Origin: Escherichia phage vB_EcoM-pEK20
Sequence record: MZ868638.1
Length of the DNA stretch: 64,000 bases
Reading direction: 5' to 3' (one strand)
Part shown: positions 1 to 64,000 of the stretch, in pieces
How the letters are laid out: every line of letters begins with the position of its first letter
Position numbering within the stretch: position 1 is the stretch's first letter
Made by a program: the position numbers and the translations under genes
Notes under the pieces: generated by a model
What the model saw: only the letters and a program-made list of their open reading frames with translations
Databases searched by the model: none
What the model was told of the DNA's origin: nothing

Positions 1-251
1 TCAGCCAATTTTTTATCAGCTTTCTCTTCAGCATCTTCTTTAGCCTTTTCAACTTCTTCTTCGGCTTTTTCGGCGATGGCTTTGATATGAGATTCAGCCA
101 GTTTGACTGCTTCCTGCTTAACGGTGGCTTCGAATACAGTGCTGAAATTAGCTTTAACGTCCGGAGACAGTTCTACTGATTCGAAAACACTATTAAGAGC
201 AACTGAAGTCTCGATGTTCTGAGCTTCTTTCAAAAGTTGTTCTTTGATCAT
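1..251 (-). CDS. 22: prohead core protein gp22, N-terminal part only (gene runs off the window start)
   Basis: Minus-strand ATG at 251-249; translation MIKEQLLKEAQNIETSVALNSVFES... is Glu/Ala/Lys-rich like T4 gp22 N-terminus; sits downstream of gene 21 as in T4. Absent from the ORF track because it is truncated. Confidence 0.8.
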   Translation of the reverse strand, partial: MIKEQLLKEAQNIETSVALNSVFESVELSPDVKANFSTVFEATVKQEAVKLAESHIKAIAEKAEEEVEKAKEDAEEKADKKLA

Positions 252-284
252 TTTAGTGTCCTGTGGTTTAGATTACATTATTAT

Positions 285-932
285 TTATAATGCTTTTAAA
301 CTCTCTGCGAGAGCTTTAAATGCTTCATCAGCACTGTTTTTGGTGGTTTCCACCGAATTTTCTGATTCTGATTCTGATATTTGTTTAGGAGTAACCCAAG
401 CATCTGGAGCAGAAGGTCCCCATACGGCATCTACGCCGACGGTTAATTTAAATCCTTCGTTCACGATACGGTACCCTTTATTGGTGTCGGTTAAAGAACC
501 AAGACCACGAGAGGAAACACCTGGAATCCAACCAGCTCGTATATTAGCAGCTAATTTATCGCCGGGACCATGGTCGCCTTCAATAATTCTAGCACGTCCA
601 TATACATCGTTTCCTTTCCACCACATATCTTCAATAATGATAGCGGCTTGCATAGGGTCAACATTTGCACGAGGTGGATGGTTTAATTCTCCAAGGGCTT
701 GTTTGGTTGCGACTTGTTCTTTAATATAGTCACTTACTGCTTTTTCCAAAACGCGTTTAGGATATAAACGTTTATTTCGGTTAACAACCTCTGCCTGAAG
801 AAAAATACCTTCTATATAAAGCCCTGGTTTTAAGCCAGAATCTTTTCCATCATGAGATTCCAACATTGGAACGCCATCAATAATCTCACCGGGTTGACCC
901 CAAGTTTCAATAAGTAACTCGGGTTTATTCAT
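285..932 (-). CDS. 21: prohead core scaffold protein and protease gp21
   Basis: 215 aa, [29 protein letters not shown]...; near-identical to remembered T4 gp21; T4 gene order. Confidence 0.92.
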   Translation of the reverse strand: MNKPELLIETWGQPGEIIDGVPMLESHDGKDSGLKPGLYIEGIFLQAEVVNRNKRLYPKRVLEKAVSDYIKEQVATKQALGELNHPPRANVDPMQAAIIIEDMWWKGNDVYGRARIIEGDHGPGDKLAANIRAGWIPGVSSRGLGSLTDTNKGYRIVNEGFKLTVGVDAVWGPSAPDAWVTPKQISESESENSVETTKNSADEAFKALAESLKAL

Positions 933-1357
933 TAGCTTAATCCTAATGCTTTACGACGTTTAAGAGCCTTTTTACGCTTACGCAAGCCTTTAACTTGGCC
1001 TGAAGGGTTAGCTTTTTTAGCTTTAACGACCTTACGAGCGATTTGTCTACGTTTTGCTTTAGAAAGACCAGTTGTTTGGAACGCGTTACGTTCACGAGTT
1101 TTACGGTCTTTAGTGCGGGTGACTTCACCACGAGAAGAAACATGTTTAACGATAAACTCATTTAACTGTTCTTCATTAATAATGGAAGCCATTGCAACAG
1201 CTAAATCTGTTTCAGTTTCAAGCATGTTCTCGATAATAGTATTTATATCGTCAATATCGAGAGCAGAAGACAATGCATCGATTCGGCCCTGTGCTTCAGG
1301 AATAAGTGCTTCGACATTTTCGAGTACCAATTCATAAGATTCAGGGATAAGATACAT
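932..1357 (-). CDS. 68: prohead core protein gp68
   Basis: 141 aa, same length as T4 gp68; basic C-terminus; position between 67 and 21. Confidence 0.85.
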
Positions 1358-1587
1358 TATTCATCGTCCTCATCATCTTCGTCTTCGTCGTCATCGCCTT
1401 CATCAGCGTCGTCTTCCGAAGCTTTCTTTTCTTCTTCAGGTTCTTCGCCTTCAATCAAAAATTGAGAAGCGATTTCTGCTTTGCGTGCTTCAATCAAACG
1501 AACCGTTTTTTCTGCCATTGCACTTTCAAAAAACTTTCGAGTAGCAACGAGGTCGTTTGATTTAATAGCTTGAATTAAATCGTCCAT
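1357..1587 (-). CDS. 67: prohead core protein gp67
   Basis: 76 aa with acidic C-terminal tail ([18 protein letters not shown]); position between 20 and 68. Confidence 0.85.
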
Positions 1588-3158
1588 TAAAAATCCTCTT
1601 GTTCTTGGTCGGGGTCTTGGAAACGAGCCTCTTTCGACTCTTCTTCAATTTGCTTAGCCTCTTGTTCAATTTCCTCGTCAGACATCTGAAGAATATCTTT
1701 CATAGCTGTTCTGTGAGAAATATATTTACCAATAAATGGTTCGGCCATCTGAAGCATATTAATGCGACGCTCCAGAATCTCAGCATCCTTTAATTCCGAG
1801 AAATAACTATCCCGATGAAATTTTATCTTAATATTATTTATTTCATCATTCCACTCATCTTCTGTAATAATTCCTTTAAGAATTAAATTAGTTTTAAGCG
1901 GGTCTAGGAATATCTCTTCAAATTTATGTTGCAGCTCACGAATAAATTTACCAAATGACAATTCATCTCGTGTAATAGAAGTACCAGCATCAAACTGTAT
2001 ACCACCTTGGTCACTTGGAATACGGGTAATAGGAATACGTAAAGCCATATAAAGCGCATTACGGAACCAACGTACATCTTCCATATTTCCAGTATTATCT
2101 GCACCGGGTAATGTGTCAACTTCTGTTACTGCTTTACCATCACGTCGTTGTAACCAATAATCTTCGGTCATCGACATAATATGCTGCTGGTTTTTAATCT
2201 TGCCTGTAGTAGCATCATATGCAATACGGTTTTTCATCGTATTCATAACATGTTGCATATGTTCTGCTGCTTTTCTTGAAGGCATATTACCTGTATCAAC
2301 GTACCATACACGACGATCTGGAGCACGAGTAATACGATAAATTACAACGGCATCTTCAAGAAGTTTTAATTGGTTCGCCGGCTTAATAGCCCGATGCAAA
2401 TAACCAATGATATTTTTACCACAACAATCAACTAAACCAGAATGGGCATAAACAATCGCGGCTTTAGGGATTTTTATTTTTGTGCCAGCTTCATATATGC
2501 GACCATCACAAGCATAAGATTCGTGTGATGTGTCATAAATGAAATATTCTTTATAACCCTTGACTATTTTAACACCGGCTTCAGTGGTTGTAATAACTTC
2601 ACGGACATATTGAACTTGGCGTGGGTCTAAACGACGAAGCTCTTTAATACCTTCTTTAGGGCGTTTAGGGTCAATAATTTTATGGAAGAAAATTCGAGAA
2701 TCTACGTACCAACGTCTAAAATGGTCTGAACCTTTACGTTGGAAAGATAAATGATTTAACACTTCGTTAAATTCATCCAACATCATTGATTTGATATTTG
2801 GACTAAATTTTGTGTTGTCTAAATTTATAGAAACGACTTCTGTATCATCTTCATATACGATAGCATCGGAAACTATTTCAGAGACCGCGTTATCCACTTC
2901 ATAGTTCGTCATCAAATTTCGATACGTATCGATTAATTCACGGGTTGATTTGAGCCCTGGTTCTTGACTACCGAACATTCTCTGAAACATAGCATTATAT
3001 GTTTGCTGTGCTTCATTTTCAGATACTTCGTATTCTTTAGCGCCGTCGTCTAATTTTGGTGTGGTGATAGATTCTAAATTTTCTTTTTCTTGGTCTTTGT
3101 AATCACGTTCGTCCATTTTTGCCCATGGAGCAAACAAACTTAAGATATTAAATTTCAT
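1587..3158 (-). CDS. 20: portal vertex protein gp20
   Basis: 523 aa; matches remembered T4 gp20 in length and sequence; follows a late promoter. Confidence 0.93.
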
Positions 3159-3186
3159 TGTATTCTCCGAATGGGAATTATAGTTA

Positions 3187-3194
3187 TATTTATA
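3187..3194 (-). promoter_or_regulatory. late promoter TATAAATA upstream of gene 20
   Basis: Plus strand reads tatttata (reverse complement TATAAATA), about 30 nt upstream of the gene 20 start. Confidence 0.75.
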
Positions 3195-3242
3195 TGGACT
3201 TCTCCGTCATCACGGGAAGCTGGGGATTTCTCCCCAACCAGA

Positions 3243-3734
3243 TTATTCCCACCAATCAAGAGCAAGAGTTACTTCGAACGTTTCAATCTCGTTATTAGAA
3301 TCCCAATCAAGAGATACTTCACCAACGTTAGTAGGCCACAAGCCGACAATTTCAACTTCTTTAGTGACCGTTTTAGCATCACGAGCAAATTGACGAACGA
3401 TAGCAGACTTTTTATATTCAGCAGGTTTGCCACCGGTAATTTCATTACCTTGTCCTGCTGCAATACCTTGCCAATCAACAAATTTCTGACGAATGCTATG
3501 AGCATCATCGTTCATTACTGTAATAGTCCAATCATCGAATGTACGATCACCAGCCACGTTAATTTTACGGTTCATATAAGAAACAGGAACCTTTTCAACT
3601 ATCGCAGCAGGAAGAGCCGTAGCACGACACTGGAAGCTAAAGTTTTGCCCAAGATAAGAGATTTCTACTTCGAACAGGTTAGGGCGAGCGAAATCACCAG
3701 ATTCGAAGGCACGAGTTACGTCATCTACAAACAT
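3243..3734 (-). CDS. 19: tail tube protein gp19
   Basis: 163 aa, MFVDDVTRAFESGDFARPNLF...LALDWWE; near-identical to T4 gp19. Confidence 0.95.
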   Translation of the reverse strand: MFVDDVTRAFESGDFARPNLFEVEISYLGQNFSFQCRATALPAAIVEKVPVSYMNRKINVAGDRTFDDWTITVMNDDAHSIRQKFVDWQGIAAGQGNEITGGKPAEYKKSAIVRQFARDAKTVTKEVEIVGLWPTNVGEVSLDWDSNNEIETFEVTLALDWWE

Positions 3735-3806
3735 ATTAGCCTCTGTAGTAATATGGGCCTAGGATTAACCGGATGCCCATAGAATTAATTTTTAAACGAT
3801 ATAGTA

Positions 3807-3814
3807 TATTTATA
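3807..3814 (-). promoter_or_regulatory. late promoter TATAAATA upstream of gene 19
   Basis: Exact TATAAATA on the minus strand in the 18-19 intergenic region. Confidence 0.7.
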
Positions 3815-3815
3815 T

Positions 3816-3833
3816 GGGCTACCGAAATAGCCC
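3816..3833 (-). terminator. stem-loop downstream of gene 18 (GGGCUA-UUUCGG-UAGCCC)
   Basis: 6-bp perfect inverted repeat immediately after the gene 18 stop; followed by A/U-rich sequence rather than a clean U-run. Confidence 0.45.
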
Positions 3834-3846
3834 ATCAGGCGTCTTA

Positions 3847-5829
3847 TTAACCACCTACAGCACCAATTAGTTCGTCGAAATCGGCACCAGTTGCTGTTGC
3901 TACAAAGTTCAATGTAATATAATTTATCGAGCGGGCAGGTTGTAAGTAGAAAGTAGCTACAAATTCATTACGGTCGATAACTGCTGGGGTGTTATTGGTA
4001 GTATCACAAACAACTTTAAAGTTATATACACCACCAAGAGCTTTAATACCCTGTAGATATTGAGAAGTCTCTGTACGGAAAGAAGAACGGGTAAATGCGT
4101 TGTTCAATTCAAACAGGCGATATTTAGATGCTGAACCAATGTTCGTTTTAACCATATTGAACAAACGACGAACGTTAATACGGTCAAATGGTGAAGGAAC
4201 AGAAGTGGCAGTTTTATCACCGTACAGAACATACCCATCACCACCGGTACCAGTGACAGGGTTAATAGCTTCCTGATACAAACGATCACGCTGCGCTTGA
4301 CGAGTTTCAATTGCAAGCTTAATAACGTTAAGAATTTGTCCACGGTTATAACCGGCAGGAGACATCCAAGGCTGAGAAATATTGTCTGTACGAGCACAAA
4401 GTCCAGCAATATCAGCAGCTAACGGAACCCAACGATTCACATCATTATATTTGTCATATTGATATTTATAGTTACCGTCAATAGCCGCGTAAGTAGAACT
4501 TACATTAAAGTTATTATCAGTGTAAGTTCCTGATGCAGTACGCCAATCAACCAGATTATCAACTGCACGATTAACAGGAATACCGACTATAGTTGCACGT
4601 GGTGGTGAGCAAAGAACCAAGCAATCTTGACGAGAATCACCAATTGCTACAACATGTTTCTGAACTGTAGAAGCAACTTCTAAAGATTCACCTGCACAAG
4701 AACCGGCAATAAACAACTGCGCATTAACAGATTCGCGGTCAGCAAACAAATCCCAAGCTTCCATTAAATCACCAGCGTCAACCGTTTCATTAGATGATAA
4801 GCCACCACCCAGTTTGATTACGCCAGAGAAACCTTTTGGCCAACCTTGTGCAGTAGCGAAAATATAATTGCTTGCGCCTTTAGCAAAGAAATCATCAATA
4901 AAGATATTACTACCATAAATATCGCGTTCACCGCGTTTAGTAGAAAGAACTACACTCTGGACTACAGCATCGTTACGACGAACGATAATTGCATATTGGT
5001 CATCAGTTTGTGGGCCATACCCAAATATTGCTTTAGCAGTAGATGCGCGAGTACCACCATCAGGATAAATTTTTAACTGGGCTGAAGCACCTTTGTCGTA
5101 GTCTGCTTTAGATACGATTTCAATTTCGAGCTGGTCGCCAAGTTCACCAGGATAAAGAGCAACTACGCCTGGGACGCCATATTTTTTAATAGATTCTTGG
5201 AAAGTTAGAGAAGTAATAGCTTCTTCAGAAGTTTCAACTTCAGTTAACAGAATACCGGAATCGGTTACGATAGAACCAATTGTAATAACGCCAGAAAGTC
5301 CAGAAGAAGAACTGGCAACTTCGGCGGTCCAGTTAGAACCCAATGCCGGATATTCATTAATTTCTTTTGCACGAGCAATAATTTTACCGGTTGGGATATA
5401 AATGTTAAGAATTTTACCATCGACATCAACTGAAGTGACATAACCATCTGCTTCAACAGTTTCGGTCAAATACTTAACGATAATTTTATCACCGACCGCA
5501 TAGTTACTACCAGCAGCAGAGATTGTGAATTCAATATTGCCTGCTACAGGAGATGAGTTCTTAGCAGTATCACGATCAACTGCGCGTACAACACGAAGGT
5601 CATTACCATATTGAAGGAAGTTCATAGCAGACATGAAATAATCTGCTGTATCCGTATTAGGAGTACCAAACATATCAACTAATGCAACTTCATCAGTGAT
5701 TTGTTTAATCTGGAATGCAGGTCCCCATTGGAATTTTCCAGCCAGGGCAGCAGTACCAGTGGAGTTATTAACTACAGTACTCTGTACGGTAGTTTCTTTG
5801 AGCTCAACGCCCGGAGAGAGAAGTGCCAT
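3847..5829 (-). CDS. 18: tail sheath protein gp18
   Basis: 660 aa, MALLSPGVELKETTVQSTVVNNSTGTAALAGKFQWGPAFQIK...; near-identical to T4 gp18. Confidence 0.95.
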   Translation of the reverse strand: MALLSPGVELKETTVQSTVVNNSTGTAALAGKFQWGPAFQIKQITDEVALVDMFGTPNTDTADYFMSAMNFLQYGNDLRVVRAVDRDTAKNSSPVAGNIEFTISAAGSNYAVGDKIIVKYLTETVEADGYVTSVDVDGKILNIYIPTGKIIARAKEINEYPALGSNWTAEVASSSSGLSGVITIGSIVTDSGILLTEVETSEEAITSLTFQESIKKYGVPGVVALYPGELGDQLEIEIVSKADYDKGASAQLKIYPDGGTRASTAKAIFGYGPQTDDQYAIIVRRNDAVVQSVVLSTKRGERDIYGSNIFIDDFFAKGASNYIFATAQGWPKGFSGVIKLGGGLSSNETVDAGDLMEAWDLFADRESVNAQLFIAGSCAGESLEVASTVQKHVVAIGDSRQDCLVLCSPPRATIVGIPVNRAVDNLVDWRTASGTYTDNNFNVSSTYAAIDGNYKYQYDKYNDVNRWVPLAADIAGLCARTDNISQPWMSPAGYNRGQILNVIKLAIETRQAQRDRLYQEAINPVTGTGGDGYVLYGDKTATSVPSPFDRINVRRLFNMVKTNIGSASKYRLFELNNAFTRSSFRTETSQYLQGIKALGGVYNFKVVCDTTNNTPAVIDRNEFVATFYLQPARSINYITLNFVATATGADFDELIGAVGG

Positions 5830-5856
5830 TTTAATTCCTCTTAATTTGCTTTATTT

Positions 5857-8182
<2,326 letters not shown>

Positions 8183-9007
8183 TTATTGTTTTCTAGGACC
8201 AGGAGGGGTTGGTGGAGTCGGGATTGGAATATCATGAGTATAAGTTTGTTCAACTTCACCATTCCAATCTTGTGCTTCAACGTCTCTCGGTTTAATTTCT
8301 GTATCAACTGATTCAAAAACACTGGCGGCAGTTTGAAGGTCTCGTTCATTAGCATGAAAATCAAGATAAGTCGTTTTAATAAGGCCTTCTGCTGCGCCTA
8401 CCGGAGGATACATCCATCCATTTACTTCAAATGTTAATGACCACTCTAAACGTCGACGGGATAAATTATCACCGTCTATTTGTTCATCCATTGCTGCTGC
8501 CATCCATACGACTTTAATATCCCTTTCAAATGGAATATCCTGCCCATATTGCTCAATCATAGTCGTATTAAAATGCGGCTGAAAATATGGAATAATTTGC
8601 TCAACGATTTGGAACATATCATCTTCATAACGAGTAAAGATGCTCAGTTCAAAAATCATTTTAATTGGTGATGGGTTGTATTGGTCTACAATATCCTTAG
8701 TCGATTTACTCAAAAGAGAGTTATTCAATATATTCGTTTTAAACGTTGGGTTATAAACGAAATCTACCATTTGGAGATTTATACGTGGTAGAATAGTTTC
8801 GACTTTAGCCACATCTTCTTGTGAGTTTATAGAGGTCCATTTATTAAGTTTCATCATAAAGTGCTCTTTAGATGCATACGTAATAGGAACTCTAATTAAT
8901 TTATTGCCTGTAGACAATTGACGGTTAACTTGGATATTTGAAAACAAATCGCCCATCATTGTGATATATCGCCTGAACGACGAGTTGTAAAAATAACCAA
9001 ACATCAT
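8183..9007 (-). CDS. 15: tail sheath stabilizer / tail completion protein gp15
   Basis: 274 aa; gene order between 14 and 16; matches T4 gp15 length. Confidence 0.88.
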   Translation of the reverse strand: MMFGYFYNSSFRRYITMMGDLFSNIQVNRQLSTGNKLIRVPITYASKEHFMMKLNKWTSINSQEDVAKVETILPRINLQMVDFVYNPTFKTNILNNSLLSKSTKDIVDQYNPSPIKMIFELSIFTRYEDDMFQIVEQIIPYFQPHFNTTMIEQYGQDIPFERDIKVVWMAAAMDEQIDGDNLSRRRLEWSLTFEVNGWMYPPVGAAEGLIKTTYLDFHANERDLQTAASVFESVDTEIKPRDVEAQDWNGEVEQTYTHDIPIPTPPTPPGPRKQ

Positions 9008-9056
9008 TTCTCCTAACCGGCCTTTCGACCGGTGTTTGCTTTATCTTATCTATTTA

Positions 9057-9821
9057 TTAATTCATAAACCCATCGTCAAATGGTGAATTTTGTCTACCAC
9101 GGTTGTTAACTACTACATACGGCTCAACGTATTCACTTGCCTCTGAATTGATTTGCTCAACTTCAGAATACTCATCGATATTAATGTCATGGATACCGTC
9201 AAGATTTCTAACAGGGTTAAGTTCCAAGTCACTAAATTCAGGTATATTGATACCTTCATTTTTCTGAAGCACCGGATTGATTTCTTCGCCAGAGTAAATA
9301 AACTTGCCTGCAGTAATTTTACGAATCGCATTTTTACCTACTTGATAGAATGGGTCATATGGTTCAACCCAGTTAATCTCAAACAAACTGTTGTCCATTG
9401 GGAAGTATATTAAATCACCTTCCTTGGGCTCCTGATTGTTGACCTGGTGTTTGAAAAGACCCGGGTTAATAGATAATGTAACTTCGTCTTGAACTTGCAT
9501 TCCGAAGTTGCTGAAGAACGATTTCGCTCCTTCATAACCTTCAAAAGAGTTCAGATATGCAGCAAATTTCCATGCTTTAGTAAATTTATTTTTAAGGTCC
9601 TCACCAAAGATAAGGTCCACGGCAACATATTCACGTGGAACATAAAAACATTCAATACCGCGCATCTGTATGCTTTCTGCCACTAGAACATCGGCTAATG
9701 TCTGACTATTCTCATAATTATTAAAATTGACAAATGGATTGAGGATTTCAGTCTCATTTGTCTGAGAATACCCACCACGATTTTCTAGTTTGGCGAAAAG
9801 ATTTTTATCATAAGTTGCCAT
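9057..9821 (-). CDS. 14: neck protein gp14
   Basis: 254 aa; T4 gene order. Confidence 0.88.
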
Positions 9822-9822
9822 A

Positions 9823-10749
9823 TTAACCTACCAAAATACCTGCAGGAGGGTCCAGTAAATATAACTCTTCTCGTAAAGCTTCTTTCTCTAAACGAGCTTC
9901 TTCAATTAATCGAACACCATCAACAGTGACGCCACCCGGTAACATCATACCTTGATGTTTAGCAAGAATTTGTCCATTAAGCTCTTTAGCTAATGCAGTT
10001 GCATAATCTTTAACCCAGCGGTTGTTATATGCGCCTTGTTTAGTTGCAGGATCTTCACCAACTCGACGTCCGACCAAATTATGGTCTGGATTATCATAAC
10101 GTTCAGAAATAGACCATGAATCACGAGGACCGACCTGACCGTACCCTACTGTATTTCCTACCATCTTATGGGTCTCGATATAAGAGCGAACATATGATTC
10201 AACGATAATGACATCTTTCTGTCTAAAGTTACCCATTACTTTTAATTGCTCGTTTGCAGAGTTAAACCAAAAATCTGGAAGAGGAGCAATCATATCTTGA
10301 AGCATACCCATATAAGATACTAATTGAGAATAATACCCGAGGTCAGCGCCAAAAGCGTTCGGGCCGTAGAATTTACCACAATTACTACCCATACCACCTG
10401 AAACACCGGCCATTCCTAAAAGGAAATCAGTGAACCATGGATAAGTTGCATTACCATCCATTGAAGTAATAGAGCCAACATTTGTTCTTATAATTCTTGT
10501 TACAGCAAATACGTTAGAACCACGCATATCAAATACGCCGTGACGGTATTTTTCTTCGTCATCAACAAAAAATACATGGAAACCTTTATTCAACCCGTCA
10601 AAATGGTATTCGCCATAAAGTTCTAACGCTCGTGAAATACAATCATAAATTTGGTCTGTAGTTAATTCAACATTTACAATAGGAGCGCCTAAACGACGTA
10701 ATATTACATCCTTTAATTCTTTAGGGTTTTGTGCATTATAACCTGACAT
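9823..10749 (-). CDS. 13: neck protein gp13
   Basis: 308 aa; T4 gene order and length. Confidence 0.88.
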
Positions 10750-10761
10750 ATAAATCCTTTA

Positions 10762-10775
10762 GGGCCCGAAGGCCC
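10762..10775 (-). other. UUCG-tetraloop stem-loop (GGGCC-UUCG-GGCCC) between wac and gene 13
   Basis: Perfect 5-bp GC stem with UUCG loop on the minus-strand transcript, directly 5' of the gene 13 ribosome binding site; no U-tract follows. Confidence 0.55.
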
Positions 10776-10781
10776 TTTTCA

Positions 10782-12230
10782 TTAAGCTGTAGGAAGTTCA
10801 ACCCATGCACCATCTTTGCGAACATAGAATTTACCGTCTGAAGGAGCATCTTCAATATATCCAGCGTCCTTAAGAGTTTGGATTTCAGCTTCTGCAGCGG
10901 CCAAATCAGTTTCAAGAGTAGCAATTCTAGAAGTTAAACCATTAATTGTCGTATCATGACTTTTAACTGTAGGCAATATACCGCGTTCTTCAACAGTCGA
11001 ACCATTTGGGTTGGTGCCATTTATAAGAGTATTTAATGTGTTTACAGAACCCTTAATTCCTGTGGAATTAGTCCCAACATCAGTTTGAATGTTCTGAATG
11101 TCATTACTCATCCCACTGATAGTTCCTTCAAGCTCTCGAGTACGATAAAGCAAAGAGCCGTCTGGTTCCGGTTTCCCACCTGAAGCGTCAACACCAACTA
11201 CGTTATTTAACCATGACACATTAAAACGCAATCCTGACGAAGAATCAGAGCCGACAACAGTATTCAATGCTCCGATAGCATCAGTATTGAGTTTAATACG
11301 TCCTTGGATTGTAGTAGGCAAATCATCGGCGCCAATGGCAGTTTCTACTGTAGTCAAACGAGGTTTAATACCACCAGATTGATTGAGCTCAAGATTAATG
11401 TCGTTTATTGCTGAACTATTCGCATTAGTTGTAGTAATAATAGAAGTCGTATTAGGATACCCAATAGACTGTTTAATGCCATCCAAGTCAGCATTTTGAC
11501 GCGACAAAGTTAAATCAATACCGGAAAGACGACTAAACACTGGAGTAGTGAAAGAAGTGCGAGGCCCCATTTCTTCGCGCAAGTGTTCAACTTCAACAGT
11601 TAAAGAGCCGACGTCAGAATCAGCAAATTTAGTTTCCAAATCAGTTAATCGAACACCGTGGTCAACAATTACGGAGCTATTAGTCATAATACGGCGTTTC
11701 ATACCAGTGCTATCATTTCCTGGAGTAGGAACCCCATTAATATCTTGACCGGTATATTGTCCTAATTCATTTTTAATCCAAAGCAGGTCGTTACGAACCG
11801 TTCTATAAACTGAATCTGTTTCCTGATTATAAACACCAATATCGTCAGTATTCGCATCAATATGTTCATTCAAATCATTCAATTCACTGGCATGGGTTTG
11901 AACTGTGACTTTAATGACATCGATATCTTGGGTGTTCTGGCCTATCTGTGCAAGAGCATCAACATCCCCAGAAACATCTAAAATACCTTGAATAGCTTTG
12001 ATATCTTCATTGGCCGTATTCAAAGAAGATGCTATAGTTTTAATATTAACATCTAACGCTTCTACGTTACGTTGAACTTCAACAATAGGACGGTTCATTA
12101 CACCTTCAGAACCGTATTTTGTGTCAGCACCTGTTATTTCTTCATCGTTTTTAATCCATTCAATACGACTCTGACCCGCGTCTGGTGGGCCGTCAACATA
12201 TGGTAAATCTACCAGAGTTATATCAGTCAT
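10782..12230 (-). CDS. wac: fibritin (whisker antigen control, neck whiskers)
   Basis: 482 aa; coiled-coil heptads; C-terminal foldon GYIEDAPSDGKFYVRKDGAWVELPTA. Confidence 0.93.
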   Translation of the reverse strand: MTDITLVDLPYVDGPPDAGQSRIEWIKNDEEITGADTKYGSEGVMNRPIVEVQRNVEALDVNIKTIASSLNTANEDIKAIQGILDVSGDVDALAQIGQNTQDIDVIKVTVQTHASELNDLNEHIDANTDDIGVYNQETDSVYRTVRNDLLWIKNELGQYTGQDINGVPTPGNDSTGMKRRIMTNSSVIVDHGVRLTDLETKFADSDVGSLTVEVEHLREEMGPRTSFTTPVFSRLSGIDLTLSRQNADLDGIKQSIGYPNTTSIITTTNANSSAINDINLELNQSGGIKPRLTTVETAIGADDLPTTIQGRIKLNTDAIGALNTVVGSDSSSGLRFNVSWLNNVVGVDASGGKPEPDGSLLYRTRELEGTISGMSNDIQNIQTDVGTNSTGIKGSVNTLNTLINGTNPNGSTVEERGILPTVKSHDTTINGLTSRIATLETDLAAAEAEIQTLKDAGYIEDAPSDGKFYVRKDGAWVELPTA

Positions 12231-13813
12231 TATTTTACCTTAATGATATAGTTTAAAGAAATATTCCATGGGCGAGTTTCATTTCCAATTAATTCTGGAC
12301 GATTCAGGGTATATTTAGAGTTACGCTGAGACGCTGGATCAATTTCATATCCATCGTTAGTAAAATACGAACGGTTATCCCAGTCAAGTCCTTTACGAGT
12401 ACCAACAAAGTTTGAACGACGAGTATTACCGAATGCTCCTGCATCGTCATGTTCACCAAAACCGCCAGCATGCTTATGATATGACATCTGTTGTTTTTGC
12501 ACCTCACCAACATATCCACCGGTACAACCTACCGCCAGACGAGGCTTACCGAATTGGTCATTACCATTAACATTAGGGTTAGTTAAATGGTTACCACGAC
12601 CTGAGCCGCGAACAAATAATCCACGCATATCGGGCAAGCCTGGGTTAGAAGAACTACCACCATATCGTGTCCCAATTCTGGAAGCATATACCGGACATTC
12701 TGAAGCAGAAACGGTCCCACCGTGACAGAAACGCCAGTCCGAACTCGGCAAACTATCTGCAGCCCACATTGTAATAGCGCCAACTGGAAGAATTCGGTCT
12801 AATTCATTTTGAGTCACAATACGATTGCCTTGAATATAACCACCGGTCATATTGACATTACCCGTTATATTAGCACCACCAGAACCAACCGTCAACGTAT
12901 TATTAATGCGAAGAGTGCCATTAATAGTTTGACCGCCTCGTTGGTGGATAACATCAGCATTCCAAGCAAGGGCAGAAGAACCATCACCACCTGATTGGCT
13001 ACCCGCTTGTGTAGTTAAACGAACAACTCCACGTAAAGAAGTTGTAGCCCCACGCCCGTTTAATGTTGCGCCGGTCACTACAACTGAAGAGTTGTTACTA
13101 TTTACTTCAGTCTGTGTCCCTAGTTTAACGACACCTTTATTAGTTTCTGATGCTACTGAATTCATAAAGGTATAAGGTGAAATTGCATAGCCTTCACGCA
13201 GGGTGCCTTGTTGTGCTTGTGCAACTGTAGCTAAACGAACAACACCTGTAATAGATTCGGTGGCGTCACTATTATTTGGAGCAATTTGCGAAATAAGTTT
13301 AATTGCTAATTGTTGCGTTTTTAACGGAGTCATTGCCGTTGTATCGTCAGAACCAGCTAATGCCGCAGCAGAAGTTGAAATTTTAATTACACCATTTGTT
13401 GCTTCTGTTGATACTTTTGTCTGGAATACATTGTCTATTTTTTGATTCAATTTAAGCGGAGTAATTGATGCATCGTCAATAGCTCCGGCTACTGCTTCAT
13501 CTTCAGTAGCATAACGAGTTAAACCATATTGAGTTTCGGTTGCATTAGGATATTGTAGACGAGCATTCAGTGATGCCGGAGTAACAGCTTTACTATTATC
13601 TAATCCATCAATAACTTCTTGTGGAGTGGCTATTTGAATAATTCCAGGTGTAGTAGTTGTTGCTTCCGGTACGCCATTAACACCTGAAGGAGAAATAGCA
13701 GCTAATGCGGCTTGGACATTAGTGACTGTATCTGGAAAATTCGACCCAGTAGGGTCGAATTCAACGTAAATAGATTCATTTGAAACGTGTTGGTATGTAT
13801 TGTTATTACTCAT
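12230..13813 (-). CDS. 12: short tail fiber protein gp12
   Basis: 527 aa, [27 protein letters not shown]...[11 protein letters not shown]; near-identical to T4 gp12. Confidence 0.95.
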
Positions 13814-14469
13814 GAGGCTCTCACAAAGTGGTAGAAAACGGTAGGAGTATCATGGTTATCAAGAGTAACCGTTTGGGCACCTAATAAATTCCATGTTCCG
13901 TATCCGGATTTTGCTTCAGACAAAATTTCTTGCGAAATTGTTACACCAAACGAAGCATATGTTGGCAACACATGACGTTGGTTATCTAAATATGTCACCT
14001 GAAGTTTATTACCTTCGGATGGATGGTCTTTATAAGAAGAAATAGCGATTTGATTAGCAATGGCTTCTTGTAAAGCTATACGAACTTGTGCCGTTAATTC
14101 GTTATCAGTCATACCGATTGTTGCTTTAACAGCAAGTCCAAATACGTTAATAACGACTGGCGTTCCAGTGGTCAAAGTATCGTCGAGAACATCACCAGAA
14201 AAAGTCCAATAATCAACTTGTGCTGTACCTTCAGGCGATACGCCTGAAGTGTTTGTGACAACAGTACCAATATCAGCTCGTGCCATATTATGGACATCAT
14301 TTATTGCAGATTCTACGTTAGCATCATAAAAACCGCGAGCTAACTGAGAAATAGTCACGGAACCTACAGCTTGGTTGTTTAAAACATCAATTTGAGCTGG
14401 ATTTTTTCTGTAATTCAAAAAATCAGCATGACGGGAAATAACTCCCGCCTTTGTATTAAGTACAGTCAT
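13810..14469 (-). CDS. 11: baseplate wedge subunit and tail pin gp11
   Basis: Start set at [12 protein letters not shown] (ATG sharing a base with the gene 10 stop, TAATG); 219 aa as in T4 gp11. Confidence 0.9.
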
Positions 14470-16274
14470 TATGCAATCCTTACCCAACGGTATACAGTTA
14501 TAGATGGCTGAATATTAGTTATAGAACGCGCTGGAACATGAGATCCATTAGTCTTTGCATGGTCTTCACGATATTTAGTGTAAATAGGACCTTCTTCATC
14601 CGGGTCATATTGGCAACCGCCTATAATTACTGTACCATTATCATCAGAAATAAGAACCTTTTCGTCGGTTTGTGTAGCTGGTAAATCAGCATTTTCTAAT
14701 GTGATGGTTGTTACACCAACGGTACCACCTGCGGTATGAGTAGGGTTACCATTGACGTCAAGGTCATTATTATTTAATGCAAAATTAGGATCGGATGCGT
14801 CGTCATTCCAACCTGCTAATACTTTGCCTTGTCCCCAAATTTTCCACAAACCAAAACCTAAATAAGTTGCCGGATTATTAGGGTTAACCGCATTTTCGTA
14901 AATAGTCCCGACAGGATAAATTGTATCAAATATTGCTGAGATAGTCGAGAATTCGCGTTCATACTTAGGAACAGGTTCTACATTAGGCCAACCAATTTTA
15001 TCGAAATCGGTTAATGCAACGTCACCAGTAATTTCAATGTTAGACCCTTGAGAAACATATTTCTCATCAGCGACATCAAGGATTTCGTCCATTTCAAGAA
15101 GAGTTCCTAAATCGTTATTAAACCATGTGATGGTAATAATGTCTTGGTCTTCAAATTGACGGTCAAACAGAATTGCGCTAGGGATATTATCAGTATATTC
15201 AATCGCATAATCTGTATATGATTGAGTCCATGTCCCACCGAGATTAGCGCATGACTCTTCAGAATCAGCATCCACACCTTCACAACGGAAAATAGGAGTT
15301 CCAACAGTACCAGCTAATTCTTGGAGAATACCATTGAAGCGAACTTCTAACGAATTAGGGTTAGGTGGTTCCGTAGGATTAATACCAAATGCTGTAAATG
15401 GAATAGACCGGAACGTACTCAAATCAGTGACGTAAATACTTCCGTCAATAGACTTTTTAGCAGTCAATTTACTATCTAAAATGCGAACTTGGCGACGAGT
15501 ATATGAACTACGCCACTGAGAAACACCATCTAAGAATGTCTCAATTTGTACAGTGTCGCCAACATTACATGGTTGGCGTAATCTAATATTAAATCCATCA
15601 AGTGCAACCAGTTCACCAGGATTAGCGCCTGGAGAACCAAAATCACTGTTATCACTGAATACATCACCATAGTACAATTCGTTGCCACGATGTTTTACGC
15701 GAATGTTGTTAACGTTATAAGAGGTCCCGTTAAAAACATCCATGAAATCGGTCTGACCTTGGGTTTCAACCAGATATTCTCTACGAGCAACATTACTAAT
15801 GTCAGAGCTAACTATTTTATCAATTTGTTTGTTCTTGATGTATTCCCAACGTCCAGGAGCACAATAAACTAATTCTAAATCAGAGAACTGAACGTTAATT
15901 TCTACTGGAGATGAAGAACCTTTAATCGTGTCCCCGTTTGCCGGAATTAAAGTAACAGGGTTAATGTTCCAAGTTGCAAATACGTCACGAGCACGAATAA
16001 CTTTATTATAGTCTGCAATTGTCCCTTTAGGAAGATTTACCGAAACTCGCCCAGAAGTAGTATTAATTGCATAAGATTTACCCCAAGCAGCCTTAAGATT
16101 AAGACCATCAGCCGCATCATAAGTCTTCCATGCACCAGCTGCATAAGGAACTTCACCATCACCTAATTCATAATAGATTTCGTCAAAGTTCTCATTTATT
16201 TTTTCACCACCTCGACGAAGGTAATCGCCTTGTCCGTCATCAACGACGTTACCAATTTTAATATTTTGTTTCAT
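14469..16274 (-). CDS. 10: baseplate wedge subunit and tail pin gp10
   Basis: 601 aa, [44 protein letters not shown]...; T4 gp10 homolog. Confidence 0.93.
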
Positions 16275-17146
16275 TATTGAGCGACCCCAATTTTTTGAGT
16301 TGAGATAATTTTAACTGCTGAACGTAATCCAATAATATCGGATGTAATCGTCATAGTAGCAAAGTTGTTAATAATACTAAAGCTAATATTAGCAATCTCG
16401 TCGGTTTCATCTACATTACCAACTCGCATTACTGCAAATTCGGTAGAAAGAACTTCTGAGTTAATTGTATCTATTAGAATATTTATTTCACATGTTTTTA
16501 TTTTTCTACCGTCAGCGGATTGACATGTAACAAGCAATTTAGCCATGTTATAATCTGTGCGATAAAACAGAGGAATAGAAACTGTGTTTCCTGTAAGACT
16601 CCAAGTCCCATCAACAGGAGATTCTTTCTGCCCAAACATGCTATCAGTAGAATAATTCCATACTGAAGTCTGCCCATTAAGTTCAACACAACGAAGAACA
16701 ACATGAGTATAAGGGGTGGAAATAACAAGATTATTAAGAACACCTTTAATCGAACCATCGGTTACTTGGATACTTAAAGGATTGTTAACAGAAATAGACC
16801 CATTAGAGTTTATGAATTCTACAGAGTCACCTAATTCAGGACGGTCAATAATAACAATCACACCACCGTCAGAAGCATCAATATCATGCATAGTGCCTGG
16901 TTTAATAGGAGTTTGATAATCGACCGCCTTTCCTTTTTGATAATAACCTGTGGCATGAATAGTTTGACCTGTAGGTCCGGTTCCATCTGCTACGGCCATT
17001 TTACGTTGATCGCCAAATGCATTGTAAATAGCGTTGATATCGTCATTTATTTTATTACCACCGTCGAATAAGATATCACCTGTTGAGGCATTACCAATTT
17101 CGCCGGTATCGATTAATTGTTTAGGAGTTTGCTTAAAAAATGCCAT
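16274..17146 (-). CDS. 9: baseplate wedge / long tail fiber socket protein gp9
   Basis: 290 aa, MAFFKQTPKQLIDTGEIGNASTGDILFDGGNKIN...; T4 gp9 homolog. Confidence 0.92.
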   Translation of the reverse strand: MAFFKQTPKQLIDTGEIGNASTGDILFDGGNKINDDINAIYNAFGDQRKMAVADGTGPTGQTIHATGYYQKGKAVDYQTPIKPGTMHDIDASDGGVIVIIDRPELGDSVEFINSNGSISVNNPLSIQVTDGSIKGVLNNLVISTPYTHVVLRCVELNGQTSVWNYSTDSMFGQKESPVDGTWSLTGNTVSIPLFYRTDYNMAKLLVTCQSADGRKIKTCEINILIDTINSEVLSTEFAVMRVGNVDETDEIANISFSIINNFATMTITSDIIGLRSAVKIISTQKIGVAQ

Positions 17147-17178
17147 AATTCTGCCTTTTGTTGTCCGATATTATATTC

Positions 17179-17186
17179 TATTTATA
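17179..17186 (-). promoter_or_regulatory. late promoter TATAAATA upstream of gene 9
   Basis: Exact TATAAATA on the minus strand about 33 nt upstream of the gene 9 ATG. Confidence 0.75.
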
Positions 17187-17190
17187 GATA

Positions 17191-17215
17191 CAAAAATGGG
17201 AGCCCGAAGGCTCCC
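17191..17215 (-). terminator. intrinsic terminator after gene 8 (GGGAGCC-UUCG-GGCUCCC followed by AUUUUUG)
   Basis: 7-bp GC-rich stem with UUCG tetraloop followed by a U-run on the minus-strand transcript. Confidence 0.7.
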
Positions 17216-17218
17216 TAA

Positions 17219-18223
17219 TTAAAACATAAACAAAATGTTAATTTCTTCTGTTTGGTCCATTGCCATAATAACAGGTGGTCGGTTTTCCATATAAATCATT
17301 TCACCGGAATGACGTTGCAGGTCTCTAGGGTCGTAATAATCCTTTTCTGCTTTAACATTAGGGTCATTTGGATTTTTCTTAGCTTCTAACGGGTTTGCGA
17401 TAATTGATATCTGTCTAAAACCCTTGTTACCAGGCAAAGCTGCCTCAGGGAAATAAACAGAATCAAAATATGCTTTAAACCGCATCGTATTAGCTTTAAC
17501 ACGGTAAATCAAACCATAGTCATCTTGTTGCCAAGTTAAGTTATTTTCATATCCCCAACGGGTGGGGTCTTCTTTAATTTCTTCCGGCCATGGAACTACA
17601 AGATATTCGTTAGTGCAACGGTTAATTGACACATCAGCAGGAATCTCATAAAGATATTCCCAAATATATCCATCACCGGTTTCGATAACCCCATTAGCAT
17701 CGCCTCTGCCTTCAGGAGGAGACATAGAACGAACAGACGGAGTCCATTTACCACCCAATTTAAGACATTCATCTTTATTATCTAAAGATTCTATTGAACA
17801 GAGCCCTACGTCAGGGACATCTAAACAACGGTAAATTAACCAACCAGCTCCAACTTCTGTCGCGTTGTACGGAGCAGTATTACATGCGACTATATCGTTA
17901 ATTCTAAACGTGTAAGGGTCTGGATATCGCACATCTCCCCAATCACGTCTAGGAATAACAGAATCTAACATTGAAGGTAAAACTTTAACGGTGCCCATCA
18001 TATGGGTCCACATATCAGTAACACCAAGAACAGAATCTGTAGGATAAGGTGGGGCGAAGCCCACCTCATTTTCATTTGACGCCCAAGGCTCTGAACGTCC
18101 AAACGTAATATAAATGGAGTTCTTATCATCTCCGTCCCCAACTGAATTATAAAAATTCAGCATTTTCTCTGTTCTAAATTTTGATGTAACTATTGCACGA
18201 TAGATAACACTTGAATCATTCAT
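17219..18223 (-). CDS. 8: baseplate wedge subunit gp8
   Basis: 334 aa, same length as T4 gp8. Confidence 0.9.
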   Translation of the reverse strand: MNDSSVIYRAIVTSKFRTEKMLNFYNSVGDGDDKNSIYITFGRSEPWASNENEVGFAPPYPTDSVLGVTDMWTHMMGTVKVLPSMLDSVIPRRDWGDVRYPDPYTFRINDIVACNTAPYNATEVGAGWLIYRCLDVPDVGLCSIESLDNKDECLKLGGKWTPSVRSMSPPEGRGDANGVIETGDGYIWEYLYEIPADVSINRCTNEYLVVPWPEEIKEDPTRWGYENNLTWQQDDYGLIYRVKANTMRFKAYFDSVYFPEAALPGNKGFRQISIIANPLEAKKNPNDPNVKAEKDYYDPRDLQRHSGEMIYMENRPPVIMAMDQTEEINILFMF

Positions 18224-21200
18224 CTAATTTAACCTGTGGTGGATTCACGGGGTCTCTTGGATTTCCTACATTATCGATTAACCGTTGTTCAACCAAATCT
18301 CTAAATCTAGAGAATGTTGTTCCGGACGCATCAAATAATGGGCTCATCAGTTTACGTCGTTCCGATGGAAGTTGACCTTGAAATATGGAGTTATTGTTTT
18401 CAGCGTTATAATCTTCAGGCAATGGATAATCTTGTCCAGCCATAGGGCCTATTTCATATATCGCTTTACCTGTAATAGGGTCAAACTCAACATTTCCTTG
18501 TGGGTCTAATTTAGCCACTCGGTCTGCATATTTAGTCGGTAATCCAGAATCCCACTTATAGTTTTTGTATTTATTAATAATGGTTTCAACATGTTTAAGT
18601 GTTAATCCAGTGTTAATAAACATTGTGAGAAGGGTAATTGCGATAAATCCAAATCCGACCGGATGAACAAAACGTAATACATCCGATTTCCAACGAGATG
18701 ATGGAAGTTTAGATTTAATCTTCATTACGTAGTATGCTCTACCACGATTTATGTAATCGATGTTGTTCTGAGAAAGCTCTTTACCTTTAATACCACGAAC
18801 AATTTCACCTTCAAAACCAGGGAGTCTTTCAGCTTTAACTTCCTGTCCTTGGATTAAACGACCTAATAGGTTGTGAATTGTTACGGTCCATTGTAATTTA
18901 CCTTTAGAGTAACTTCTCTCGATATACGTCACATTACAACGTCCTGTCGCGGTGTATATGGTCTGTCCGACCAAATCTTCTGTCAACGAATCAGATTCAA
19001 TGATGATATCATATTCAGTCCCGGAACTAGATTCAATTTCAATTTCAACATCTTCGTTATAAAGCACTTTAAACAAGAATTTATATGATGCTTCAGTTCC
19101 TTTAGTTGAATAGAAGTCATAACTTCTTGATTCAAAGAAACGAGACACTAAATCGCGTTTTTCGGCGTTTAAGTAAATGTTTCGTTTATAAATCTCAGAC
19201 CATAAGTATTCCCACGCATGTTCTTCTCGCGGATATTGATTTTTAATAAGATTCAAAAGGTTGTTATAATGGGTCCCATAACCGTCAGAAAGATACTGAA
19301 TATAAGCCTCGCAGAATGCTTCGAAGTTTGTATTATCTAAAAGATAAGACTCTGGCATCATTGTAGTGAGCAATGGACGTAAATCTGGGTCTGCAATACC
19401 GTTCTCTTCTACAGGAGTCCATGTGGTATCTTTTTCTTGGTTTTGTAACGATGCTGTTAAGAATATATTAGTAGGCTTCCAAATTATAGAAACATTATCT
19501 CTAACACGATAACTAAAATCATAATAAGAAATAATCTCACCTGATGCTTTATAGAAAATCATGCCGGATGCATATTTTTTAAATCCGGTGAAATCTACGT
19601 TAGGCATCACTATTGTACAGTCGCCATCCTTCCAATATTCATGAACTTCTCGATCTGAAGAACTAAGCGGACGATTCTCAATAACTTTAGTGTAAAGTAA
19701 ATCAGAATAAATTACAACGGCCTTGTCTGAGTTATTAATCCAACAACGAGTACCAGACTTTCTAGAATAACTAAAGAATGGCTCAGCATAGTATTCCATT
19801 GGTTGGGGAGTGAACGATTCCCATTGAGAGTCTTCAGTTGAAATAAATGCCATCATATGATAATGTTTATCAGCCAGCCATTCACGAGGATACTCATATT
19901 TAACAGCACCGATTAAACCATACTTGACTTGTGTTTTTGGGTCACCAACAATATCCGATTCTAGAAATTTAAAATTACTAGATGAAATAGATAACTCAAC
20001 ACCATCAGTAGACATACTGGTGTACCCTGGTTCAATACGGCGACGTTCTTCTTCAGTATTACCAAACACACGTTTAAATGTGCCAGCATCATGGTCTAGA
20101 ACGTAAACACCTTTATCAGCAGAATCAACAATAGGAGTGGTCCTCGGGTCATCGTTAAGATTAACAACTTCACCGATAATCAGTGCAAATATTTTACCAC
20201 CGACAGAATCCATTTTATAGCAAACTGCCTTAGGGTTACCTGTGATGTTAAATGTTTCTTGTTCAAACAAACGTTCGGAATATGTCGGAGATAACGGGTC
20301 TGAATCAATAGGGGCATTACTAGTTTTAATAAACCGAACTTTATCTCGAGCAGCAACATATACGTAATCGTCATTGCAAACGATAGCTTCTGCAATACGT
20401 GATACGTTAGCAGGTAATGATGCGTAGTTACCAAATATTTCTACATCAAATCCTAAATTTAACTGGTCACCAATTTTAGCAAATGTTATATCTTGAGAAC
20501 TAAATCTCACATCATCAGCAGACCAACGAACGTCAGTTGATTTACGGCCGTAAAATAATTTATCATACCCAAGAACATACGTGGTATAATCTGTCTGGTA
20601 ATACACTGTTCTTGATACAGGGTACCCTACACGGTCATTAAACAATTTAACCGATTTCCAGGTTTGTCCCTTATCATTAGAGACTTTAACCACAGGCTGA
20701 TACCGTTCAAACAAATAAAGAATTCCTTCGGATTCCATCAAATAAACACGGTTTATATCATGACACACCTGTTGAATCGAACCTTGAATTTCATGATACT
20801 CATTTTCGCCAATAATGAAATTTTTAATAGATGAAATATCCGCATAAGCAGGGCTAAATTGGAATGATTCATTCATTAGAGCTGCCATTATAGTGTCTTT
20901 ATTAAAATCGACATAAGCCGTGTTGTTATTTGTAAATTTTTCTCTAATAAAAGTGTTAGCCAATTGCATTTCAATCATATGTTGAAATGTATACGCGTTA
21001 GTCTGAAATGATTCAAATATTTCGGTATATACCCAATCAGATCTCTCGAAGCCTTCGGCGGCAGTTGATACACGAATAATATAAGAAGTTAATGGGTCTA
21101 AGCTACTTTCGAACCAGTTGCTATTAGGAGTATATCCTAAATTTATCCATCTGTAGCTGGCAGGTGGAATTATTTCCCCATCCGCCGTTTTAGTCTCAGC

Positions 21201-21314
21201 GATTTCTACGAAATAGTAGAAATTAGCACCAACGTCATCCCAGCGTATTTGAACTTGGTTAGCGGACAACTTGGATATTCTGAGACTTGTGACTGCTGGC
21301 GCTTTTACTGTCAT
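18216..21314 (-). CDS. 7: baseplate wedge initiator gp7
   Basis: 1032 aa, identical length to T4 gp7. Confidence 0.92.
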   Translation of the reverse strand: MTVKAPAVTSLRISKLSANQVQIRWDDVGANFYYFVEIAETKTADGEIIPPASYRWINLGYTPNSNWFESSLDPLTSYIIRVSTAAEGFERSDWVYTEIFESFQTNAYTFQHMIEMQLANTFIREKFTNNNTAYVDFNKDTIMAALMNESFQFSPAYADISSIKNFIIGENEYHEIQGSIQQVCHDINRVYLMESEGILYLFERYQPVVKVSNDKGQTWKSVKLFNDRVGYPVSRTVYYQTDYTTYVLGYDKLFYGRKSTDVRWSADDVRFSSQDITFAKIGDQLNLGFDVEIFGNYASLPANVSRIAEAIVCNDDYVYVAARDKVRFIKTSNAPIDSDPLSPTYSERLFEQETFNITGNPKAVCYKMDSVGGKIFALIIGEVVNLNDDPRTTPIVDSADKGVYVLDHDAGTFKRVFGNTEEERRRIEPGYTSMSTDGVELSISSSNFKFLESDIVGDPKTQVKYGLIGAVKYEYPREWLADKHYHMMAFISTEDSQWESFTPQPMEYYAEPFFSYSRKSGTRCWINNSDKAVVIYSDLLYTKVIENRPLSSSDREVHEYWKDGDCTIVMPNVDFTGFKKYASGMIFYKASGEIISYYDFSYRVRDNVSIIWKPTNIFLTASLQNQEKDTTWTPVEENGIADPDLRPLLTTMMPESYLLDNTNFEAFCEAYIQYLSDGYGTHYNNLLNLIKNQYPREEHAWEYLWSEIYKRNIYLNAEKRDLVSRFFESRSYDFYSTKGTEASYKFLFKVLYNEDVEIEIESSSGTEYDIIIESDSLTEDLVGQTIYTATGRCNVTYIERSYSKGKLQWTVTIHNLLGRLIQGQEVKAERLPGFEGEIVRGIKGKELSQNNIDYINRGRAYYVMKIKSKLPSSRWKSDVLRFVHPVGFGFIAITLLTMFINTGLTLKHVETIINKYKNYKWDSGLPTKYADRVAKLDPQGNVEFDPITGKAIYEIGPMAGQDYPLPEDYNAENNNSIFQGQLPSERRKLMSPLFDASGTTFSRFRDLVEQRLIDNVGNPRDPVNPPQVKLDE

Positions 21315-23284
21315 TGTGAAATAGGCTCCAAATCTATAGTTAAGTACTGAGGACGTAAGTCATTTTCGAATACGATTAAAGAACCATCCTTTGTAAAAAT
21401 AATATCATCTGCAGGGTCGGAATAAAGTTCAATTGTTTGAACTTCAAAACGGTCTGAAGTGAGGTCAATTTTAGCAATGTTCCAATAAATCGAATCGGCA
21501 GGATAATTCACTTCACCGATTGAATAGTATTTGTTTCGTCCGTCAGTAACAGTAAGTTTATTAAAATCATTACCTGTATAAGGTTGTATATTTTCGTTTT
21601 CAACAACATCACCGTCTGCAAATGGACCAATAATAACTTGACCTATGCCACGGTCATTACGGTCAGAAGATACTATGCGAACACCGTATTTAATAGTTTC
21701 GTTTGCATTTTCTGGATTAGGTCTGTGTGAATCAAACGAGAATATATTAGATTCCATCGATCTATCTTTAATCTGATTATTGTATTTAATACCGGCCTCA
21801 GGCGTTTTATAGAAGTTTTGTACTTCGCGAACCATTTGAATAGTAGCTGAAGAACCAATAATAGAAATATCTGCATCATCGACATAAGTTAGCATTTTAG
21901 ATTTTGCAAACGATGAGTTAAAAATTTCTACATCTTCAATATAATAACGGTCTATTTTATTAATAATCTGCCCTTCAAGATATTGTTCTGATTCCTGGAG
22001 TTTATTCAACGCGTACGTAACTTTGATATTCATTTTGATAAACAAATAATCAGGCGAAATAACAACAGGTGTAATAGTCCCTAAGTTATAATCATTTAAA
22101 TAGTTTTTGATATCATCACGTTGAACAGAAGTCAAATACAATCCAGATTTAGGCTTAGCAGCAATATATGCGTACCCTGGTTTAGATGAATCTGTGAATG
22201 TTTGAACCGCTTGAATAATAGAACCAAACCGCTCAGAGACGAATGTGTCATAGTCGGAAGCGGTTACACAACGTTGTTGAGTTTCGCGTTTAATTGTGCC
22301 TAATTCGCGGATACGTTCAATATCTTCAGGGTCACCACCGCCGTCGGCCCCAACAAAGTCTGGGTTATTGCTAGGGTTCTCGTTAATATCGATTACCGTG
22401 ATATTAGCTAATGTATCAGCATAAGAAAATCCTACAGCACCGTTAGCATCTGCGCCATTAGTAGAAATATACTCAATTACGATTTTAGAACCCTGAACAG
22501 GTTTAAGGCCACCAATATAGTTAGACGTTAACGCACCTTCTGACGTGTTAATAGAGATTTCGCCTTCACCAAAATAAAATTCGGTGTTCCCATCAACTGT
22601 TTCACGCATATAATAGATCGTTGACGTAGAACCAGCGTGAACCATCGACTTACGTGTCCAGTTAATCCATTCTGCTCCATCAACATACAACTTAACTAAA
22701 TTACGGTCAATGTTCTTATCACGAATAATGATAGGTTTTAATTTATCAAATGTTAATTCAGTACGAACAATACGTCCCTGAGCTAATCGAAGACGTGGGA
22801 AATATTGGTTATTTTTGTCTTTAACTACAATGACATCTTCAGTAGAAACAAAGTTATACGGGTTAACAGAAGTATCTTTAGCGTATGCTAAGAAACGAGT
22901 GCCACGCGGAATGGTGATATAGTTTCTATTTAATGCATCCGTACATGTGAGCATAATTTCTGTTTGTGCTGCTGATTTAGATGAAGGCAGATATCCGTTA
23001 TCTTGAGCCGCTTGTACAACAGAACTACGCAAGTTTGCAGTACGCATAAAACTTTCATACACTGCACTATTACTGAACTGTTGGATGTAAAGAGTGTTAT
23101 ATGCTAAAAGGTCGCACAATACGTTTAAGCGTGAACCTTCAAAATCATAATCAAGAAATTCATTCTGCCCATTGAGCCATTCAATAATGTTCTGTTTGAT
23201 TTCGGCAAATGTGCCCCCGATAAAAATCTCGGGAATAGCATTCGCTGTTCGGGTTAATTGATAATTTACAGGAGTGTTTGCCAT
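21311..23284 (-). CDS. 6: baseplate wedge subunit gp6
   Basis: Start set at MANTPVNYQLTRTANAIPEIF (T4 gp6 N-terminus), 19 codons inside the track ORF. Confidence 0.9.
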   Translation of the reverse strand: MANTPVNYQLTRTANAIPEIFIGGTFAEIKQNIIEWLNGQNEFLDYDFEGSRLNVLCDLLAYNTLYIQQFSNSAVYESFMRTANLRSSVVQAAQDNGYLPSSKSAAQTEIMLTCTDALNRNYITIPRGTRFLAYAKDTSVNPYNFVSTEDVIVVKDKNNQYFPRLRLAQGRIVRTELTFDKLKPIIIRDKNIDRNLVKLYVDGAEWINWTRKSMVHAGSTSTIYYMRETVDGNTEFYFGEGEISINTSEGALTSNYIGGLKPVQGSKIVIEYISTNGADANGAVGFSYADTLANITVIDINENPSNNPDFVGADGGGDPEDIERIRELGTIKRETQQRCVTASDYDTFVSERFGSIIQAVQTFTDSSKPGYAYIAAKPKSGLYLTSVQRDDIKNYLNDYNLGTITPVVISPDYLFIKMNIKVTYALNKLQESEQYLEGQIINKIDRYYIEDVEIFNSSFAKSKMLTYVDDADISIIGSSATIQMVREVQNFYKTPEAGIKYNNQIKDRSMESNIFSFDSHRPNPENANETIKYGVRIVSSDRNDRGIGQVIIGPFADGDVVENENIQPYTGNDFNKLTVTDGRNKYYSIGEVNYPADSIYWNIAKIDLTSDRFEVQTIELYSDPADDIIFTKDGSLIVFENDLRPQYLTIDLEPISQ

Positions 23285-23292
23285 TTTAATTC

Positions 23293-23586
23293 CTATTTTA
23301 TAAAGACTTTTGACGAGGCCTGAGAAACAGTATCCCCGCATGAAATTGGGTCAGCCATTTGAACAGCCTTTTTACCGGTGACGTATACTTTAGATGTACG
23401 AGGTTCAGTAACACCTCCATGAGTCTCGTATGGTTTTTTAATTTCTGTATGGGGTGTTATTTGGTCTCCTGCCACAAGAACAGGAATACCGCCGGTGAAT
23501 ACTTTAGATTGGGAAGCATTTATTACAGTAGGAGGCCATGCTTCATGACCTGTTGTAACGCACTTGTCGTAACTTAAGCCTGACAT
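23293..23586 (-). CDS. 5.4: PAAR-repeat tail-spike tip protein gp5.4
   Basis: Start at [17 protein letters not shown] gives 97 aa (T4 gp5.4 length); the ORF track extends it upstream with a TTG. Confidence 0.8.
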
Positions 23587-23588
23587 TT

Positions 23589-24104
23589 TCACGGCCTCAC
23601 ATAAACATAGTTTCGTAATTGATGAGCCCATTTGCTCCAATTTCCTACTATAGTTTTTGTATAAACCTTAGTAAGAGTTTTTTGTACTGGAGCCGGTGGA
23701 GGTTCTGTACCAGAGTCACTTCTAGAACCGCCTGATGAACTTTCTTCTTGGTAGTTATAAATCATTTCAACCGTATAACTAAACACTTTACGAAGATTCT
23801 GAGGAGCTCTCCACAAATATAACTGTGTAGATTCATCTTTTGGTAAATCATCCCATGAAGATGCGGTTTCAAAATCATCATTTAATCGGTATTTCAATGC
23901 ATCTGAAGAAAAGCTAAACACACTTTCATATGTTCCATATAAACGGTTACCATCCACCGTAATGCCTTGTGTCGGTTCATAATCTGTTATATTTATTGAC
24001 ACTAAAGTTTCGGTTGTTTCTAACTGTGGAGTAAAAAGGACGTCAATAGACGCCCCTTCCATGTCTTCTCCTAAGTCGGTATTTAAAGGAAGTATTTGTG
24101 CCAT
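23589..24104 (-). CDS. 5.1: gp5.1-like conserved protein between genes 5 and 5.4
   Basis: 171-aa ORF in the position of T4 5.1; function unknown. Confidence 0.6.
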
Positions 24105-24107
24105 ATA

Positions 24108-25841
24108 TTACCCAATATCAATACGAGATCCGTCAACAGTGTATTGTCCTGAAGCTACTGAGCTCATTGTAGACATTGTTTCTGCCCAATCACCGGCAAC
24201 AGTCATATCAACATTACCATTAACAGTCCATTTAACGTTTCCGTTGACGGTGTAATCATGATTCCCTTCGACCTGAGTTTTAGCATCACCTTTAACAAGA
24301 ATATCTGCATTTCCGTCAACAACTATTTTGATATTACCCTTAACGTAAAGAGTTCCATCGCCTTCAACAGTTTTAGATTGGTTACCACGAATAAAGATCG
24401 TGTCATTGCCGTCTATTTGATGGAGGCGGTCTGCCATGTTATAATATATTTCATTAGCGCCAACGTTAACAAGCTTATCGCCAGAAATCAAGAAGTTCCC
24501 GTCGCCATTAGTGATGTCAAAAAGGTCTTCTACAGTTTTACGAGTACGACGCCCAGACGGAGAAACTTCCTCATATGACCCTGTTGGATGAACTAAGCGA
24601 TAACGTTCATTACCTGGAGTATCGTCAAATTCTTGGATATGACCACTTTCTGTTTCCATAGCATGAACATATGGGTACTCGCCACGATAACTTGATTCCG
24701 GTTCTTTAAAAAGGATGCGCGAATCTAATGGAACAGGAGGACCAGCCGGGTCTTCTGGATCGGTATTTCTAGTAACTAAATCGGCACCAACTCCTGGTGA
24801 AGGCGGTGTTTTAACAGGAACACCGTATGATTCCATGTTACCGGTTAAAATAATTGTTGTTACACGTGAAGCGCGTCCTTTAGTCTGTTGGAACCATAAT
24901 GAATCGCGTCCAGATTTGTATGCAGTTTTCCAATCGCCTGTGGCCATTGCTTTAAGCATAGTATTGAATTTTGCTACACCACCAACGCCCATTTGGAAGC
25001 ACATGTTTTCTAATGCCATTTGGCGTGATCTGTTCATTTTAGCATAAACAGGACCTACTTTAGAATTAGAACGAATGTCTTTCTGCATCTTAGCAAGGTC
25101 CTTCTCAAATAACGCTGTTGCTTCTTCTAATGTAATAGTCCCGGGATTTCCTGTTACTTCACGCCCTACTTGATCAGATAACAATTTATTAATTCGAGAC
25201 ATATCTCGGGTCTTTTCCATTACGATAAGGTGTCCAATACCTACTGTAGGATATCCGAGATGGTCCCAATACACTTTATCACGAAGACCTTCGTCACGAC
25301 GTAACATTTCTGTTATTGTAAAATTAGGGTCATCATCTTCTGGAATATTTGCTAAATCTGTATCGTCTGGGTTTATACCATAATCCAAGTTGTTATCTTG
25401 AATTACGTTAGAGTTCGAATAATAACCAGCTTCACCACCTTGGTTTAGTACGTTCGTATCATTACCTAAACGTCGCGGATACTGGCCTGTCGGGTCTGAA
25501 AAACCTTCAAGTCTATTAGGCTTTTCACGTACTATTCCGCCGTATGTACCAAGTACAATCCCGTTTGTTTTCCATTTGTCTAAGAAATGACCATATACTC
25601 GAGTTCCTTCAACAGGACCTGTAACAGAACCACCAATACCTGACATTGATGCAGACGTAATAGGTTGAATAACAGTCATCCATGGAAGTTTTTCTGTAGG
25701 AATACCTTGTACATCACCTTGTGTTCTCTGCGCTGGATGAAGACCAACGACTCGAACTCTAACTCGCCCTTGTTTTAACGGGTCCATTCTGTCCTCGACA
25801 ACACCCACGAACCAATTAAGGCTACTGCTAATCATTTCCAT
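24108..25841 (-). CDS. 5: baseplate hub subunit and tail lysozyme gp5
   Basis: 577 aa; lysozyme domain (GLRDKVYWDHLGYPTVGIGHL) and C-terminal VxGxxxxxV beta-helix repeats. Confidence 0.95.
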   Translation of the reverse strand: MEMISSSLNWFVGVVEDRMDPLKQGRVRVRVVGLHPAQRTQGDVQGIPTEKLPWMTVIQPITSASMSGIGGSVTGPVEGTRVYGHFLDKWKTNGIVLGTYGGIVREKPNRLEGFSDPTGQYPRRLGNDTNVLNQGGEAGYYSNSNVIQDNNLDYGINPDDTDLANIPEDDDPNFTITEMLRRDEGLRDKVYWDHLGYPTVGIGHLIVMEKTRDMSRINKLLSDQVGREVTGNPGTITLEEATALFEKDLAKMQKDIRSNSKVGPVYAKMNRSRQMALENMCFQMGVGGVAKFNTMLKAMATGDWKTAYKSGRDSLWFQQTKGRASRVTTIILTGNMESYGVPVKTPPSPGVGADLVTRNTDPEDPAGPPVPLDSRILFKEPESSYRGEYPYVHAMETESGHIQEFDDTPGNERYRLVHPTGSYEEVSPSGRRTRKTVEDLFDITNGDGNFLISGDKLVNVGANEIYYNMADRLHQIDGNDTIFIRGNQSKTVEGDGTLYVKGNIKIVVDGNADILVKGDAKTQVEGNHDYTVNGNVKWTVNGNVDMTVAGDWAETMSTMSSVASGQYTVDGSRIDIG

Positions 25842-26416
25842 TATGCAATCTCCATCTCACGAATCAAATCTGTGATAAACGAGTTTATATCTTCTTTTGC
25901 AACAATTTTTATTTTACGAAGTTTTTCATTATCTAATACTGCCGCTTCATAAGTATCTACTGCAGCTAAAGGTCCTTTATATTGCGGATACTTACGAGCT
26001 TCATCACCTTTATCGTACCACACTAAAGGCTCGTCCGGATATGAAACCAAATTGTAAAATTTCTCACGGTTCTCGTTAATATGATAAAGAATTTGGTCAC
26101 CGCCAGCATTAGCATATTTCTGAATAGAAGCTTGATACGCTGCTTCCTGAGATGTAATCCAACCATAATACGGATCATAGTTGTCATTACACATCAAAAG
26201 GACCCAGTATAATTGAGGGTTGCCATAAATGATATTCGCTAGTTCTTCAGGACGCGGAGAGCCTTTAATGTAATAAGAACGTAATCTATAATTGGCAGCA
26301 ACACGCTTAAAGTACTCTTTATAGTTACGAAATATGTCTGTCATAGGAATAGTAGGTGCATTCTTATTAACTGTTTTAGCACTATATCCTATTGGGTCGA
26401 AGAATGTAAATAACAA
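25841..26416 (-). CDS. 53: baseplate wedge subunit gp53
   Basis: 191 aa; position between 5 and 4 as in T4. Confidence 0.88.
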   Translation of the reverse strand: MLFTFFDPIGYSAKTVNKNAPTIPMTDIFRNYKEYFKRVAANYRLRSYYIKGSPRPEELANIIYGNPQLYWVLLMCNDNYDPYYGWITSQEAAYQASIQKYANAGGDQILYHINENREKFYNLVSYPDEPLVWYDKGDEARKYPQYKGPLAAVDTYEAAVLDNEKLRKIKIVAKEDINSFITDLIREMEIA

Positions 26417-26443
26417 GATAGTCTCCTTCCAATATGAAATTGG

Positions 26444-26451
26444 TATAAATA
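26444..26451 (+). promoter_or_regulatory. late promoter TATAAATA for gene 4
   Basis: Exact TATAAATA on the plus strand 27 nt upstream of the gene 4 ATG. Confidence 0.7.
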
Positions 26452-26458
26452 ATAATAC

Positions 26459-26466
26459 TATTTATA
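26459..26466 (-). promoter_or_regulatory. late promoter TATAAATA for gene 53 (divergent from the gene 4 promoter)
   Basis: Exact TATAAATA on the minus strand 43 nt upstream of the gene 53 ATG. Confidence 0.65.
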
Positions 26467-26477
26467 AGGAGGACAAC

Positions 26478-26927
26478 ATGGCCTACTCTGGTAAATGGGT
26501 CCCAAAAAATTTAAAAAAATACCGTGGAGACCATACCAAAATAACGTATCGTTCAAACTGGGAAAAATTCTTTTTCGAATGGTTAGATAAAAATCCAGAA
26601 ATTATTGCATGGGGTAGTGAAACAGCAGTAATTCCATATTTTTGTAATGCTGAAGGTAAGAAACGTCGATACTATATGGACATATGGATGAAAGATGCAT
26701 CAGGTCAAGAGTTCTTTGTAGAAATAAAACCAAAGAAAGAAACTCAACCACCTATTAAGCCTGCAAATCTTACGACTGCAGCTAAGAAACGTTATATGAA
26801 TGAAATATATACCTGGTCTGTGAACTGTGACAAATGGAAAGCTGCCTCAGCTGTTGCTGAAAAGAGAAATATAAAATTTCGAGTTCTAACCGAAGATGGT
26901 CTTAGAAAACTCGGATACAAGGGGTAA
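26478..26927 (+). CDS. 4: head completion protein gp4
   Basis: Start at [18 protein letters not shown] (T4 gp4 N-terminus) after AGGAGG; the track ORF is extended upstream. Confidence 0.92.
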
Positions 26928-26929
26928 TT

Positions 26930-27751
26930 ATGAGCATATTCCAAATTATATCTGAAGGCGTACAAGCCCCTAAGATTGCTCAGTCTATGAATGAAAGAAA
27001 ATGGATTGAGATAGGATTAGAATACAAGAAAGCTAAAGAGAAAGGAATCACTGCAAAAGCATTTGCAGAATCAAAAGGAATAAAATACTCGTCGTTTACA
27101 TCTGCAATGTCTAGATATGCATCATCTATTAAGACTGCACAGAAAATTGAAACGCTTGAATCTAAACCTAAAAATAAACTCAATAAGCAAGAACGTCAAC
27201 TTCTGATGATAAACTCGTTTCGCAGTTCAATACGAGAAAAGATTAGAAATGAAGGCGCAGCAGTAAACAACAAATCATCTAAGTGGTTTGTTGAAACAAT
27301 TAAGAAAAGTGTAAAAGGTCATAAAGTAGTCAAGCCTACGCCAGGCAAAATTTATACTTACGTTTATGATGCTAAACATAAAGATACTCTGCCATACTGG
27401 GACCGATATCCTTTGATTATTTATTTAGGATTAGGTAAACATAATTTGATGTATGGGTTAAACTTGCACTATATCCCACCTAAAGCACGTCAACAGTTTC
27501 TTGAAGAATTGCTGAAGCAATATGCTAGCACAACTACTATTACTAATAACACAAAGTTGAAGATAGACTGGAGCAAGGTGAAAGGATTTCAAGGTGCTGA
27601 CAAAATGATTAAAGCATACCTGCCAGGCCACATTAGAGGAACAATAACAGAAATAGCTCCTAAAGACTGGGCTAACATAATCATGTTACCTACTCAGCAG
27701 TTTATGTCAAAAGGAAAACGTTTCTCTGCGAATACTGTTTGGAAATCTTAA
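26930..27751 (+). CDS. 2: DNA end protector protein gp2
   Basis: 273 aa; T4 gp2 length and order. Confidence 0.9.
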
Positions 27752-27853
27752 TTCTATTCTCTTCCGTTCTTCTGATATTCCGTTGAACCAGATTAATGGA
27801 AGAGACCTAAAACCATTATACTGCATTTTTATTAAAGCGTTTTTGAGGTGCTT

Positions 27854-28438
27854 ATGACTCGTCCAACGAGACAGATTTTTAACCAAACAAATATAACAAA
27901 CTTTGTTGTGGATATCCCAGATAGTACACGAACTTCAGGTTTTGTGCTCAATGCCCAAACGGCTCCATTGCCAGGTGTGAGAATTCCTGTTGTTGAAACT
28001 GTGACAGGCACAATGGGGCTAGGACGTGCAATGCGTGCAGGCACCACATTTGAATATGACCCTTTTATTGTACGATTTATAGTTGATGAAGACATGACGT
28101 CCTGGATGAACATGTATAAATGGATGCTCAGCACTAATAACTATATAACCGGCCATAATACGGCCCACTCTGATGGTCCTGAGTTTGTTACTTTGCACAT
28201 TTTAAACAACAATAAGACCGAAGTAGTTTTGACGGCAAATTTCTATAAACCATGGATTTCCGATTTGAGTGAAATTGAATTTAGTTACACTGAAGACTCT
28301 GACCCTGCCGTTACTTGCGTAGCAACTATTCATTACGCGTATATGACGATAGAAAAAGATGGCGAAGTCATTGTATCTCAACAACCACGTCAAGCAGTCG
28401 AATCTAAATCCATTTCTAGACACCCTTCCTTGCGTTAA
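27854..28438 (+). CDS. 3: tail completion and sheath stabilizer protein gp3
   Basis: ATG at 27854 after GAGGTG; position between 2 and 1; about 18 aa longer than T4 gp3, so the C-terminal end is less certain. Confidence 0.8.
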   Translation: MTRPTRQIFNQTNITNFVVDIPDSTRTSGFVLNAQTAPLPGVRIPVVETVTGTMGLGRAMRAGTTFEYDPFIVRFIVDEDMTSWMNMYKWMLSTNNYITGHNTAHSDGPEFVTLHILNNNKTEVVLTANFYKPWISDLSEIEFSYTEDSDPAVTCVATIHYAYMTIEKDGEVIVSQQPRQAVESKSISRHPSLR

Positions 28439-28491
28439 TCGCTTCTAGCTCCGTATGTTATAATCACTCATAAATTATATGAGGAAAACCT

Positions 28492-29226
28492 ATGGAGCTA
28501 ATCTTTTTAAGCGGCATCAAACGTAGTGGTAAAGACACCACTGCCGATTACATCAATTCAAACTTTAAATCCGTAAAATACCAATTGGCATATCCGATTA
28601 AAGACGCTCTAGCAATAGCCTGGGGACGTAGGCATGCTGAAAACCCTGATGTATTCACAGAGTTGAAATACGAATACTTTGAAGGCATTGGATACGACCG
28701 TGAAACACCATTAAATCTCAATAAGTTGGATGTTATTGAATTATTGGAAGAAGCGCTAATTTATTTACAAAGTCAATATTTACCAATTAATAACGTTAAA
28801 GTATTATCATCATTAGAAGGTGGGTATTCATATCTAGATATTAAACCATATGAAGCCCTGCGTGAAGCTATAAATAATATCAACGACACATGGTCAATCC
28901 GCCGTCTTATGCAAGCCCTCGGTACGGATGTTGTCGTTAATTTATTTGACCGTATGTATTGGGTTAAACTTTTTGCATTAAACTATATGGATTATATTGG
29001 AAGTGATTTCGATTACTATGTTGTAACCGATACACGCCAAGTCCATGAAATGGAAACCGCTAGAGCGATGGGTGCTACAGTTATTCATGTGGTTCGCTCT
29101 GGTACGGAATCCACTGATAAACATATTACAGAAGCTGGGTTGCCTATTGAAGAAGGCGATTTAGTTATTACAAACGACGGCTCTTTAGAAGAGCTTTATT
29201 CTAAAATTGAAACAATCTTAAGGTAA
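28492..29226 (+). CDS. 1: deoxynucleoside monophosphate kinase (gene 1)
   Basis: 244 aa; P-loop LSGIKRSGKDT; strong match to remembered T4 gp1. Confidence 0.93.
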   Translation: MELIFLSGIKRSGKDTTADYINSNFKSVKYQLAYPIKDALAIAWGRRHAENPDVFTELKYEYFEGIGYDRETPLNLNKLDVIELLEEALIYLQSQYLPINNVKVLSSLEGGYSYLDIKPYEALREAINNINDTWSIRRLMQALGTDVVVNLFDRMYWVKLFALNYMDYIGSDFDYYVVTDTRQVHEMETARAMGATVIHVVRSGTESTDKHITEAGLPIEEGDLVITNDGSLEELYSKIETILR

Positions 29227-29230
29227 TAAA

Positions 29231-29916
<686 letters not shown>

Positions 29917-29929
29917 TTTTCACAAAACA

Positions 29930-29959
29930 GTTTACATAAGGATGATGGTGTGTTACTAT
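29930..29959 (+). promoter_or_regulatory. early promoter (GTTTAC -35, TACTAT -10) upstream of ipI
   Basis: GTTTAC-N18-TACTAT; spacer contains the inverted repeat AGGATGATGG/CTATCATCCT. Confidence 0.6.
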
Positions 29960-29993
29960 CATCCTATCAAATAAACAACCTCAAGGAAATAAA

Positions 29994-30281
29994 ATGAAAA
30001 CCTATAAAGAATTTATATCACCTGTTGCTAACGTTTCTACTCTGACTGAAGCAACCCTTACTTCCGAAGTTATTAAAGCAAACAAAGGCCGTGAGGGTAA
30101 ACCAATGATTAGTCTAGCTGACGGCGAAGAAGTAAAAGGTACTGTTTACTTAGGAGACGGGTGGTCCGCTAAGAAAGATGGCGCTACTATTGTTATCTCT
30201 CCGGCTGAAGAGACTGCACTGTTTAAAGCTAAGCACATTTCTGTAGCTCAGCTTAAAATTATTGCAAAAACTCTTCTGTAA
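29994..30281 (+). CDS. ipI: internal protein I (capsid-packaged, injected; anti-restriction in T4)
   Basis: 95 aa; N-terminal capsid targeting sequence MKTYKEFI...TLTE with a gp21-type L-x-E cleavage site; position next to 57B as in T4. Confidence 0.8.
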   Translation: MKTYKEFISPVANVSTLTEATLTSEVIKANKGREGKPMISLADGEEVKGTVYLGDGWSAKKDGATIVISPAEETALFKAKHISVAQLKIIAKTLL

Positions 30282-30284
30282 GTA

Positions 30285-30314
30285 GTTTACACGCTGATAG
30301 GACTATGTTATAGT
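30285..30314 (+). promoter_or_regulatory. early promoter with palindrome GATAGGACTA...TAGTCCTATC around the -10
   Basis: GTTTAC-N18-TATAGT preceded by TG; 10-bp perfect inverted repeat flanks the -10. Confidence 0.6.
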
Positions 30315-30352
30315 AGTCCTATCAAAACAAAATGAGTAAATGGAGAAATAAA

Positions 30353-30538
30353 ATGAAACGCGCTGAACTGATTCGTAATGTTGCTGTAGTAATTGCTTCA
30401 ATGGCTTTTAGTTTTTCGATGTTTGTAGGATTCATTTGTGGACTACTGACAACAACAGAAAATTCTATCTCATTGGTAGTAGCATTTCTAATCGGCTTAA
30501 TCGCTATCGTTATGGATAAAATTGCAAAAGGTGAGTAA
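30353..30538 (+). CDS. small membrane protein (two predicted transmembrane helices), unknown function
   Basis: ATG at 30353 after GGAG; hydrophobic stretches VAVVIASMAFSFSMFVGFICGLL and SLVVAFLIGLIAIV. Confidence 0.6.
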   Translation: MKRAELIRNVAVVIASMAFSFSMFVGFICGLLTTTENSISLVVAFLIGLIAIVMDKIAKGE

Positions 30539-30539
30539 A

Positions 30540-30902
30540 ATGAAATATCACGTATATGCGGATTTTGAAGCAAATCCTTCTAAAGACCCTGATTGTCGTT
30601 TGATACGCAGACCATTTGATTCAGCAGCTCAAGCATGGGCTTGGATTAAATCTAAATCGCCTGGTTATATGTTCTTTGAAGTAGTCGATGACAATGGTAC
30701 ACTGCATCCGGCCCCTACAGAAACTATTAATTTCCTTCTGTTTGCCGGTTACGACTGTTATCCTCTTGGCGGTATTGACGACCTTGTTGCTACAGGAAAA
30801 ACTGTTGAGGCTCTTCGCGAAATTTGTAAAAACGCAGAAGAAAATTTTGACTGGTATCATATTGTTGATGCTCATACCTTTGAAATGGTGGAACATTCAT
30901 GA
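30540..30902 (+). CDS. hypothetical protein (120 aa)
   Basis: ORF with ATG after AAGGTGAG; coding-like composition; no recognisable motif. Confidence 0.6.
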   Translation: MKYHVYADFEANPSKDPDCRLIRRPFDSAAQAWAWIKSKSPGYMFFEVVDDNGTLHPAPTETINFLLFAGYDCYPLGGIDDLVATGKTVEALREICKNAEENFDWYHIVDAHTFEMVEHS

Positions 30903-31189
30903 TTCTTTATGCTAAGGTAAAATCCGTTGAGAACGGATATGAAAGCGACCGAGCTGCAGCTAAAGCACTAGTCGATTACTATGGTATTTTGACCCACTTT
31001 GAAGTTGAAAAGGTTTACGTCGACCGTTCATCTTCACAGGTTAAATTACTTTGGGAAGACCGCAAATTTAATAGTGTGAACTTTGATTTCTTTATTGAAA
31101 CAGAAAAAGGTCCTCTTGAATACGATATTTTCAAGAATCCTTTGAAATTATGTTGCATTGAATATAATTACATTAATATGGTACGGTGA
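30899..31189 (+). CDS. hypothetical protein (96 aa)
   Basis: ORF with ATGA overlap to the upstream gene. Confidence 0.55.
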   Translation: MILYAKVKSVENGYESDRAAAKALVDYYGILTHFEVEKVYVDRSSSQVKLLWEDRKFNSVNFDFFIETEKGPLEYDIFKNPLKLCCIEYNYINMVR

Positions 31190-31193
31190 GTAA

Positions 31194-31709
31194 ATGAATA
31201 TTTGTTTAGGCAGTACAATTCCTAAAGGTTACGTAATTGATGTCACTACTTGGGAAAATGACGGCGACAACTATAAAACCAAAACATTATTTGGTGTAGA
31301 AGAGCATGAGCTCCAACAGTTTAAATATCTCTTGAAGAAATTTAAGAGTCGTCATTCTAGCACTAAAGCTGAACGTTACTGTGGTAATACACCATTCAGT
31401 GATTGCTCGCTTTTAATCTATGAATACTTGGTTGAAGGACTGTTCTCAGACCAGCTTTATCCAGAATTCATTAAAAAGGTCTTTGATATTGAAGTCGACC
31501 TTGGTAATAAATCTGAAGAAGACGAATCGCGTGTATTCGACCTGTTCTTTGTGAAAGGCGATGAGATATCCCAAGGCCTTATTGATATTCTTGGCTATGC
31601 TTCTGAATACTACGACTATGATTTCTTGCGTGTAGTTGAACGTGTTGAATTCGCTTATATTGAAGAAGAAATTGTTTTGCCGACTGTTAAAATGATTGAT
31701 TTGCTTTAA
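31194..31709 (+). CDS. hypothetical protein (171 aa), acidic C-terminal half
   Basis: ORF tightly following the previous gene; no recognisable motif. Confidence 0.6.
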   Translation: MNICLGSTIPKGYVIDVTTWENDGDNYKTKTLFGVEEHELQQFKYLLKKFKSRHSSTKAERYCGNTPFSDCSLLIYEYLVEGLFSDQLYPEFIKKVFDIEVDLGNKSEEDESRVFDLFFVKGDEISQGLIDILGYASEYYDYDFLRVVERVEFAYIEEEIVLPTVKMIDLL

Positions 31710-31788
31710 GAATTATGTGTTATTATTAATTCATACCCTCTATTACCAAAGGTGCTCTAAAGTGCCTTTCATAATAGAAAGTTATTTA

Positions 31789-31863
31789 GGCCCTGTAGCT
31801 CAATGGGAGAGCTGTCAGCTCATAACTGATAGGTAGCTGGATCGAAACCAGCCAGGGTCACCA
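31789..31863 (+). tRNA. tRNA with CAU anticodon (Met or lysidine-modified Ile type), CCA encoded
   Basis: Hand-folded cloverleaf: acceptor GGCCCTG/CAGGGTC, D-arm GCTC-AATGGGA-GAGC, anticodon arm GTCAG-CTCATAA-CTGAT, T-arm GCTGG-ATCGAAA-CCAGC. Confidence 0.75.
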
Positions 31864-31866
31864 ATC

Positions 31867-31943
<77 letters not shown>

Positions 31944-31961
31944 ACTTTAAGTGAGGAAAAT

Positions 31962-32306
31962 ATGAAAGGCAATATTTATCTGGTAGTTCATGACTTAACG
32001 TTTTATTTTAACGAACGTGAAACAGTTATTTCCGATAGGTTAATTAATTCGCTGTATCAGCATGCTGATTATGTCTATTTTCAAAATGAATTCGGACATT
32101 GGAAGTTTCTTAAAAACCGTTCCGGGTTAACTAGTTTTGAATACTTTGACCGTAAAGACCTTTTAAACGAAATTCCATTACAACATAGGTTCCAGAAACG
32201 CGAATCACTATACTATTGTCGTCATATACCAAATGCTGAATGTGTTGATGAAGTAATTAATCTATGGCGTAGACGTAGAGAACAAATTGATGATATGTCA
32301 AAATAA
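31962..32306 (+). CDS. hypothetical protein (114 aa) downstream of the tRNA pair
   Basis: ATG at 31962 after GAGG; the track ORF start at 31914 would overlap tRNA-Arg. Confidence 0.6.
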   Translation: MKGNIYLVVHDLTFYFNERETVISDRLINSLYQHADYVYFQNEFGHWKFLKNRSGLTSFEYFDRKDLLNEIPLQHRFQKRESLYYCRHIPNAECVDEVINLWRRRREQIDDMSK

Positions 32307-32608
32307 GAAGCCGGGTCGCTACCGGCAAGTCGTCGGACTGATGTTCCCTGAGTAAGGACTGGTCTTAATAAATCTTTATGATTTGTTAATATCCCCTTAC
32401 ATCACAGCAGAAACGGCGCAAAGAATTATCGATTCGAGGAAATATCTTTGCCGTAAGCCGAGTAGCGTTTTTGACGGAACGTTCGGATATGGTCGAGATA
32501 TGGCCTTTTAAAAATATTGAGTAGCGTCAACTGCTTAATAACCGGGTTCGAATCCCGGCGTTTCGTACAAACACTTGCCTTAGTAGGTGGAAACCCCGAC
32601 AAGGTATA
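32307..32608 (+). ncRNA. ORF-free structured region, possible small stable RNA(s) with a tRNA-like T-arm
   Basis: About 300 nt with no ORF; CCGGG-TTCGAAT-CCCGG T-arm-like element at 32542-32558; repeated GAGTAGCG motif; ends at an intrinsic terminator. Confidence 0.4.
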
Positions 32609-32609
32609 T

Positions 32610-32638
32610 AGCCCCTTCCGAAAGGTTGGGGCTTTTTT
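32610..32638 (+). terminator. rho-independent terminator (AGCCCC...GGGGCU + U6)
   Basis: GC stem with inner CC-GAAA-GG, followed by TTTTTT. Confidence 0.8.
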
Positions 32639-32639
32639 G

Positions 32640-32647
32640 TATAAATA
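32640..32647 (+). promoter_or_regulatory. late promoter TATAAATA upstream of the 208-aa internal-protein-like gene
   Basis: Exact TATAAATA 35 nt upstream of the ATG at 32683. Confidence 0.65.
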
Positions 32648-32682
32648 TAGTAAACAATAAACCTACTTTCTAAGGACCATCA

Positions 32683-33309
32683 ATGTATACTTTTAATGAA
32701 TTTTTAGCCGAAACGGAAGTAATCACCGAAGCCGGTGTACGTATGACAAAAGAGAAATGGCAAGCTGCTTACGATGCTATTTCTGGTACAAAAACTAGTA
32801 CAGAGTTTTTCAAAAACGTTCAAGCCATGTATGGTATCGACACTTCCAGCCAAAAAGAATATTACAGAGCTTCTAAAGCATTCAAAGATATTGTTAGTGG
32901 CGGTGTTTCTGCTAAATCGGGTTCGCCTAAAGTAAAACCTGCTCCTACCGTTCCTAAACCTGCGACCCCTAAAGCAATAGCAAAACCTGAGCCTAAGCCG
33001 GAAGTAAAAGCAACTCCTAAAGCTCCTGCTCTTAAGTTTGATACTTCTAGCCTGGAAAAAAAATATAAACAACTATCTTCGCTTGTTCGTGATATTGAAT
33101 CCGATACATCTTCACTCGTTCGTGAATTCAACAGTCTTCGTAATGGCCAACATATCAACAACCTTGATACCCCAGACCTTTATCGTCTTTATTTGACTAT
33201 CGAAGGTTTGAAGTATACTCAACCACTTCACGATGCGATTAAAGAAAAACTTCGTCAGGCAGGTCGTTTGGCTGCTGACGCTGCTCAGTATGCAAAAACT
33301 CGTAAGTAA
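32683..33309 (+). CDS. internal-protein-like protein with capsid targeting sequence (208 aa)
   Basis: N-terminus MYTFNEFLAETEVITEA resembles the T4 CTS (MKTYQEFIAE) with L-x-E/I-x-E sites; Pro/Lys/Ala-rich linker; late promoter upstream. Confidence 0.65.
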   Translation: MYTFNEFLAETEVITEAGVRMTKEKWQAAYDAISGTKTSTEFFKNVQAMYGIDTSSQKEYYRASKAFKDIVSGGVSAKSGSPKVKPAPTVPKPATPKAIAKPEPKPEVKATPKAPALKFDTSSLEKKYKQLSSLVRDIESDTSSLVREFNSLRNGQHINNLDTPDLYRLYLTIEGLKYTQPLHDAIKEKLRQAGRLAADAAQYAKTRK

Positions 33310-33312
33310 AGA

Positions 33313-33332
33313 ATGGGGACTTCGGTCCCCAT
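33313..33332 (+). other. UUCG-tetraloop hairpin (AUGGGGAC-UUCG-GUCCCCAU) followed by UAGGGGGU
   Basis: 8-bp perfect stem immediately after the stop of the 208-aa gene; no U-tract. Confidence 0.55.
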
Positions 33333-33361
33333 TAGGGGGTCTATAACTTACTGAAAAAGTT

Positions 33362-33390
33362 GTTTACTTCTTCCCTAGATGTGTTACTAT
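33362..33390 (+). promoter_or_regulatory. early promoter GTTTAC-N17-TACTAT
   Basis: Matches the repeated early-promoter pattern in this window. Confidence 0.55.
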
Positions 33391-33418
33391 AGACCTATAA
33401 AAACATGAGGAAAATGTT

Positions 33419-33922
33419 ATGAGTCTTTATACCGAACTGAATAAAAAATCTGAAGAATCTGCTGAAACTATTTTTAAAAACGTGCAAAAGCGTATTTTAG
33501 AAAAGATGTATAACACTGCAGCTAAAGGTGAAAAATCTTGCCGGTTTCCGATGAGGTGTTCTTCTGATTTATGCGCAAATACTATTGAATGGCTGGAAAG
33601 TGAAGGTCTTACGGTAGAGAAAAACCCGGCGACTTCTATTGACAGCGAATCATATATTAGTATTTCTTGGGATAAATCAAGGGTAGAAGAGAAAGATGGT
33701 GATTGGGTTGTAGATGTTAAAACTTCTGATGGTGGACGTTCTGTTGAAGTTTCAGCTGTAGTTAAAGGTACCCACGAACAAAGGACTTGGGGTTGGGGTG
33801 GTGAAGAAAAAGAAATTGTTCTTAGTGTGATTGCCAGGTCAACCAGTAATAAAATTGCACAAAGCATCATTGACGCTGCAATTGCTGAAGCAGAAAAAAT
33901 TTGCAAAATTAAAAATAAATGA
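33419..33922 (+). CDS. hypothetical protein (167 aa)
   Basis: ORF with GAGG ribosome binding site downstream of an early promoter. Confidence 0.6.
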   Translation: MSLYTELNKKSEESAETIFKNVQKRILEKMYNTAAKGEKSCRFPMRCSSDLCANTIEWLESEGLTVEKNPATSIDSESYISISWDKSRVEEKDGDWVVDVKTSDGGRSVEVSAVVKGTHEQRTWGWGGEEKEIVLSVIARSTSNKIAQSIIDAAIAEAEKICKIKNK

Positions 33923-33981
33923 TGTACAAACGCCAAGGACGGTGTTACTATAGACTTATCAACTACAGAGGAGTAAACAAA

Positions 33982-34146
33982 ATGACTACTTTAATTATTT
34001 GGTTTGACGAAAATGAAGAAACATACTGTGTGAACATTGGCGAAAGCCCAATGCCTGAATTTGAATCCTCAGATAAAAACTCTGTTGTATCTTGGGCTGA
34101 AGGTTATAAAGCAGCTAAAGGTGACGTTGAAATAATTTACATCTAA
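33982..34146 (+). CDS. hypothetical small protein (54 aa)
   Basis: ATG at 33982 after GAGGAG; preceded by a TGTACA-type promoter. Confidence 0.5.
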   Translation: MTTLIIWFDENEETYCVNIGESPMPEFESSDKNSVVSWAEGYKAAKGDVEIIYI

Positions 34147-34164
34147 GTAAGTTTATGTTATAGT
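34135..34164 (+). promoter_or_regulatory. early promoter ATTTAC-N18-TATAGT with TAGTCCTATC element
   Basis: -35-like ATTTAC, TGTTATAGT extended -10. Confidence 0.5.
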
Positions 34165-34192
34165 AGTCCTATCAAATCAAGAGGAAAACAAA

Positions 34193-34420
34193 ATGGCTAA
34201 AGTTAGTATTGATGTCGTTGATTATGAATACACCGAAGAAGTTATTCGCAACCGACACCCTGAAGTTCGTATCGATTCAGTCCAAGATTCCAAGTTCTGG
34301 ACAACTGAGCTTAATCTGAGCGGTCCTTATGAAGTTGTTAAGAAGTTCATGGTTGAAGAATACTGCGAAGGCATGCACCCGGAAGACGCCGAGTTTTATG
34401 TCAATTTGATTAAAAAATAA
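34193..34420 (+). CDS. hypothetical small protein (75 aa)
   Basis: ORF after GAGGAAAA ribosome binding site. Confidence 0.55.
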   Translation: MAKVSIDVVDYEYTEEVIRNRHPEVRIDSVQDSKFWTTELNLSGPYEVVKKFMVEEYCEGMHPEDAEFYVNLIKK

Positions 34421-34449
34421 TTTACAAACTCTTGAGAGCAGAGTATAAT
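34420..34449 (+). promoter_or_regulatory. early promoter ATTTAC-N18-TATAAT
   Basis: Canonical TATAAT; GAGAGC/GCTCTC inverted repeat around the -10. Confidence 0.55.
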
Positions 34450-34490
34450 GCTCTCGTTGGATAATAAACCACCAATTGAAAGGTAATAAT

Positions 34491-35084
34491 ATGAACACAC
34501 TGAAGAAACTTGTTGAATTCATCCGCACTAAACTGGGTACTGCTATGGCTAAAAATCTGACTGTCGAAGAACAGTATAACGCAGCTGCAGATAAGTTGAT
34601 TACCCAAATCAAAGAACTAAAAACGGCTTCTGTTAAATCTATTAATGAAGAAAAACGTATTCGCGAACTTGTTATTGAAAAGAATAAGCAAGCCGCTTCT
34701 AAGGAACGTGAAATTCGTAAGCTCCTGGCTGAAGGACAAGATGTTACCATGCATGCTAAGCTTGGTCTTCTGTATCGTCGAACTGCCGAACAACTTAATA
34801 CAAAAGCTGACGGGTATGCCGCTATGCGAATTGAAATTGCTCGTAAGGTTGTTGAACTTGACGATGCTCGTCAGAATCTGGCAATCAAACTCGAATACAT
34901 TCGTGAAACTCGAGCAGCTAATGCCCTTGGTATCTCTACGGCTGATGATGTAATTGAAATCGCTGCACTGACTAAGGTTGATATCGAAGACACTCTGACT
35001 CGTGTTGAAACGTTCAATGGTACTCCAGCTGGTGTCGAAACCACTTCTGCTGATGTACAAGAATATATTAACTCTTTGAAATAA
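34491..35084 (+). CDS. PspA/IM30-like coiled-coil protein
   Basis: 197 aa, almost entirely helical heptad-like sequence with PspA-like layout (judged by eye); ATG at 34491, the track ORF starts at an upstream TTG. Confidence 0.5.
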
Positions 35085-35092
35085 AATAATAC

Positions 35093-35114
35093 GGAGGACT
35101 CCGGTCCTCCTTTT
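35093..35114 (+). terminator. rho-independent terminator (GGAGGAC-UCCG-GUCCUCC + UUUU)
   Basis: 7-bp perfect stem, tetraloop, then T-run; directly after the stop at 35084. Confidence 0.75.
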
Positions 35115-35133
35115 GGATAATAAAGGAGTTAAC

Positions 35134-35730
35134 ATGCGAAACCAAAATAATGATATTGACTCAATGTTCGAAGAGTTCCGAGATAAGGTAAATCCACCTA
35201 CGTCTTTAGTTGATTCATTACGATATGTTGCAACTGGACGTAAATGGTACTGGTCGTCTTCTTATGAGACAACTGAATATGCAAATAACCGAAAATCTTT
35301 ATTAGCCCCAGGTATTATGATTCATGATATCGGAGCTATTGCTAAACTAGTTGCAGACCATGATATTAGATTCACTGATTTCGTTGCTCCTACGTGGTCT
35401 GTTTGTTGTTTAAACACTGAATGGGACTATATCAGTGAACGTTCAGATGATTACATAGGCTTTAGAGACAAGCTTTTAAGGTCTAACATGTTTTATATTG
35501 ATACAGAAGTTCTGGTCAATAATAAAAAATACTACTTCACTTTAATCGTCGATTCTGAAACTATGTATGAAGGCAAGCCTTTGCTTAAAAGAGTTGATGC
35601 TTTAAGTGCTATTGATGCGCTTTATGAAACCATGGTTGTTAGTCCTAATTTCACTAACAATTTAATCCTTGAGCAATTTATTATGGAATGTAGAGAATAT
35701 GTCAAAGCCAACCCTATACATGCCAAGTAA
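35134..35730 (+). CDS. hypothetical protein (198 aa)
   Basis: ATG after AAGGAG; no recognisable motif. Confidence 0.6.
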   Translation: MRNQNNDIDSMFEEFRDKVNPPTSLVDSLRYVATGRKWYWSSSYETTEYANNRKSLLAPGIMIHDIGAIAKLVADHDIRFTDFVAPTWSVCCLNTEWDYISERSDDYIGFRDKLLRSNMFYIDTEVLVNNKKYYFTLIVDSETMYEGKPLLKRVDALSAIDALYETMVVSPNFTNNLILEQFIMECREYVKANPIHAK

Positions 35731-36094
35731 GCCCTGGGCGTATGAATACAAGCGTAAATTAATCCCAAATGAAGTACTATTTGGCCCTATTTTAGCTTTA
35801 GCGTTTTTAATCTTTATGTTTATAGGAGCTGTTTTAGATTCCAATAAAGTTATATCGTCTGATGCAGCGTTTTCATTAATGTTCGTCGCACCACTTATTG
35901 TACCGTTTTTATTAATGCCTATTAATTGGGCAGGATATTGGCACCAAGGCCGTCATCACAGAGCCCGATTAAGAGAATGGAAAGTTCAGTGCGCAAAAGC
36001 CCAAGCTCAGTATGATGAAGCTGTTAAAAAGTATGAATATGAAGAAGCTATGGAATTCGTTAAGGAAATAAGATGCAAAAACCTCAACTCTTAA
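35699..36094 (+). CDS. membrane protein with conserved C-terminal tail (EFVKEIRCKN); start uncertain
   Basis: Two hydrophobic helices; C-terminal motif shared with three paralogs; alternative ATG at 35720. Confidence 0.5.
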   Translation: MSKPTLYMPSKPWAYEYKRKLIPNEVLFGPILALAFLIFMFIGAVLDSNKVISSDAAFSLMFVAPLIVPFLLMPINWAGYWHQGRHHRARLREWKVQCAKAQAQYDEAVKKYEYEEAMEFVKEIRCKNLNS

Positions 36095-36315
36095 CCGTAT
36101 GGCCTTCTCTTGGTGAGAACGTTCTAATTTTTATTATGAGTATTGGCATGGGATTTGCCTTTGGATTAGTTGGATTTCTTATTGACGGCGTTGTGTTAGG
36201 ATTTATAGGGAACACTGTTGGATTCACAGACCAATGGCAGGACTTACGGTATACACAAGCCTTTGCATCCATCGCATCATTTTGTACTGTAGTCTATTTT
36301 TACTACGATTTATAA
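36073..36315 (+). pseudogene. membrane protein paralog, apparently frameshifted (conserved C-terminal tail continues in another frame to 36434)
   Basis: 80-aa two-helix ORF ends at 36315; the paralog tail (INHNKKNKKVY...ENFIKECRNE) is encoded in the -1 frame from about 36300, next to a T5 run at 36297-36301. Confidence 0.45.
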
Positions 36316-36338
36316 ACCATAACAAGAAAAATAAAAAG

Positions 36339-36368
36339 GTTTACGCTTCTCAAATGATTAGTTATAAT
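36339..36368 (+). promoter_or_regulatory. early promoter GTTTAC-N18-TATAAT
   Basis: Consensus -35 and -10; lies inside the out-of-frame tail region. Confidence 0.55.
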
Positions 36369-36426
36369 GAACTCCTAGCTAGACGTGAAAATGAAACAAT
36401 CGAAAACTTTATTAAGGAATGTAGAA

Positions 36427-36732
36427 ATGAGTAAGATTATTGAAATTAAAGTACCAGAGTTTAATGATGCCAAATCCGCTTCAGATGCAATTTATAAACT
36501 TCTGAATCAAGCTGAACGTATCGAAGAAGAAGCAACAAAGATCGCAGACCAATATGCCGTATCATTTTCTGTAGGTGATTATGGTAGTGGTCGTACTTAT
36601 TATCCTAAGGGTGAAATCGTATCCCAGTGGATGAAAGATGAAATTGAAAATAATGGTGGCGATGTTAAGCGTGAAGGTAATGGTTACATTATTACTGAAG
36701 GTGCTTGGGTTTCGTCTTCTGCGTTGTGCTAA
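36427..36732 (+). CDS. hypothetical protein, member 1 of a tandem paralog family ending G-W-x-S-S-x-x-C
   Basis: ATG at 36427; C-terminus EGAWVSSSALC. Confidence 0.6.
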   Translation: MSKIIEIKVPEFNDAKSASDAIYKLLNQAERIEEEATKIADQYAVSFSVGDYGSGRTYYPKGEIVSQWMKDEIENNGGDVKREGNGYIITEGAWVSSSALC

Positions 36733-36741
36733 GGAATCATT

Positions 36742-37014
36742 ATGTCTAAAGAACAAACCGAACTGGCTGAAGCCGTAGCAAAAATCTATGCAGCTATTGA
36801 GGCTGCCAAAGAAATTGCTGATAAACAAAACACAACATTCGACTTGTATCCAGCTTATGGTATGGGTGGAACCTATCATTCACCGGGACAACTTAAAGCC
36901 GATCTTGAACGTTGTACAAAAAACGGCTATGCTGAATGGGCTGACGTTTACCAATACGACTACAATCTGAGCCTCGAAACTGGTGGTTGGATTGCGTCTT
37001 CTCACACTTGCTAA
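36742..37014 (+). CDS. hypothetical protein, member 2 of the G-W-x-S-S-x-x-C family
   Basis: C-terminus TGGWIASSHTC. Confidence 0.6.
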   Translation: MSKEQTELAEAVAKIYAAIEAAKEIADKQNTTFDLYPAYGMGGTYHSPGQLKADLERCTKNGYAEWADVYQYDYNLSLETGGWIASSHTC

Positions 37015-37023
37015 GGAAATCAT

Positions 37024-37221
37024 ATGTCTCGTGAATTAGATTGTGCTGTACGTACGGCAGTAGCTGCCCTAGAAAACCTGTTCCAAATTGCAACAGAAGA
37101 ACGCGAAGAAGTTACATTATGGATTGAAGATAACGCAGGTCTGAATCTCCAGAATGCAATCTCGGTATCAAATAATAGTATTACTGTTCAAGGCTGGGTA
37201 TCATCTAGTTATTCTTGCTAA
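37024..37221 (+). CDS. hypothetical protein, member 3 of the G-W-x-S-S-x-x-C family
   Basis: C-terminus VQGWVSSSYSC. Confidence 0.6.
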   Translation: MSRELDCAVRTAVAALENLFQIATEEREEVTLWIEDNAGLNLQNAISVSNNSITVQGWVSSSYSC

Positions 37222-37225
37222 AACA

Positions 37226-37255
37226 GTTTACAACAAGATAGGGCTATGTTATAGT
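37226..37255 (+). promoter_or_regulatory. early promoter with palindrome GATAGGGCTA...TAGTCCTATC
   Basis: GTTTAC-N18-TATAGT with TG extension. Confidence 0.6.
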
Positions 37256-37283
37256 AGTCCTATCAAATTAAACGGAGACCACA

Positions 37284-37523
37284 ATGATTTATTACGAAAG
37301 TGTTGGAACCAAAGTGGTTGGTAAAACCATTACTCGTGAAAAGTTTGCAAAGATATTCGATATGCGTTATAAAAAATCTGAACACAAAGGCATCCGATTC
37401 GAAGATGCACACTGTACAATTTGCCCTTATAATGAAGACATAAATGGTACAATCGTTCCATTAGTAGAGGCTTCACACGATGACCTCTGGGATGAATATA
37501 ATATCGCATGTCGTGAAATTTAA
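37284..37523 (+). CDS. hypothetical small protein (79 aa)
   Basis: ORF after GGAGAC ribosome binding site. Confidence 0.55.
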   Translation: MIYYESVGTKVVGKTITREKFAKIFDMRYKKSEHKGIRFEDAHCTICPYNEDINGTIVPLVEASHDDLWDEYNIACREI

Positions 37524-37547
37524 GTTAATTAATCCGAGGAAAATATT

Positions 37548-38504
37548 ATGATGTTAGTTATTGGTTCTCGTGCACTTCACTATCATGGTCTTATTGATTC
37601 TAGCGCTATCAAAAATAGCGATTGGGACTTTATTGCGGACCAAGGTTCTTGGAATGCATTCAAAAATCAAATGATGGGTGTATATGTTCACCAAGACAAC
37701 CCTGATGTCCAAGTTTTCAAATGCTTCCATAATGGACGCGAAACTCATTTTGAAGCATATATTGTTCCGGCAATCACTAATGTTCGTGAACTAGTCGGTG
37801 AACTCACTCCTGAAGATTTCACGTCTTCTTATGACCTTTTAAAATACGCCAAGAAAAATTTGACTAAAGATCGTTTGACCGGGTTTTACTGGGCAACTCC
37901 TGAGATATGTCTTGCAATTAAAATGTCTCATCGTTTCAAGAAAAATAATCCATTCTTTTTAAAGACTATGAACCATATTCAGTATCTTCGTGGTAAAGGT
38001 GTTACACTGAACGATGAACTTACTGAAATTATGCTGAAACGCCAGAAAGAAACTTTGAACTATGCTCACCCAGTTCTTGACACTTCTAAAAGTGCGTTCT
38101 TTAAAGATGACATCTATACATATGACCATGATACTATTCACGAAGCCATTGCACTAACAGACCGTCCGGCTTATACGTTTTACATGAAAGACGGTTCTGA
38201 AGTCATGACCTCACGCGAGAAGTTCGAATCGTTACCAGAAATGGTCAAATTGGCCGGCGTATATGAAGAATCATGTGTACTAGCGTTAGAACGTTCTCAG
38301 ATTCCTAATAACTTTGAAATTAACCCTGAAGCCAGTTTCATGATGGCATTAGAAAAAGTCTGCACAAGCATCACCTCCGGTTGGTTCCGTGAGTATGCCT
38401 GGGAGAACTATGGCAAAGTAGTAAGTATGTATCAAAGCTTAGGACACGACGATTACGTCAAGCGTTTCAAACAAAATTTTCATATGGTAAAACCTTTCAA
38501 ATAA
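37548..38504 (+). CDS. hypothetical protein (318 aa) with a possible nucleotidyltransferase-like N-terminal motif
   Basis: N-terminus VIGSRALHYHGLIDSSAIKNSDWDFIA resembles a GS...D-x-D NTase signature; weak. Confidence 0.55.
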   Translation: MMLVIGSRALHYHGLIDSSAIKNSDWDFIADQGSWNAFKNQMMGVYVHQDNPDVQVFKCFHNGRETHFEAYIVPAITNVRELVGELTPEDFTSSYDLLKYAKKNLTKDRLTGFYWATPEICLAIKMSHRFKKNNPFFLKTMNHIQYLRGKGVTLNDELTEIMLKRQKETLNYAHPVLDTSKSAFFKDDIYTYDHDTIHEAIALTDRPAYTFYMKDGSEVMTSREKFESLPEMVKLAGVYEESCVLALERSQIPNNFEINPEASFMMALEKVCTSITSGWFREYAWENYGKVVSMYQSLGHDDYVKRFKQNFHMVKPFK

Positions 38505-38526
38505 CTTCACAAAACTGTTTACAACA

Positions 38527-38556
38527 AGATAGGACTATGTTATAGTAGTCCTATTA
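38527..38556 (+). promoter_or_regulatory. early promoter with palindrome GATAGGACTA...TAGTCCTATT
   Basis: GTTTAC-N18-TATAGT. Confidence 0.6.
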
Positions 38557-38574
38557 AAACATGAGGAGAATATT

Positions 38575-38880
38575 ATGAAATTAGGCGAAACCAACCGAAT
38601 TGGTCTTTTAACAATATTTGCATCACCTTTTTACGCAGCTCTTTCTGTTGCAGTATTACAAAAGGCTTACGATATGGATGGTGTTCCTGGTTGTATATTC
38701 TTATCACCATTTTTATTATTCGTCGGGGCTTTGTTATTATATGCCACGACTAGTTTTGACCATAATGTCTGGGTTAATTATAAATGTAAATTGTCTGAAG
38801 AAGAACACGCAGAAGCTCGTAAAAAAGCTATTGAATCTACCAATCTAGAAAATTTCATTAAAGAATGTCGAGGAAAATAA
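38575..38880 (+). CDS. membrane protein with conserved C-terminal tail (ENFIKECRGK)
   Basis: Two hydrophobic helices; tail shared with paralogs. Confidence 0.6.
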   Translation: MKLGETNRIGLLTIFASPFYAALSVAVLQKAYDMDGVPGCIFLSPFLLFVGALLLYATTSFDHNVWVNYKCKLSEEEHAEARKKAIESTNLENFIKECRGK

Positions 38881-38881
38881 T

Positions 38882-39568
38882 ATGAATAGTTCTAAAGTGT
38901 TTAATAGTCAAGCTCGTGCAGTAGGTGGTTTCGCTGGCCGTATCAGTAATGATAAAATTAAAAATGAGCCTATGTTCTTCAACTGCGACCTGAAGTTTGC
39001 TTTTGATAATGGCGGTCCTATCACTCGTTCTTTCATCATGAATCTGCCTGATGACTGGAACACTAATGAAGTAGTATTCGATTCACGTGTTCATATGCTT
39101 ATGCCTGGTTGGTACCCTGCTATTCCTGGATATCACCATGACGATGTTCCTCGCCCTGATATTCCAGTCGGCCAACACTTTATTACTGCAGGACAACCTG
39201 ACTATGATAACCCTCGTTACCATTCTGAACATATTCTTGGTCTTGTTAACGCTGACGTGTGTCCTACTCATTTTGCAACAGGAACTGCAGAGTTCAGTCA
39301 GATTCCTGATGGCGAACTTATCTATCGCCAGTGGCACAAAGAAGTCCTCGAAAAAATTGAAAAAGGTGAACTAGAGAAATGGGAAGCTCCGGACCGTACT
39401 CTTCTTCAGTTTGATTGGCAAACATGGCACACTGGTTCTCGTGCAATTAGTAATGGATGGCGTTGGTTCGGACGTGTATCTCGTAATACAGACCGAGTTA
39501 AAAAGATTACCAATGAAATTCGTGTCAACGCTCAAGTTTATCTAGAATTCCCTATGGAAGGCTGGTAA
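38882..39568 (+). CDS. hypothetical protein (228 aa)
   Basis: ORF after GAGGAAAATAAT; His/Asp-rich segment GYHHDDVPRP; function unknown. Confidence 0.6.
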   Translation: MNSSKVFNSQARAVGGFAGRISNDKIKNEPMFFNCDLKFAFDNGGPITRSFIMNLPDDWNTNEVVFDSRVHMLMPGWYPAIPGYHHDDVPRPDIPVGQHFITAGQPDYDNPRYHSEHILGLVNADVCPTHFATGTAEFSQIPDGELIYRQWHKEVLEKIEKGELEKWEAPDRTLLQFDWQTWHTGSRAISNGWRWFGRVSRNTDRVKKITNEIRVNAQVYLEFPMEGW

Positions 39569-40059
39569 TGATTAACAAAACATATTGGTCTAATATTGAC
39601 GACGGCAATGAAGGTATTTCGTACTATTCGGTGGATTGGACAGGATGTCCATCCTACTTAGTGAAACATATTTGCCAAGAATTTAAAATCGACCAGCCAG
39701 CAGGTATTATTGTGAACAGATACATTAACGGATATCAACCTATCGATGAAGTAATACGAACAACTCAAGCTGATCTTGAAAAGTTTTTCAATAAGTGCCA
39801 ATGGATAACAGGATGGATTATATTTGTACCGTCGGTATGGTTTTTTAGTACTAAAGTAAGTGCCTTTGCCATACCAGATATTATCGCTATCTTATTAGCA
39901 TCTACTATCGTAAGTATTATTGGTGGTATTATTGGTGGAGGTACTATAGGCATCATTATTAATCTTGTTAAAAGTAGTTTACAGGAACGTAAAGACAAGA
40001 TAAAGGCCAAGAATAATGAAGTTGAACGTTTTATTACCGAATGCAGGAATTTGAGATGA
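39568..40059 (+). CDS. membrane protein with conserved C-terminal tail (ERFITECRNLR)
   Basis: Hydrophobic Gly/Ile-rich helices; tail shared with paralogs. Confidence 0.6.
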   Translation: MINKTYWSNIDDGNEGISYYSVDWTGCPSYLVKHICQEFKIDQPAGIIVNRYINGYQPIDEVIRTTQADLEKFFNKCQWITGWIIFVPSVWFFSTKVSAFAIPDIIAILLASTIVSIIGGIIGGGTIGIIINLVKSSLQERKDKIKAKNNEVERFITECRNLR

Positions 40060-40292
40060 GTATAGCAATTTACATTAAATCAGAATCATGTGATAGTTAT
40101 CTGTACACATACGATAAAGATGTGTCAGAAGAAAAAATCAAAGACGATCTTAATATGGACCTTGATTTGTTCAGTCCTATTGCAGATTACAAACTTGCGG
40201 TCTCTAATAGTGAAAGTCCATCTAAAGAAACGCGCATTGAAGAATTTATGTCCGAATTAATGGCCAAATCATGGGACCGAGATGATGAGTAA
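40056..40292 (+). CDS. hypothetical small acidic protein (78 aa)
   Basis: ATG at 40056 after AGGAAT; the track ORF is extended upstream. Confidence 0.5.
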   Translation: MSIAIYIKSESCDSYLYTYDKDVSEEKIKDDLNMDLDLFSPIADYKLAVSNSESPSKETRIEEFMSELMAKSWDRDDE

Positions 40293-40740
40293 GAAAAATA
40301 AAGTGAAAGAACTATCAGCCGGTATTATTTTCCTTACCGAAAATAAAGAATTATTCATGGGTCGTGTAACTGGTTCTCGTCCTAAAGGTGCATTAGCTCA
40401 TCGGTGGGATATTCCTAAAGGCCGTGTCGAACCTGGCGAATCTCCTATTGAAGCCGCTATTCGTGAATGCGAAGAAGAAACTGGGTTTACACAATATGAT
40501 CCTGCCTTCCTGAAAGACCTAGGTGAACATCATTACTCAGACAATAAGAATATTCATCTGTTCCTATATACCATCCCTGTAGAGCACGAGCAATTCAGAA
40601 ACAGTGTTTGCAATTCCTATCATACATTCCCAGACGGACGTCAGATTCCTGAATTTGATGCATTCGCTTTAATTAAACCTTCTCAATGGGAATATGTAAT
40701 GGGCAAATCATTATATAAGGTGCTCACTACCCTCCTATAA
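40282..40740 (+). CDS. nudE: Nudix hydrolase NudE
   Basis: Nudix box GRVEPGESPIEAAIRECEEETGF; position immediately upstream of e as in T4. Confidence 0.88.
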   Translation: MMSKKNKVKELSAGIIFLTENKELFMGRVTGSRPKGALAHRWDIPKGRVEPGESPIEAAIRECEEETGFTQYDPAFLKDLGEHHYSDNKNIHLFLYTIPVEHEQFRNSVCNSYHTFPDGRQIPEFDAFALIKPSQWEYVMGKSLYKVLTTLL

Positions 40741-40748
40741 GTAATAAA

Positions 40749-40772
40749 TACCTCCTATAAACGTGGGAGGTA
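40749..40772 (+). promoter_or_regulatory. hairpin covering the gene e ribosome binding site, with a TATAAA late-promoter-like element in the loop
   Basis: TACCTCC-tataaacgtg-GGAGGTA inverted repeat; the 3' arm is the Shine-Dalgarno of e. Confidence 0.6.
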
Positions 40773-40774
40773 TT

Positions 40775-41263
40775 ATGAATATATTTGAAATGCTTCGTAA
40801 TGACGAAGGTCTTAGACTGACTTTATACAAAGACACTGAAGGCTTTTGGACGATTGGCATAGGCCATTTAGTAACAAAGAACCCGTCTTTAGCCGTAGCT
40901 AAAGCTGAACTTGACAGAATGATCGGACGTAAATGCAACGGTACAATTACCCTTGATGAGGCTGAAAAGTTATTTAATGAAGACGTTGATAAAGCTGTTC
41001 GCGGAATCTTGGGTAATGCTAAACTTAAACCGGTATATGATTCTTTAGATGCAGTTCGTCGATGTGCATTGGTCAATATGGTCTTCCAAATGGGTGTAGC
41101 AGGCGTCGCTGGTTTTACTAATTCTCTTCGTATGCTTCAACAGAAACGTTGGGACGAAGCGGCAGTAAATCTAGCCCAATCTAAATGGTATCGTCAGACA
41201 CCTAATCGCGCGAAACGCGTAATCTCAACATTTAAAACAGGAACTTGGAAAGCGTATATATGA
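40775..41263 (+). CDS. e: endolysin (T4 lysozyme e)
   Basis: [32 protein letters not shown]...; near-identical to T4 lysozyme, catalytic E11/D20/T26 context conserved. Confidence 0.95.
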
Positions 41264-41541
41264 AAACATATAGTGAATTTTTATCAGAATCTATTCTTAA
41301 CGAAGCTACTGACACATTTGCAACTAAGCTAGGTGCAGCTTTGGTTGAAGCTGAAAGTTTATTAGCACGTATTTCTGAACTTGCTAGTAAGATAGATACT
41401 CGCAAATTTGAGCGCACCAGTGATATCGTTAAGCTTGAAGCCTTGTTGCGTATGTGCGATAAACCGGAAGAAATCGCTAAGAACGGCTCGCTGATGAAAC
41501 AACGTCTTGAAAAATATATTTCAGGCGCTTCAGAAAAATAG
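41260..41541 (+). CDS. internal protein (ipII/ipIII-like) with capsid targeting sequence
   Basis: [16 protein letters not shown]... CTS with L-x-E sites; position between e and denV as in T4; ATGA overlap with e. Confidence 0.7.
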
Positions 41542-41542
41542 T

Positions 41543-41572
41543 GTTTACTTCCTCCAAGGGTTTTGATACTAT
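41543..41572 (+). promoter_or_regulatory. early promoter upstream of denV
   Basis: GTTTAC-N18-TACTAT; CCTCCAAG in the spacer pairs with CTTGGAGG covering the denV Shine-Dalgarno. Confidence 0.55.
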
Positions 41573-41599
41573 ACATTCATCAACTACTTGGAGGAAATT

Positions 41600-42013
41600 A
41601 TGACTCGTATCAATTTAACACTTGTTTCTGAACTGGCCGACCAACATCTTATGGCTGAGTATCGTGAATTACCACGCGTATTTGGTGCAGTCCGTAAACA
41701 TGTTCAAAACGGTAAACGTGTAAAGGATTTTAAAATCTCTCCAACATTTATCTTAGGCACAGGTCACGTAACATTCTTTTACGACAAACTCGAATTTTTA
41801 CGTTTACGCCAAATCGAGCTAATCGCTGAATGCTTGAAACGTGGTTTCAAAATCAAGGACACGACTGTCCAGGATATTTCCGACATCCCTGCCGAATTTC
41901 GTAATAATTATGTCCCGTCCGAAGCGTCCATTGCGATAAGTCAAGCACGCTTAGATGAAAAAATTGCTCAACGTCCGACTTGGTACAAATACTATGGTAA
42001 ATCAATTTACTAA
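41600..42013 (+). CDS. denV: endonuclease V (pyrimidine dimer DNA glycosylase/AP lyase)
   Basis: [35 protein letters not shown]...; near-identical to T4 endo V; ATG at 41600. Confidence 0.93.
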
Positions 42014-42019
42014 GGAAAA

Positions 42020-42136
42020 ATGAAAATGTATCAAGAATTTATCATTGAAGCAGAGGCCAAAGGTCCTAAAGTAGATGTTGACGATATTGGATATGATTTT
42101 AACAACTTCGGAATTATTTCTGGCGGTAAAGCTTAA
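42020..42136 (+). CDS. short internal-protein-like ORF (38 aa, CTS only), possible remnant
   Basis: MKMYQEFIIEAEAKGPK... begins like the CTS family but terminates early. Confidence 0.4.
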   Translation: MKMYQEFIIEAEAKGPKVDVDDIGYDFNNFGIISGGKA

Positions 42137-42139
42137 ACG

Positions 42140-42169
42140 GTTTACGCTTAAGTATTAATATGGTATAAT
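42140..42169 (+). promoter_or_regulatory. early promoter GTTTAC-N18-TGGTATAAT
   Basis: Consensus -35 and extended -10. Confidence 0.6.
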
Positions 42170-42199
42170 TGCTCTATCAAAACAAACAAGGAAACAAAA

Positions 42200-42514
42200 A
42201 TGAAAACCTATAAAGAATTTATTGCAGAATCCGCCAACCAACGCGTTGAAGGTGGTTATATTTGGATTGAACAAGTTGAGCCACCGAGCCGCACTTCTAC
42301 AGGTAAATGGAAAATTACTGTTGATGGTCCTGGTGGTAAACGTAGGACTCTTAAAGAAATTAATGGGTACTATGAAGAAGCTCTTTCGGATGCAGGAACT
42401 TACATGATGCAAATCATGATTAAAAACCCTGAAAACCGTTTTGCAGCTAAAGTCTTCCGCCGTATTGGTAATAAACTTTATGATGCATATTCTAAAAACT
42501 TCCCTAAAGAATAA
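42200..42514 (+). CDS. internal-protein-like protein with CTS (104 aa)
   Basis: N-terminus MKTYKEFIAE. Confidence 0.7.
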   Translation: MKTYKEFIAESANQRVEGGYIWIEQVEPPSRTSTGKWKITVDGPGGKRRTLKEINGYYEEALSDAGTYMMQIMIKNPENRFAAKVFRRIGNKLYDAYSKNFPKE

Positions 42515-42540
42515 CATAAATTAAAACAATAGGAAAAAAA

Positions 42541-42843
42541 ATGAAAACATATCAAGAATTTATTACTGAAGCGCGAGTGAGTGCAGGTAAATTAGAAGCC
42601 GCTATAAATAAAAAGGCCCATTCATTTCATGATTTGTCCGATAAAGACCGTAAGAAACTTGTAAGCCTTTATATTGACAAAGAGCGTATTCTCGCTCTTC
42701 CTGGCGCTAATGAAGGTAAACAGGCCAAGCCTTTGAATGCCGTCGAAAAGAAAATTGATAACTTTGCTTCTAAATTCGGTATGTCTATGGATGACCTTCA
42801 GCAAGCGGCTATCGAAGCAGCTAAAGTAATTAAAGGTAAATAA
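42541..42843 (+). CDS. internal-protein-like protein with CTS (100 aa)
   Basis: N-terminus MKTYQEFITEA. Confidence 0.7.
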   Translation: MKTYQEFITEARVSAGKLEAAINKKAHSFHDLSDKDRKKLVSLYIDKERILALPGANEGKQAKPLNAVEKKIDNFASKFGMSMDDLQQAAIEAAKVIKGK

Positions 42844-42845
42844 CA

Positions 42846-42875
42846 GTTTACTTTCTCCTAGAATTGTGATAGTAT
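42846..42875 (+). promoter_or_regulatory. early promoter, duplicate of the denV promoter
   Basis: GTTTAC-N18-TAGTAT; overall similarity to 41543-41600. Confidence 0.5.
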
Positions 42876-42900
42876 ATTCATAATTACTTGGATGGGTAAA

Positions 42901-42999
42901 ATGACTTATATTAATTTGACTTTAGTATCTAAATTTGCTGATCAACATTTAATCGCCGAATACTGTGAATTGCCACGTGTTTTTTGGTATAATTCGTAA
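42901..42999 (+). pseudogene. truncated duplicate of the denV 5' end
   Basis: [28 protein letters not shown] matches denV residues 1-28, then diverges and stops; denV-like RKHV continues in another frame. Confidence 0.6.
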
Positions 43000-43007
43000 A
43001 CACGTGG
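42973..43007 (+). repeat. perfect 10-bp inverted repeat CCACGTGTTT...AAACACGTGG with TGGTATAAT in the loop
   Basis: Read directly; lies at the breakpoint of the denV remnant. Confidence 0.7.
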
Positions 43008-43172
43008 CAAAAATATTTACATTCAAATAAAATGGGAACAACCTGGACCTCATGATTCTATGAGGGATTCCCGCCAACCTGTAATAAGGTCGAGCCCAAG
43101 TGCGGTAATGGGTAAATACAGAAATGGACAATTCATGCGCCACGGAACGGCCCCAACCTTAAGAGAAACTAA

Positions 43173-43712
43173 ATGAGAACATTTTTAACCGGACCTTATC
43201 TATCCCTGATGAATGCTTTTACACACCATTCTGATGCTAGAGTAGAAGAAATTTGTAAGAACGGTTATGCCCCACCATTTGAAGACGTACTCAAGCAGTA
43301 CTGTACACTTCGTTTAGACGGTGGCAGACAATCCGGTAAATCAATTGCTGTGACTAATTTTGCTGCTAATTGGTTGTATGATGGCGGAACGGTTATTGTT
43401 CTTTCTAATACTTCAGCTTATGCTAAAATTTCTGCTGGCAACATTGAAAAAGAATTTTCTCGTTATTCTAGCGACGATATTCGATTCCGTTTATTTACTG
43501 ATTCTGTTCGTAGTTTTATTGGTAATGAAGGACATAAATTCCGTGGATTAACACTTTCTCGTATTCTGTACATAATTGACGAGCCTATTAAAGCTCCTGA
43601 TATGGATAAGATTTACGACATCCATATTAAAACAGTCCAACACTGTTGCAAAAGCAAATATTGCATCGGCGGTAATGCTCGTCCTCAATTTTTTGTGATT
43701 GGAATGCAATGA
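43173..43712 (+). CDS. small P-loop NTPase-like protein (179 aa)
   Basis: Walker A GGRQSGKS and Walker B-like ILYIIDEP. Confidence 0.6.
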   Translation: MRTFLTGPYLSLMNAFTHHSDARVEEICKNGYAPPFEDVLKQYCTLRLDGGRQSGKSIAVTNFAANWLYDGGTVIVLSNTSAYAKISAGNIEKEFSRYSSDDIRFRLFTDSVRSFIGNEGHKFRGLTLSRILYIIDEPIKAPDMDKIYDIHIKTVQHCCKSKYCIGGNARPQFFVIGMQ

Positions 43713-44017
43713 TGACCGCTATTGAAGTTTTTGAGTACTGTTATAACAGCCCAGTATGCAATAAAAGGGCCCTTGTAGAAAATTATGAGATTTACCATTT
43801 TAAACCTAAACGATACCGTTTGACTAAAGGTCCGTTCGCAGGGCAGCAGGTTCTTTGTACTGCTCCTAATGCACGGTTGATGACTAGTATTCCACATTTC
43901 AAAATGGAATTTATTGATGGGCCATTTAAAGGATTAATCACTCAAAGTTTAATGGCGTTTAATTCCGACCCATTTTTGATTAAAGAAAAAACTTGGATAA
44001 ATTTATTTTCTAATTGA
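43709..44017 (+). CDS. hypothetical protein (102 aa)
   Basis: ORF with ATGA overlap to the upstream gene. Confidence 0.55.
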   Translation: MMTAIEVFEYCYNSPVCNKRALVENYEIYHFKPKRYRLTKGPFAGQQVLCTAPNARLMTSIPHFKMEFIDGPFKGLITQSLMAFNSDPFLIKEKTWINLFSN

Positions 44018-44023
44018 GGTTAT

Positions 44024-44386
44024 ATGAAAGCATATCAAATTCTTGAAGGTGAACATAAAGGCACTATTTATTTTGAAGACGGTACTCAAGCCCGGATTAT
44101 TGTCTCTAAGACTTTTAAAGAAGACACTATTGTAGACCCGGAAATTTTCTACGGTTTGAATGCTCGTGAAATTGAAATTGAACATCAACCTAAAGTTAAA
44201 ATTGAAGGTGGTCAACACCTGAACGTTAACGTTCTGCGTCGCGAAACTCTGGAAGATGCAGTTAAGCATCCAGAAAAATATCCGCAGCTGACCATCCGTG
44301 TATCCGGTTATGCAGTTCGCTTTAACTCTCTGACTCCGGAACAGCAGCGCGACGTTATCGCTCGTACCTTTACCGAGAGTCTATAA
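44024..44386 (+). CDS. autonomous glycyl radical cofactor (GrcA/YfiD-like, T4 Y06I-like)
   Basis: C-terminal [29 protein letters not shown] glycyl-radical motif; C-terminal half appears identical to remembered E. coli GrcA. Confidence 0.85.
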
Positions 44387-44610
44387 TGGCTAAATTGATT
44401 ATAGAAGGGTCTGAAGATGTTTTAAAATGTTTTGCCGCCTGGTTTAGTTGCCCAGGCGAGCAATCATTCATTGAAGCATTTAGAACGGGTGATATTACTG
44501 GAAACTATCCGACAACTGATATCACTGTACGTGGATATGGTATTAATGAGCCTATCCAATTGGTCGAATATGACCTTGCCACCGATGAGGAAATTCCTTA
44601 TGTCGATTGA
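44386..44610 (+). CDS. hypothetical small protein (74 aa)
   Basis: ORF with ATGG overlap. Confidence 0.55.
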   Translation: MAKLIIEGSEDVLKCFAAWFSCPGEQSFIEAFRTGDITGNYPTTDITVRGYGINEPIQLVEYDLATDEEIPYVD

Positions 44611-44845
44611 AGACATCAAAGGCTACAAGCCGCATACCGATGATAAAATCGGTAAAGTGAACGCTATTAAAGATGCCGAAGTTCGTTTAGGACTTATTCT
44701 AGACGCCCTGGCAGAAGAAGCATTATCAGCAAATACTCCTGAAGCTCTGACGGCTTTGTCCCAATTGAACTGTGCTAAAGAACGCCTAAAGGAAGCTAGT
44801 ATGTGGGCTTGTCGTGCGGTATTTCAACCAGAGGAAAAATACTAA
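44600..44845 (+). CDS. hypothetical small protein (81 aa)
   Basis: ATG at 44600 overlapping the upstream stop; the track ORF is extended upstream in the same frame. Confidence 0.5.
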
Positions 44846-45144
44846 TGGCTCAAATCCTATCAGGCTTTGGAACTCATTATGAAGCATCTCGACGCATAAC
44901 TGAAAGCAATCCTTTTGGCCTTGTTCCGAAGCACAAGAAAATTCAAAGCCTTGATGACTTTGAGAATCGCCTATGGGCCCTCTTTAATGAGTACAAGGCA
45001 TATCTGAAAGAAGACGCTGACGATTGTCTTGAAGAAGATGAGATTGCGTATTACGAACAACGCCTTGAACAGCTCAAGAACTTCCACCAGGTTCGTGACG
45101 AAGTATCTAAAGCAGTTAAAAAGTTAATTCCTTTCAAAGAGTAG
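44845..45144 (+). CDS. hypothetical protein (99 aa)
   Basis: ATG at 44845 (TAATG overlap) after GAGGAAAAA. Confidence 0.55.
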
Positions 45145-45172
45145 TTTACTTCTCCTCTAGTTGTGTTACTAT
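45144..45172 (+). promoter_or_regulatory. early promoter upstream of regB
   Basis: GTTTAC-N17-TACTAT; CTCTAGTTG in the spacer pairs with CAACTAGAG covering the regB Shine-Dalgarno. Confidence 0.6.
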
Positions 45173-45200
45173 AGACCTGTCAACTAGAGGAGAAATCAAA

Positions 45201-45659
45201 ATGACTATCAATTCAGACGTTTTTATCCGCCGCAATAAACTCCGTCGAATCTTTGAAACGGAGTTCCGCAAAATAAATGCCAGTATAAAAGATGCTGCAA
45301 AGTCTCTTGGACTACCGGGCTTTCATATCAAGTATTCTCAACATCTCTTAGATCGTGCCATCCAGAGAGAAATAGATGAGAATTACGTTTTTGAATTATT
45401 TCATAAAGTAAAAAATCATGTTAAAGAAGTTGCAGAATTTTTATCAATGCCGGCACGTCCAGATGTTGATGAAGATTTTGTCGAAGGTGTCGAATATCGC
45501 CCAGGCCGTTTAGAAATAACTGATGGAAATCTTTGGTTAGGACTTACAGTTTGTCGCGAAAATCCAGCATTCAAAATGAAGACTCTTCAATGCAGAATGG
45601 CTATTATTAACAATAAACGACTACCAGGAAAAGCTTCTAAAGCAGTGATTAAAATCTAG
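45201..45659 (+). CDS. regB: RegB sequence-specific endoribonuclease
   Basis: MTINSDVFIRRNKLRRIFETEFRKIN...YSQHLLDRAIQREIDENYVFELFHK; near-identical to remembered T4 RegB. Confidence 0.9.
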   Translation: MTINSDVFIRRNKLRRIFETEFRKINASIKDAAKSLGLPGFHIKYSQHLLDRAIQREIDENYVFELFHKVKNHVKEVAEFLSMPARPDVDEDFVEGVEYRPGRLEITDGNLWLGLTVCRENPAFKMKTLQCRMAIINNKRLPGKASKAVIKI

Positions 45660-45667
45660 AGGTAAAC

Positions 45668-46210
45668 ATGAGAAAAGCACTACTCGCTGGTCTATTTGCT
45701 CTTTCATTATCAGCACATAGCTCCGAGCATACTTTTAGTAATGTCCAACTCGATAACTTGAATTATGCTTATCAGTTTGGGGAACAGTTTTCTAAGGATG
45801 GAAAATTTAAAACGCATGAAAATATGCATAAGAAAGGACTTGGATACATAATGGCCGCAATACTATGGCAGGAATCATCTGCCGGTATTAATCTTAAAGA
45901 TAAGAAAGGTCACCATGCGTATGGAATGTTCCAAAATTATCTACCAACAATGAGGGCAAGAATTAACCAACTTGGTTATAATATGACTGATGCCCAAATT
46001 AAGAAAATGCTATCTAAGCGGTCTAATTCAGCCAGATGGGCTTATATAGAATTTTCTTATTGGTTAAATATACATAACGGGGATATAAGGAAAGCCTTAT
46101 CCTCATATAATGCGGGATGGAAGACAAGTGCTGGAAGTAAATATGCTTCTGAAGTCCTAGAAAAGGCTAATTACCTTAAATCAAATAAACTACTGGAAAT
46201 AAAAGAATGA
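45668..46210 (+). CDS. exported protein with lytic-transglycosylase-like motif
   Basis: Signal peptide MRKALLAGLFALSLSAHS; E-S...GMFQ motif (WQESSAG...AYGMFQNY) resembling the SLT catalytic region. Confidence 0.6.
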   Translation: MRKALLAGLFALSLSAHSSEHTFSNVQLDNLNYAYQFGEQFSKDGKFKTHENMHKKGLGYIMAAILWQESSAGINLKDKKGHHAYGMFQNYLPTMRARINQLGYNMTDAQIKKMLSKRSNSARWAYIEFSYWLNIHNGDIRKALSSYNAGWKTSAGSKYASEVLEKANYLKSNKLLEIKE

Positions 46211-46554
46211 CCAAAATGTTGGCTTTAATAGTTGGCTTGGTTTCATTTAACGCTCTTGCTAATACTACATATACTGATGTAACGGAGTATACAAACAGAA
46301 CGGCGTCTGATTATTGTGGTAAAAGTCAAGAGTGTAAAGTAGATTTTTCACAAAAATTGTTATATGCGTATAAAGACGGAGAAAAAGACGGGGCGTCTAG
46401 TAGGTTCAAGGCGTCTACTTTAATTAAAAGATACTATAAAAAATGGCAAATATTAGAATGCTCGGTGGCGGAACCTAAAGATAAGGCGGCATGCAATTCT
46501 ATGGTGGACCGTCTAGTTGACTCTTATACTAGAGGACTTGTAGCAAGTGATTAA
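46207..46554 (+). CDS. exported Cys-containing protein (115 aa)
   Basis: Signal peptide MTKMLALIVGLVSFNALA; four Cys. Confidence 0.55.
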   Translation: MTKMLALIVGLVSFNALANTTYTDVTEYTNRTASDYCGKSQECKVDFSQKLLYAYKDGEKDGASSRFKASTLIKRYYKKWQILECSVAEPKDKAACNSMVDRLVDSYTRGLVASD

Positions 46555-47014
46555 AAACTATATCAAGGGCGATATTGTCGCCCTGTTTTCTAAAGGTAAT
46601 AATATTGCTCATGGGTGCAATTGTTTTCATACAATGGGCGCCGGTGTAGCAGGTCAATTGGCAAAGGCTTATCCAAAAATTTTAGAAGCCGATAAACTTC
46701 AAACCGAATTCGGAGATGAGTCTAAACTCGGGACTTATTCGGTTTATGAAAAATATTTTAAGACCCATAAAGCTTATTGCTTTAATCTTTATACACAGTT
46801 TGAGCCGGGACCTAATTTTGAGTACTATGCTTTAATGAATTGTATAATAGAATTAAATGAATTCGGAAAAAATAAGATAACAAAGCCTGTAATTTATATG
46901 CCAAGAATTGGTGCAGGTATAGGTGGTGGAAACTGGGATATCATTGAAGAAATTCTTGATACATATTCCACTAAACTAGAAATTGTGATTGTTGATTGGG
47001 AACCATTATTATGA
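46547..47014 (+). CDS. macro domain protein (ADP-ribose binding/processing fold)
   Basis: Motifs GDIVALF...NIAHGCNC...GAGVAGQLAKAYP and PRIGAGIGGG judged typical of macro domains; apparent GTG start. Confidence 0.6.
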   Translation: MIKNYIKGDIVALFSKGNNIAHGCNCFHTMGAGVAGQLAKAYPKILEADKLQTEFGDESKLGTYSVYEKYFKTHKAYCFNLYTQFEPGPNFEYYALMNCIIELNEFGKNKITKPVIYMPRIGAGIGGGNWDIIEEILDTYSTKLEIVIVDWEPLL

Positions 47015-47223
47015 ATGTGCATTACCCACATCCGTTTGATCCTAAAAATAAAGCAGTAATTATTCGTCAATGGGAACGCATTTGTCGTACTAAATGTCCA
47101 ATTAATAGTCCACATGATGTAGATAAAGACTACATCGGAACATTCGTTGAATATACCTTTATTGATAAGAAAGGTCGTAAACAACATGTAGAAGAATATT
47201 GCTTAAAGGTTACATGGTTATGA
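47011..47223 (+). CDS. hypothetical small protein (70 aa), Cys/His-containing
   Basis: ATG at 47011. Confidence 0.5.
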   Translation: MNVHYPHPFDPKNKAVIIRQWERICRTKCPINSPHDVDKDYIGTFVEYTFIDKKGRKQHVEEYCLKVTWL

Positions 47224-47405
47224 GTTTAAGTAAAGAACAAAAAGACATACTATTTTCTCTTATTCACGAAGTTATGGATAAAAATAGTGAATTGGAAAAA
47301 GTTTGCGATGAATGCGGTCCTTTTAATACCGACGAATACGAAGAACTGTGTAAAGATTTCGACGATAAAGAACAAGAACTTATTGATTATATAAATTCCT
47401 TATGA
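47214..47405 (+). CDS. small acidic protein, family member
   Basis: MSLSKEQKDILFSLIHEV...; paralogous to 47402, 48830 and 49391 ORFs. Confidence 0.5.
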   Translation: MVMSLSKEQKDILFSLIHEVMDKNSELEKVCDECGPFNTDEYEELCKDFDDKEQELIDYINSL

Positions 47406-47599
47406 TTACTCGCGAACAAAAGAATGAAATACGATTTTTAATCAGCGAAATTATTAGTTTAGAACGAGATTTATCTTTTGAATTGGCTTCGGATTATGGA
47501 GATGCTGAAACATACTACGAATTAGTAAAATCTATCGATAAAGCTGAAAATGATTTAGAAACATATTTAGAAAATTTAACTAAGGACTCTTATGGCTAG
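47402..47599 (+). CDS. small acidic protein, family member
   Basis: MITREQKNEIRFLISEII... Confidence 0.55.
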   Translation: MITREQKNEIRFLISEIISLERDLSFELASDYGDAETYYELVKSIDKAENDLETYLENLTKDSYG

Positions 47600-48173
47600 T
47601 TTAATTTTTACATATGCCGCTATGAACGCTGGTAAGTCTGCTTCATTACTTACTGCCGCTCATAACTATAAAGAACGTGGCATGGGTGTATTAGTTCTTA
47701 AACCGGCTATTGATACTCGCGATTCAAAAGGTGAAATAGTCTCTCGTATTGGTATTCGTCAGGACGCCAATATAATTACAAAAGACATGGATATCTTTGA
47801 ATTCTATAAATGGGCTGCAGCACAAAAGGATATTCATTGTGTATTTGTTGACGAAGCTCAATTCTTAACTACTGAAAAGGTGTATCAACTTAGTCGTATT
47901 GTTGACGTATACAATGTGCCGGTAATGGCATATGGACTACGAACAGATTTTAAAGGTAATCTATTTGAAGGTTCTCAAGCATTAATGGCTATTGCCGATA
48001 AGCTTGTTGAACTTAAAGGTGTCTGTCATTGTGGTAAAAAGACCACAATGGTAGCTAGAGTCACGGAAGACGGACTTCCAATTATAGATGGCAGTCAAAT
48101 TGAAATTGGTGATACTGATAGATATGTGTCATTATGCCGGAAGCATTGGAATGATTTGACAGGGTTGTTATAA
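47592..48173 (+). CDS. tk: thymidine kinase
   Basis: P-loop AAMNAGKS; zinc-binding CHCGKK...C; near-identical to T4 Tk. Confidence 0.93.
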   Translation: MASLIFTYAAMNAGKSASLLTAAHNYKERGMGVLVLKPAIDTRDSKGEIVSRIGIRQDANIITKDMDIFEFYKWAAAQKDIHCVFVDEAQFLTTEKVYQLSRIVDVYNVPVMAYGLRTDFKGNLFEGSQALMAIADKLVELKGVCHCGKKTTMVARVTEDGLPIIDGSQIEIGDTDRYVSLCRKHWNDLTGLL

Positions 48174-48200
48174 ATACTAATATCTAACCAAGAGGTATAT

Positions 48201-48413
48201 ATGCAGCAATTAAACGAAAGACAACTTCGTAATCTTACTGTAACCCAATTGGATGAAATCCGAAGAGAATTAGGACATTCTATTTCTCATTTAAACGAGG
48301 ATATCCGTCAAACTGGTTCTAAAGCTGATTATACACGCAAGCGCAAGCTGGAAAAATACCTCACAGATGTTAAGGCCGTCCAAAGGCGAAAAATAAATAC
48401 TGGCCAAAATTAA
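48201..48413 (+). CDS. hypothetical protein (70 aa) between tk and rI
   Basis: ORF after AGAGG; position of T4 rI.1. Confidence 0.55.
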
Positions 48414-48425
48414 CAGGAGGCCTAT

Positions 48426-48728
48426 ATGGCCTTAAGAGCGATAGCTGTCATAGCGATGCTGGGGTTTTTTGCAGCAACAACTCCTATCGTTGGTACTGCA
48501 CATATCGACCCATATTTTGATAACTTTATGGAATCAGGGATTAAAAACGTATATACTTTGTTTGAAATTCAAAATGTCGAGAATTCTGAAAAATTCTATA
48601 AGTATATGGCAAAGCATTACAAAAATAGCCCCTGTGATGATGCATTTGAATGTCATGAACAAGGCATAAAAACCGCCAGACAATTTGCCGAGTTCATGAA
48701 AATAAAATTAGAGCCTACATCTATCTAA
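48426..48728 (+). CDS. rI: lysis inhibition antiholin RI
   Basis: MALRAIAVIAMLGFFAATTPIVGTAHIDPYFDNFMESGIKNVY... matches remembered T4 RI (signal-anchor, conserved Cys). Confidence 0.85.
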   Translation: MALRAIAVIAMLGFFAATTPIVGTAHIDPYFDNFMESGIKNVYTLFEIQNVENSEKFYKYMAKHYKNSPCDDAFECHEQGIKTARQFAEFMKIKLEPTSI

Positions 48729-48734
48729 TTTACT

Positions 48735-48762
48735 AGCCCCTTCCTTATGGTTGGGGCTTTTT
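48735..48762 (+). terminator. rho-independent terminator after rI
   Basis: AGCCCC-loop-GGGGCT followed by TTTTT; near-duplicate of the 32610 terminator. Confidence 0.8.
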
Positions 48763-48773
48763 GGCATTTAGCA

Positions 48774-48802
48774 GTTTACTTCTCCTCAGGTTGTGTTATA
48801 GT
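48774..48802 (+). promoter_or_regulatory. early promoter GTTTAC-N17-TATAGT
   Basis: TCTCCTC in the spacer pairs with GAGGAGA at the downstream Shine-Dalgarno. Confidence 0.55.
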
Positions 48803-48829
48803 AGTCCTTACTTACTAGAGGAGAACGTT

Positions 48830-49009
48830 ATGACACGTAAAGAAAAAATTTCTAAGTTAATGTTTTTGATTGAAGAGTACGCTAATGCGGTATCTGATTG
48901 GGAAAATGCTCATGGTTGCGAAGATGGAGACATCGACATTAACAGAGCTATGAAAAAGATGGCTGAAGCCCACACCGAATTGCAAATGTATGTTAACGAG
49001 ATTATGTGA
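48830..49009 (+). CDS. small acidic protein, family member
   Basis: MTRKEKISKLMFLIEEY...; ATG at 48830 after GAGGAG. Confidence 0.55.
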   Translation: MTRKEKISKLMFLIEEYANAVSDWENAHGCEDGDIDINRAMKKMAEAHTELQMYVNEIM

Positions 49010-49016
49010 GGATATT

Positions 49017-49226
49017 ATGCTTTACGATTATACTGGAAAATCTGAAGACGGTGTACTTGAACTTTTACCTGAAAGCGCTGAAGATGACGATATGACGACG
49101 GTGATGTTTTGTAAAAATGGCCCTGGGGATAAGGGATGGATTTATCTTCGTCAAGAAAATGACTTAATTGTTTTGGACCCTAAACAAGTTGAAGAACTTT
49201 ATCAACATTTAAAACACAATCGGTAG
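49017..49226 (+). CDS. hypothetical small acidic protein (69 aa)
   Basis: ATG at 49017. Confidence 0.5.
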   Translation: MLYDYTGKSEDGVLELLPESAEDDDMTTVMFCKNGPGDKGWIYLRQENDLIVLDPKQVEELYQHLKHNR

Positions 49227-49255
49227 TTTACGTCTTGGTAGGACTATGATATAGT
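49226..49255 (+). promoter_or_regulatory. early promoter with palindrome TTGGTAGGACTA...TAATCCTACCAA
   Basis: GTTTAC-N18-TATAGT. Confidence 0.6.
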
Positions 49256-49283
49256 AATCCTACCAAAACAAATGGAGAACAAA

Positions 49284-49394
49284 ATGAAACTTTTGCTTAT
49301 CGCTTATGTTGTAGTACAATACAATTATCCGATGTTTACTTATAACATGGTAAACGGCATAGTGAATCTTATTGAAACGAGTATGGTAAAATGA
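49284..49394 (+). CDS. possible small hydrophobic peptide (36 aa)
   Basis: ATG after GGAG; below the ORF-track size cutoff; weak. Confidence 0.3.
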   Translation: MKLLLIAYVVVQYNYPMFTYNMVNGIVNLIETSMVK

Positions 49395-49570
49395 CCCGTG
49401 AACAAGCTAATAAATTGATGGACCTTATCCGTGACTTACGTGAAGCCGATTCAGATTTGAATGATGTAGCTTATCATGCGGTAAATGATAACGAAGACTT
49501 TTATGAAAATCAGGTTGATGCTTGCCAGAATGCTTTGGTGAATTTTGTTGAAACTTTAATTGGTGAATAA
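49391..49570 (+). CDS. small acidic protein, family member
   Basis: MTREQANKLMDLIRDLREADSD...; below the ORF-track cutoff but N-terminus matches the 47402 and 48830 paralogs. Confidence 0.5.
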   Translation: MTREQANKLMDLIRDLREADSDLNDVAYHAVNDNEDFYENQVDACQNALVNFVETLIGE

Positions 49571-49571
49571 T

Positions 49572-50105
49572 ATGAAAACTGTAATTGAAACAACCGAGTT
49601 GTTTGGTGATTTATGTATCGAAAAACGTGGTTATGTGTATGTTCTGACACAAGAAGATGATGCTGCTACTATTCTTCCTATGGAACTGGACAAGATTTTG
49701 AAACTCAATCCGTCTGGACGTCGTCGAGAGGTAATTAACATTGGTAAAGACCTCCAAGTTCGTTTTTATCCTGGTCTTTACAATGTGGCTAATATCGAAA
49801 CTGAAGACGAATGTTTTTCTATTAATAATTGGAAAACATTCGTCACTAAGGTGAAAGAATTAATGGAATCTGAAACAGCCAAAAAGGCCAAACTTCAATG
49901 GGCTAAATGCCGTAATGCTTTTATTACAAATCAGGACCGCCCTGACTATACAACAGTCCTAGGCGTTAATCCTTCTTATGAAGATGGTGATGTCGTAGTT
50001 ATTCGTCAAATTGATGACCTTCGTCAACATATCGTTACATTAGACAAAGATGAAGCAGTTGCTCTTAAAGCTTATCTTGATTCTATTATCCCGACTTTGA
50101 AATAA
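49572..50105 (+). CDS. hypothetical protein (177 aa)
   Basis: ATG at 49572. Confidence 0.6.
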   Translation: MKTVIETTELFGDLCIEKRGYVYVLTQEDDAATILPMELDKILKLNPSGRRREVINIGKDLQVRFYPGLYNVANIETEDECFSINNWKTFVTKVKELMESETAKKAKLQWAKCRNAFITNQDRPDYTTVLGVNPSYEDGDVVVIRQIDDLRQHIVTLDKDEAVALKAYLDSIIPTLK

Positions 50106-50114
50106 GGAATTATT

Positions 50115-50588
50115 ATGATTATCAATGAAAACTCTTGGCACTTTAAAATTTATGCCGCGTTCAATAGTACATGGAATCGCCCGAAAACGTTGTGTGCTTA
50201 TTTTTGGAAAACGTTAATCCCGGTATTGGCTGTTTCAATTATTGGATTTGCGATTTTAGCAGCAGTCGTAATCATTGGCCAGGAAATTTTAACTAAATTC
50301 TTTGTTTTTAGCAGTCTATGGACATTAGTTCCAGCCTCAATTGGCGTAGGCATTTTAATGGTAGCAGTCATGGCTTTTATTGCTACCGGGTTGGTAATTG
50401 GCCCGTCTTGGCTGTTAGACAAATATAACGACAGAAAATATTATAAAGAAATTGAGCTCATTGCGCAAAACCAAGAACGAATTAAAAATGGACTAGAGCC
50501 TATTGAACGTAAGAAATCATTAATAGGTGAATACCTTAAAGCTCGTAAAGAAAAAATCTGTCCTACTCTTGAATATAAGGCTAAATGA
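50115..50588 (+). CDS. membrane protein (157 aa)
   Basis: Two or three hydrophobic helices (LIPVLAVSIIGFAILAAVVII, LVPASIGVGILMVAVMAFIATGLVIG). Confidence 0.6.
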   Translation: MIINENSWHFKIYAAFNSTWNRPKTLCAYFWKTLIPVLAVSIIGFAILAAVVIIGQEILTKFFVFSSLWTLVPASIGVGILMVAVMAFIATGLVIGPSWLLDKYNDRKYYKEIELIAQNQERIKNGLEPIERKKSLIGEYLKARKEKICPTLEYKAK

Positions 50589-51574
50589 TGAAAACGATTG
50601 TTAAGGCTTACTTTGGTAGCCATCTTTATGGAACGTCTACTCCTGAATCTGACATCGATTTTAAAGAAATTTATGTCCCTCATGCTCGTGATATCTTGAC
50701 CGGTAACGTTAAAGAACACATGAGCAAGAACACGAATAACACATCTTCTAAGAACACAAAAGACGACGTGGACCATGAGTTGTATAGTCTCAAATATTTC
50801 TTTAAACTAGCTGCAGATGGCGAAACCGTCGCATTAGATATGCTTCACACTCCACCAAGTTTAGTAGTTAAATCTGATTTGCCTGATGTATGGAAGTATA
50901 TTCAAGATAACAGGTCTCGTTTCTATACCACTAACATGAAATCTTATTTAGGGTATGTCCGTAAGCAAGCTTCTAAATACGGTGTCAAGGGTTCTCGACT
51001 GGCTGTTCTTCGTCAAGCCCTTAAACGTTCTAATGAATGGGGACAATACTTTGATAATGGTGCAGTAATTCGTTTATCACATATGAAGAATGTTCTGCCT
51101 GTAGGTGAATTTGCTTCGTGGATTGAAACTGAAAACGAGAAAACAGGTAAGCAAACATTCTATAATCTGTTAGACCGTAAATTCCAAGACACGTTAACCA
51201 ATAAAGAGTTCAATGCCATCCTGGTTAAACTGGAAGAGAACTATGGTGAACGTGCTCGTAAGGCAGAAGCTAACGAAGGTATTGATTGGAAAGCATTGAG
51301 TCATGCATGTCGTGGTGGACTTCAACTATTAGAAATTTATAAAACCGGCGACCTGGTTTACCCACTTCAGGATGCTCCATTTATTCTCGATGTTAAGCTC
51401 GGTAAACATACGTTTAAAACTGTACAAGAATTCCTAGAAGATATCGTCGACCAAGTTGAACATGCGTCAGAACAAGCTGCCAAGAACGGTATGCAACAAA
51501 AAGTAGATATGAGTTTCTGGGATGATTTCCTTGAACAAGTCTATCTCGAAAATCATAATTCTTACTATAAATAA
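50585..51574 (+). CDS. nucleotidyltransferase-fold protein (Pol-beta superfamily signature)
   Basis: N-terminal GS-x3-GT-x4-SDIDF (YFGSHLYGTSTPESDIDFKEIYV), the classic hG[GS]...[DE]h[DE]h NTase motif. Confidence 0.65.
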   Translation: MMKTIVKAYFGSHLYGTSTPESDIDFKEIYVPHARDILTGNVKEHMSKNTNNTSSKNTKDDVDHELYSLKYFFKLAADGETVALDMLHTPPSLVVKSDLPDVWKYIQDNRSRFYTTNMKSYLGYVRKQASKYGVKGSRLAVLRQALKRSNEWGQYFDNGAVIRLSHMKNVLPVGEFASWIETENEKTGKQTFYNLLDRKFQDTLTNKEFNAILVKLEENYGERARKAEANEGIDWKALSHACRGGLQLLEIYKTGDLVYPLQDAPFILDVKLGKHTFKTVQEFLEDIVDQVEHASEQAAKNGMQQKVDMSFWDDFLEQVYLENHNSYYK

Positions 51575-51605
51575 GTAGATAAATAACCATTAACTTGAGG
51601 TAAAT

Positions 51606-51872
51606 ATGAAAAAATTAGTAATTGGTTTATTCGCAGTAATGATGGCATTCTCTGTTGGTGCTACCACGGGTGCAGGAGCTGGTGGTAACCAGTCTTCTGG
51701 GCCTTCTAATGGTTCGGTAAATGCATCACATTCTCAGGGTATTGAGAACATTAGATCAAGCTATATTAATAGCACCGCCGGACAAGCAACTGAAGCATGG
51801 TCAAAGGGCCGAGTAGTTACTCGCTCCGTATTCTGTGATATGCCTAATTATGTTGCTAAGTGCGATAAGTAA
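51606..51872 (+). CDS. exported Gly/Ser-rich small protein (88 aa)
   Basis: Signal peptide MKKLVIGLFAVMMAFSVGA; two C-terminal Cys. Confidence 0.6.
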   Translation: MKKLVIGLFAVMMAFSVGATTGAGAGGNQSSGPSNGSVNASHSQGIENIRSSYINSTAGQATEAWSKGRVVTRSVFCDMPNYVAKCDK

Positions 51873-51877
51873 ATGTG

Positions 51878-51893
51878 GGGACCTTCGGGTCCC
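51878..51893 (+). other. UUCG-tetraloop hairpin (GGGACC-UUCG-GGUCCC) followed by UUUAGGGGGU
   Basis: Perfect 6-bp stem right after the stop at 51872; same GGGGAC/UUCG/UAGGGGGU pattern as at 33313. Confidence 0.55.
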
Positions 51894-51922
51894 TTTAGGG
51901 GGTTAAAATATTTAAAAAAGTG

Positions 51923-51953
51923 GTGTACATGCTTTTAGGATATGTTATTATAG
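51923..51953 (+). promoter_or_regulatory. early promoter (GTGTAC -35 variant, TATTAT/TTATAG -10)
   Basis: Pattern shared with the other early promoters; TAGACCTATC element. Confidence 0.5.
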
Positions 51954-51989
51954 ACCTATCGAAACGAAATGAGTAAATTGGAGAATAAA

Positions 51990-52970
51990 ATGTTCAACGT
52001 TCAAATCAAAAAAGGTATCTATCGTAATAACGAAATCTCTGGTTCTTATGTTGCCACAAAGACCTGGTTCCCGGCAAAGCTTAATCCTGAATGTTCCCAC
52101 TTAGGTGATGGTAAAATTTTCGTTATGATTGATGGTTCTGAACGTGGAGTATGGGTCTTCAAATCAGACATCGTAATGGAAGGAGTTGAGACGTCACCAG
52201 TTGCAGTTGTTGAAAGCACTGAAGATATGAAAACTCGTATCAACAAACGCTTTAAAGTAATGAACATGATGACGAATGGCATTATCGATGGCAAAATTCG
52301 TTCACTCATTATTTCAGGTGCAGCCGGTATTGGTAAGACGTATTCTCTGGATAAAGCACTTAATAATGCTAATGATAACGGTTTCATCAAATACAAAAGC
52401 ATTAATGGTAAAATCTCCGGTATTGGCCTTTACGAACAACTTTGGCTCAACCGTGATGCGGACAGCGTTCTCTTAATCGACGACGTTGACGTATTCTCGG
52501 ATATGGACATCTTGAACCTTCTTAAAGCAGCATTAGATACCGGAGATAAACGCAAAGTTTGCTGGAGCACTGCGTCATCTTATCTCGATGATAAGGGTAT
52601 TGATAAAGAATTTGAGTTTGAAGGTACTATCGTTTTCATTACAAACGTTGATATCGATAAAGAGTTAGAACGCGGTTCGAAACTTGCCCCACACCTTCAA
52701 GCTTTAGTATCTCGTTCAGTGTATCTCGACCTTGGAGTACACTCTAATGAAGAGATTATGGTTCGAGTTGAAGATGTAATATTATCTACTGACATGATGC
52801 AGAAACGTGGTCTGACAGATGCAGAAACGTATAAAGCATTGTCCTGGATGAAGGCTAACGTATCTCGTCTTCGCAATGTATCATTACGTACGGCTCTTTA
52901 CGTAGCAGATTTTATTTCAACTGATAAAGATGGTTGGGAGGAAATCTCTGAAGTAACTTTACTGAAATAA
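51990..52970 (+). CDS. AAA+ ATPase-like protein (326 aa)
   Basis: Walker A GAAGIGKT and Walker B VLLIDDVD; ATG at 51990 after GGAG. Confidence 0.65.
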   Translation: MFNVQIKKGIYRNNEISGSYVATKTWFPAKLNPECSHLGDGKIFVMIDGSERGVWVFKSDIVMEGVETSPVAVVESTEDMKTRINKRFKVMNMMTNGIIDGKIRSLIISGAAGIGKTYSLDKALNNANDNGFIKYKSINGKISGIGLYEQLWLNRDADSVLLIDDVDVFSDMDILNLLKAALDTGDKRKVCWSTASSYLDDKGIDKEFEFEGTIVFITNVDIDKELERGSKLAPHLQALVSRSVYLDLGVHSNEEIMVRVEDVILSTDMMQKRGLTDAETYKALSWMKANVSRLRNVSLRTALYVADFISTDKDGWEEISEVTLLK

Positions 52971-53108
52971 GCTTATAGGAAGTTCTGAGGTAACAAAAGC
53001 CATAAAGATGAATAATCATATGGCTTACCTCAAAGAAGGACACCAGGAACCTACTGAGGGCATAGAAATATTTAAAAATAATGATGTACAAATCAAAGAG
53101 GATATGTT

Positions 53109-53396
53109 ATGGATTTTATGCAAAAAATTAAAGCCGCAGTAGAACTCTATGCTCATCGTATGGTTAGTTCTACAATGCAATATAGCGAGGAGGTTCGCCA
53201 GGACTCTTCCTTGAAAGGAAAAACTAAAGCCTTAATTACCTTAGATCGTTTGCAAAAGAATGCCATAGAGATGCTCCAGTACGACAAGGCTGTATATAAG
53301 AAAGAACAGGAAGAGAAACTTAAATCTGAAAAATTACAGAAAATTCCGAAATCGGTTTGGTTCAGTGGAAAAAATACCGAAAAAAGTTTCTTTTAG
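53109..53396 (+). CDS. hypothetical protein (95 aa), helical and Lys/Glu-rich
   Basis: ORF after AGAGGA. Confidence 0.55.
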   Translation: MDFMQKIKAAVELYAHRMVSSTMQYSEEVRQDSSLKGKTKALITLDRLQKNAIEMLQYDKAVYKKEQEEKLKSEKLQKIPKSVWFSGKNTEKSFF

Positions 53397-53398
53397 TT

Positions 53399-53429
53399 GT
53401 TTACAAGGTCTATAGTTATGTTATTATAG
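53399..53429 (+). promoter_or_regulatory. early promoter with palindrome GGTCTATAG...TATAGACC
   Basis: GTTTAC-N17-TATTAT. Confidence 0.55.
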
Positions 53430-53454
53430 ACCTATCAACTACTGGAGGTAAAAC

Positions 53455-53982
53455 ATGAACGCTAAAGATATTTTCAACCTGGTAAATTATAACGACGGTA
53501 AATTTAAATCTGAAGCACAAAGCAAGTTCTTTAATGACGTTGCTTATGGTAACGAGATTACCGTGGACGGAGGTCAGATTTTCAAATCTCGCTGGAATTG
53601 GATTGCTATCATCGATTCAGTTGGAATTGTGGAAGTCTACAAAAACACTAACAAAAAACGTACATTATTCTGGTCTCGTGAAACTAACGAGCAGTACAAA
53701 AAGGATAAAGCATCTCGTTTATCCAAAGTAACCCAGGAAGATATCGAGTTTATCAAGAAAGATATCGAGATGTACGAAAATTTAATCGCTGAAGACCAGG
53801 CAGTACTCGACAAGTTTGACGAAATTAAAGCTTCTCGTGAAATCCCTGACTTCATGAAAGAAACAGTAAATGAACGATACGCTCTCACTTCAGAACGTAT
53901 TGCAAACTATACAAAACAGAAAGCAGAACGTATTAGTACTCTTCGGAAATTTGAAGAACGTTTAAAGACGGTTCACGCATAA
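53455..53982 (+). CDS. hypothetical protein (175 aa)
   Basis: ORF after GGAGG. Confidence 0.6.
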   Translation: MNAKDIFNLVNYNDGKFKSEAQSKFFNDVAYGNEITVDGGQIFKSRWNWIAIIDSVGIVEVYKNTNKKRTLFWSRETNEQYKKDKASRLSKVTQEDIEFIKKDIEMYENLIAEDQAVLDKFDEIKASREIPDFMKETVNERYALTSERIANYTKQKAERISTLRKFEERLKTVHA

Positions 53983-54044
53983 ACGCTTTACCCAAGGACG
54001 GGTTATAATGGTTTTGAGTTCCAATTCAATCTGAGGAAATAGTT

Positions 54045-55040
54045 ATGAGCATTACATCTGATGCGGTAAAACATGAAATTAACGGTTTATGTGCTTCACA
54101 GATTAAAGTGTGGTTTAAAGACCATAATGATCGCAGAGCACTTAATTATGAGCAAATTGCTATCCAAGTTCATCAATTACTGACTAGTAAATTTGATTTT
54201 CATATGCCGTCTGAAATTTATACTAATCTACCACGAGCGCTTATTAAAGCGTGTAAAGGTTACGGAAAATCAATGGCCGATGGAATCTTCAGCGCGCTGA
54301 ATAAACTTAACGTTCTGTCGATGATTAACTCTAACAACATCCTGCGTAATCTAGGACGTACTGATTTGTTCGGCCGTGAACAGTGTAAAATGCCTTTGAA
54401 ATGGATTGTTGCTCATCTTAACGAGAACCAAACACGTTTTATGGCCGTATCAGCACGCTTACAAATGGGTCTAGATCGTCAGATGAACTTTAAAACTCAT
54501 CCACGTTATTCAGGTTCAACAGACTTTTATAAATGTGAGCTTCAAAAGGTTGCAGGTAAAACTGTCTTAGTAGTTCGTGTAACGTTTGAAGGACGACGTC
54601 AAGGATATTTTGACCTAATCGGCTCTGGACTTAAACATTGTGGATTTATTGACGAAGTTGATATCAAGCGAGACAGCATTGGATACCGTATTGGATATGT
54701 TTGTACTCTTAAAGAAGAGATTTCAGGACCAGCACCAGGACTAAAAGACGTTAGATATAAAGACGAACTCGTTGAAGAAATAAAAGAAGTTGAATATGAT
54801 ATCAACCAAGAAGATGCTCTTAAAGACCTTATTGATGAACTAAACCAAGACGTTATTCCGGTTCAGAAATTTGAATCAAAACATGCTGAGCAAATCAAAT
54901 ACTTTGAAGCTTTGATTAACGAACTTAATGTAACTATTCAACAGACTGATGATGAAATCTCACGATTAGCAGGCTTAAACGGTAAAAATAAAACAGAACG
55001 AGCTAATCTTATCCAGGTAGTAAAACTTCTTAAGGAATGA
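54045..55040 (+). CDS. hypothetical protein (331 aa) with C-terminal coiled coil
   Basis: Preceded by a GCTTTA-N13-TATAAT element (MotA-box-like). Confidence 0.6.
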   Translation: MSITSDAVKHEINGLCASQIKVWFKDHNDRRALNYEQIAIQVHQLLTSKFDFHMPSEIYTNLPRALIKACKGYGKSMADGIFSALNKLNVLSMINSNNILRNLGRTDLFGREQCKMPLKWIVAHLNENQTRFMAVSARLQMGLDRQMNFKTHPRYSGSTDFYKCELQKVAGKTVLVVRVTFEGRRQGYFDLIGSGLKHCGFIDEVDIKRDSIGYRIGYVCTLKEEISGPAPGLKDVRYKDELVEEIKEVEYDINQEDALKDLIDELNQDVIPVQKFESKHAEQIKYFEALINELNVTIQQTDDEISRLAGLNGKNKTERANLIQVVKLLKE

Positions 55041-55069
55041 TGTACAACCAAGGATGGTTGGAGTATAAT
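55040..55069 (+). promoter_or_regulatory. early promoter ATGTAC-N18-TATAAT
   Basis: ACCAAGGATGGTTGGAGTATAAT shared with the 56036 promoter. Confidence 0.55.
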
Positions 55070-55095
55070 AAATTTTTCAACATGAGGAATATAAA

Positions 55096-56031
55096 ATGGC
55101 TTCTATTACACGTAGAGAACTTATCAAAGAATTTACCTCGAACGCATATACCCCAGGACCTAATCCTATCCGTATGCCTGTAAAGACTCCTGAAGAGATT
55201 GAGGAAATCTGTTCATATTATGGGATTAATTCTCGTAAGTTTACTCAATTTGAATGCGTTACTAACACACCCGTTAAAGAGTTCATTAAAAATGGTGAGT
55301 TCAGCCGTTTATTAGCCAAACAGAAACTTCGTAATTTTTGTATTGGCGGTGAAGGACAATATTTCGCTAAGCAGTTCAGGAATAACCTTAACAATCTGAT
55401 GGCCATTGCTTCTCGTATTCGTCCTCAAGCAATTAACATGAAACATTTGAAATATACTTACGATAAGTTAGAAATCATGGTTATCAGTGAGAACGAGTTC
55501 ACTCTTACGTATAAACCTAAGAATGATAACGTTGCTCGTGTATTCCACCAAGCGTTGGAAGTTTTAGGTGATAATATCCACCAGATTAAAGCAATTTATT
55601 CTCGTGAGCTTAATATTATCAACCCTATCAAGAATAAGGGCCATATCGCTATCCAGGCTCGTGTATCTGTTGGTAAAAAGGTTCCTGCGCCATGGTGGCA
55701 CAAAGACTCTGAATACTATCAAAATCTTAAAAAGGAAAATGCAACGTTCGAAGCGTCAATTACTACAACCCCAATTGGCAATGCTGAAGTTCAAGGTGCA
55801 TATTTTACTGCTCCATCTATATACACTTCACCGTCGACTAAACTGGAAATCTCTAACGGTCTTCTTCCTGCCGAAGATTACTATTATAATCAAATCAAAG
55901 CCACTGTGGACCAACTGTCTGTTGAACTTGACAAAGCACAAGCTAAGCTTCGTGATGCTCAACAAGTAGTTACCAAGCTCCAGTTGCAGTACTCTAAACT
56001 TTTTAACGCAATGAATGCATTAAAATCATAA
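55096..56031 (+). CDS. hypothetical protein (311 aa) with C-terminal coiled coil
   Basis: ORF after GAGGAA. Confidence 0.6.
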   Translation: MASITRRELIKEFTSNAYTPGPNPIRMPVKTPEEIEEICSYYGINSRKFTQFECVTNTPVKEFIKNGEFSRLLAKQKLRNFCIGGEGQYFAKQFRNNLNNLMAIASRIRPQAINMKHLKYTYDKLEIMVISENEFTLTYKPKNDNVARVFHQALEVLGDNIHQIKAIYSRELNIINPIKNKGHIAIQARVSVGKKVPAPWWHKDSEYYQNLKKENATFEASITTTPIGNAEVQGAYFTAPSIYTSPSTKLEISNGLLPAEDYYYNQIKATVDQLSVELDKAQAKLRDAQQVVTKLQLQYSKLFNAMNALKS

Positions 56032-56035
56032 ATCA

Positions 56036-56065
56036 GTTTACAACCAAGGATGGTTGGAGTATAAT
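56036..56065 (+). promoter_or_regulatory. early promoter GTTTAC-N18-TATAAT
   Basis: Near-duplicate of the 55040 promoter. Confidence 0.6.
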
Positions 56066-56093
56066 CTTTCTATCTTAACGAGAGGAAAATATT

Positions 56094-57038
56094 ATGACAC
56101 GTTCACATTACATTGATTATTTTGCAGGTCTTATCGCTAACGTTCATGCCCAACGTGCTTCTGGTTCATTAGGATTTGATGTTCCACACCGAGTTGTAGT
56201 AAGTGGTATTCTTCGCGATTTTGGTACATACACAGGCCAAGAAAATCATATCTGTAAAGATACTCAGAATGCATATTCTCATTCATTAGGGACACTGCTT
56301 CAATGGTTCAAACGTTCTCGTTTATTATCTTCTACTGTAGCTCGCGATAACATTAAAAACTTTATGAAGCCGAGCTTTATTAAATCTGTGACATCTAAAA
56401 CCGATTTGGTTGAATTCACTATTGTTAATGATGTTAAAAAGACTCATTTGGCTGATTGGTTATCTACCATTCCTGAAACTAAATTTGCTGATAAATTTGC
56501 TTGTGAATTCAATAACCAAGTGAATATGCTTTTTAAACATTCTCGTAAATTATTCACAGGCGGCGATGATCGTACAAATAAAGTTCATGTTAAAGATTGG
56601 GTTACTGCAGTATTCAAACCAACCGGTAATGGTAACGCATCATTATCAATTGATATCCAGGTTCCTTATTACTACTCACGTAATCTCGGTACCATGAAAG
56701 CCGAAGAAATTAATAAGCACAACAAAACCATTCGTTCGCTGTCTTATAAACTTCGCATGATGTTAAGAATCATGGACGTGGTAGAAATGTATGATGAAAC
56801 CGAAGATAATGGTTCAATGTTATACAGTTCTCGCATTCAAATTAAGTTGAAGAACCCTAACGAGTATAAGCCTATTAAAGAGCCTAAAGCAGAAAAAGTT
56901 GATAACTTAAGAGAAGAACGCGAATATCTCAAATCTCGTCTGAAAGAAGTCGAAGCCCAGATTGCAGAACAAACTAAATCGTTAAAAGCTCTGAATGCGA
57001 AAGCGGATGGCTTACGAAATGCCATTGAGGTGTTATAA
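56094..57038 (+). CDS. hypothetical protein (314 aa) with C-terminal coiled coil
   Basis: ORF after GAGAGGAAAA. Confidence 0.6.
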   Translation: MTRSHYIDYFAGLIANVHAQRASGSLGFDVPHRVVVSGILRDFGTYTGQENHICKDTQNAYSHSLGTLLQWFKRSRLLSSTVARDNIKNFMKPSFIKSVTSKTDLVEFTIVNDVKKTHLADWLSTIPETKFADKFACEFNNQVNMLFKHSRKLFTGGDDRTNKVHVKDWVTAVFKPTGNGNASLSIDIQVPYYYSRNLGTMKAEEINKHNKTIRSLSYKLRMMLRIMDVVEMYDETEDNGSMLYSSRIQIKLKNPNEYKPIKEPKAEKVDNLREEREYLKSRLKEVEAQIAEQTKSLKALNAKADGLRNAIEVL

Positions 57039-57343
57039 TGAAACTACGTCTTTTAGAGGATATTGATATGAGCACTAATCATGGCTTGGTTAAGTTTATT
57101 GACGATAGTTCAAAGATTGAATTTGTTCAGCGAGATAAAATCCACGGTGAAGAAGAGTTCGTTCCTCCGGCATGGAACGAAATCATGAAAATGGTTGAAC
57201 GACGTGAAAATGCTGCCAAATCGGCAGCAAAACATCCATGTCCGGAATGTGGAACTATCCAAGTCCAACTGGTTAACTGGACCACTGATAACTTGAAATT
57301 GAAATGCCGTAAATGCTTCCACAAATTTGAGAGAACATTATAA
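57038..57343 (+). CDS. zinc-ribbon protein (101 aa)
   Basis: CPECG-x19-CRKC four-Cys motif. Confidence 0.6.
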   Translation: MKLRLLEDIDMSTNHGLVKFIDDSSKIEFVQRDKIHGEEEFVPPAWNEIMKMVERRENAAKSAAKHPCPECGTIQVQLVNWTTDNLKLKCRKCFHKFERTL

Positions 57344-57756
57344 TGAGATATAGCTTTCGTTGTTTTATCGCAGCTTTAGTTTTTGCTATTATTCCATTCA
57401 TTTGGAACAGCCAGAATACTTACATGGAAACTAAAGTAATTCCTGTGGAGGTAGTGGAATTAATCTCAGGCCAATCTACAGGAAAATATTCTAAATTAGA
57501 ATTTATTGCAGTCTATAAAGATGAGCAAGGACGAGTTTTTGACAGGCGTGTATCGCCGTCGTTTTATACGCTTCTGAATAAAGGTGATACGATAGCTATA
57601 GAAATTCGTGAGATGGATATAAAACAAACTACTAAAGATAACTTGATTTGGTTCTTTGGTACAGTGTTGTTGGTTTCTATCTGTATCACAGGTTTTATTA
57701 CATGTATTGTATTTGGCATTGCATATTTAATCGATGAAAGGAAAAATAATGTTTAA
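57343..57756 (+). CDS. membrane protein (137 aa)
   Basis: N-terminal and C-terminal hydrophobic helices. Confidence 0.6.
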   Translation: MRYSFRCFIAALVFAIIPFIWNSQNTYMETKVIPVEVVELISGQSTGKYSKLEFIAVYKDEQGRVFDRRVSPSFYTLLNKGDTIAIEIREMDIKQTTKDNLIWFFGTVLLVSICITGFITCIVFGIAYLIDERKNNV

Positions 57757-58012
57757 AGTGTACGGGTATGACTCTACTATTCATAAATGCATTTATTGCG
57801 ATAATGCGAAACGATTGCTGACTGTTAAGAAACAACCATTCGAATTCATTAATGTTATGCCAGAAAAAGGTGTGTTCGATGATGAGAAAATTGCTGAGCT
57901 TCTGGTTAAGCTTGGTCGTGAATCACAAGTTGGATTGACTATGCCTCAAGTGTTTGCTCCTGATGGAACTTCGATCGGTGGCTTTGACCAACTACGAGAA
58001 TATTTTAAATGA
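57749..58012 (+). CDS. nrdC: phage glutaredoxin/thioredoxin NrdC
   Basis: MFKVYGYDSTIHKCIYCDNAKRLLTVKKQPFEFINVMPEKG... with C-x-Y-C active site; 87 aa as in T4. Confidence 0.92.
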   Translation: MFKVYGYDSTIHKCIYCDNAKRLLTVKKQPFEFINVMPEKGVFDDEKIAELLVKLGRESQVGLTMPQVFAPDGTSIGGFDQLREYFK

Positions 58013-58365
58013 CATATTCATTAAATCTTAAAGATTTCCAAGATGTATACGAAGTTTGTGCCAATGAACTTGGTCCTGATGCTCCAACTATTATTGAAGT
58101 TTTAAATGTGCTCCCTTCATCATTAGCTTACGAAGCCAAATCATGGGGTTGGAACGACACTGTCGTTCGTGATGACCTTTACGTCCTGATGAACGATATG
58201 ATGGTTAAAAAGGCAGAACCGGTTGCACCAATGGTTACCATTACCGTTGAAGAATATAATCGCCTGCAAGCCATTGAAGAGCTTCTGTGGAACATTGAAT
58301 GTGACCTGCCATCCGGACTAGAATCCTGGATTGATTATGAAGAGCTCAATAAACTCCGGGGTTAA
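58009..58365 (+). CDS. hypothetical acidic protein (118 aa)
   Basis: ORF with ATGA overlap to nrdC. Confidence 0.6.
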   Translation: MTYSLNLKDFQDVYEVCANELGPDAPTIIEVLNVLPSSLAYEAKSWGWNDTVVRDDLYVLMNDMMVKKAEPVAPMVTITVEEYNRLQAIEELLWNIECDLPSGLESWIDYEELNKLRG

Positions 58366-58493
58366 ACCGTGGTATTCGGCTCGATGGGAGACAGTCGAGC
58401 CAGACGTCGAAACAGTTTACAATGACGAAGAAACGTGTTATGATGAACCTTCAATAAATGAATTAATTGATATGGAAATGGGAAGAGATTATT

Positions 58494-58664
58494 ATGCAAG
58501 TTAAATTATTGTACCGTTTATTAAAAAATGGCAAGCATGATTGGTATTTGCTTATTAAAACCGATCCGAATTTTTTCTCTGGACAACCATTTACAGTTCG
58601 TCCTACTAAACGTCAGCTTCGCAAAGCTAAACGTTCTCATCGTAACTTTTATAGAGAATATTGA
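58494..58664 (+). CDS. small basic protein, paralog A (RPTKR...HRNFY motif)
   Basis: 56 aa; ...FTVRPTKRQLRKAKRSHRNFYREY. Confidence 0.5.
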   Translation: MQVKLLYRLLKNGKHDWYLLIKTDPNFFSGQPFTVRPTKRQLRKAKRSHRNFYREY

Positions 58665-58665
58665 T

Positions 58666-59079
58666 ATGAATATTTCTGAAACTCGCGGTAAATGGTTCAA
58701 GATTGTTAAAGAAGACGAAGAACTCCAAGATAAGTTTCCTGAATTAAAGAAAGATACGATCATCAAGGTAATTGGTACTACTACCGAAGATGGTTATGGC
58801 GACCATGGCATTATCGAAGTGATGTTGAACACAGGTGAGAAACTTTGCATCTATGACCGTGATACTTCTCTTTGGTGCTTCTGGGAATCCCATTCAATAG
58901 ATGAACTCGAAGAAATTGACCAAGTAGTTTGTGATGGTGGACTTGGCGAATTCAAAGGTGAACGTATTTCTTATGCTTTAGCTAAATTAGCCGCCCAAGA
59001 AAATAATGACGGTTATGAAGGTAATCTGATGCAAGCCGCAGCGGAATACATTGAATATTTAGAAAGACGTTTAAGTTAA
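58666..59079 (+). CDS. hypothetical acidic protein (137 aa) flanked by paralogous small basic genes
   Basis: ATG at 58666. Confidence 0.55.
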   Translation: MNISETRGKWFKIVKEDEELQDKFPELKKDTIIKVIGTTTEDGYGDHGIIEVMLNTGEKLCIYDRDTSLWCFWESHSIDELEEIDQVVCDGGLGEFKGERISYALAKLAAQENNDGYEGNLMQAAAEYIEYLERRLS

Positions 59080-59088
59080 GGGCTTATT

Positions 59089-59268
59089 ATGAAAACTGCA
59101 TTATTTTTTGGCGAAAGAACAAACGGTCAAAAATCTTGGAAATTTGTTATAATTGGTGCTCCAAACAATCCGAACATGAGGACTTCAATCATTTCGGTAA
59201 CACGTCCTACTAAAAGAATGATTCGCCAATACAAACGTTTTCATCGAGACTTTTATAACGTTTACTAA
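59089..59268 (+). CDS. small basic protein, paralog B (RPTKR...HRDFY motif)
   Basis: 59 aa; ...VTRPTKRMIRQYKRFHRDFYNVY; below the ORF-track cutoff. Confidence 0.5.
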   Translation: MKTALFFGERTNGQKSWKFVIIGAPNNPNMRTSIISVTRPTKRMIRQYKRFHRDFYNVY

Positions 59269-59270
59269 AT

Positions 59271-59278
59271 TATAAATA
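59271..59278 (+). promoter_or_regulatory. late promoter TATAAATA upstream of gene 49
   Basis: Exact TATAAATA 30 nt upstream of the gene 49 ATG; its 3' end starts the hairpin at 59278-59302. Confidence 0.65.
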
Positions 59279-59302
59279 CCCTTATCTATTTAAGGTAAGG
59301 GT
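59278..59302 (+). promoter_or_regulatory. hairpin covering the gene 49 ribosome binding site
   Basis: ACCCTTA-loop-TAAGGGT inverted repeat; the 3' arm contains the Shine-Dalgarno AAGGG. Confidence 0.55.
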
Positions 59303-59307
59303 TTATC

Positions 59308-59781
59308 ATGTTATTATCAGGCGCAAAATATAAAGAAGAAAAACAAAAATTTTATGATGCACAGAACGGTAAGTGTCCTATTTGCCACCGTGAATTAGAC
59401 CCTGATGTTCAAGGTAACCATCTTGACCACGACCACGAATTAAACGGGCCAAAAGCCGGTAGAGTTCGTGGATTACTCTGTAATCTGTGCAACGCAGCAG
59501 AAGGTCAAATGAAGCATAAGTTCAACCGTTCCGGTCTTAAAGGACGTGATGTCGACTACCTCGAATGGCTTGAAGCTCTTCTTGCTTATTTGAAACAAGA
59601 TTATTCTGATAATAATATCCATCCTAATTTTGTTCCAGACAAAACTAAAGAGTTCTCAAGACTAGGTAAAGAGGAAATGATGGCTGAGATGCTTCAAAGA
59701 GGATTTGAATATAATGAATCTGATACCAAAACACAATTAATAGCTTCATTCAAAAAGCAGCTTAGAAAGAGTTTAAAATGA
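59308..59781 (+). CDS. 49: endonuclease VII (Holliday junction resolvase, gene 49)
   Basis: MLLSGAKYKEEKQKFYDAQNGKCPICHRELDPDVQGNHLDHDHELNGPKAG...; near-identical to T4 endo VII. Confidence 0.93.
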   Translation: MLLSGAKYKEEKQKFYDAQNGKCPICHRELDPDVQGNHLDHDHELNGPKAGRVRGLLCNLCNAAEGQMKHKFNRSGLKGRDVDYLEWLEALLAYLKQDYSDNNIHPNFVPDKTKEFSRLGKEEMMAEMLQRGFEYNESDTKTQLIASFKKQLRKSLK

Positions 59782-61595
59782 AAATTGAAAAAGAAATTGA
59801 AGGATTAATTCATAAAACTAATAAAGATCTTTTGAACGAGAATGCTAATAAAGATTCTCGTGTTTTTCCAACTCAACGGGACCTTATGGCTGGTATTGTG
59901 TCTAAGCACATTGCCAAAAATATGGTCCCGTCTTTTATTATGAAAGCACATGAAAGCGGAATTGTCCATTTCCATGATATTGATTATTCCCCTGCTCTTC
60001 CATTTACTAATTGCTGTTTAGTAGATTTAAAAGGAATGCTTGAAAACGGGTTTAAGCTAGGTAATGCTCAAATTGAAACGCCTAAATCGATTGGTGTTGC
60101 TACTGCAATTATGGCACAAATTACCGCACAGGTTGCTTCACATCAGTACGGCGGAACGACTTTTGCTAATGTAGATAAAGTACTTTCTCCTTATGTTAAA
60201 CGCACCTATGCAAAACATATTGAGGATGCAGAAAAATGGCAAATCGCTGATGCGTTGAATTATGCCCAATCTAAAACAGAAAAAGACGTATACGATGCAT
60301 TTCAAGCTTATGAGTATGAAGTAAATACTCTTTTTAGCTCAAACGGTCAAACGCCTTTTGTAACAATTACATTTGGTACTGGAACTGACTGGACTGAACG
60401 AATTATTCAGAAAGCAATTCTTAAAAACCGCATTAAAGGCCTTGGTCGTGATGGAATAACTCCTATTTTCCCTAAACTTGTTATGTTCATTGAAGAGGGT
60501 GTCAATCTTTATAAAGACGACCCGAACTATGATATTAAGCAGCTTGCTCTAGAGTGTGCAAGCAAAAGAATGTATCCTGATATTATTTCAGCTAAGAACA
60601 ATAAAGCTATCACTGGTTCATCTATTCCTGTTTCTCCAATGGGTTGTCGTAGTTTCTTGAGTGTATGGAAAGATTCGACTGGAAATGAAATTCTTGATGG
60701 ACGTAATAATCTTGGTGTTGTAACACTGAATCTTCCTCGTATTGCGTTAGATTCTTATATTGGAACACAATTCAATGAACAGAAATTTGTTGAGCTATTT
60801 AATGAACGAATGGATCTGTGTTTTGAAGCCTTGATGTGTAGAATTAGTTCTTTAAAGGGTGTTAAAGCAACAGTTGCTCCTATTCTTTACCAAGAAGGTG
60901 CATTTGGGGTTCGTCTTAAACCTGATGATGATATAATTGAGCTATTTAAAAACGGTAGAAGTTCAGTGTCTTTAGGATACATTGGTATTCACGAATTGAA
61001 TATTCTTGTCGGTCGTGATATTGGACAGGAAATTTTGACTAAAATGAATGCTCGTCTTAAGCAGTGGACTGAAAGAACCGGTTTTGCTTTTAGCTTGTAT
61101 TCTACTCCTGCTGAAAACCTGTGCTATCGCTTCTGTAAACTTGATACTGAAAAATATGGAAGTGTAAAAGATGTTACTGATAAAGGCTGGTACACTAATA
61201 GTTTCCATGTTTCAGTAGAAGAAAATATCACTCCGTTTGAAAAGATTTCTCGCGAAGCCCCATATCATTTCATTGCGACTGGCGGACACATTTCTTATGT
61301 TGAACTTCCTGATATGAAAAATAACCTAAAAGGTCTTGAGGCTGTCTGGGATTATGCTGCGCAACATTTAGATTATTTTGGTGTTAATATGCCAGTAGAT
61401 AAATGTTTTACGTGTGGAAGTACCCATGAAATGACTCCTACCGAAAACGGATTTGTTTGTTCTATTTGTGGAGAAACTGATCCTAAAAAGATGAACACAA
61501 TAAGAAGAACTTGTGGTTATCTTGGAAATCCTAACGAACGTGGATTTAATCTCGGCAAAAATAAAGAAATCATGCATAGGGTTAAACACCAATGA
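59778..61595 (+). CDS. nrdD: anaerobic ribonucleoside-triphosphate reductase NrdD (uninterrupted)
   Basis: 605 aa; C-terminal Cys cluster and glycyl-radical motif RRTCGYLG; one continuous ORF. Confidence 0.93.
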   Translation: MKIEKEIEGLIHKTNKDLLNENANKDSRVFPTQRDLMAGIVSKHIAKNMVPSFIMKAHESGIVHFHDIDYSPALPFTNCCLVDLKGMLENGFKLGNAQIETPKSIGVATAIMAQITAQVASHQYGGTTFANVDKVLSPYVKRTYAKHIEDAEKWQIADALNYAQSKTEKDVYDAFQAYEYEVNTLFSSNGQTPFVTITFGTGTDWTERIIQKAILKNRIKGLGRDGITPIFPKLVMFIEEGVNLYKDDPNYDIKQLALECASKRMYPDIISAKNNKAITGSSIPVSPMGCRSFLSVWKDSTGNEILDGRNNLGVVTLNLPRIALDSYIGTQFNEQKFVELFNERMDLCFEALMCRISSLKGVKATVAPILYQEGAFGVRLKPDDDIIELFKNGRSSVSLGYIGIHELNILVGRDIGQEILTKMNARLKQWTERTGFAFSLYSTPAENLCYRFCKLDTEKYGSVKDVTDKGWYTNSFHVSVEENITPFEKISREAPYHFIATGGHISYVELPDMKNNLKGLEAVWDYAAQHLDYFGVNMPVDKCFTCGSTHEMTPTENGFVCSICGETDPKKMNTIRRTCGYLGNPNERGFNLGKNKEIMHRVKHQ

Positions 61596-62062
61596 ATTAT
61601 GATAGATTTTATCCTTGCGATTTTGTGAATGGCCCTGGTTGCAGGGTCGTTCTTTTCGTTACAGGTTGTTTGCATAAATGCGAAGGGTGTTATAATAAAT
61701 CAACATGGAATGCTAGAAATGGTATTCCATTCACAGGTGAAACACTAGAGCAATTAATTGAATGTTTGAATAATGATTATATAGAAGGATTAACTATAAC
61801 TGGAGGAGACCCTCTCTATCCCGATAACAGAGATGTTGTTCATTGCATTGCTCAAACAGTAAAAAATCTTTATCCCAATAAAAGCATTTGGTTGTGGACA
61901 GGATATAAGTTTGAAGATATTAAACAACTAGAAATGCTTAAATATGTTGATGTTATTATTGATGGGAAGTATGAGAAAAATCTTCCGACCAAAAAACTGT
62001 GGCGAGGATCAGATAATCAGCGACTTTGGTCAAATACCGATGGGGTGTGGAAACATGATTAA
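61592..62062 (+). CDS. nrdG: anaerobic ribonucleotide reductase activating protein NrdG (radical SAM)
   Basis: Radical-SAM Cys cluster GCLHKCEGCYN. Confidence 0.92.
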   Translation: MNYDRFYPCDFVNGPGCRVVLFVTGCLHKCEGCYNKSTWNARNGIPFTGETLEQLIECLNNDYIEGLTITGGDPLYPDNRDVVHCIAQTVKNLYPNKSIWLWTGYKFEDIKQLEMLKYVDVIIDGKYEKNLPTKKLWRGSDNQRLWSNTDGVWKHD

Positions 62063-62172
62063 ATTGAATTACATTATGGATACTATAAATGATATGATTT
62101 TTCGTTTTGGTCCAGAATTTTATTCGCAGTATAGTTTGGTGTTTATCAATGCTTAGTTAATTAAGGGTAAAT

Positions 62173-62388
62173 ATGTATAAATTTCGTAAAGGTTTAGCTG
62201 ATTTTCTTACAACTGTAACGTTCTTTTTGTTTATGGCAGTTGGAGCTATTTTTCTTATTCCTTTTACTGTTGTATTTTTCTTGATTAGTTTAATTTCTCC
62301 GGAAAAGGGTTTATCCTCCAGCGAATTCAATGAACGTTTGGACAAAATTACTAATAAACTGAATTCTGTTCTTGATAAAAAGGCTTAA
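62173..62388 (+). CDS. small membrane protein (71 aa)
   Basis: One long hydrophobic helix. Confidence 0.55.
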   Translation: MYKFRKGLADFLTTVTFFLFMAVGAIFLIPFTVVFFLISLISPEKGLSSSEFNERLDKITNKLNSVLDKKA

Positions 62389-62390
62389 TT

Positions 62391-62708
62391 ATGATTAGTT
62401 TTGAGCGGTATGTGGTAGAGAGTTGGAAAGGTTTTGATATGTTCGGTAATGACTATTATTTTTACGAATGTAATCTAAATCCTAGTTTTTGGGCTGGACG
62501 TGAACGAGATCTCGAAGAAATTAATGCTCGTGCCGAATTGTTAGGTGAACTGCCTACAGTTTATTTTACCTTTGATGAATCTGGATTTGTTATCCAGGTT
62601 TATTTTCCTGAAGAAAACTCTGGCGAGGATTCTGTTAATCCTCCTTATTGGGCTTACCAAGGAATTATTTCTCGTGGAACAAAACTCGAACTTAAAGAAC
62701 AAGATTGA
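62391..62708 (+). CDS. hypothetical protein (105 aa)
   Basis: ORF after an ATGA overlap. Confidence 0.6.
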   Translation: MISFERYVVESWKGFDMFGNDYYFYECNLNPSFWAGRERDLEEINARAELLGELPTVYFTFDESGFVIQVYFPEENSGEDSVNPPYWAYQGIISRGTKLELKEQD

Positions 62709-62997
62709 AATTTATGGCATCCCTGAAGAAGTAGGACGTTGTCCGGGATGTTATACTGTTACAAAACTTTTAAAGGAGCTCAATGCTCCTTATACGTTTT
62801 ATAAAGTCCTCACTAATAATGGTAAGATTGAATATGACCGTCCTTTAATCGTATCTCTTGCTAAACGTGCAGGATTCACTTCACTTAATATTCGTTATCC
62901 TGTCATATTTTTAAATGATAAGAAACAAAAGAATATTGCAGAGTTTAAAAAGTCCTTGATTTCATTAGGATATGACTCCGATATCATAGAAGATTGA
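62698..62997 (+). CDS. glutaredoxin/thioredoxin-fold protein; start codon unresolved (no in-frame ATG near the domain start)
   Basis: KIEIYGIPEEVGRCPGCY...YPVIFLNDK has a Grx/Trx-like layout (beta strand, CPGC, cis-Pro-like region); frame offset from the 62391 gene. Confidence 0.4.
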   Translation, partial: NKIEIYGIPEEVGRCPGCYTVTKLLKELNAPYTFYKVLTNNGKIEYDRPLIVSLAKRAGFTSLNIRYPVIFLNDKKQKNIAEFKKSLISLGYDSDIIED

Positions 62998-63106
62998 CCA
63001 GGTGCCGCCTGGTCTTCTTTATCTCATTTCTAATATAATCCATTGGAATCTTCACTTCACTATCTCCTTGTGCCCCTCTCAAATCAAAAAATATTTTCAT
63101 AAAACA

Positions 63107-63135
63107 GTTTACATCCTCAATAGATGTGTTAAGAT
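63107..63135 (+). promoter_or_regulatory. early promoter GTTTAC-N17-TAAGAT
   Basis: Spacer CCTCAATAGATG pairs imperfectly with CATCTACTATAGAGG at the Shine-Dalgarno. Confidence 0.5.
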
Positions 63136-63163
63136 TAAACCATCTACTATAGAGGAAAATAAA

Positions 63164-63346
63164 ATGACAATTGAAGATAAAGAAATTAAGGTCGACCAGT
63201 ACTATTCTGTCAACGGTAGTGCAGTACAGATAACCAGAGTTTCAAGCCTGGATGTTTGGTACCGTTCGATCAAATATCCAGAAATTGGTGAAATGCTTTG
63301 TGACCGTGGTATCTTCTGTTCAATTGCGAAGGAAATTAAGCCATGA
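63164..63346 (+). CDS. hypothetical small protein (60 aa)
   Basis: ATG after AGAGGAAAA. Confidence 0.5.
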   Translation: MTIEDKEIKVDQYYSVNGSAVQITRVSSLDVWYRSIKYPEIGEMLCDRGIFCSIAKEIKP

Positions 63347-63591
63347 TTAGTTTAGATTCAAAGAAAGTTGTTCTAACCCTTAAAGTTAATGATGAGCGTC
63401 TAGTATTCGTTACCATTTCAGATTTGCATGTTGAAATTGCTAATGGCGTCCGTACTTATCAAACGTCTAAAACACAATGGGACTATATCCCAATGTTGAC
63501 GCTTACTCAGCGTTTAGAATCAATCGGTCTTAAAGACCTTTCAGTAAGTGAAGTGAATTTTATCAAACGCGTTGTATCAATCAACCTCTGA
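63343..63591 (+). CDS. hypothetical small protein (82 aa)
   Basis: ATGA overlap with the upstream gene. Confidence 0.55.
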   Translation: MISLDSKKVVLTLKVNDERLVFVTISDLHVEIANGVRTYQTSKTQWDYIPMLTLTQRLESIGLKDLSVSEVNFIKRVVSINL

Positions 63592-63598
63592 GGTACTT

Positions 63599-63892
63599 AT
63601 GGGTAAAACGTATCGTCGTAAAGATTTGAAAGTTCGTGATTACGACTATTTTGGTAAACGTAAAGCTCCTGACGGTGTTAGCCACAAAGACATGGTTGAA
63701 AACATTTTCCGCTCAGATAAATGGAAACGTATGAAAGGCGTTGATTCTGAAGTCAAGAACGAAATGAATCGACAACTCCGCAAAGAAGTTCGTAAGTTGA
63801 AAAAAGATGTTTACAGTAAAGAAGATTATGATTATAATACTTCTCATACTGAAGCCAAACGTAAAGCTAATGAATGTTATCGTTACAGTTGA
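63599..63892 (+). CDS. hypothetical basic protein (97 aa)
   Basis: ATG at 63599 after GAGGTA; Lys/Arg-rich. Confidence 0.55.
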   Translation: MGKTYRRKDLKVRDYDYFGKRKAPDGVSHKDMVENIFRSDKWKRMKGVDSEVKNEMNRQLRKEVRKLKKDVYSKEDYDYNTSHTEAKRKANECYRYS

Positions 63893-63899
63893 GGAAATT

Positions 63900-64000
63900 A
63901 TGAATATCAAACGAATGCTTTTTAAGCAGGGATTATATACTTTAAATGTTAATCCAAAGGGTGATACAACTAAATGGTCTGTAAATGACTGGATTAAGTT
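63900..64000 (+). CDS. hypothetical protein, N-terminal part (continues past window end)
   Basis: ATG at 63900 after GAGGAAAT; MNIKRMLFKQGLYTLNVNPKGD... Confidence 0.45.
   Translation, partial: MNIKRMLFKQGLYTLNVNPKGDTTKWSVNDWIK

Follow-up and report, generated by a model that had tools for sequence, protein, structure and literature searches.

About half of the early promoters in the T4-type phage analysed here carry a hairpin built from the promoter itself, a genuine pattern that shows covariation among related phages. The hairpins represent a variation on stem-loops known from earlier work on T4-type phages. Judging from sequence comparison and predicted folds, we consider it probable that they act in cis as RNA hairpins, with a coding sequence that spans a sigma-70-type early promoter, and that they form only on RNA that reads through from upstream.

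Early region and promoter census

The window, a stretch of 64,000 nucleotides from Escherichia phage vB_EcoM-pEK20 (MZ868638.1), comes from a Mosigvirus, an RB69/JS09-like T4-type phage, with a + strand early region from 29.9 kb in the order ipI-tRNA-e-denV-regB-tk-nrdC-49-nrdD. A motif search of the window for GTTTAC-N16-19-TANNNT gave 19 matches versus 4.05 expected. Seventeen of these were on the + strand, every one at or beyond 29930, in agreement with the many + strand GTTTAC promoters noticed in an earlier, sequence-only reading, and three further + strand promoters had a one-mismatch -35 (34135, 34420 and 51923). About 20 sigma-70-like early promoters are thereby predicted in the + strand early region. 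The -10 consensus TA(T/C)A(A/G)T proposed earlier fits nine promoters only (0.11 expected), while others deviate from it with the boxes TACTAT, TATTAT, TAGTAT, TAAGAT and TATGAT. The +1 was set at 7 nt past the -10, an assumed and not a mapped start, with which the RB69 promoter logo agrees (PMC1524935).

The 25 nt preceding the -35 hexamer have an AT content of 0.71 and an A content of 0.43 (region averages 0.63 and 0.33), a Shine-Dalgarno sequence (SD) and ATG are present within 20-70 nt downstream of every promoter unit, and the consensus over the 20 promoters is tA.gg...CCTATc. Credible + strand terminators are scarce in the early region, and none of the + strand terminator calls overlaps a promoter hairpin. 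The hairpins lack the U-tract right after the stem by which intrinsic terminators are recognised, and their tails are A-rich (e.g. AAAACAAAA, AAATCAAAATG). Between 29000 and 64000, no Rfam families at gathering score were found beyond the tRNAs at 31789-31860 and 31867-31940.

Complementarity and predicted folding

In 12 of the 20 early promoters, complementarity of the spacer to the downstream sequence was higher than that of spacer shuffles (p<=0.03; Table 1). The other eight are without a hairpin, a point against a read-through explanation. Over the 20 promoters, the mean duplex energy was -11.1 kcal/mol for cognate and -7.5 kcal/mol for non-cognate promoter/leader pairs, and the -64..-35 segment showed no cognate complementarity to the leader. 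The palindromes of the sequence-only reading are present, although their coordinates were slightly off: the hairpin placed at 38538-38563 has its arms at 38528-38537 and 38546-38555. The units at 29930, 34420, 53399 and 63107, and the weak one at 48774, were absent from that reading.

All 5' arms lie between the -35 and +1 and extend no further than -1 if the +1 is placed in the standard way, so that the hairpin is possible in read-through RNA only. The 3' arm ends at about +3 in class 1, where the arms bracket the -10, and on the SD/AUG in class 2. These classes, formerly taken as two recurrent types, are not discrete but the ends of a continuum, and one gene can differ in class from phage to phage: nrdC.8 falls into class 1 in the window but into class 2 in T4, and denV is class 1 in the related phages L032 and L033. 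As had been anticipated, predicted folds were far more stable for read-through RNAs (-6.6 to -23.2 kcal/mol, mostly -9 to -23) than for local leaders (0 to -5.4 kcal/mol). For regB, denV, 30285 and 49226, z-scores were -3.0 to -3.8 in read-through RNAs and +0.4 to +1.4 in local leaders; z-scored read-through folds had energies between -14 and -22 kcal/mol and z-scores between -2 and -3.8.

Table 1. Predicted early promoter units of the + strand and their hairpin arms, with the gene e hairpin as comparator
Unit	Class	Span	Strand	5' arm	3' arm	ATG	Support
ipI promoter	1	29930..29965	+	AGGATGAT 29939-29946	ATCATCCT 29958-29965		longest-run p=0.007
tRNA.4 promoter	1	30285..30324	+	TGATAGGACTA 30295-30305	TAGTCCTATCA 30314-30324		shuffle p=0
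e.6 promoter (ATTTAC -35)	1	34420..34456	+	TGAGAGCA 34433-34440	TGCTCTCG 34449-34456		p=0.013
promoter of ORF 37284-37523	1, one G.U	37226..37264	+	GATAGGGCTA 37237-37246	TAGTCCTATC 37255-37264		shuffle test
promoter of ORF 38575-38880	1, one G.U	38517..38555	+	GATAGGACTA 38528-38537	TAGTCCTATT 38546-38555		shuffle test
promoter of ORF from 49284	1	49226..49266	+	TTGGTAGGACTA 49235-49246	TAATCCTACCAA 49255-49266		z=-2.96
nrdC.8 promoter	1	53399..53457	+	AGGTCTATA 53406-53414	TATAGACCT 53425-53433	53455	z=-2.02
denV promoter and leader	2	41543..41602	+	TTCCTCCAAG 41549-41558	CTTGGAGGAA 41587-41596	41600	shuffle p=0, z=-3.80
decayed second denV-type cassette	imperfect	42846..42903	+	AGAATTGTGA 42860-42869	TCATAATT 42878-42885	42901	comparison with L033
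regB promoter and leader	2	45144..45203	+	TTCTCCTCTAGTTG 45150-45163	CAACTAGAGGAGAA 45181-45194	45201	z=-3.74
early promoter	2, weak	48774..48832	+	TTCTCCTC 48780-48787	GAGGAGAA 48818-48825	48830	p=0.01
early promoter	2, imperfect	63107..63166	+	TCCTCAATAGATG 63114-63126	CATCTACTATAGAGGA 63141-63156	63164	energy p=0
early promoter	no significant hairpin	33362-33390	+				shuffle p>0.05
early promoter (one-mismatch -35)	no significant hairpin	34135-34164	+				shuffle p>0.05
early promoter	no significant hairpin	36339-36368	+				shuffle p>0.05
early promoter	no significant hairpin	42140-42169	+				shuffle p>0.05
early promoter (one-mismatch -35)	no significant hairpin	51923-51951	+				shuffle p>0.05
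early promoter	no significant hairpin	56036-56065	+				shuffle p>0.05
early promoter	no significant hairpin	58415-58444	+				shuffle p>0.05
early promoter	no significant hairpin	63809-63838	+				shuffle p>0.05
gene e	comparator, SD hairpin	40743..40777	+	AATACCTCC 40747-40755	GGAGGTATT 40766-40774	40775	matches T4 e (PMC3014915)

Class 2 and class 1 units

The pairing of spacer and SD previously suggested for denV and regB is borne out at the arms given in Table 1, and the regB hairpin, a 14-bp run, is longer than had been thought. In both units the SD is inside the 3' arm, and its predicted unpaired value was 0.10 in read-through and 0.61 in local RNA for denV, and 0.21 and 0.71, respectively, for regB; with 63107 and 53399 included, the ranges were 0.10-0.46 and 0.58-0.76. 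Sequestration at 53399 goes through a weak outer stem that fails the cognate/shuffle test (p=0.07), and the whole-region fold at 48774 is not significant (z=-0.45). Promoter-specific translational control, as put forward earlier, is supported for the SD-pairing class by folding and by the strong covariation of the SD-pairing arms in denV and regB orthologs. In the decayed denV-type cassette at 42846, the SD is weakened to GGATGGG and the ATG opens a denV N-terminal fragment, annotated DenV in JS09, while L033 holds the intact counterpart (AATTGTGA/TCACAATT, GGAGGG).

Among the class 1 units, the ipI promoter has its -35 at 29930 and a -10 ending at 29959, and the arms of its T4 ortholog differ (TGATGAGGTA/TACCTCATCA). 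The 30285 hairpin consists of 11 bp and an 8-nt loop containing most of the -10, with z=-3.25 in read-through RNA and 0 kcal/mol in the local leader; its T4 tRNA.4 ortholog has ATAGGGT/ACCCTAT. The 49226 hairpin has one C.A mismatch, where JS09 has a perfect 12-bp version, and shows a compensatory change from A-T to G-C with respect to the 30285 family. Uncompensated single mismatches of the 49226 ortholog in close relatives suggest a weak constraint. In the T4 nrdC.8 ortholog, GTTCCTC pairs with the SD GAGGAAC instead. Four of the class 1 units repeat almost the same sequence. The SD of class 1 units stays 0.5-0.8 unpaired in read-through RNA according to the predictions; therefore, translational control, which had been considered for the -10-bracketing type as well, does not explain class 1.

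Covariation across T4-like phages

Among 246 distinct promoter-leader units of T4-like phages, 32% beat 95% of non-homologous chimeras (5% expected), and runs of at least 7 between the spacer and -10..+6 were found in 21% of cognate versus 1.8% of non-cognate pairs. Orthologs of denV and regB, including those of T4, keep the SD hairpin with arms that change in sequence and position yet stay complementary. The regB arms are TTCTCCTCTAGTTG/CAACTAGAGGAGAA in the window, CTCTTGACTG/CAGTTAAGAG in the T4 type and TCTCCTGTAAG/CTTACAGGAGA in L013, with 15 bp in L011, and the 5' arm of denV is TTCCTCCAAG in the window, TCTCCTGTAG in T4, CTCCGTTTG in L025 and TCTCCTGTG in L045. In L029, L039, L050 and L051, the 5' arm is shifted onto the -10 and pairs with the SD and AUG, with G.U pairs in the helix. 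An anchored, alignment-free test past CTCC/GGAG yielded paired fractions of 0.6-0.8 versus 0.28-0.49, and position 2 showed each of the four Watson-Crick pair types; for class 1 anchored on AGG/CCT, the fraction was 0.79 versus 0.35 at the -4 partner, also with four pair types. The T4 genome has both classes, the denV and regB hairpins included.

Helix-internal mismatches were of the G.U type in 30 cases and of the A.C type in 6, but this bias drops to 12 versus 4 (p=0.08) without the loop-proximal mismatches forced by the conserved TG/-10 context. The + strand folds more stably than the - strand, but random 65-mers drawn from the region do so to the same extent. Selection at the RNA level is therefore suggested but unproven, especially for class 1.

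Relation to known systems

Promoter-early stem-loop (PeSL) cassettes have been described in T4-type phages (Arbiol et al. 2010, PMC2839356; Comeau et al. 2014, PMC4122927), where they were reported in RB49/phi1, PST/T4 and nt-1/KVP40, the PST/T4 stem-loop being drawn just upstream of the promoter. [quoted passage not shown] In our set, early promoter, A/T-rich upstream tract and downstream SD and start codon were found, with a stem-loop in 12 of 20. Mini-circle formation by recombination between units is a feature of PeSL cassettes. In the PeSL papers the stem-loop is interpreted as a recombination linker and as a terminator or attenuator of transcription, with 0 occurrences of 'translation' and 'ribosome', and no U-tract requirement is stated (PMC2839356, PMC4122927). 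Unlike in that account, many 3' arms here are the SD, the arms co-vary and a U-tract is absent. We found no description of such cassettes for the RB69/Mosigvirus group.

Promoter-embedded hairpins that sequester the SD are known for T4 e, soc, 49 and I-TevI (reviewed in Uzan & Miller 2010, PMC3014915). There, as here, an upstream segment pairs with the SD and/or AUG in long transcripts, and transcripts from the proximal promoter are without the 5' arm and are translated, in T4, or proposed to be, in our case. The T4 hairpins have experimental support, whereas ours are predicted from sequence and folding. The proximal promoter in T4 is late (gp55, TATAAATA), which makes for a scheme of 'silent early, translated late', whereas here it is an early sigma-70 promoter with the 5' arm in the spacer/-10, and the corresponding scheme would become 'translated only as immediate-early'. 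SD sequestration is predicted for denV, regB and 63107, and class 1 promoters are without it. None of the 15 TATAAATA late promoter sites listed is inside an early promoter unit. Since the proximal promoters are early and not late, the units would work like the T4 e/soc family without being strict members of it. Gene e of the window, outside the early-promoter set, has a late-promoter-like AATAAATA at 40743-40750.

As summarised in PMC3014915, Aeh1 mobE and T4 segB, free-standing homing endonuclease genes, likewise have their ribosome-binding site masked by an RNA hairpin when transcripts of T4-type phages read through. According to that summary these are selfish genes with the hairpin outside an early promoter, whereas here ordinary genes (denV, regB, nrdC.8) are concerned.

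Proposed read-through mechanism

The 5' arm sits in the spacer or over the -10/discriminator and the 3' arm just downstream. We propose that a locally started transcript would be without the 5' arm, with an open and almost structure-free leader, and that read-through from the numerous upstream tandem promoters would allow the hairpin to form; T4 early transcripts run on into downstream genes (PMC2988021). In class 2 (denV and regB, and more weakly 63107 and 48774), the 3' arm is the SD, sometimes together with the AUG, the read-through RNA would be translationally silent for the class 2 gene, and expression of this gene would hang on its own immediate-early promoter. The GGAG in such RNA would presumably be shielded from RegB, for which secondary structure is inhibitory (PMC1702504), and Rho may gain access to the untranslated stretch. 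As early leaders are just 20-30 nt long, the SD partner is necessarily upstream of +1, and 'promoter-specific' could be a by-product of this compact geometry. Any function of the class 1 hairpins (29930, 30285, 34420, 37226, 38517, 49226 and 53399), which end at about +3 and leave the SD free, is a guess; most likely they would be intercistronic structural elements on read-through RNA, either attenuators or barriers to 3'-exonucleases, and the repeated promoter-hairpin unit may double as a recombination linker. We infer that RNA, rather than DNA, is the selected form, and likewise all of these functional consequences.

A genome-wide 'promoter-embedded insulation code' in T4-type phages, by which own-promoter 5' arms silence read-through RNA, is a more tentative idea that we hold with less than even confidence. 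With tandem strong promoters and hardly any terminators, many early genes would carry such an arm and be translatable solely from their own immediate-early transcript, and read-through RNA would be silent, RegB-resistant and possibly Rho-sensitive, which would make translational and transcriptional insulation one mechanism. PeSL 'terminators' would partly be such hairpins, and the idea would account for conserved spacer features of T4-type early promoters (CTCC after the -35, TAG near -20) that play no part in RNA polymerase binding.

If the read-through explanation is true, part of the conserved T4-type early promoter sequence serves RNA and not RNA polymerase, and the CT-rich/TAG-containing spacers and the CCTATC start region in promoter logos are structural. 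It would also bear on how packed phage genes with nested transcripts hold independent schedules without terminators, and on the interpretation of PeSL stem-loops. The idea is testable in T4, a genetically tractable phage that has both the denV and the regB hairpin and in which assays for RegB and for denV expression are feasible.

Alternative explanations

The hairpins might have no function and reflect a partly self-complementary consensus (TAGG...CCTA, CTCC...GGAG) or chance in AT-rich DNA. The 20-promoter consensus agrees with this, as do CT-rich spacers, which pair with any GGAG leader (non-cognate energies of about -10), and a small part of the complementarity is indeed explained in this way. 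However, cognate pairs outdo non-cognate chimeras, several pair types co-vary beyond the consensus anchors, the segment upstream of the -35 shows nothing, and orthologs keep hairpins with changed arms; the chimera and anchored-covariation tests largely refute it, and we give it hardly any credence. A protein operator, as suggested earlier for the -10-bracketing type, is also very improbable; the protein would be a dimer of phage or host origin, for example a repressor with a part in early-promoter shut-off. The palindrome lies over the -10 and start site, the classic operator position, nearly the same sequence is found in four copies, and how T4 shuts off its early promoters is reported to be incompletely understood (PMC3014915). 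Nevertheless, the arms vary and stay complementary across promoters and orthologs (AGGACTA, AGGATGAT, AGGTCTATA, GAGAGCA, GAGGTA, AGGGT, GGGCCAT, AATTGTGA), and this covariation in class 1 argues against a common protein operator, as do a register that moves up to 6 nt relative to the -10, tolerated mismatches that are chiefly G.T, and a palindrome in just ~20-35% of early promoters. We likewise see little chance for a DNA-level structure, a cruciform or ssDNA fold that tunes the promoter via supercoiling or acts in recombination/replication, e.g. as an endonuclease VII substrate. Perfect inverted repeats of 10-14 bp with 6-8 nt loops centred on the -10 (T4 ipII, 14; T4 mobD.2, 13; 30285, 11) and indel breakpoints at promoters would suit it, but a cruciform pairs both strands, yet the mismatches are biased to + strand G.T, and class 2 loops of 20-30 nt are unfavourable for cruciforms and involve the SD specifically. 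Short AT-rich arms with large loops are poor at cruciform extrusion.

That the units are PeSL-type cassettes, whose stem-loop attenuates or terminates upstream transcription and which mainly serve as homologous-recombination substrates shuffling small early genes, is rather unlikely as the overall reading, but for class 1 this account ranks first, and it is compatible with the read-through explanation. One PeSL stem-loop cut lacZ expression as strongly as rrnB T1 (PMC2839356). The A-rich tract upstream of the -35 and the near-identity of four class 1 units point in the same direction, as does an extra ORF of JS09 with a promoter-hairpin unit on either side, at a place with a single unit in the window. 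Three of the five indel breakpoints examined between the window and JS09, a small sample taken without a background model, are at or within 40 nt of promoter units (38517, in the -35; 45140, regB; 49185). On the other hand, a U-tract follows no hairpin, AAAACAAA-type tails being present instead, and the + strand terminator calls include none of them. Moreover, recombination needs sequence identity and not intramolecular complementarity, and by itself leaves the arm covariation and the frequent coincidence of SD and 3' arm unexplained.

T-even internal-protein genes are flanked by conserved promoter/leader motifs, according to Repoila et al. (1994) as cited in PMC4122927. The T4 ipI, ipII and ipIII promoters bear palindromes. 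The subject of that 1994 study is reportedly the shuffling of IP genes and not hairpins, and early promoter-plus-leader repeats are said to flank ipI, ip10 and ipII-type genes.

Early promoters of the window

In a megablast search, window 30000-42000 matched the Mosigvirus phages HY126, JS09, HX01 and mar005P1 at 95-97% identity and, per the JS09 annotation, the early region lies on the + strand from ~29.4 kb (57B-ipI-tRNA.4..-tRNAs-e.x-nudE-e-denV-ip-vs-regB-tk-rI-nrdC.x-pin-49-nrdD/G-55.x). The phage is therefore of T4 type and RB69-like, and the promoters studied here are its predicted early promoters of the sigma-70 type. A pattern search of the window for GTTTAC-N16-19-TANNNT gave 19 matches versus 4.05 expected, 17 of them on the + strand and all of these at or beyond 29930, and three further promoters have a -35 with one mismatch. 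The sequence-only reading was thus right in counting about 19 promoters; its -10 consensus was too narrow, as the strict form GTTTAC-N17/18-TAYART has only 9 matches (0.11 expected). Every palindrome that it named is present, at slightly different coordinates, and the regB pairing, given as 9 bp, extends over 14 bp. For RB69, 57 early promoters have been predicted and a C noted at -3..-1 (Nolan et al. 2006, PMC1524935); dyad symmetry is absent from that paper, where "palindrom", "hairpin" and "spacer" have no occurrences.

With +1 set seven bases past the -10, on the A of CCTATC and in keeping with the RB69 logo (PMC1524935), no 5' arm reaches downstream of -1. In class 1 the hairpin brackets the -10, and in class 2 the 3' arm lies on the Shine-Dalgarno (SD) sequence or AUG. 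The small hairpin within the spacer of an nrdC.3-type promoter has a counterpart at the equivalent position of T4 nrdC.4 (CCACA-agga-TGTGG); this third placement matches one subclass of PeSL, the promoter-early stem-loop cassettes of T4-type phages (PMC2839356; PMC4122927). The decayed denV-type cassette has mutated arms (TCATAATT vs TCACAATT in L033), a weakened SD, GGATGGG, and then an N-terminal denV fragment only; in the IMG/VR locus L033 the undamaged version serves as the functional promoter of denV. The T4 tRNA cluster counterpart holds eight genes, versus two in the window.

Positions of promoter hairpins and neighbouring features (promoters by -35 start; window coordinates unless stated)
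Feature	Position	Strand	Remark
ipI promoter	29930	+	class 1, 3' arm from inside -10 to ~+3
tRNA.4 promoter	30285	+	class 1, as above
e.6 promoter	34420	+	class 1, as above
promoter	37226	+	class 1, as above
promoter	38517	+	class 1, as above
promoter	49226	+	class 1, as above
nrdC.8 promoter	53399	+	class 1, as above
denV promoter	41543	+	class 2, 3' arm over SD
regB promoter	45144	+	class 2, 3' arm over SD
promoter	63107	+	class 2, imperfect
promoter	48774	+	class 2, weak
promoter	42846	+	class 2, decayed
Decayed denV-type cassette	42846-43040		second cassette
Spacer hairpin	56036-56065		AACCA-agga-TGGTT, entirely within spacer
Gene e SD hairpin	40747-40755/40766-40774		AATACCTCC/GGAGGTATT; lysozyme, ATG 40775
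Late-promoter-like sequence	40743-40750		AATAAATA, overlaps gene e 5' arm
Leader module	30324-30355, 51960-51992; L001 (a relative) 9000-9037
Indels/replacements vs JS09	38517-38524 (vs L001 8966-9242); 45140; 49112-49185		begin or end at early promoter units
Terminator	35093-35110	+	GGAGGACTCCGGTCCTCC-TTTT
Terminator	62996-63014	+	GACCAGGTGCCGCCTGGTC-TTCTTT
tRNA genes	31789-31860, 31867-31940		Rfam RF00005, 59 and 71 bits

Complementarity between spacers and leaders

The observation is real and more general than the sequence-only reading had stated, extending beyond the window to T4 and to other T4-like phages. When the spacer of each of 20 promoters was compared with the stretch from the -10 end to the ATG, 12 beat spacer shuffles at p<=0.03, and the mean duplex energy was -11.1 kcal/mol for cognate versus -7.5 kcal/mol for non-cognate promoter/leader pairs. 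The 30 nt before the -35, examined as control, were no more complementary to the cognate leader than to others (-4.5 vs -5.6), so the signal is specific to the segment between the -35 and +1. An outer stem joining the region upstream of the -35 to the SD in class 1 promoters was rejected, the cognate signal being absent. Among 246 distinct promoter-leader units from T4-like contigs, 32% beat 95% of non-homologous chimeras, and runs of at least 7 between the spacer and -10..+6 occurred in 21% of cognate pairs, as against 1.8% when the partners were non-cognate.

Covariation of the arms among relatives

The upstream regions of regB and denV loci taken from IMG/VR were inspected sequence by sequence. 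Almost all T4-like lineages have a paired SD, with differing arms, and the cognate pairs rank among the best when compared with 10-32 non-cognate combinations.

Hairpin arms of orthologous promoters (L-numbers are sequence handles of relatives)
Promoter	Source	5' arm/3' arm	Remark
regB	window	TTCTCCTCTAGTTG/CAACTAGAGGAGAA
regB	T4-type	TTTTCCTCTTGACTG/CAGTTAAGAGGAGAA	two G.U pairs
regB	L011	TTTCTCCTCTTTATG/CATAAAGAGGAGAAA	15 bp
regB	L013	TCTCCTGTAAG/CTTACAGGAGA
regB	L014	GGGCCAT/ATGGCCC	brackets -10 instead of SD
denV	window	TTCCTCCAAG/CTTGGAGGAA
denV	T4, L020	TCTCCTGTAG/CTACAGGAGA
denV	L025	CTCCGTTTG/CAAACGGAG
denV	L045	TCTCCTGTG/CACAGGAGA
denV	L029, L039, L043, L050, L051	e.g. TATGATGTCTTC/GAGGACATCATG	5' arm shifted onto -10/discriminator, pairs SD and AUG; U.G pairs
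ipI	window	AGGATGAT/ATCATCCT
ipI	T4	TGATGAGGTA/TACCTCATCA
tRNA.4	window	GATAGGACTA	one arm
tRNA.4	T4	ATAGGGT	one arm

An RNAalifold consensus on a MAFFT alignment of the regB promoters gave 7 meaningless pairs, because the arms carry indels that shift the register and leave the alignment out of structural register; it was discarded for per-sequence duplex and anchored tests. In an alignment-free test of 30 distinct SD arm pairs anchored on CTCC...GGAG, the five positions beyond the anchor were paired at frequencies of 0.77, 0.77, 0.73, 0.60 and 0.80, versus 0.28-0.49 in non-cognate pairs, with all four Watson-Crick types at position 2 (AT 5, TA 5, GC 8, CG 5). In class 1, with AGG...CCT as anchor, the adjoining position was paired at 0.79 in cognate versus 0.35 in non-cognate pairs, again with four pair types. 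The arms of orthologs differ yet stay complementary, in class 1 as well as at denV and regB. Over the homologous 40 kb of T4, class 1 comprises ipI, tRNA.4, e.7, ipIII, ipII (14 bp) and mobD.2 (13 bp), and class 2 denV, regB and nrdC.8. Since the class of a gene varies among phages, the two recurrent types of the sequence-only reading form a continuum.

Other explanations of the palindromes

Palindromes could follow from a partly self-complementary consensus, since that of the promoters does contain tA.gg...CCTATc and GGAG can pair with CT-rich spacers in general; an excess in cognate pairs remains, however, as does covariation past the anchors, which argues against this explanation. A protein operator, which had been offered for the -10-bracketing class, is disfavoured by the variation of arm sequence and register while pairing is kept. 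Intrinsic terminators were likewise rejected: none of the promoter hairpins is matched by a + strand terminator call, and A-rich tails follow them. An Rfam search matched no family to the promoter hairpins.

Credible + strand terminators number two or three in the 34-kb early region, the convincing ones being those listed, both GC-rich hairpins of bidirectional appearance. Given this scarcity, transcripts must often run through early promoters, as they are known to do in T4 (PMC2988021). The jumbo-phage relatives L040, L042, L046 and L048 (~350-kb phage contigs) have, ~60 nt upstream of denV, the -35 of the denV promoter overlapped by the hairpin of an intrinsic terminator, in the order GGGTTGACttcgGTCAGCCC, TTTTT, GCTATAAT, a very compact terminator-promoter overlap unlike the window hairpins.

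Folding and selected form

Predicted folds of local leaders, transcribed from the own promoter and devoid of the 5' arm, had energies of 0 to -5.4 kcal/mol, versus -6.6 to -23.2 kcal/mol (mostly -9 to -23) for read-through RNAs, which enter from an upstream promoter and hold the 5' arm. Shuffle z values in read-through RNA were -3.74 for regB, -3.80 for denV, -3.25 for 30285 and -2.96 for 49226, while the matching local leaders gave +0.39, +0.61, +1.37 and -0.02, respectively. At 48774, the whole fold was not significant (z=-0.45). For denV, the predicted SD unpaired probability was 0.61 in local but 0.10 in read-through RNA; for regB, it was 0.71 and 0.21, respectively. The translational control proposed in the sequence-only reading is therefore well supported, by folds and covariation, for the SD-pairing class, but not for class 1, where this predicted probability stays at 0.5-0.8 in read-through RNA.

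Among 100 distinct helices, internal mismatches were of G.U type in 30 cases and of A.C type in 6 (composition predicts 53% G.U; p=1.6e-4), a ratio inflated by the recurring context TATGGTA/TACTATA, which many class 1 G.T cases share; without loop-proximal mismatches the counts were 12 and 4 (p=0.08), which is suggestive. Minimum free energies of the + and - strands differed by ~1 kcal/mol, an asymmetry equalled by random 65-mers of the region, so this comparison is uninformative. The involvement of SD/AUG and the use of G.U indicate that class 2 is likely selected as RNA; for class 1, selection at the RNA level is suggested.

Possible roles and relation to known elements

The hairpins would form on read-through RNA only. 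There, a class 2 hairpin would hide the ribosome-binding site, and we propose that the gene would then be translated solely from its own immediate-early transcript. Since secondary structure inhibits RegB (PMC1702504), the paired GGAG should be shielded too, and Rho could target the untranslated read-through stretch. We tentatively regard class 1 as PeSL-like stem-loops between cistrons that would act as an attenuator or 3'-exonuclease barrier and also as a recombination linker. A role of class 1 in 3' protection once RegB has cut would predict an association with RegB-consensus leaders, and none was seen (0.33 in class 1, 0.33 in class 2, 0.21 with neither).

The closest known kind is the PeSL cassette. 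In PST and T4, PeSL stem-loops are drawn directly upstream of the promoter, and translation is never discussed in those papers (PMC2839356; PMC4122927). A further likeness may be that breakpoints between the window and JS09 also fall at promoter units, in 3 of only five cases (38517, 45140, 49185). JS09 has an extra 66-aa ORF (JS09_048) between two promoter-hairpin units with differing arms, AGGTCTGTAGT/ACTATAGACCT and TGATAGGGCTA/TAGTCCTATCA. In the e/soc/49/I-TevI class of T4, a late promoter lies inside an SD-sequestering hairpin (PMC3014915); gene e of the window (40743-40777) has this known arrangement and serves as internal comparator. The logic of the early-promoter hairpins is equal, but the proximal promoter is early rather than late, and so the temporal outcome would be reversed. 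No description of early-promoter-embedded SD hairpins in T4-type phages was found in the searchable literature; older T4 promoter papers, outside that scope, may hold one. T4 lends itself to a direct test and, if the proposal holds, part of the early-promoter consensus would be ascribed to an RNA function.

Three genes that are unrelated, tRNA.4, nrdC.10 and JS09_048, have the leader module ATGAGTAAAT(T)GGAGAA(A)TAAAATG in common. The part GGAGAAUAAAA agrees with GGAGRAYARAA, the published target consensus of RegB, and the module includes an upstream ATG that is in frame for two of these genes.

Follow-up and report, generated by a model that had tools for sequence, protein, structure and literature searches.

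Sequence comparison assigns the genes between ipI and the tRNA pair of a Mosigvirus phage to T4 trna.4, trna.3, and trna.2 and to RB69 ORF151c

Introduction

Between ipI and their tRNA genes, phages T4 and RB69 carry three small genes in the same order and on the same strand: trna.4, trna.3, and trna.2 in T4 (UniProt P13322, P13323, and P13324) and tRNA.4, tRNA.3, and tRNA.2 in RB69. Time-resolved omics of T4 placed trna.2 and trna.3 in the early class by both RNA and protein and trna.4 by RNA only (PMC9697503 supplement). Tn-seq data for T4 and Bas37, two phages without ORF151c, come from a preprint (10.1101/2025.11.20.689424) and are considered here for the comparisons of T4 REF with the delta-rnlA library, Bas37 on K-12 with Bas37 on CFT073, and Bas37 on K-12 with Bas37 on CFE299. 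In these comparisons the orthologues of all three genes were dispensable on E. coli K-12, which fits accessory, host-interaction genes. They had no fitness effect in the T4 comparison and were flat in Bas37 on CFE299 and on the clinical strain CFT073, where the log2FC was −0.13 for trna.2, −0.06 for trna.3, and +0.06 for trna.4 (q = 1); in contrast, ipI (−2.09) and 57B (−1.56) were depleted on CFT073. The text of the preprint does not name the three genes among its hits.

One product of this group has been physically associated with a bacterial defense enzyme. T4 Trna.2 co-purified with active DRT1 in a single proteomic enrichment, where just two T4 proteins, Trna.2 included, showed enrichment with wild-type DRT1 relative to the RT-dead mutant (PMC13275509). 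Another T4 orphan, nrdC.1, was recently shown to be an anti-defense factor acting against Septu, according to the Tn-seq preprint (10.1101/2025.11.20.689424). Here we describe the corresponding locus in Escherichia phage vB_EcoM-pEK20 (MZ868638.1), within a stretch of 64,000 nucleotides referred to below as the window, which is Mosigvirus DNA with 99.9% identity to phage HX01. A preliminary description of this DNA had reported four uncharacterized genes at the site and, by guilt by association with the neighboring Acb1 and ipI genes, had proposed them as candidates for counter-defense or host takeover.

Results

Organization and conservation of the locus

On its 5′ side the four-gene block is flanked by 57B/Acb1 (PF23474, E 1.3e-58) and ipI (PF11634, E 1.1e-49), and in the window it is also preceded by a dNMP kinase gene; on its 3′ side lie tRNA-Met and then tRNA-Arg. 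The features of the locus are as follows.

30286-30314, + strand: early sigma-70-type promoter (TTTACA, 17-nt spacer, TATAGT, extended TG)
30295-30324, + strand: 12-bp stem-loop that overlaps the promoter spacer and −10 box (predicted fold, −17.7 kcal/mol)
30353-30538, + strand: ORF1, trna.4 orthologue, 61 aa
30540-30902, + strand: ORF2, trna.3 orthologue, 120 aa, acidic, pI 4.7
30899-31189, + strand: ORF3, trna.2 orthologue, 96 aa
31194-31709, + strand: ORF4, RB69ORF151c orthologue, 171 aa, acidic, pI 4.5
31789-31863, + strand: tRNA-Met (CAU), ARAGORN and Rfam (59.4 bits)
31867-31943, + strand: tRNA-Arg (UCU), ARAGORN and Rfam (71.1 bits)

All four genes were thus present between ipI and the tRNA pair and on the + strand, as first reported. 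They are tightly packed, with a 1-nt gap between ORF1 and ORF2, an ATGA overlap that places the trna.2 start on the trna.3 stop, and a 4-nt gap between ORF3 and ORF4; a Shine-Dalgarno-like GGAG or GGTGA lies 5 to 13 nt 5′ of each ORF. When compared with seven related phages, the four ORFs gave dN/dS values of 0.00-0.26, characteristic of purifying selection, and tblastn located trna.4 in 936, trna.3 in 761, trna.2 in 799, and ORF151c in 561 phage records. We concluded from the dN/dS values and from the spread across phage records that the four ORFs are real genes rather than chance frames; the dN/dS values ruled out a spurious-ORF reading.

Searches for relatives of known function yielded little. 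None of the four proteins matched the local copy of Pfam or, at E≤1, the PADLOC defense-protein profiles, no kinship in sequence or fold to a characterized anti-defense inhibitor was found, and no paralogue of any of the four ORFs was present within the window. The early statement that the proteins hold no recognizable motifs thus agrees with the searches of local Pfam and PADLOC for all four and of NCBIfam for the ORF151c family. The term "uncharacterized" needs qualification: it is accurate insofar as PHROG annotates all four as "unknown function," but the genes have long been named. Judged by sequence, all four ORFs had been annotated before among T4-type early genes, as trna.4, trna.3, and trna.2 together with RB69 ORF151c.

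The block as a whole is, by sequence comparison, conserved across T4-type phages of enterobacteria; on the presence check across T4-like genomes named in the preliminary description, the genes were found in 561 to 936 phage records each. The place of trna.4, 3′ of the ipI slot and 5′ of trna.3, is identical in T4, RB69, moha, JK45, and Bas37, and in every T4-type genome examined the block lies directly 5′ of the tRNA cluster. The T4 locus differs in what comes directly next: eight clustered tRNAs together with the homing endonuclease gene segB there, a fourth ORF and only two tRNAs here. Members can be lost singly: ORF151c is absent from T4 and Bas37, and trna.2 is absent from one other locus (L010). 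This independent gene loss ruled out an obligate four-protein complex or any machine that requires all four parts. The array of internal-protein genes just 5′ of the block behaves differently; it is variable, with one to four different genes in related phages. The MKT[FY]xEF start of these internal-protein-like genes is absent from all four ORFs.

Within 29200-32800 the predicted promoter at 30286-30314 was the best sigma-70-type match, with agreement at 10 of 12 positions; counting it, the window holds 13 + strand sites of this type. The promoter of ipI at 29931-29959 is built alike (TTTACA-17-TATAGT type), in keeping with the early promoter architecture previously said to be common to the block and ipI. 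Together with its stem-loop, the promoter resembles in sequence the PeSL-type composite promoter/terminator cassettes described for the T4 group (PMC4122927; see also PMC2839356): a TTTACA-N17-TATAGT promoter is paired with a stem-loop, and the cassette is repeated along the early region adjoining gene-insertion sites, with near-identical copies at ~37238 and ~38529. Relative to the published T4-group consensus, TTTACW-N17-TAYWAT, the −10 sequence here, TATAGT, differs at one position. As no + strand terminator-like site was found between 30286 and the tRNAs, transcription would be expected to read through, and the two tRNA genes probably share an early transcript with the four-gene block. In Rfam searches only the two tRNAs passed threshold; matches to snoR130 and to plastid families scored below it and were set aside as due to chance.

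Trna.4, Trna.3, and Trna.2

ORF1 matched T4 Trna.4 over its full length without gaps (51 of 61 residues identical, 84%; E 7e-36) and phrog_1692 over profile positions 1-61 (2e-32). Its conserved start is the ATG at 30353 and not that at 30332, since in the longer form the PHROG profile does not start until residue 8 and the T4 orthologue has 61 aa. Hydropathy analysis bore out the two-helix membrane protein of the preliminary description: hydrophobic segments occupy approximately residues 10-31 and 37-54, with Kyte-Doolittle 19-residue peaks of 2.28 (starting at residue 10) and 2.43 (starting at residue 39), a TTTENS loop lies between them, and the ends are charged; from these properties we infer that the product is a two-helix membrane hairpin. 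Selection on the gene was stringent: comparison with Mosigvirus relatives gave no non-synonymous changes (dS 0.07-0.10), and comparison with T4-type genomes gave dN/dS of 0.11-0.12. It is also retained in more phage records than any of the other three.

ORF2 retains the synteny of trna.3 and matched phrog_1411 (4e-46), whereas its identity to T4 Trna.3 was 39% over 132 columns (E 1e-27). This makes trna.3 the fastest-diverging gene of the block, its neighbors being 81-87% identical to their T4 counterparts. The T4 protein is longer (136 aa versus 120 aa here), and both halves have strongly diverged. The N-terminal half is variable, and the C-terminal mini-domain is widespread in phages; in four loci (L061-L064) that C-terminal module occurs as a stand-alone ORF of 55-70 aa. 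Three ORF2 homologues of 57-92% identity (P0025-P0027) carry the precomputed Pfam label PF26894, which is a label on those homologues and not a direct match of ORF2, and one of them, P0027, is chimeric, joining an N-half of the Mosigvirus type to a C-half of the T4 type. An internal duplication suspected by eye was rejected, as hhalign put the probability of a match between the N-half and the C-half at 0.3%.

ORF3 was 81% identical to T4 Trna.2 over its full length (E 1e-52), with synteny kept, and matched phrog_2023 (3.6e-44); a protein identical to it (P0028) carries the precomputed Pfam label PF27001. An AlphaFold2 model of Trna.2 built from 31 close homologues had a pLDDT of 45 and a pTM of 0.27, too poor for a fold search, and thus lent no structural support to the idea that Trna.2 binds nucleic acid.

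The RB69ORF151c family

ORF4 was 92% identical to RB69ORF151c, which occupies the same genomic place in RB69, and it matched the whole profile of phrog_2290 (1.8e-68). Both are products of the same kind as ORF4, and neither has an assigned function. The wider family comprises at least 1,062 sequence clusters and is spread over very diverse virulent phages. Within it W20-E21-N22-D23 are invariant and D25, G64-N65, and R146 nearly so, and this set of polar residues persists even though mean column identity in 76 family sequences was only about 23%. The breadth of phages and the invariant residues together suggest a universal target rather than a host-specific defense protein.

The family, divergent members included, had no match in local Pfam or in NCBIfam, and its homologues carry no precomputed Pfam label. 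Sequence profiles of the PDB gave no match for ORF151c, Trna.3, or Trna.2. The predicted ORF151c model was confident and shares its fold with no solved structure, so the remote-homology and structural comparisons named in the preliminary description produced a usable model for this protein and no relative with known activity by either sequence or fold. A scan of cellular genomes for the peptide ENDGDNYK found no relative, and a degenerate DNA motif scan of cellular genomes found 10 loci, of which only three were genuine family members; each of these lay on a metagenome-assembled contig. In the literature collection searched there was no mention of WENDGD, ENDGDNY, or RB69ORF151c. In 17 loci outside the T4-type phages, the neighbors of ORF151c relatives included topoisomerase II, DNA ligase, ThyX, NAMPT, dUTPase, PolA, DnaB, and NUDIX genes; no neighbor was constant, and at none of 16 loci did a tRNA adjoin the gene. 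Such surroundings would suit a role in metabolism as well as one in defense.

In the model, the segment E21-N-D-G-D25 is predicted to lie at the tip of a beta-hairpin, with acidic residues alternating around Gly/Ala. Calcium-binding loops of the DxDxDG type, reportedly treated by Rigden and Galperin in 2004, are alike in sequence pattern; in those loops Ca2+ is coordinated by Asp side chains together with backbone carbonyls. ORF151c differs from them in having Glu rather than Asp at the first position and in not keeping the Gly and hydrophobic positions that follow, and we regard the analogy as a lead only.

Discussion

Our preferred explanation, to which we assign a probability of about 0.55, is that trna.4-trna.3-trna.2-ORF151c constitute one early, translationally coupled block, driven by the putative PeSL-type promoter at 30286, in which each gene would supply an independent accessory effector, at work in the opening minutes of an infection and important only for certain hosts or conditions. 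Trna.4 would form a helical hairpin in the inner membrane, its two termini facing the cytoplasm, and would target a partner bound to the membrane. Trna.3 may be a cytoplasmic two-module binder that joins a common phage C-terminal mini-domain to an N-half swapped between lineages. Trna.2 might bind the DNA-loaded form of a defense reverse transcriptase, or the DNA carried by that enzyme. The acidic/Arg site of ORF151c (E21, N22, D23, D25, N65, and R146) may bind a metal, or it may bind or act catalytically on a small ligand that is universally conserved. Against this explanation stand the flat values of the trna.2, trna.3, and trna.4 orthologues in the three Tn-seq comparisons, the origin of the DRT1 link in a single pull-down, the poor Trna.2 model, the neighbors of ORF151c relatives, which would suit a metabolic role equally, and the strong conservation of Trna.4 and Trna.2, which is atypical of arms-race inhibitors.

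A counter-defense reading of the four genes is plausible, and the chance that at least one of them is a counter-defense factor we put somewhat short of even. We consider it unlikely, however, that every one of the four is dedicated to inhibiting bacterial defense systems in the manner of the adjoining Acb1 and IPI. In favor of such a reading, the four ORFs share with 57B/Acb1 and ipI (IPI*) the early region, the promoter type, small size, and non-essentiality, so that small, acidic, early proteins lie beside two proven anti-defense genes; Trna.2 was enriched with DRT1 (PMC13275509); Trna.3 diverges fast and has its halves shuffled; and other T4 orphans, such as nrdC.1, have lately proved to be anti-defense factors, according to the preprint cited above. 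Nevertheless, the four ORFs have no sequence relationship to 57B/Acb1 or ipI, and in the two Bas37 Tn-seq comparisons the host-dependent effects belonged to those two genes, which responded on CFT073, and not to the trna.2, trna.3, and trna.4 orthologues, which were flat on both CFT073 and CFE299. It is the adjoining, variable internal-protein array that forms the true arms-race slot, whereas the four genes make up a stable block on which purifying selection acts; guilt by association, the ground on which the counter-defense proposal was originally made, thus carries little weight here. The invariant residues of ORF151c in very diverse virulent phages likewise argue against a dedicated inhibitor.

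Those same residues, E-N-D-x-D, G-N, and R, look by sequence like a catalytic or metal site, and could instead mean that ORF151c, and perhaps Trna.3, works in the phage's metabolism of nucleic acids or of nucleotides and cofactors, as a small enzyme or a metal-dependent cofactor, for instance, and is not directed at host immunity. The replication, nucleotide, and NAD-metabolism genes around ORF151c relatives and the dNMP kinase gene ahead of the block in the window are consistent with such a role, which we also judge unlikely, given that no relative has a known activity, no neighbor is constant, and T4 and Bas37 manage without ORF151c. Imm and Sp are small early membrane proteins of T4, and by analogy Trna.4, possibly with others, might serve in superinfection exclusion or membrane immunity against competing phages. 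Trna.4 is small, early, and predicted to span the inner membrane twice, and it is very strongly constrained and present in the most records, but it has no sequence similarity to any characterized family, and we hold this role to be improbable. It is very improbable that the ORFs matter chiefly as the 5′ part of a tRNA precursor transcript, or that their products serve the phage tRNAs: although the block adjoins the tRNA cluster in every T4-type genome examined, and here no terminator was found between them, purifying selection at the protein level shows that the products are used, the block is the same whether two or 10 tRNAs come next, and ORF151c relatives at the 16 loci outside the T4-type phages have no tRNA beside them.

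The locus itself is ordinary, being the standard T-even block plus RB69ORF151c, and nothing sets it apart from the hundreds of relatives already sequenced. What it offers is an experimental short list of early, dispensable, conserved genes that have no assigned function in the best-studied phage group, and T4 orphans of this type have repeatedly turned out to be anti-defense factors in recent screens. The physical association of Trna.2 with DRT1 offers one concrete lead for experiments. ORF151c, the only one of the four to stand out, offers another, its phage-only family being large, nearly absent from cellular genomes, and endowed with an invariant polar site and a confident predicted fold unlike any solved structure. 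A bolder combination, which we rate as quite unlikely, is that ORF151c represents a large, undescribed, virulent-phage-only family whose new fold forms a pocket (E-N-D-x-D/G-N/R) that would serve to bind or destroy a small molecule shared by many bacteria, such as an immune signaling nucleotide or a nucleotide-derived metabolite, and that, separately, Trna.2 would bind the DNA product of DRT1-type reverse transcriptases; if true for ORF151c, it would be a broadly distributed counter-defense sponge or enzyme.

Organization of the locus

The four plus-strand genes between ipI and the tRNA pair are already known as named T4-type/RB69 genes. Their positions match the preliminary description exactly, and so do their flanks. 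Gene 1, 57A, 57B/Acb1 (PF23474, E 1.3e-58) and ipI (PF11634, E 1.1e-49) lie on the 5' side, and tRNA-Met and tRNA-Arg on the 3' side.

30286-30314, + strand: early-type promoter TTTACA-17-TATAGT with extended TG, the region's strongest promoter-like site
30295-30324: 12-bp stem-loop overlapping promoter 30286-30314, -17.7 kcal/mol
30353-30538, + strand: ORF 1, trna.4, 61 aa; T4 orthologue Trna.4, 84% identity, E 7e-36
30540-30902, + strand: ORF 2, trna.3, 120 aa; T4 orthologue Trna.3, 39% identity, E 1e-27
30899-31189, + strand: ORF 3, trna.2, 96 aa; T4 orthologue Trna.2, 81% identity, E 1e-52
31194-31709, + strand: ORF 4, ORF151c, 171 aa

Annotated relatives have the same layout. The order in RB69 is ipI, tRNA.4, tRNA.3, tRNA.2, RB69ORF151c, tRNA-Met, tRNA-Arg, and that in T4 is ipI, trna.4, trna.3, trna.2, then an eight-tRNA cluster with segB. 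Over positions 29900-32000 the sequence shares 99.9% identity with Escherichia phage HX01 and Shigella phage SSE1, and 95-97% with many further Mosigvirus genomes. The 171-aa protein, which is missing from the T4 and Bas37 loci, was 84% identical to the same-position ORF of L005, a T4-type contig with ten tRNAs, and 43-46% identical to its relatives in JS98-like phages. All four proteins gave full-length PHROG matches, every one of unknown function. None matched local Pfam or PADLOC, and the ORF151c family, the one run against NCBIfam, found no match there, in keeping with the absence of recognizable motifs described before; precomputed annotation assigns Trna.3 homologues to PF26894 and Trna.2 homologues to PF27001, two families not in the local Pfam copy. 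The term "uncharacterised" therefore holds for function but not for the genes themselves, which are long-named conserved hypotheticals. In the 61-aa product a short polar loop connects two hydrophobic segments, as expected of the two-helix membrane protein predicted earlier.

The ORFs are packed head to tail (1-nt gap, ATGA overlap, 4-nt gap), each preceded by a Shine-Dalgarno-like sequence. The promoter architecture said to be common to ipI and the block was borne out, as the site at 30286-30314 is built like that at 29931 before ipI; the plus strand of the window holds 13 sites of this type between 29.9 and 63.8 kb. No plus-strand terminator-like site was found between the four ORFs and the tRNAs, and transcription of the block therefore likely reads on into the tRNA genes. 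The promoter with its hairpin recurs as near-identical plus-strand cassettes at about 37238-37266 and about 38529-38557; the core of the three is GATAGGACTATGTTATAGTAGTCCTAT, and a partial copy begins at 34136. They match the PeSL promoter/terminator cassettes known from T4-type phages, and such repeats could be recombination substrates between gene slots. A sub-threshold Rfam snoR130 match at the trna.2/ORF151c junction (31153-31268; 28.3 bits, gathering score 40) was judged to be due to chance.

Conservation and loss of block members

A check of presence across T4-like genomes by tblastn found homologues of Trna.4 in 936 phage records, of Trna.2 in 799, of Trna.3 in 761, and of the 171-aa protein in 561; the hosts were Escherichia, Shigella, Salmonella, Yersinia, Klebsiella, Enterobacter and Serratia, with Aeromonas added for the 171-aa protein. 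Members drop out singly: the fourth gene is absent in T4 and Bas37, and trna.2 is absent in the JS98-related contig L010, so we conclude that they are lost independently. There (L010, 4428-5480) the ORF151c homologue directly follows trna.3. Against seven related loci, pairwise dN/dS was 0.00-0.26 when the partner was a Mosigvirus or a T4-type phage and did not exceed 0.36 for L006, the most distant locus. Trna.4 had no non-synonymous changes among the Mosigvirus relatives compared (dS 0.07-0.10), and Trna.3 had the highest ratio in the block (0.14-0.26).

In identity to T4, too, Trna.3 stands apart, at 39% relative to 81-87% for 57B, ipI, Trna.4 and Trna.2, and it is modular. One homologue (P0027) is a chimaera with a Mosigvirus-type N-half and a T4/JS98-type C-half; the C-terminal 55-70 residues (FLLFAG..YYP.GG...FDW.QIV) form a stand-alone ORF in one Salmonella-phage-like contig and in unrelated viral contigs (L061 2983-3204, L062 2962-3195, L063 and L064 2941-3159), which agrees with weaker matches of Trna.3 to two short PHROGs. 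A suspected internal duplication was unsupported when the halves were compared.

Do the genes act against host defence?

The block had been proposed, by association with Acb1/ipI, to serve counter-defence or host takeover. This proposal is partly supported. That the genes are early, accessory and non-essential has been established for their T4 and Bas37 orthologues; a counter-defence role would be plausible. In T4, trna.2 and trna.3 are early in both RNA and protein and trna.4 is early in RNA (PMC9697503 supplement). In the available data of the 2025 Tn-seq preprint (10.1101/2025.11.20.689424), trna.2, trna.3 and trna.4 are non-essential for T4 on K-12, with insertions in 23/25, 39/40 and 16/17 TA sites, respectively, as are the Bas37 orthologues 0257, 0258 and 0259. 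Three of its fitness comparisons were considered: in a control that set the T4 reference library against one built on delta-rnlA cells, the T4 genes did not change significantly (q = 1), and the Bas37 orthologues were flat on CFT073 (log2FC -0.13, -0.06 and +0.06, q = 1) and on CFE299. On CFT073 the neighbouring ipI (-2.09) and 57B (-1.56) were depleted. The orthologues are unnamed among the hits in the preprint's text.

The argument from association is less strong than at first sight, because the block behaves unlike its variable, phenotype-bearing neighbours. The slot between 57B and trna.4 (29917-30352) is truly variable: related phages carry between one and four different genes of the internal-protein-like kind there (compared at L002 1951-2214, L033 12784-13110, L010 3126-4368 and in L005/L006), and its Bas37 occupant, Bas37_0260, was recently shown to be an McrBC inhibitor (2025 Tn-seq preprint). 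The gene count is one in the window, two in L005 and L006, and four in L010; JK45 and RB69 have an extra ORF, and the genes of this array each begin MKT[FY]xEF. The likeliest picture would be four independent early accessory effectors, and we put the probability that at least one of them acts against host defence at roughly 0.35-0.4. Interest in the block is modest because the genes are already known; two leads are worth an experiment, the ORF151c family and a link between Trna.2 and DRT1.

For the latter, one study found that, of the T4 proteins, only Inh and Trna.2 showed enrichment with wild-type DRT1 over its RT-dead mutant (PMC13275509, 2026). As the enzyme's DNA adduct is carried by the wild type only, Trna.2 may recognize DRT1 DNA or the loaded enzyme.

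The ORF151c family

Structure prediction for the 171-aa protein gave a confident AF2 model from 20 sequences (pLDDT 90, pTM 0.84), comprising a beta-hairpin at the N terminus, a bundle of helices and a strand at the C terminus. When 1.84 billion cluster representatives were searched with a profile, 1,062 proteins scored E<=1e-3 and 557 reached E<=1e-10; lengths among the best 150 run from 91 to 244 aa, mostly 130-200, and each is aligned over most of its length. In an alignment of 76 diverse members, whose columns average 23% identity, W20, E21, N22 and D23 never vary and D25, G64, N65, F144, R146 and V147 hardly do, with the W-E-N-D-G-D run at the modelled hairpin tip. Because polar residues are strictly conserved over so wide a family, the pattern points to a putative metal, ligand or catalytic site with some universal target, and away from a host-specific protein inhibitor; the run may resemble DxDxDG calcium-binding loops. 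Neither the motif nor the name RB69ORF151c occurred in the papers searched.

Diverse viral contigs carry the family, including some of 200-368 kb, and it is almost missing from cellular genomes: in 185,579 species representatives, a scan for a peptide pattern gave zero relatives and a motif scan three true members, each on a metagenome-assembled contig. Outside T4-type phages no adjacent tRNA genes were found; there the family lies among genes of replication, nucleotide and NAD metabolism, none of them a constant partner.

Two observations concern the 3' side of the tRNA pair. In L004, a close relative (ORF151c protein 92% identical), ARAGORN called a 94-nt "tRNA-Stop (anticodon tta)" at 6285-6378, about 530 nt 3' of tRNA-Arg, a call it did not make in the window. 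A 114-aa ORF just 3' of tRNA-Arg (31962-32306), which is lacking in the T4 stretch examined (L003), is RB69ORF150c-like, matches phrog_3355 and, below threshold, DUF2654, and has a very low dN/dS of 0.03-0.05.

Follow-up and report, generated by a model that had tools for sequence, protein, structure and literature searches.

The interval from 32,307 to 32,608 of the window (the whole stretch of phage DNA analysed here, 64,000 nucleotides in length) almost certainly contains the orthologs of two stable RNAs of bacteriophage T4, rnaD (species 2 RNA) and rnaC (species 1 RNA). The locus itself is already known, as both RNAs are annotated in T4 and were detected there experimentally. Beyond this assignment, we propose, with a probability of about 0.6, that the interval gives rise to two non-coding RNAs and that rnaC is a non-decoding mimic of tRNA. 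The original prediction had recognised a structured region that could be either the counterpart of the T4 stable RNAs or a group of degraded tRNA genes; alignment to the T4 rnaC/rnaD region, base for base, bears out the first of these. The structured region stands as described, except for its limits, as the functional block is slightly larger (32303-32638). The features of the locus are as follows:

31700..31735, + strand: candidate MotA-type middle promoter (Mot box TTTGCTTTA, 12 nt, TATTAT; a pattern match)
31789..31863, + strand: tRNA-Met (CAT) (ARAGORN; Rfam tRNA model, 59.4 bits)
31867..31943, + strand: tRNA-Arg (TCT) (ARAGORN; Rfam tRNA model, 71.1 bits)
32303..32422, + strand: rnaD ortholog (species 2 RNA), ~120 nt (T4 alignment; RNAalifold; minimum free energy (MFE) z = -3.5)
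32423..32428, + strand: spacer GAAUUA between rnaD and rnaC (equivalent to T4 71052..71047)
32429..32567, + strand: rnaC ortholog (species 1 RNA), 139 nt (T4 homology; covariance model R1; covariation; MFE fold)
32430..32436, + strand: 5' strand of rnaC helix P1, CGAUUCG, pairing with CGUUUCG at 32559-32565 in a 7-bp acceptor-like stem
32437..32506, + strand: long irregular hairpin of rnaC (P2a, P2b, P2c, P3) at the position of the D-arm (RNAalifold, both sequence classes)
32507..32515, + strand: A-rich single-stranded linker of rnaC, UUUAAAAAU, its AAAAU core invariant in alignment A4
32516..32539, + strand: P4, the anticodon-like arm of rnaC, with a 9-bp stem and the hexaloop CGUCAA at 32525-32530 (covariation)
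32542..32558, + strand: T-arm of rnaC, CCGGG, UUCGAAU, CCCGG (exact match)
32559..32569, + strand: 3' strand of P1 (32559-65), then U (32566) and ACA (32567-69) at the place of the tRNA discriminator and CCA
32570..32606, + strand: conserved 3' trailer element ACACUUGCCUUAGUAGGUGGAAACCCCGACAAGG, kept in T4 and phage e11/2
32610..32638, + strand: intrinsic terminator of the tRNA/rnaD/rnaC unit, a GC-rich hairpin followed by T6

When 32300-32640 was used as a BLASTN query, 806 phage records matched, among them T4 with 100% query coverage and 88.8% identity over ~341 aligned nt. The annotation of T4 (NC_000866) at the aligned site lists tRNA-Arg (71247..71173), then rnaD (71171..71053) and rnaC (71046..70908), the last two as misc_RNA, and both align base for base with the interval; the ends of rnaD and rnaC in the window were transferred from this annotation. 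The orthologous T4 block consists, in order, of rnaD, rnaC, the conserved trailer and the terminator, and its copy in the window occupies 32303-32638, with a start (~32303) that overlaps the stop codon of the ORF before it. The T4 spacer AAAUUA (71052..71047) is represented by GAAUUA. The rnaC sequences of T4 and the window are ~99% identical and both 139 nt long, and rnaD shares with T4 its conserved 5' 45 nt and 3' 24 nt. With 1 kb surrounding the locus as the query, 820 phage records matched, mostly T4-like phages of E. coli and relatives, and Escherichia phages JS09 and HX01 were 99.8-99.9% identical; judged from its sequence, the window belongs to a Mosigvirus-type T4-like phage.

The segment 32300-32640 folds well below dinucleotide-shuffled sequences (z = -6.2), and so do rnaC (z = -3.6) and rnaD (z = -3.5) when folded separately against shuffled sequence. 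The interval had been called free of ORFs, and indeed no ORF of more than 58 aa overlaps it, the others present being of 42 and 47 aa. ARAGORN found only tRNA-Met and tRNA-Arg, with no third tRNA and no tmRNA, and Rfam models run over the whole window at gathering thresholds returned the same two tRNAs and nothing in rnaD or rnaC. At E <= 10 on 32200-32720, Rfam gave only sub-threshold noise besides the tRNAs. The best relaxed match was tRNA-Sec (16.6 bits, E = 1.7, gathering score 47), and the permuted-tmRNA model reached 10.1 bits (gathering score 47) on the T-arm only. The absence of a covariance-model hit, along with that of a stable transcript, had been named as grounds for giving up the idea of a stable RNA; Rfam is negative, yet the identity holds, and the covariance-model test would mislead, since Rfam (release 15) apparently has no family for rnaC or rnaD. 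In T4, RNAC was seen by northern blot, RNAC and RNAD were both classed as late RNAs, and the two are abundant stable species (PMC9697503). The literature located (PMC9697503, PMC3014915, PMC12685909) gives the role of RNAC and RNAD as unknown, and nothing on function was found for species 1 RNA or 'p2Sp1'.

The block lies downstream of two tRNA genes, as compared with eight in the T4 cluster, and a 114-aa ORF (phrog_3355) separates tRNA-Arg from rnaD. Pfam and PHROGs searches on the flanking ORFs returned only families of unknown function. The putative Mot box at 31700 was called by its match to the consensus of T4 middle promoters. The strong terminator predicted at the end of the interval is present as a hairpin with TTTTTT at 32610-32638 (AGCCCCTTCC-GAAA-GGTTGGGGCT, then TTTTTT). 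A strict, simple terminator scan missed it because the stem holds two U.U mismatches, and the homologous site in phage e11/2 carries a terminator annotation. A late-promoter motif, TATAAATA, is present at 32640 and is assigned to the gene that follows. Between rnaC and the terminator, the conserved trailer is possibly a processing site; in Dhakaviruses it lies directly 3' of rnaD, rnaC being absent there. The tRNA-Arg genes beside the block in T4 and in e11/2 are unrelated sequences.

To describe the structure of rnaC, 23 distinct sequences from many T4-like lineages (Tevenvirinae/Marfavirus) were collected in alignment A4. They come from T4-type phages, VR7, CIP9, LC53, Moon, Pet-CM3-4, COW86c, Melville, VPA32, PEi20, NM4.3, Ursula, Kosakonia 305, F48, Marfa, PM2 and IMG/VR contigs. 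With covariance model R1, the rnaC of the window scores 153.8 bits and is the sole significant match in the window. When 37 rnaC pairs were tested over the 23 sequences, 92.7% of cells were standard-paired, versus 34-46% when the partners were slid by 1-3 columns, and changes on both sides were found in 18 of the 37 pairs. The covariation score was 0.331 versus 0.152 in shuffles, and none of 500 shuffles reached 0.331. The same arms were obtained from RNAalifold, run separately on classes A and B, and from the single-sequence MFE fold of the window rnaC. Overall, it is very probable that rnaC forms a tRNA-like four-way junction.

The T-arm-like element noted earlier is found exactly at 32542-32558 (CCGGG-TTCGAAT-CCCGG), and the middle pair of its stem covaries, being U-A in 11 sequences, G-C in 9 and A-U in 1. 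The possible acceptor strand that had been proposed after it, CGTTTCG at 32559-32565, pairs with CGATTCG at 32430-36 with the support of covariation. This partner lies ~130 nt upstream of the T-arm, at the extreme 5' end of rnaC. The cloverleaf could not be completed by hand because rnaC has neither a normal D-arm nor a 7-nt anticodon loop. P1 contains two conserved U.U pairs, replaced by U-A in PM2; its pair 3 alternates between A-U (8 sequences) and G-C (14 sequences), and its pair 1 is A-U in PM2. P1 is followed by U-CCA in three phages, F48, Marfa and PM2, and by U-ACA in the remaining sequences, including the window. An acceptor stem formed instead by the internal segment ACGGAACG and the 3' end was considered and rejected, as G-to-A and U-to-C changes would give A.C in it; with the 5'-terminal strand as the partner, this U-to-C change is a compensatory one, and the internal ACGGAACG is the 3' strand of the P3 hairpin, which itself covaries.

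At the position of the D-arm, the long hairpin ends in the hexaloop UUGACG at 32471-32476, and at its base P2a pairs AGG with CCU, with a compensatory U-A in PM2. This arm measures 70-71 nt in all 23 sequences, and the identity between class A and class B in it is only 38%. So tight a constraint on length points to a defined three-dimensional arrangement. The P4 arm is similarly constant at 23-24 nt in all 23 sequences, and 7 of its 9 pairs are changed on both sides. The repeated motif that had been remarked upon, GAGTAGCG, has just two copies in the 64-kb window, one at 32460-67 and one at 32519-26.

The two hexaloops of rnaC, UUGACG in the long hairpin and CGUCAA in P4, are complementary at six of six positions, and the complementarity ends exactly at the loop boundaries; the calculated chance of a full Watson-Crick match between two given hexaloops is ~1/4096. 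F48, Marfa, L281 and L283, which make up the Marfavirus lineage here, have UUGGCG and CGCCAA instead, so that both loops have changed in a compensatory way and an A-U pair has become G-C. The loop-loop covariation amounts to one independent compensatory event, and PM2 retains only 4-5 of the 6 pairs. The loops may pair within one molecule or, equally, join two molecules in a dimer. An intramolecular kiss of 6 bp between two arms on one junction would require sharp bending. In CIP9, L031 and LC53, the GG beside P2a is changed to CG, and it is precisely in these three that position 55 of the T-loop is changed to G (pair 77:126). This correlated change is consistent with an elbow contact of the D-loop/T-loop type, but it may be a single event and carries little weight. 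The T-loop consensus is lost in CIP9 and LC53, and therefore a reader of the T-loop sequence such as TruB or TrmA is excluded as the conserved partner.

In rnaD, a 5' hairpin at 32310-32326 (GCCGG-GUCGCUA-CCGGC) takes the form ACCGG-GUCGCUA-CCGGU in homologs, so that the closing pair alternates between A-U and G-C. It is followed by a long hairpin closed by GUCGUCG (32329-35) with CGGCGCA (32414-20), the latter CGGCG(C)AC in homologs. From 12 rnaD homologs, RNAalifold obtained 25 pairs, and compensatory changes are seen at 6 of these; among the homologs the distal hairpin varies, but the base and the internal loops do not. The distal hairpin occurs in three unrelated sequence types that do not track the phage genus, and the Dhakaviruses 005 and IME540 carry an extra short rnaD-like paralog with the same closing stem. 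When the T4-like phage BW1 was evolved on the semi-permissive E. coli strain ECOR34, one rnaD SNP arose in three of three lines (PMC12685909). It was the sole change common to these independent lines, and the virulence index (RBG) rose from 0.17 to 0.98 (PMC12685909). This fits a role of rnaD in host-specific interactions; the SNP could equally act at the level of DNA, e.g. as an escape mutation in a target site of restriction or CRISPR.

The two RNAs do not always occur together. rnaD is found without rnaC in Dhakaviruses, and rnaC without rnaD in Moon, CIP9, Melville, F48 and others. A conserved pairing of rnaD with rnaC (loop CGCUAC with GUAGCG) was considered and was rejected on this ground, as each RNA is found without the other. 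In Moon, Melville, VPA32, COW86c, LC53 and PM2, rnaC lies inside a tRNA array between two tRNA genes, usually tRNA-Trp and tRNA-Gly; in Ursula, a tRNA-Trp gene is directly 5' of rnaC and the next tRNA is further downstream. An A-rich leader of 5-6 nt precedes rnaC in all homologs, as it would a tRNA gene. This genomic setting speaks for a tRNA-like nature of rnaC. By BLAST walks and R1, the known range of rnaC comprises only T4-like phages of enterobacteria, Tevenvirinae and Marfavirus. R1 found no rnaC in the nudE-57B regions of Klebsiella phage KP15 and phage RB43 or in Dhakavirus CLB_P2, and BLAST walks that started from the variants of Melville, F48 and PM2 stayed within Tevenvirinae/Marfavirus. 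Two ungapped patterns were useful in scanning IMG/VR for homologs; gapped DNA patterns gave chance matches, with no usable new homologs among the matches listed. The whole block had no BLASTN match in 5,426 complete E. coli genomes (both strands, E <= 10), and therefore it has no host homolog and no long antisense target there. About 800 phage records contain the block, mostly unannotated or overlaid with spurious hypothetical proteins, because the function is unknown and Rfam has no family for it.

A possible scheme of synthesis and processing can be described as follows. rnaD and rnaC would form the tail of the tRNA-Met/tRNA-Arg unit, ending at the terminator at 32610-38, and transcription would come from upstream, possibly from the Mot-box-like site at 31700, and continue across both tRNAs and the 114-aa ORF as far as the terminator. 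Since rnaC presents an acceptor/T-arm minihelix, RNase P may cut at its 5' end and remove the A/U-rich leader GAAUUA. The same cut would free rnaD, whose 3' end would then be trimmed to the closing stem, and the 3' end of rnaC may be produced by the tRNA 3'-end pathway, through trimming and possibly CCA repair. Work of the 1980s on a 'p2Sp1' precursor reportedly agrees with an RNase P cut at the 5' end of rnaC. Taken together, a route by RNase P and the tRNA 3' pathway seems a reasonably probable account.

As for function, rnaC is regarded as non-decoding because it lacks a free 7-nt anticodon loop and a recognisable aminoacylation identity set. The second loop would lock the anticodon-like one, within one molecule or as a dimer. 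We tentatively suggest that rnaC, as a stable RNA with the shape of a tRNA, serves as a decoy or scaffold and ties up a factor of host or phage that reads the acceptor and elbow, a role that is possible rather than probable. rnaD may be an independent module, in which the invariant base and internal loops are likely to offer a platform for protein binding and the distal hairpin is mosaic. A more speculative and, in our estimate, unlikely extension is that rnaC is a self-locked tRNA mimic, a closed ring or head-to-tail dimer that shows only its acceptor/elbow face, and that rnaD is a second arms-race RNA. The anticodon-like CGUCAA (GUC) would then be held by a built-in codon-like UUGACG (GAC), and in Marfaviruses GCC by GGC. 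If this were true, rnaC could be a decoy against host factors that target tRNA (immune nucleases, tRNA-processing enzymes, the ribosome), and rnaD would be a second RNA in the arms race between host and phage, fitting the BW1 SNP on ECOR34.

The reading of the stretch as degraded tRNA genes, functionless relics of a larger T4-type cluster, can draw on the perfect T-arm, on the decrease from eight tRNAs in T4 to two here, and on the weak alignment to tRNA-Sec (16.6 bits, E = 1.7). It appears scarcely credible when set against a rnaC that is ~99% identical to that of T4 while the tRNA-Arg genes nearby differ in sequence, with compensatory changes in 18 pairs and a strict constraint on length that is kept in 23 of 23 sequences and across genera. 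Moreover, rnaD has no tRNA-like feature at all, and in T4 the RNAs are abundant and stable (PMC9697503). Hardly more can be said for small protein-coding genes across the stretch. Many GenBank records, including most of the BLASTN matches, carry a 'hypothetical protein' over the region, F48 and Marfa have a 45-aa CDS across rnaC, and ORFs of 42, 47 and 58 aa do exist; however, none exceeds 58 aa and none is annotated in the curated T4 genome. The substitutions follow compensatory base pairing and not a codon-like pattern, and the class A and B arms share one helix layout at 38% identity.

It is a more serious possibility, though still an unlikely one, that the block acts purely in cis, as processing punctuation and a 3' exonuclease barrier of the tRNA operon, with the released RNAs as by-products. 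The block is at the 3' end of the unit, just 5' of the terminator, the 3' end of rnaD coincides with the end of a stable stem, and T4 mutants without the tRNA region were reportedly viable in studies of the 1970s and 1980s. However, end protection would be needless in Moon, Melville, VPA32, COW86c and LC53, whose rnaC lies within the tRNA array. The invariant loops, the AAAAU linker, the U.U pairs and the fixed arm length exceed what would constrain a spacer or barrier, and in T4 both RNAs build up in stable form (PMC9697503). We regard as distinctly unlikely the view that the two are trans-acting small RNAs that regulate host or phage mRNAs by base pairing through exposed loops. They have the size and stability usual for regulatory small RNAs, some single-stranded segments of rnaD are conserved, and a regulatory role was suggested by the authors of the BW1 study (PMC12685909). 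Against this, the two most conserved loops of rnaC are complementary to each other and covary, and the mature RNAs lack the terminator-type, U-tailed 3' end usual for Hfq-dependent small RNAs. The lack of any match in the E. coli genomes bears on long targets and not on short seeds, and according to a T4 review no trans-acting small RNA has been characterised in that phage (PMC3014915). If rnaC were a tRNA or tmRNA-like molecule that can be charged and enter the ribosome, this would account for the acceptor-like stem, the discriminator-like U, the (A/C)CA and the T-arm. The 5' sequence of rnaC, AUUCGAGGA, has a loose resemblance to the D-loop region of tmRNA, and it was counted in favour of this view. 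Even so, such a molecule is very improbable, as ARAGORN is negative, the Rfam tmRNA and tRNA models stay below threshold, and rnaC has neither a 7-nt anticodon loop nor a tag ORF. The lineages differ at pair 3:70, which may be A-U, G-C or G.U, and C-G at pair 1:72 goes together with U73; by the identity rules of E. coli, the acceptor stem of rnaC holds no conserved identity set.

A non-decoding tRNA mimic beside a second non-coding RNA is the reading that we prefer. The comparative model of rnaC, with its tRNA-like junction, length-locked 70-nt arm, complementary covarying hexaloops and, in some lineages, encoded CCA, makes the decades-old question of the function of T4 species 1 and 2 RNAs directly testable.

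The locus resembles that of T4 in its order on the same strand (tRNA-Arg, rnaD, 6-nt spacer, rnaC, trailer, terminator), in the lengths of rnaD (~120 nt) and rnaC (139 nt), and in a block identity of 89%. The two loci differ in some respects: rnaD ends in GCGCAAA in the window and in GCGCACC in T4, and the extra hairpin with a GCAA loop that precedes the terminator in T4 is absent. Since the 114-aa ORF lies between tRNA-Arg and rnaD in the window, the 5' end of rnaD cannot here result from trimming adjacent to tRNA-Arg, as it might in T4.

In common with tRNA (RF00005), rnaC has a four-way junction, a 7-bp stem between its two ends with N-(A/C)CA after it, a T-stem of 5 bp capped by the loop UUCGAAU, and GG beside a short D-stem-like helix (G18 and G19 in tRNA), and it occurs within tRNA arrays. 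It differs from tRNA in being 139 nt long, with a 70-nt hairpin in place of the D-arm, and in its anticodon-like arm of 9 bp, whose 6-nt loop is complementary to another loop. It also lacks the U8/A9 linker and has a 9-nt A-rich linker at the place of position 26, and it goes undetected by tRNA finders. The tRNA-like domain of tmRNA and the bacterial Y RNA YrlA likewise graft an acceptor/T-arm module on other helices, so that a non-decoding RNA can be processed or recognised by tRNA enzymes. Unlike tmRNA, rnaC has no tag reading frame, and it scores below the threshold of the Rfam tmRNA model. In YrlA the tRNA-like module is internal; the acceptor stem of rnaC instead carries the RNA's own ends, and no Ro/Rsr-binding stem of the YrlA type was recognised in it. 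Finally, the two 6-nt loops, with complete Watson-Crick complementarity confined to the loops, are similar to the kissing loops of ColE1 RNA I/RNA II and of TAR-TAR*, in the latter of which the 6-nt loops are fully paired, except that in rnaC both loops sit in a single 139-nt RNA with a tRNA-like core.

The junction between tRNA-Arg and rnaD, the ortholog of T4 species 2 RNA, looks like a gene-insertion hotspot, since the conserved rnaD sequence begins with AAGAA(A/G)CCGGG in every case. In T4, rnaD follows tRNA-Arg directly, whereas in pEK20 a 114-aa ORF is inserted between them; in T2, Shfl2, and locus L012, the site carries another ORF, unlike that of the window. The stop codon of the 114-aa ORF overlaps the conserved rnaD 5' end, and its match to DUF2654 is weak and sub-threshold. 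In two Dhakaviruses, a miniature rnaD-like element lies at the same junction. The elements of the unit and its surroundings, with the Dhakavirus element last, are as follows.

31700-31735, +, candidate MotA-dependent middle promoter (Mot-box-like TTTGCTTTA, 12 nt, TATTAT)
31962-32306, +, 114-aa ORF (phrog_3355) between tRNA-Arg and rnaD
32570-32606, +, third conserved element, ACACUUGCCUUAGYAGGUGGAACCCCGACAAGG, between rnaC and the terminator
32640-33309, +, late-promoter motif TATAAATA at 32640, then a 208-aa ORF (phrog_2280)
L288:235-305 (vB_EcoM_005) and L289:225-305 (IME540), miniature rnaD-like element of about 70 nt between tRNA-Arg and rnaD

The Dhakavirus element consists of a 5' hairpin, a closing stem (GCCGUCG/CGGCGC), and the 3' end GCGCA(A/C)CAAAC, and it appears to be an unannotated rnaD paralog. 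The middle of rnaD itself, its distal hairpin (32350-32399 and homologs), falls into three unrelated sequence types, AGUAAGG..., GAGUAUAGUU..., and AAUAAGACCCGAC..., which are shuffled across Tequatrovirus, Mosigvirus, and Dhakavirus while the flanks on both sides are invariant. This pattern could have arisen by recombination, or the tip could be under diversifying selection.

Rfam 15 appears to have no model for rnaC, the species 1 ortholog, and none for rnaD. In most public T4-like phage genomes among the GenBank matches listed (H31-H90), both RNAs are unannotated or overlaid by short hypothetical proteins; CDS calls run across rnaC in F48 (vBKpnF48_274) and Marfa (CPT_Marfa_145), and only a few of the records listed, e.g. 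T4, T4T, RB5, and Kha5h, carry an rnaC label.

The Mot-box-like site lies upstream of tRNA-Met and is a candidate promoter of the whole unit. Downstream, the 208-aa ORF begins with MYTFNEFLAE, which we take to resemble MKTYQEFIAE, the sequence that targets T4 internal proteins to the capsid, and the gene in the same position in Dhakavirus 005 begins with MKTYNEFLNE.

Only tRNA-Met and tRNA-Arg are present at 31789-31943, whereas T4 has eight tRNAs and the homing endonuclease segB. In the alignment of T4 with phage e11/2 the tRNA-Arg sequence differs, but the downstream rnaD/rnaC block is conserved. The trailer element is near-identical in T4, and in Dhakaviruses it stands directly 3' of rnaD.

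Follow-up and report, generated by a model that had tools for sequence, protein, structure and literature searches.

The 208-residue open reading frame at positions 32683–33309 of Escherichia phage vB_EcoM-pEK20 (plus strand, ATG start) probably codes for an internal head protein (Ip) of the T4 type that belongs to an unnamed family and would be packaged through an N-terminal capsid targeting sequence (CTS), trimmed, ejected with the DNA and then act in the host cell as an effector. The stretch analysed here (64,000 nucleotides of sequence record MZ868638.1, referred to as the window) is that of a Mosigvirus (RB69-like coliphage) and is 100% identical to phage HY126. The product is an Ip candidate of the PHROG 2280 family, which is listed as being of "unknown function", occurs in ~300 phage genomes from at least six Tevenvirinae genera and is annotated everywhere as 'hypothetical'; its carriers include therapeutic-candidate phages of the genera Mosigvirus, Dhakavirus, Karamvirus and Tequatrovirus. 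The preliminary description of this gene called it novel, which was overstated: ~300 sequenced phages carry the family, and a 2019 study had already pointed to it as a virion protein. What is new is the assignment of the PHROG 2280 protein to the Ips, whereas the family and its virion detection were already known.

The N-terminus of the product (MYTFNEFLAETEVITEA; the translation begins MYTFNEFLAETEVITEAGVRM) resembles a capsid-targeting propeptide, MYTFNEFLAE/TEVITE/A (codons 1–16, 32683–32730, plus strand; strokes mark putative cleavage points), with two sites of the type cut by the prohead protease gp21. The first is L-A-E10/T, and the second, I-T-E16/A, is identical to the end of the T4 IPI propeptide. 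The mapped determinants of the T4 CTS are an aromatic residue at position 4, F7, L or I at position 8 and E10 (PMC9026906), and at the level of sequence comparison the leader retains all four of these targeting and processing positions (F4, F7, L8 and E10); position 2 is Tyr, where the canonical CTS has Lys. Across the PHROG 2280 family, position 4 is F or Y and position 7 is F, once I, and the second site keeps the form [LIV]-x-E in all 14 of the N-terminally complete relatives in a 15-sequence family alignment, with Glu16 nearly invariant. Different genera retain both the leader and the Glu16 site, in contrast to residues 17–20 and the linker further downstream, which are variable. Profile–profile alignment (hhalign) pairs residues 1–28 with the leader of the IPIII family (E = 7.9e-5).

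When the CTS-like pattern M-x-[TS]-[YFW]-x-[ED]-[FYW] was searched for at the 541 Met positions followed by at least 50 codons in all six frames, five matches were found in the window against 0.08 expected, and the remaining four are an IPI homolog (29994–30281, identified by Pfam search), an IPII homologue and two further Ip-like ORFs. These observations support a genuine capsid-targeting-type leader with gp21-type motifs as a family-wide feature, and the CTS variant with L-x-E and I-x-E sites proposed in the preliminary description is borne out by the mapped positions and the 14/14 conservation of the second site. The enzyme expected to take off the propeptide, gp21, is encoded in the window at 285–932 on the minus strand (Pfam Peptidase_S77, E = 2.9e-107).

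Evidence for presence in virions comes from MAR005P1_00015 of phage vB_Eco_mar005P1, an ortholog at the same locus that is 99.0% identical to the 208-residue protein and whose record describes it as a 'confirmed structural protein by MS'. Mass spectrometry (MS) of CsCl-purified virions detected it among five proteins in all, the others being the tail sheath, the prohead core protein, the major capsid protein and the Alt ADP-ribosyltransferase (Michniewski 2019). In that paper, the only one recovered by a literature search for the locus tags of the family, the protein was reported merely as 'hypothetical' or 'structural', and its CTS, cleavage sites and Ip nature went unremarked (Michniewski 2019). 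Whether the protein occurs in virions had been set beforehand as a test of the Ip reading, and the nearly identical ortholog answers it in favour of that reading; on the evidence of this ortholog, it is very likely that the 208-residue protein is a packaged, CTS-bearing internal protein.

The arrangement of the gene would fit late expression as a separate unit. Conserved homologs from 138 phage records back the reading frame, and a Shine-Dalgarno sequence, AAGGA (32672–32676, plus strand), is directly visible 6 nt 5' of the ATG. An exact match to the T4-type late promoter motif, TATAAATA (32640–32647, plus strand), is separated from the ATG by 35 nt. Across the whole window the motif is weakly enriched (15 occurrences against 8.0 ± 3.1 expected); it is also found 27–30 nt 5' of the orthologs in JS98, PG7 and fHe-Yen9-01, which represent three other genera and in which the upstream regions are otherwise diverged, so that its distance to the start codon spans 27–35 nt across four genera. 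In all three a hairpin likewise precedes the motif. The corresponding element in the window is an intrinsic terminator (32610–32638, plus strand) that ends the tRNA/rnaD/rnaC unit and consists of a hairpin at 32610–32633 (RNA fold −16 kcal/mol, z = −2.7) and a T6 tract at 32633–32638, which stops 1 nt short of TATAAATA. Homology to T4 rnaC runs out at ~32605, just 5' of the hairpin. A simple terminator scan gave no match at 32610–32638 because the stem contains an internal loop.

On the 3' side, a UUCG-tetraloop hairpin with no U-run (33312–33333, plus strand; fold −15.5 kcal/mol) lies 3 nt past the stop codon and is probably the 3' end or a stability element of the late mRNA. The sequence arrangement supports a putative one-gene late unit, placed between the terminator and the next early-type promoter. 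The perfect late promoter motif 35 nt upstream and directly past an intrinsic terminator, as claimed previously, was recovered at its coordinates, as were the ORF, the leader, the cleavage motifs and the Pro/Lys/Ala linker.

Cleavage at E16 would leave a mature protein of 192 residues (21.2 kDa, pI 9.8) with 25 Lys and 9 Arg, for which AF2 predicts two helical domains on either side of a disordered linker. The N-domain (residues 17–73, 32731–32901, plus strand) is a small four-helix domain with pLDDT of 81–89 and helices at 23–31, 39–50 and 57–72. It is seen in all sequences of the family alignment A3 and in the variant from phage CIP9, and is 84% identical to that of JS98 and 46% to that of PG7; for the RB69-type allele, the alignment covers only its last third. 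The linker (residues 74–118, 32902–33036, plus strand; pLDDT < 50) is rich in Pro, Lys and Ala and has a pI of 10.4; its 45 residues include 10 Lys and no Arg, and S/T-P-K-x motifs occur in it three times. Such motifs resemble histone H1 tails, and the length of the tract varies within the family, being short in the RB69-type allele. The C-terminal domain (residues 119–208, 33037–33306, plus strand) is a three-helix bundle (pLDDT 89–95; helices 122–153, 164–177 and 180–206) that is well conserved, with 77% identity to JS98 and 64% to fHe-Yen9-01. Two further [LIV]-x-E motifs, at residues 146–148 and 186–188, lie within its confidently folded helices.

Searches of Pfam and NCBIfam with the 208-residue protein returned no real family; matches to SIX1_SD (E = 0.1) and to TonB (E = 0.003, a proline-rich spacer against the linker, and the sole database match of the linker) were dismissed as compositional. 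A sequence-profile search of the PDB gave nothing under E = 0.05, Foldseek against BFVD recovered family members alone, and HMMER against 1.84 billion representatives gave 13 clusters, none of them long and well aligned beyond the family of ~200-residue proteins. One large HMMER match, P0028 (2,963 aa), covers residues 28–88 alone (E = 2.4e-4) and comes from a library without source information.

The position of the PHROG 2280 gene is constant, between the tRNA/rnaC block and e.8, and the content of this position is not. T4 has no gene there at all. Within one genus, the RB69-type and HX01-type alleles at the rnaC–e.8 site are swapped and only 29% identical, and the RB69-type allele is 94–98% identical between Mosigvirus and Tequatrovirus. 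In Kanagawavirus CIP9, the shared N-domain is followed by an unrelated C-terminal domain in place of the bundle. The absence in T4, the 29%-identical alleles, the sharing across genera and the CIP9 swap, all read from genome sequences, indicate that the gene is encoded in a polymorphic accessory locus. The site lies outside both T4 ip loci, in agreement with the earlier claim that the gene sits in a different place from IPI. The original Ip catalogue is that of Repoila et al. from 1994. Ip4–Ip13 reportedly map to the ipI locus and not to rnaC–e.8. Accelerated divergence of the orthologs relative to flanking genes was looked for and not found: whole-protein identity to JS98 is 69%, compared with 72% for e.6 and 50% for trna.2. 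The orthologs thus do not evolve fast relative to their neighbours, as a strong arms race would lead one to expect, and this counts against the effector reading.

At the same locus, RB69ORF149c/148c and the intact 187-residue relatives Bas46_0240 and Bas36_0244 belong to the same PHROG 2280 and follow the same plan, with a CTS (MKTYAEFLTE...PSE/A), an N-domain, a linker and a helical C-terminus, but share 29% identity with the 208-residue protein, have a short and weakly basic linker and are preceded by the octamer GATAAATA or AATAAATA instead of the perfect consensus. The possibility that RB69 carries the same gene with a frameshift was rejected, as it carries this different, 29%-identical allele, which is frameshifted in the RB69 record.

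T4 IPI/IPI* (PF11634), a GmrSD inhibitor, resembles the 208-residue protein in its CTS-type leader, the identical I-T-E/A context and, probably, late synthesis and packaging. It differs in that IPI* is a 76-residue α/β protein, whereas the mature form here would have 192 residues and is predicted to be all-helical with a disordered linker; no Pfam PF11634 match and no similarity to IPI outside the leader were found. Bas37_0260, from the HIDEN-SEQ preprint of 2025, is a new Ip known by its N-terminal signal alone, unrelated to IPI–III and active against type IV restriction (bioRxiv 2025.11.20.689424). The reading put forward here follows the same reasoning, and Bas37_0260 differs in being encoded at the classical ipI locus and in having a demonstrated function.

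T4 IPIII (PF26861, PHROG 5341) is similar in size and charge. The 208-residue protein shares with it an N-terminal CTS ahead of a gp21 site, a K-[DE]-x-W motif right after the leader, within the hhalign-aligned residues 1–28, and, very probably, packaging in the virion. Mature IPIII has 183 residues, 20.4 kDa and a pI of 9.65, so that the statement that the 208-residue protein is much larger than IPI, though true, needs qualifying, its mature size and charge being almost exactly those of IPIII. The two differ in locus (e–denV for IPIII, rnaC–e.8 here) and in architecture, the helical N-domain, disordered Pro/Lys linker and helical bundle being those of the 208-residue protein; moreover, the target of IPIII is known to be the GmrSD of ECOR17. 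A PF26861 search with the 208-residue protein gave no match at E ≤ 1 and BLASTP found nothing else. The protein was thus rejected as a diverged IPIII, as homology is limited to residues 1–28 by Pfam, BLASTP and profile–profile alignment.

The resemblance to IPIII nevertheless bears on what the protein may do in the head. It could be a purely structural, DNA-associated internal protein, packaged by its CTS for charge neutralisation or as an IPIII-like aid to head assembly and with no host target, a reading we consider unlikely. IPIII itself provides the precedent, as its mutants show reduced burst and polyheads and it equals the 208-residue protein in size and charge. A basic mature protein in which Lys far outnumbers Arg and whose linker has H1-like S/T-P-K-x motifs would fit a DNA-associated role equally well, and in T4 heads Lys alone, of the internal-protein residues, contacts DNA phosphates (PMC3012670). 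The mar005P1 ortholog is abundant enough to appear on a list of five proteins, and orthologs are moderately conserved and not hypervariable. An IPIII-type gene was not detected: none of the window's five CTS-bearing ORFs matches IPIII's PHROG 5341, and in RB69 none occurs between vs.5 and gene 2, a region that takes in both T4 ip loci. The 208-residue protein is therefore the largest small Ip-type protein of the window.

Against a purely structural role, T4 does entirely without the gene. The linker of the RB69-type allele is short and weakly basic, which means that the family as a whole does not conserve a Lys-rich DNA-binding tract. Phage fHe-Yen9-01 has both an IPIII homolog and a PHROG 2280 member, which argues that PHROG 2280 is not a simple replacement for IPIII. 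Finally, IPIII is itself also a GmrSD inhibitor, and structural and effector roles are thus not mutually exclusive.

It is very improbable that the protein is a scaffolding-core accessory of the gp67/gp68 type, which would shape the prohead and be mostly degraded by gp21, the MS signal being that of a residual fragment. Its predicted structure is helical and coiled-coil-like, the extra [LIV]-x-E motifs at residues 146–148 and 186–188 offer further sites, and core remnants are visible by virion MS, since the prohead core protein was detected in the same mar005P1 run. However, these internal motifs lie within confidently folded helices, the 208-residue protein has no GP67 Pfam match, and gp67 (1357–1587, minus strand; Pfam GP67 match) and a gp68-sized ORF (932–1357, minus strand, between gp21 and gp67) already occupy their customary position. 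An accessory tRNA–e locus, absence from T4 and allele swaps among close relatives are also unlike core morphogenetic genes. That the CTS resemblance is coincidental, in a late cytoplasmic protein without specific packaging, can hardly be credited: position 2 departs from the canonical Lys and the virion MS is that of the mar005P1 ortholog, but this ortholog is among five proteins of CsCl-purified virions, the leader and Glu16 are kept across genera while the residues behind them vary, and within the window the CTS motif is specific to Ip genes.

As an internal head protein, the product would follow a course from packaging to host cell. The gene would be transcribed on its own from the late promoter, alongside the head genes, a timing suggested by the conserved motif. 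Its first ~10 residues (M-Y-T-F-N-E-F-L-A-E) would act as the CTS, which, judging from the conserved determinants, would bind the gp22/gp21 scaffolding core during prohead formation. gp21 would then cut after Glu16 (I-T-E/A), and possibly also after Glu10, and the released 192-residue protein would remain in the head with the DNA and be ejected along with it, presumably as other Ips are. In the cell, by analogy, it may block a host nuclease that attacks sugar-modified hydroxymethylcytosine DNA, for example of the type IV GmrSD or McrBC kind, with the conserved C-terminal helical bundle as a putative specificity module and the Lys/Pro-rich linker holding the protein on DNA. The analogy is with Ip1, Ip2 and Ip3, each of which inhibits a distinct GmrSD (PMC12373910), and with the CTS protein Bas37_0260, which inhibits McrBC (bioRxiv 2025.11.20.689424). 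The anti-restriction step is put forward tentatively, and the 208-residue protein is, on these precedents, a reasonable candidate for an injected anti-defence factor.

A broader and somewhat doubtful extension is that the tRNA/rnaC–e.8 junction is an unrecognised third Ip locus of the Tevenvirinae, encoding modular injected effectors whose C-terminal domains disarm defences not covered by Ip1–3. The common plan would then be a CTS, a conserved N-domain, a Pro/Lys linker and an exchangeable C-terminal specificity domain, often with a second CTS-bearing paralogue alongside. The defences hit would be other than the GmrSD subtypes of Ip1–3, such as nucleases against the arabinosyl-hmC DNA of RB69-like phages.

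Proteins delivered with the DNA act ahead of any phage gene expression, and the characterised T-even internal proteins (Ip1, Ip2, Ip3 and Bas37_0260) are each a specific type IV restriction inhibitor. Recognition of PHROG 2280 proteins as Ips would therefore supply concrete and easily testable candidate determinants of host range, and would place a third ip locus on the T4-like genome map. The family would also give those who engineer T4 for protein delivery a relevant natural example, a modular carrier that starts with a CTS and ends in an exchangeable C-terminal domain.

The 208-residue open reading frame (ORF) at 32683-33309 (+), whose translation starts MYTFNEFLAETEVITEAGVRM, opens with a leader resembling the T4 capsid targeting sequence (CTS; MKTYQEFIAE), in which positions 4 and 7 are needed for targeting and positions 8 and 10 for processing (PMC9026906). 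The leader has F4, F7, L8 and E10, and its second site, I-T-E16/A, is identical to the propeptide end of T4 IPI. When the pattern M-x-[TS]-[YFW]-x-[ED]-[FYW] was scanned at the 541 Met positions with at least 50 codons downstream in the six frames of the window, five matches were found against 0.08 expected, the others being IPI (29994; Pfam IPI_T4, E = 1e-49), an IPII homologue (42541) and two internal-protein-like (Ip-like) ORFs (41260 and 42200). The protein belongs to PHROG 2280, labelled 'unknown function', and in a family alignment of 15 members (27-100% identity) all 14 that have the N-terminus keep an aromatic residue at position 4, F/I at position 7 and a second site [LIV]-x-E-[A/S]. 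Glu16 is near-invariant and the first site is usually, not always, kept, so maturation is expected after Glu16. The T4-like leader with prohead-protease sites put forward in the preliminary description is thus borne out, and there is strong sequence support for a conserved CTS and predicted gp21 sites. The processing enzyme, gp21, is encoded in the same window (285-932, -; Peptidase_S77, E = 2.9e-107), adjoined by gp68 and gp67.

The other CTS-bearing genes include a cluster of three, namely an Ip-like ORF of 93 residues at 41260-41541 (+; PHROG 3499, internal head protein), an ORF of 104 residues at 42200-42514 (+) and the IPII homologue at 42541-42843 (+). The second begins with MKTYKEFIAE, a CTS that is close to perfect, lies downstream of a strong early-type promoter, belongs to PHROG 3966 ('unknown function') and may be a further unannotated internal protein.

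Absence from virions had been named beforehand as the first of the findings that would count against such a protein, and the reverse is observed. MAR005P1_00015 of vB_Eco_mar005P1 (LR027390.1), an ortholog with 99.0% identity to the window protein, is marked in its GenBank record as 'confirmed structural protein by MS'. CsCl-purified virions of this phage gave only five proteins: tail sheath, prohead core protein, major capsid protein, the packaged Alt ADP-ribosyltransferase and MAR005P1_00015, a 'hypothetical protein' whose CTS went unremarked (Michniewski et al. 2019, PMC6563131). Presence in virions is therefore strongly supported, the mass spectrometry data being those of the 99.0%-identical ortholog, and its place among five detected proteins suggests a high copy number.

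The ORF, its leader, a late-promoter motif and a preceding terminator, as first described, are each present. A Shine-Dalgarno sequence (AAGGA, +) lies 6 nt 5' of the ATG, and the late-promoter octamer TATAAATA (32640-32647, +) 35 nt before it. Just 5' of the octamer is a terminator hairpin (32610-32633, +; -16 kcal/mol, z = -2.7) with six T, which a simple terminator scanner overlooked because its stem contains an internal loop. A UUCG-tetraloop hairpin (33312-33333, +) follows the stop codon, and an early-promoter-like element, GTTTAC-17-TACTAT (33362-33390, +), presumably of T4 early type, precedes the next ORF, an arrangement that points to a single-gene late cassette between early units. 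Enrichment of the octamer in the window is modest (15 seen, 8.0 +/- 3.1 expected), and it recurs 5' of orthologs in JS98 (Dhakavirus, 28 nt), PG7 (Karamvirus, 27 nt) and fHe-Yen9-01 (Tegunavirus, 30 nt), each time after a hairpin and within diverged flanking sequence; the CIP9 variant and RB69-type alleles carry it with one mismatch. Taken together, these elements strongly support a predicted late-type cassette. Minus-strand copies cluster over 282-17186, which fits the presence of head and baseplate genes in that stretch; one, at 282-289 (-), lies where gene 21 ends (3' end, stop codon 285-287) and where T4 has its late promoter for gene 22. The next ORF (33419-33922, +; 167 residues) matches two separate PHROGs, 18312 and 8232, with its two halves, and HX01 has only a 101-residue CDS at this position, so close relatives apparently differ in how this gene is fused or split.

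Over the 1.1 kb that surrounds the candidate gene, identity is 100% with Escherichia phage HY126 and 99.9% with HX01, both RB69-like Mosigvirus phages (Tevenvirinae). Gene order is T4-like (2, 3, 1, 57A, 57B, ipI, trna.4-.2, tRNAs, rnaD, rnaC, then e.8/e.6/e.5 and so on). Two small stable RNAs of T4, rnaD (species 2) and rnaC (species 1), have homologues at 32300-32605 (+) with >90% identity, which ends at ~32605; these match no Rfam family. A probably spurious CDS of HX01, D299_gp042 (window 32517-32660, 47 residues), overlaps both rnaC and the terminator. HX01 tRNAs are unannotated, and a 75-nt minus-strand 'CDS', D299_gp040, stands at the site of the tRNA-Met (CAT) found by ARAGORN at 31789-31863 (+); the Bas46 homologue is annotated as tRNA-Ile reading ATA, which implies a lysidine-modified CAU anticodon.

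Wherever the locus was inspected, the PHROG 2280 gene lies between the tRNA/rnaC block and e.8; T4, in contrast, has only ~285 bp between rnaC and e.8 and no counterpart. The HX01-type allele, that of the window, and its relatives were found by tblastn in 138 phage records, every one annotated 'hypothetical', from Mosigvirus, Dhakavirus, Karamvirus, Tegunavirus and Kanagawavirus (genera as in the fetched records) and from phages of Serratia, Kosakonia, Klebsiella and Erwinia. Only 13 clusters came out of an exhaustive search that covered 1.84 billion representatives. RB69 has another allele at the same site, ORF149c and ORF148c, which begins MKTYAEFLTEAAKLPSE/A, matches PHROG 2280 (E = 1e-35) and is 29% identical to the window protein. 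The two ORFs (NC_004928, 11429-11991, -) together make up one CTS-bearing gene, which a frameshift, either real or a sequencing error, interrupts in that record. An intact 187-residue form occurs in 165 further records (90-99% identity), and since Mosigvirus (Bas46) has it as well as Tequatrovirus (Bas36), exchange of the cassette across genera is implied. Enterobacter phage CIP9 (Kanagawavirus; 2501-3127 of sequence L010) and the search representative P0025 keep the leader, N-domain and linker (41% identity over residues 1-118), with an unrelated C-terminal domain of ~90 residues that matches no PHROG or Pfam family, a domain swap within the family. A second CTS-bearing paralogue, of a family related to representative P0027, adjoins the gene in Bas46 (Bas46_0241, 1914-2378 of sequence L012), Bas36 (Bas36_0245, 902-1375 of L013) and fHe-Yen9-01 (gp153, 3080-3616 of L009), the leaders being MKSYAEFLTE..., MKSYTQFLNEAVLNEA... 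and MLEYSEFLKE..., so that the tRNA-e.8 junction can carry tandem Ip-like genes. Divergence among true orthologs is ordinary for the region (69% identity to JS98; e.6 72%, trna.2 50%), and variation arises via allele and domain replacement, not rapid point evolution. With these swaps and the adjoining paralogue, the site behaves like a third ip locus.

AlphaFold2, with the family alignment as input (mean pLDDT 75), predicts a small four-helix N-domain (residues 23-72, pLDDT 81-89), a disordered tract (74-118, pLDDT below 50) and a three-helix bundle (122-206, pLDDT 89-95). The disordered tract is the Pro/Lys/Ala-rich linker noted at the outset, in which there are three S/T-P-K-x motifs and 10 Lys but no Arg. 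The mature form, predicted to span residues 17-208, comes close to T4 IPIII in size and charge (192 residues, 21.2 kDa, pI 9.8; IPIII 183 residues, 20.4 kDa, pI 9.65).

The protein would bind the scaffolding core, be cleaved after E16, stay with the DNA in the head and be ejected, after which it may inhibit a defence that targets DNA, the C-terminal bundle serving as its specificity module. Type IV nucleases of the GmrSD kind are inhibited by T4 Ip1, Ip2 and Ip3, a different one by each (Silas et al. 2025, PMC12373910), McrBC is inhibited by Bas37_0260, another protein with a CTS (HIDEN-SEQ preprint, bioRxiv 2025.11.20.689424), and internal proteins have been reviewed as diverse defence proteins with the CTS alone in common (PMC3012670). 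These precedents favour an injected inhibitor, a tentative reading that falls somewhat short of an even chance. The chief alternative, a role in DNA association or morphogenesis as also ascribed to IPIII (PMC9026906), would suit the apparent abundance of the protein and its linker, which is basic, rich in Lys and H1-like, although the linker is short in the RB69-type allele and T4 dispenses with the gene. The two roles are compatible. That the protein is a diverged IPIII is ruled out, as it has no PF26861 match and profile-profile alignment is limited to residues 1-28; in fHe-Yen9-01 a PHROG 2280 member coexists with a true IPIII homolog.

Searches with the candidate gave no Pfam/NCBIfam family (a TonB-spacer match was compositional and a SIX1_SD match sub-threshold), no relative among PDB sequences and family members only in BFVD, and a literature search by locus tags traced the family solely to one line of a 2019 proteomics table. 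The novelty first proposed is overstated: CTS-led internal proteins are well known as a class, and what is particular to the PHROG 2280 family is that it is unnamed, unannotated and without functional study. The candidate is worth experiment, though it would be no surprise to a T4 specialist.
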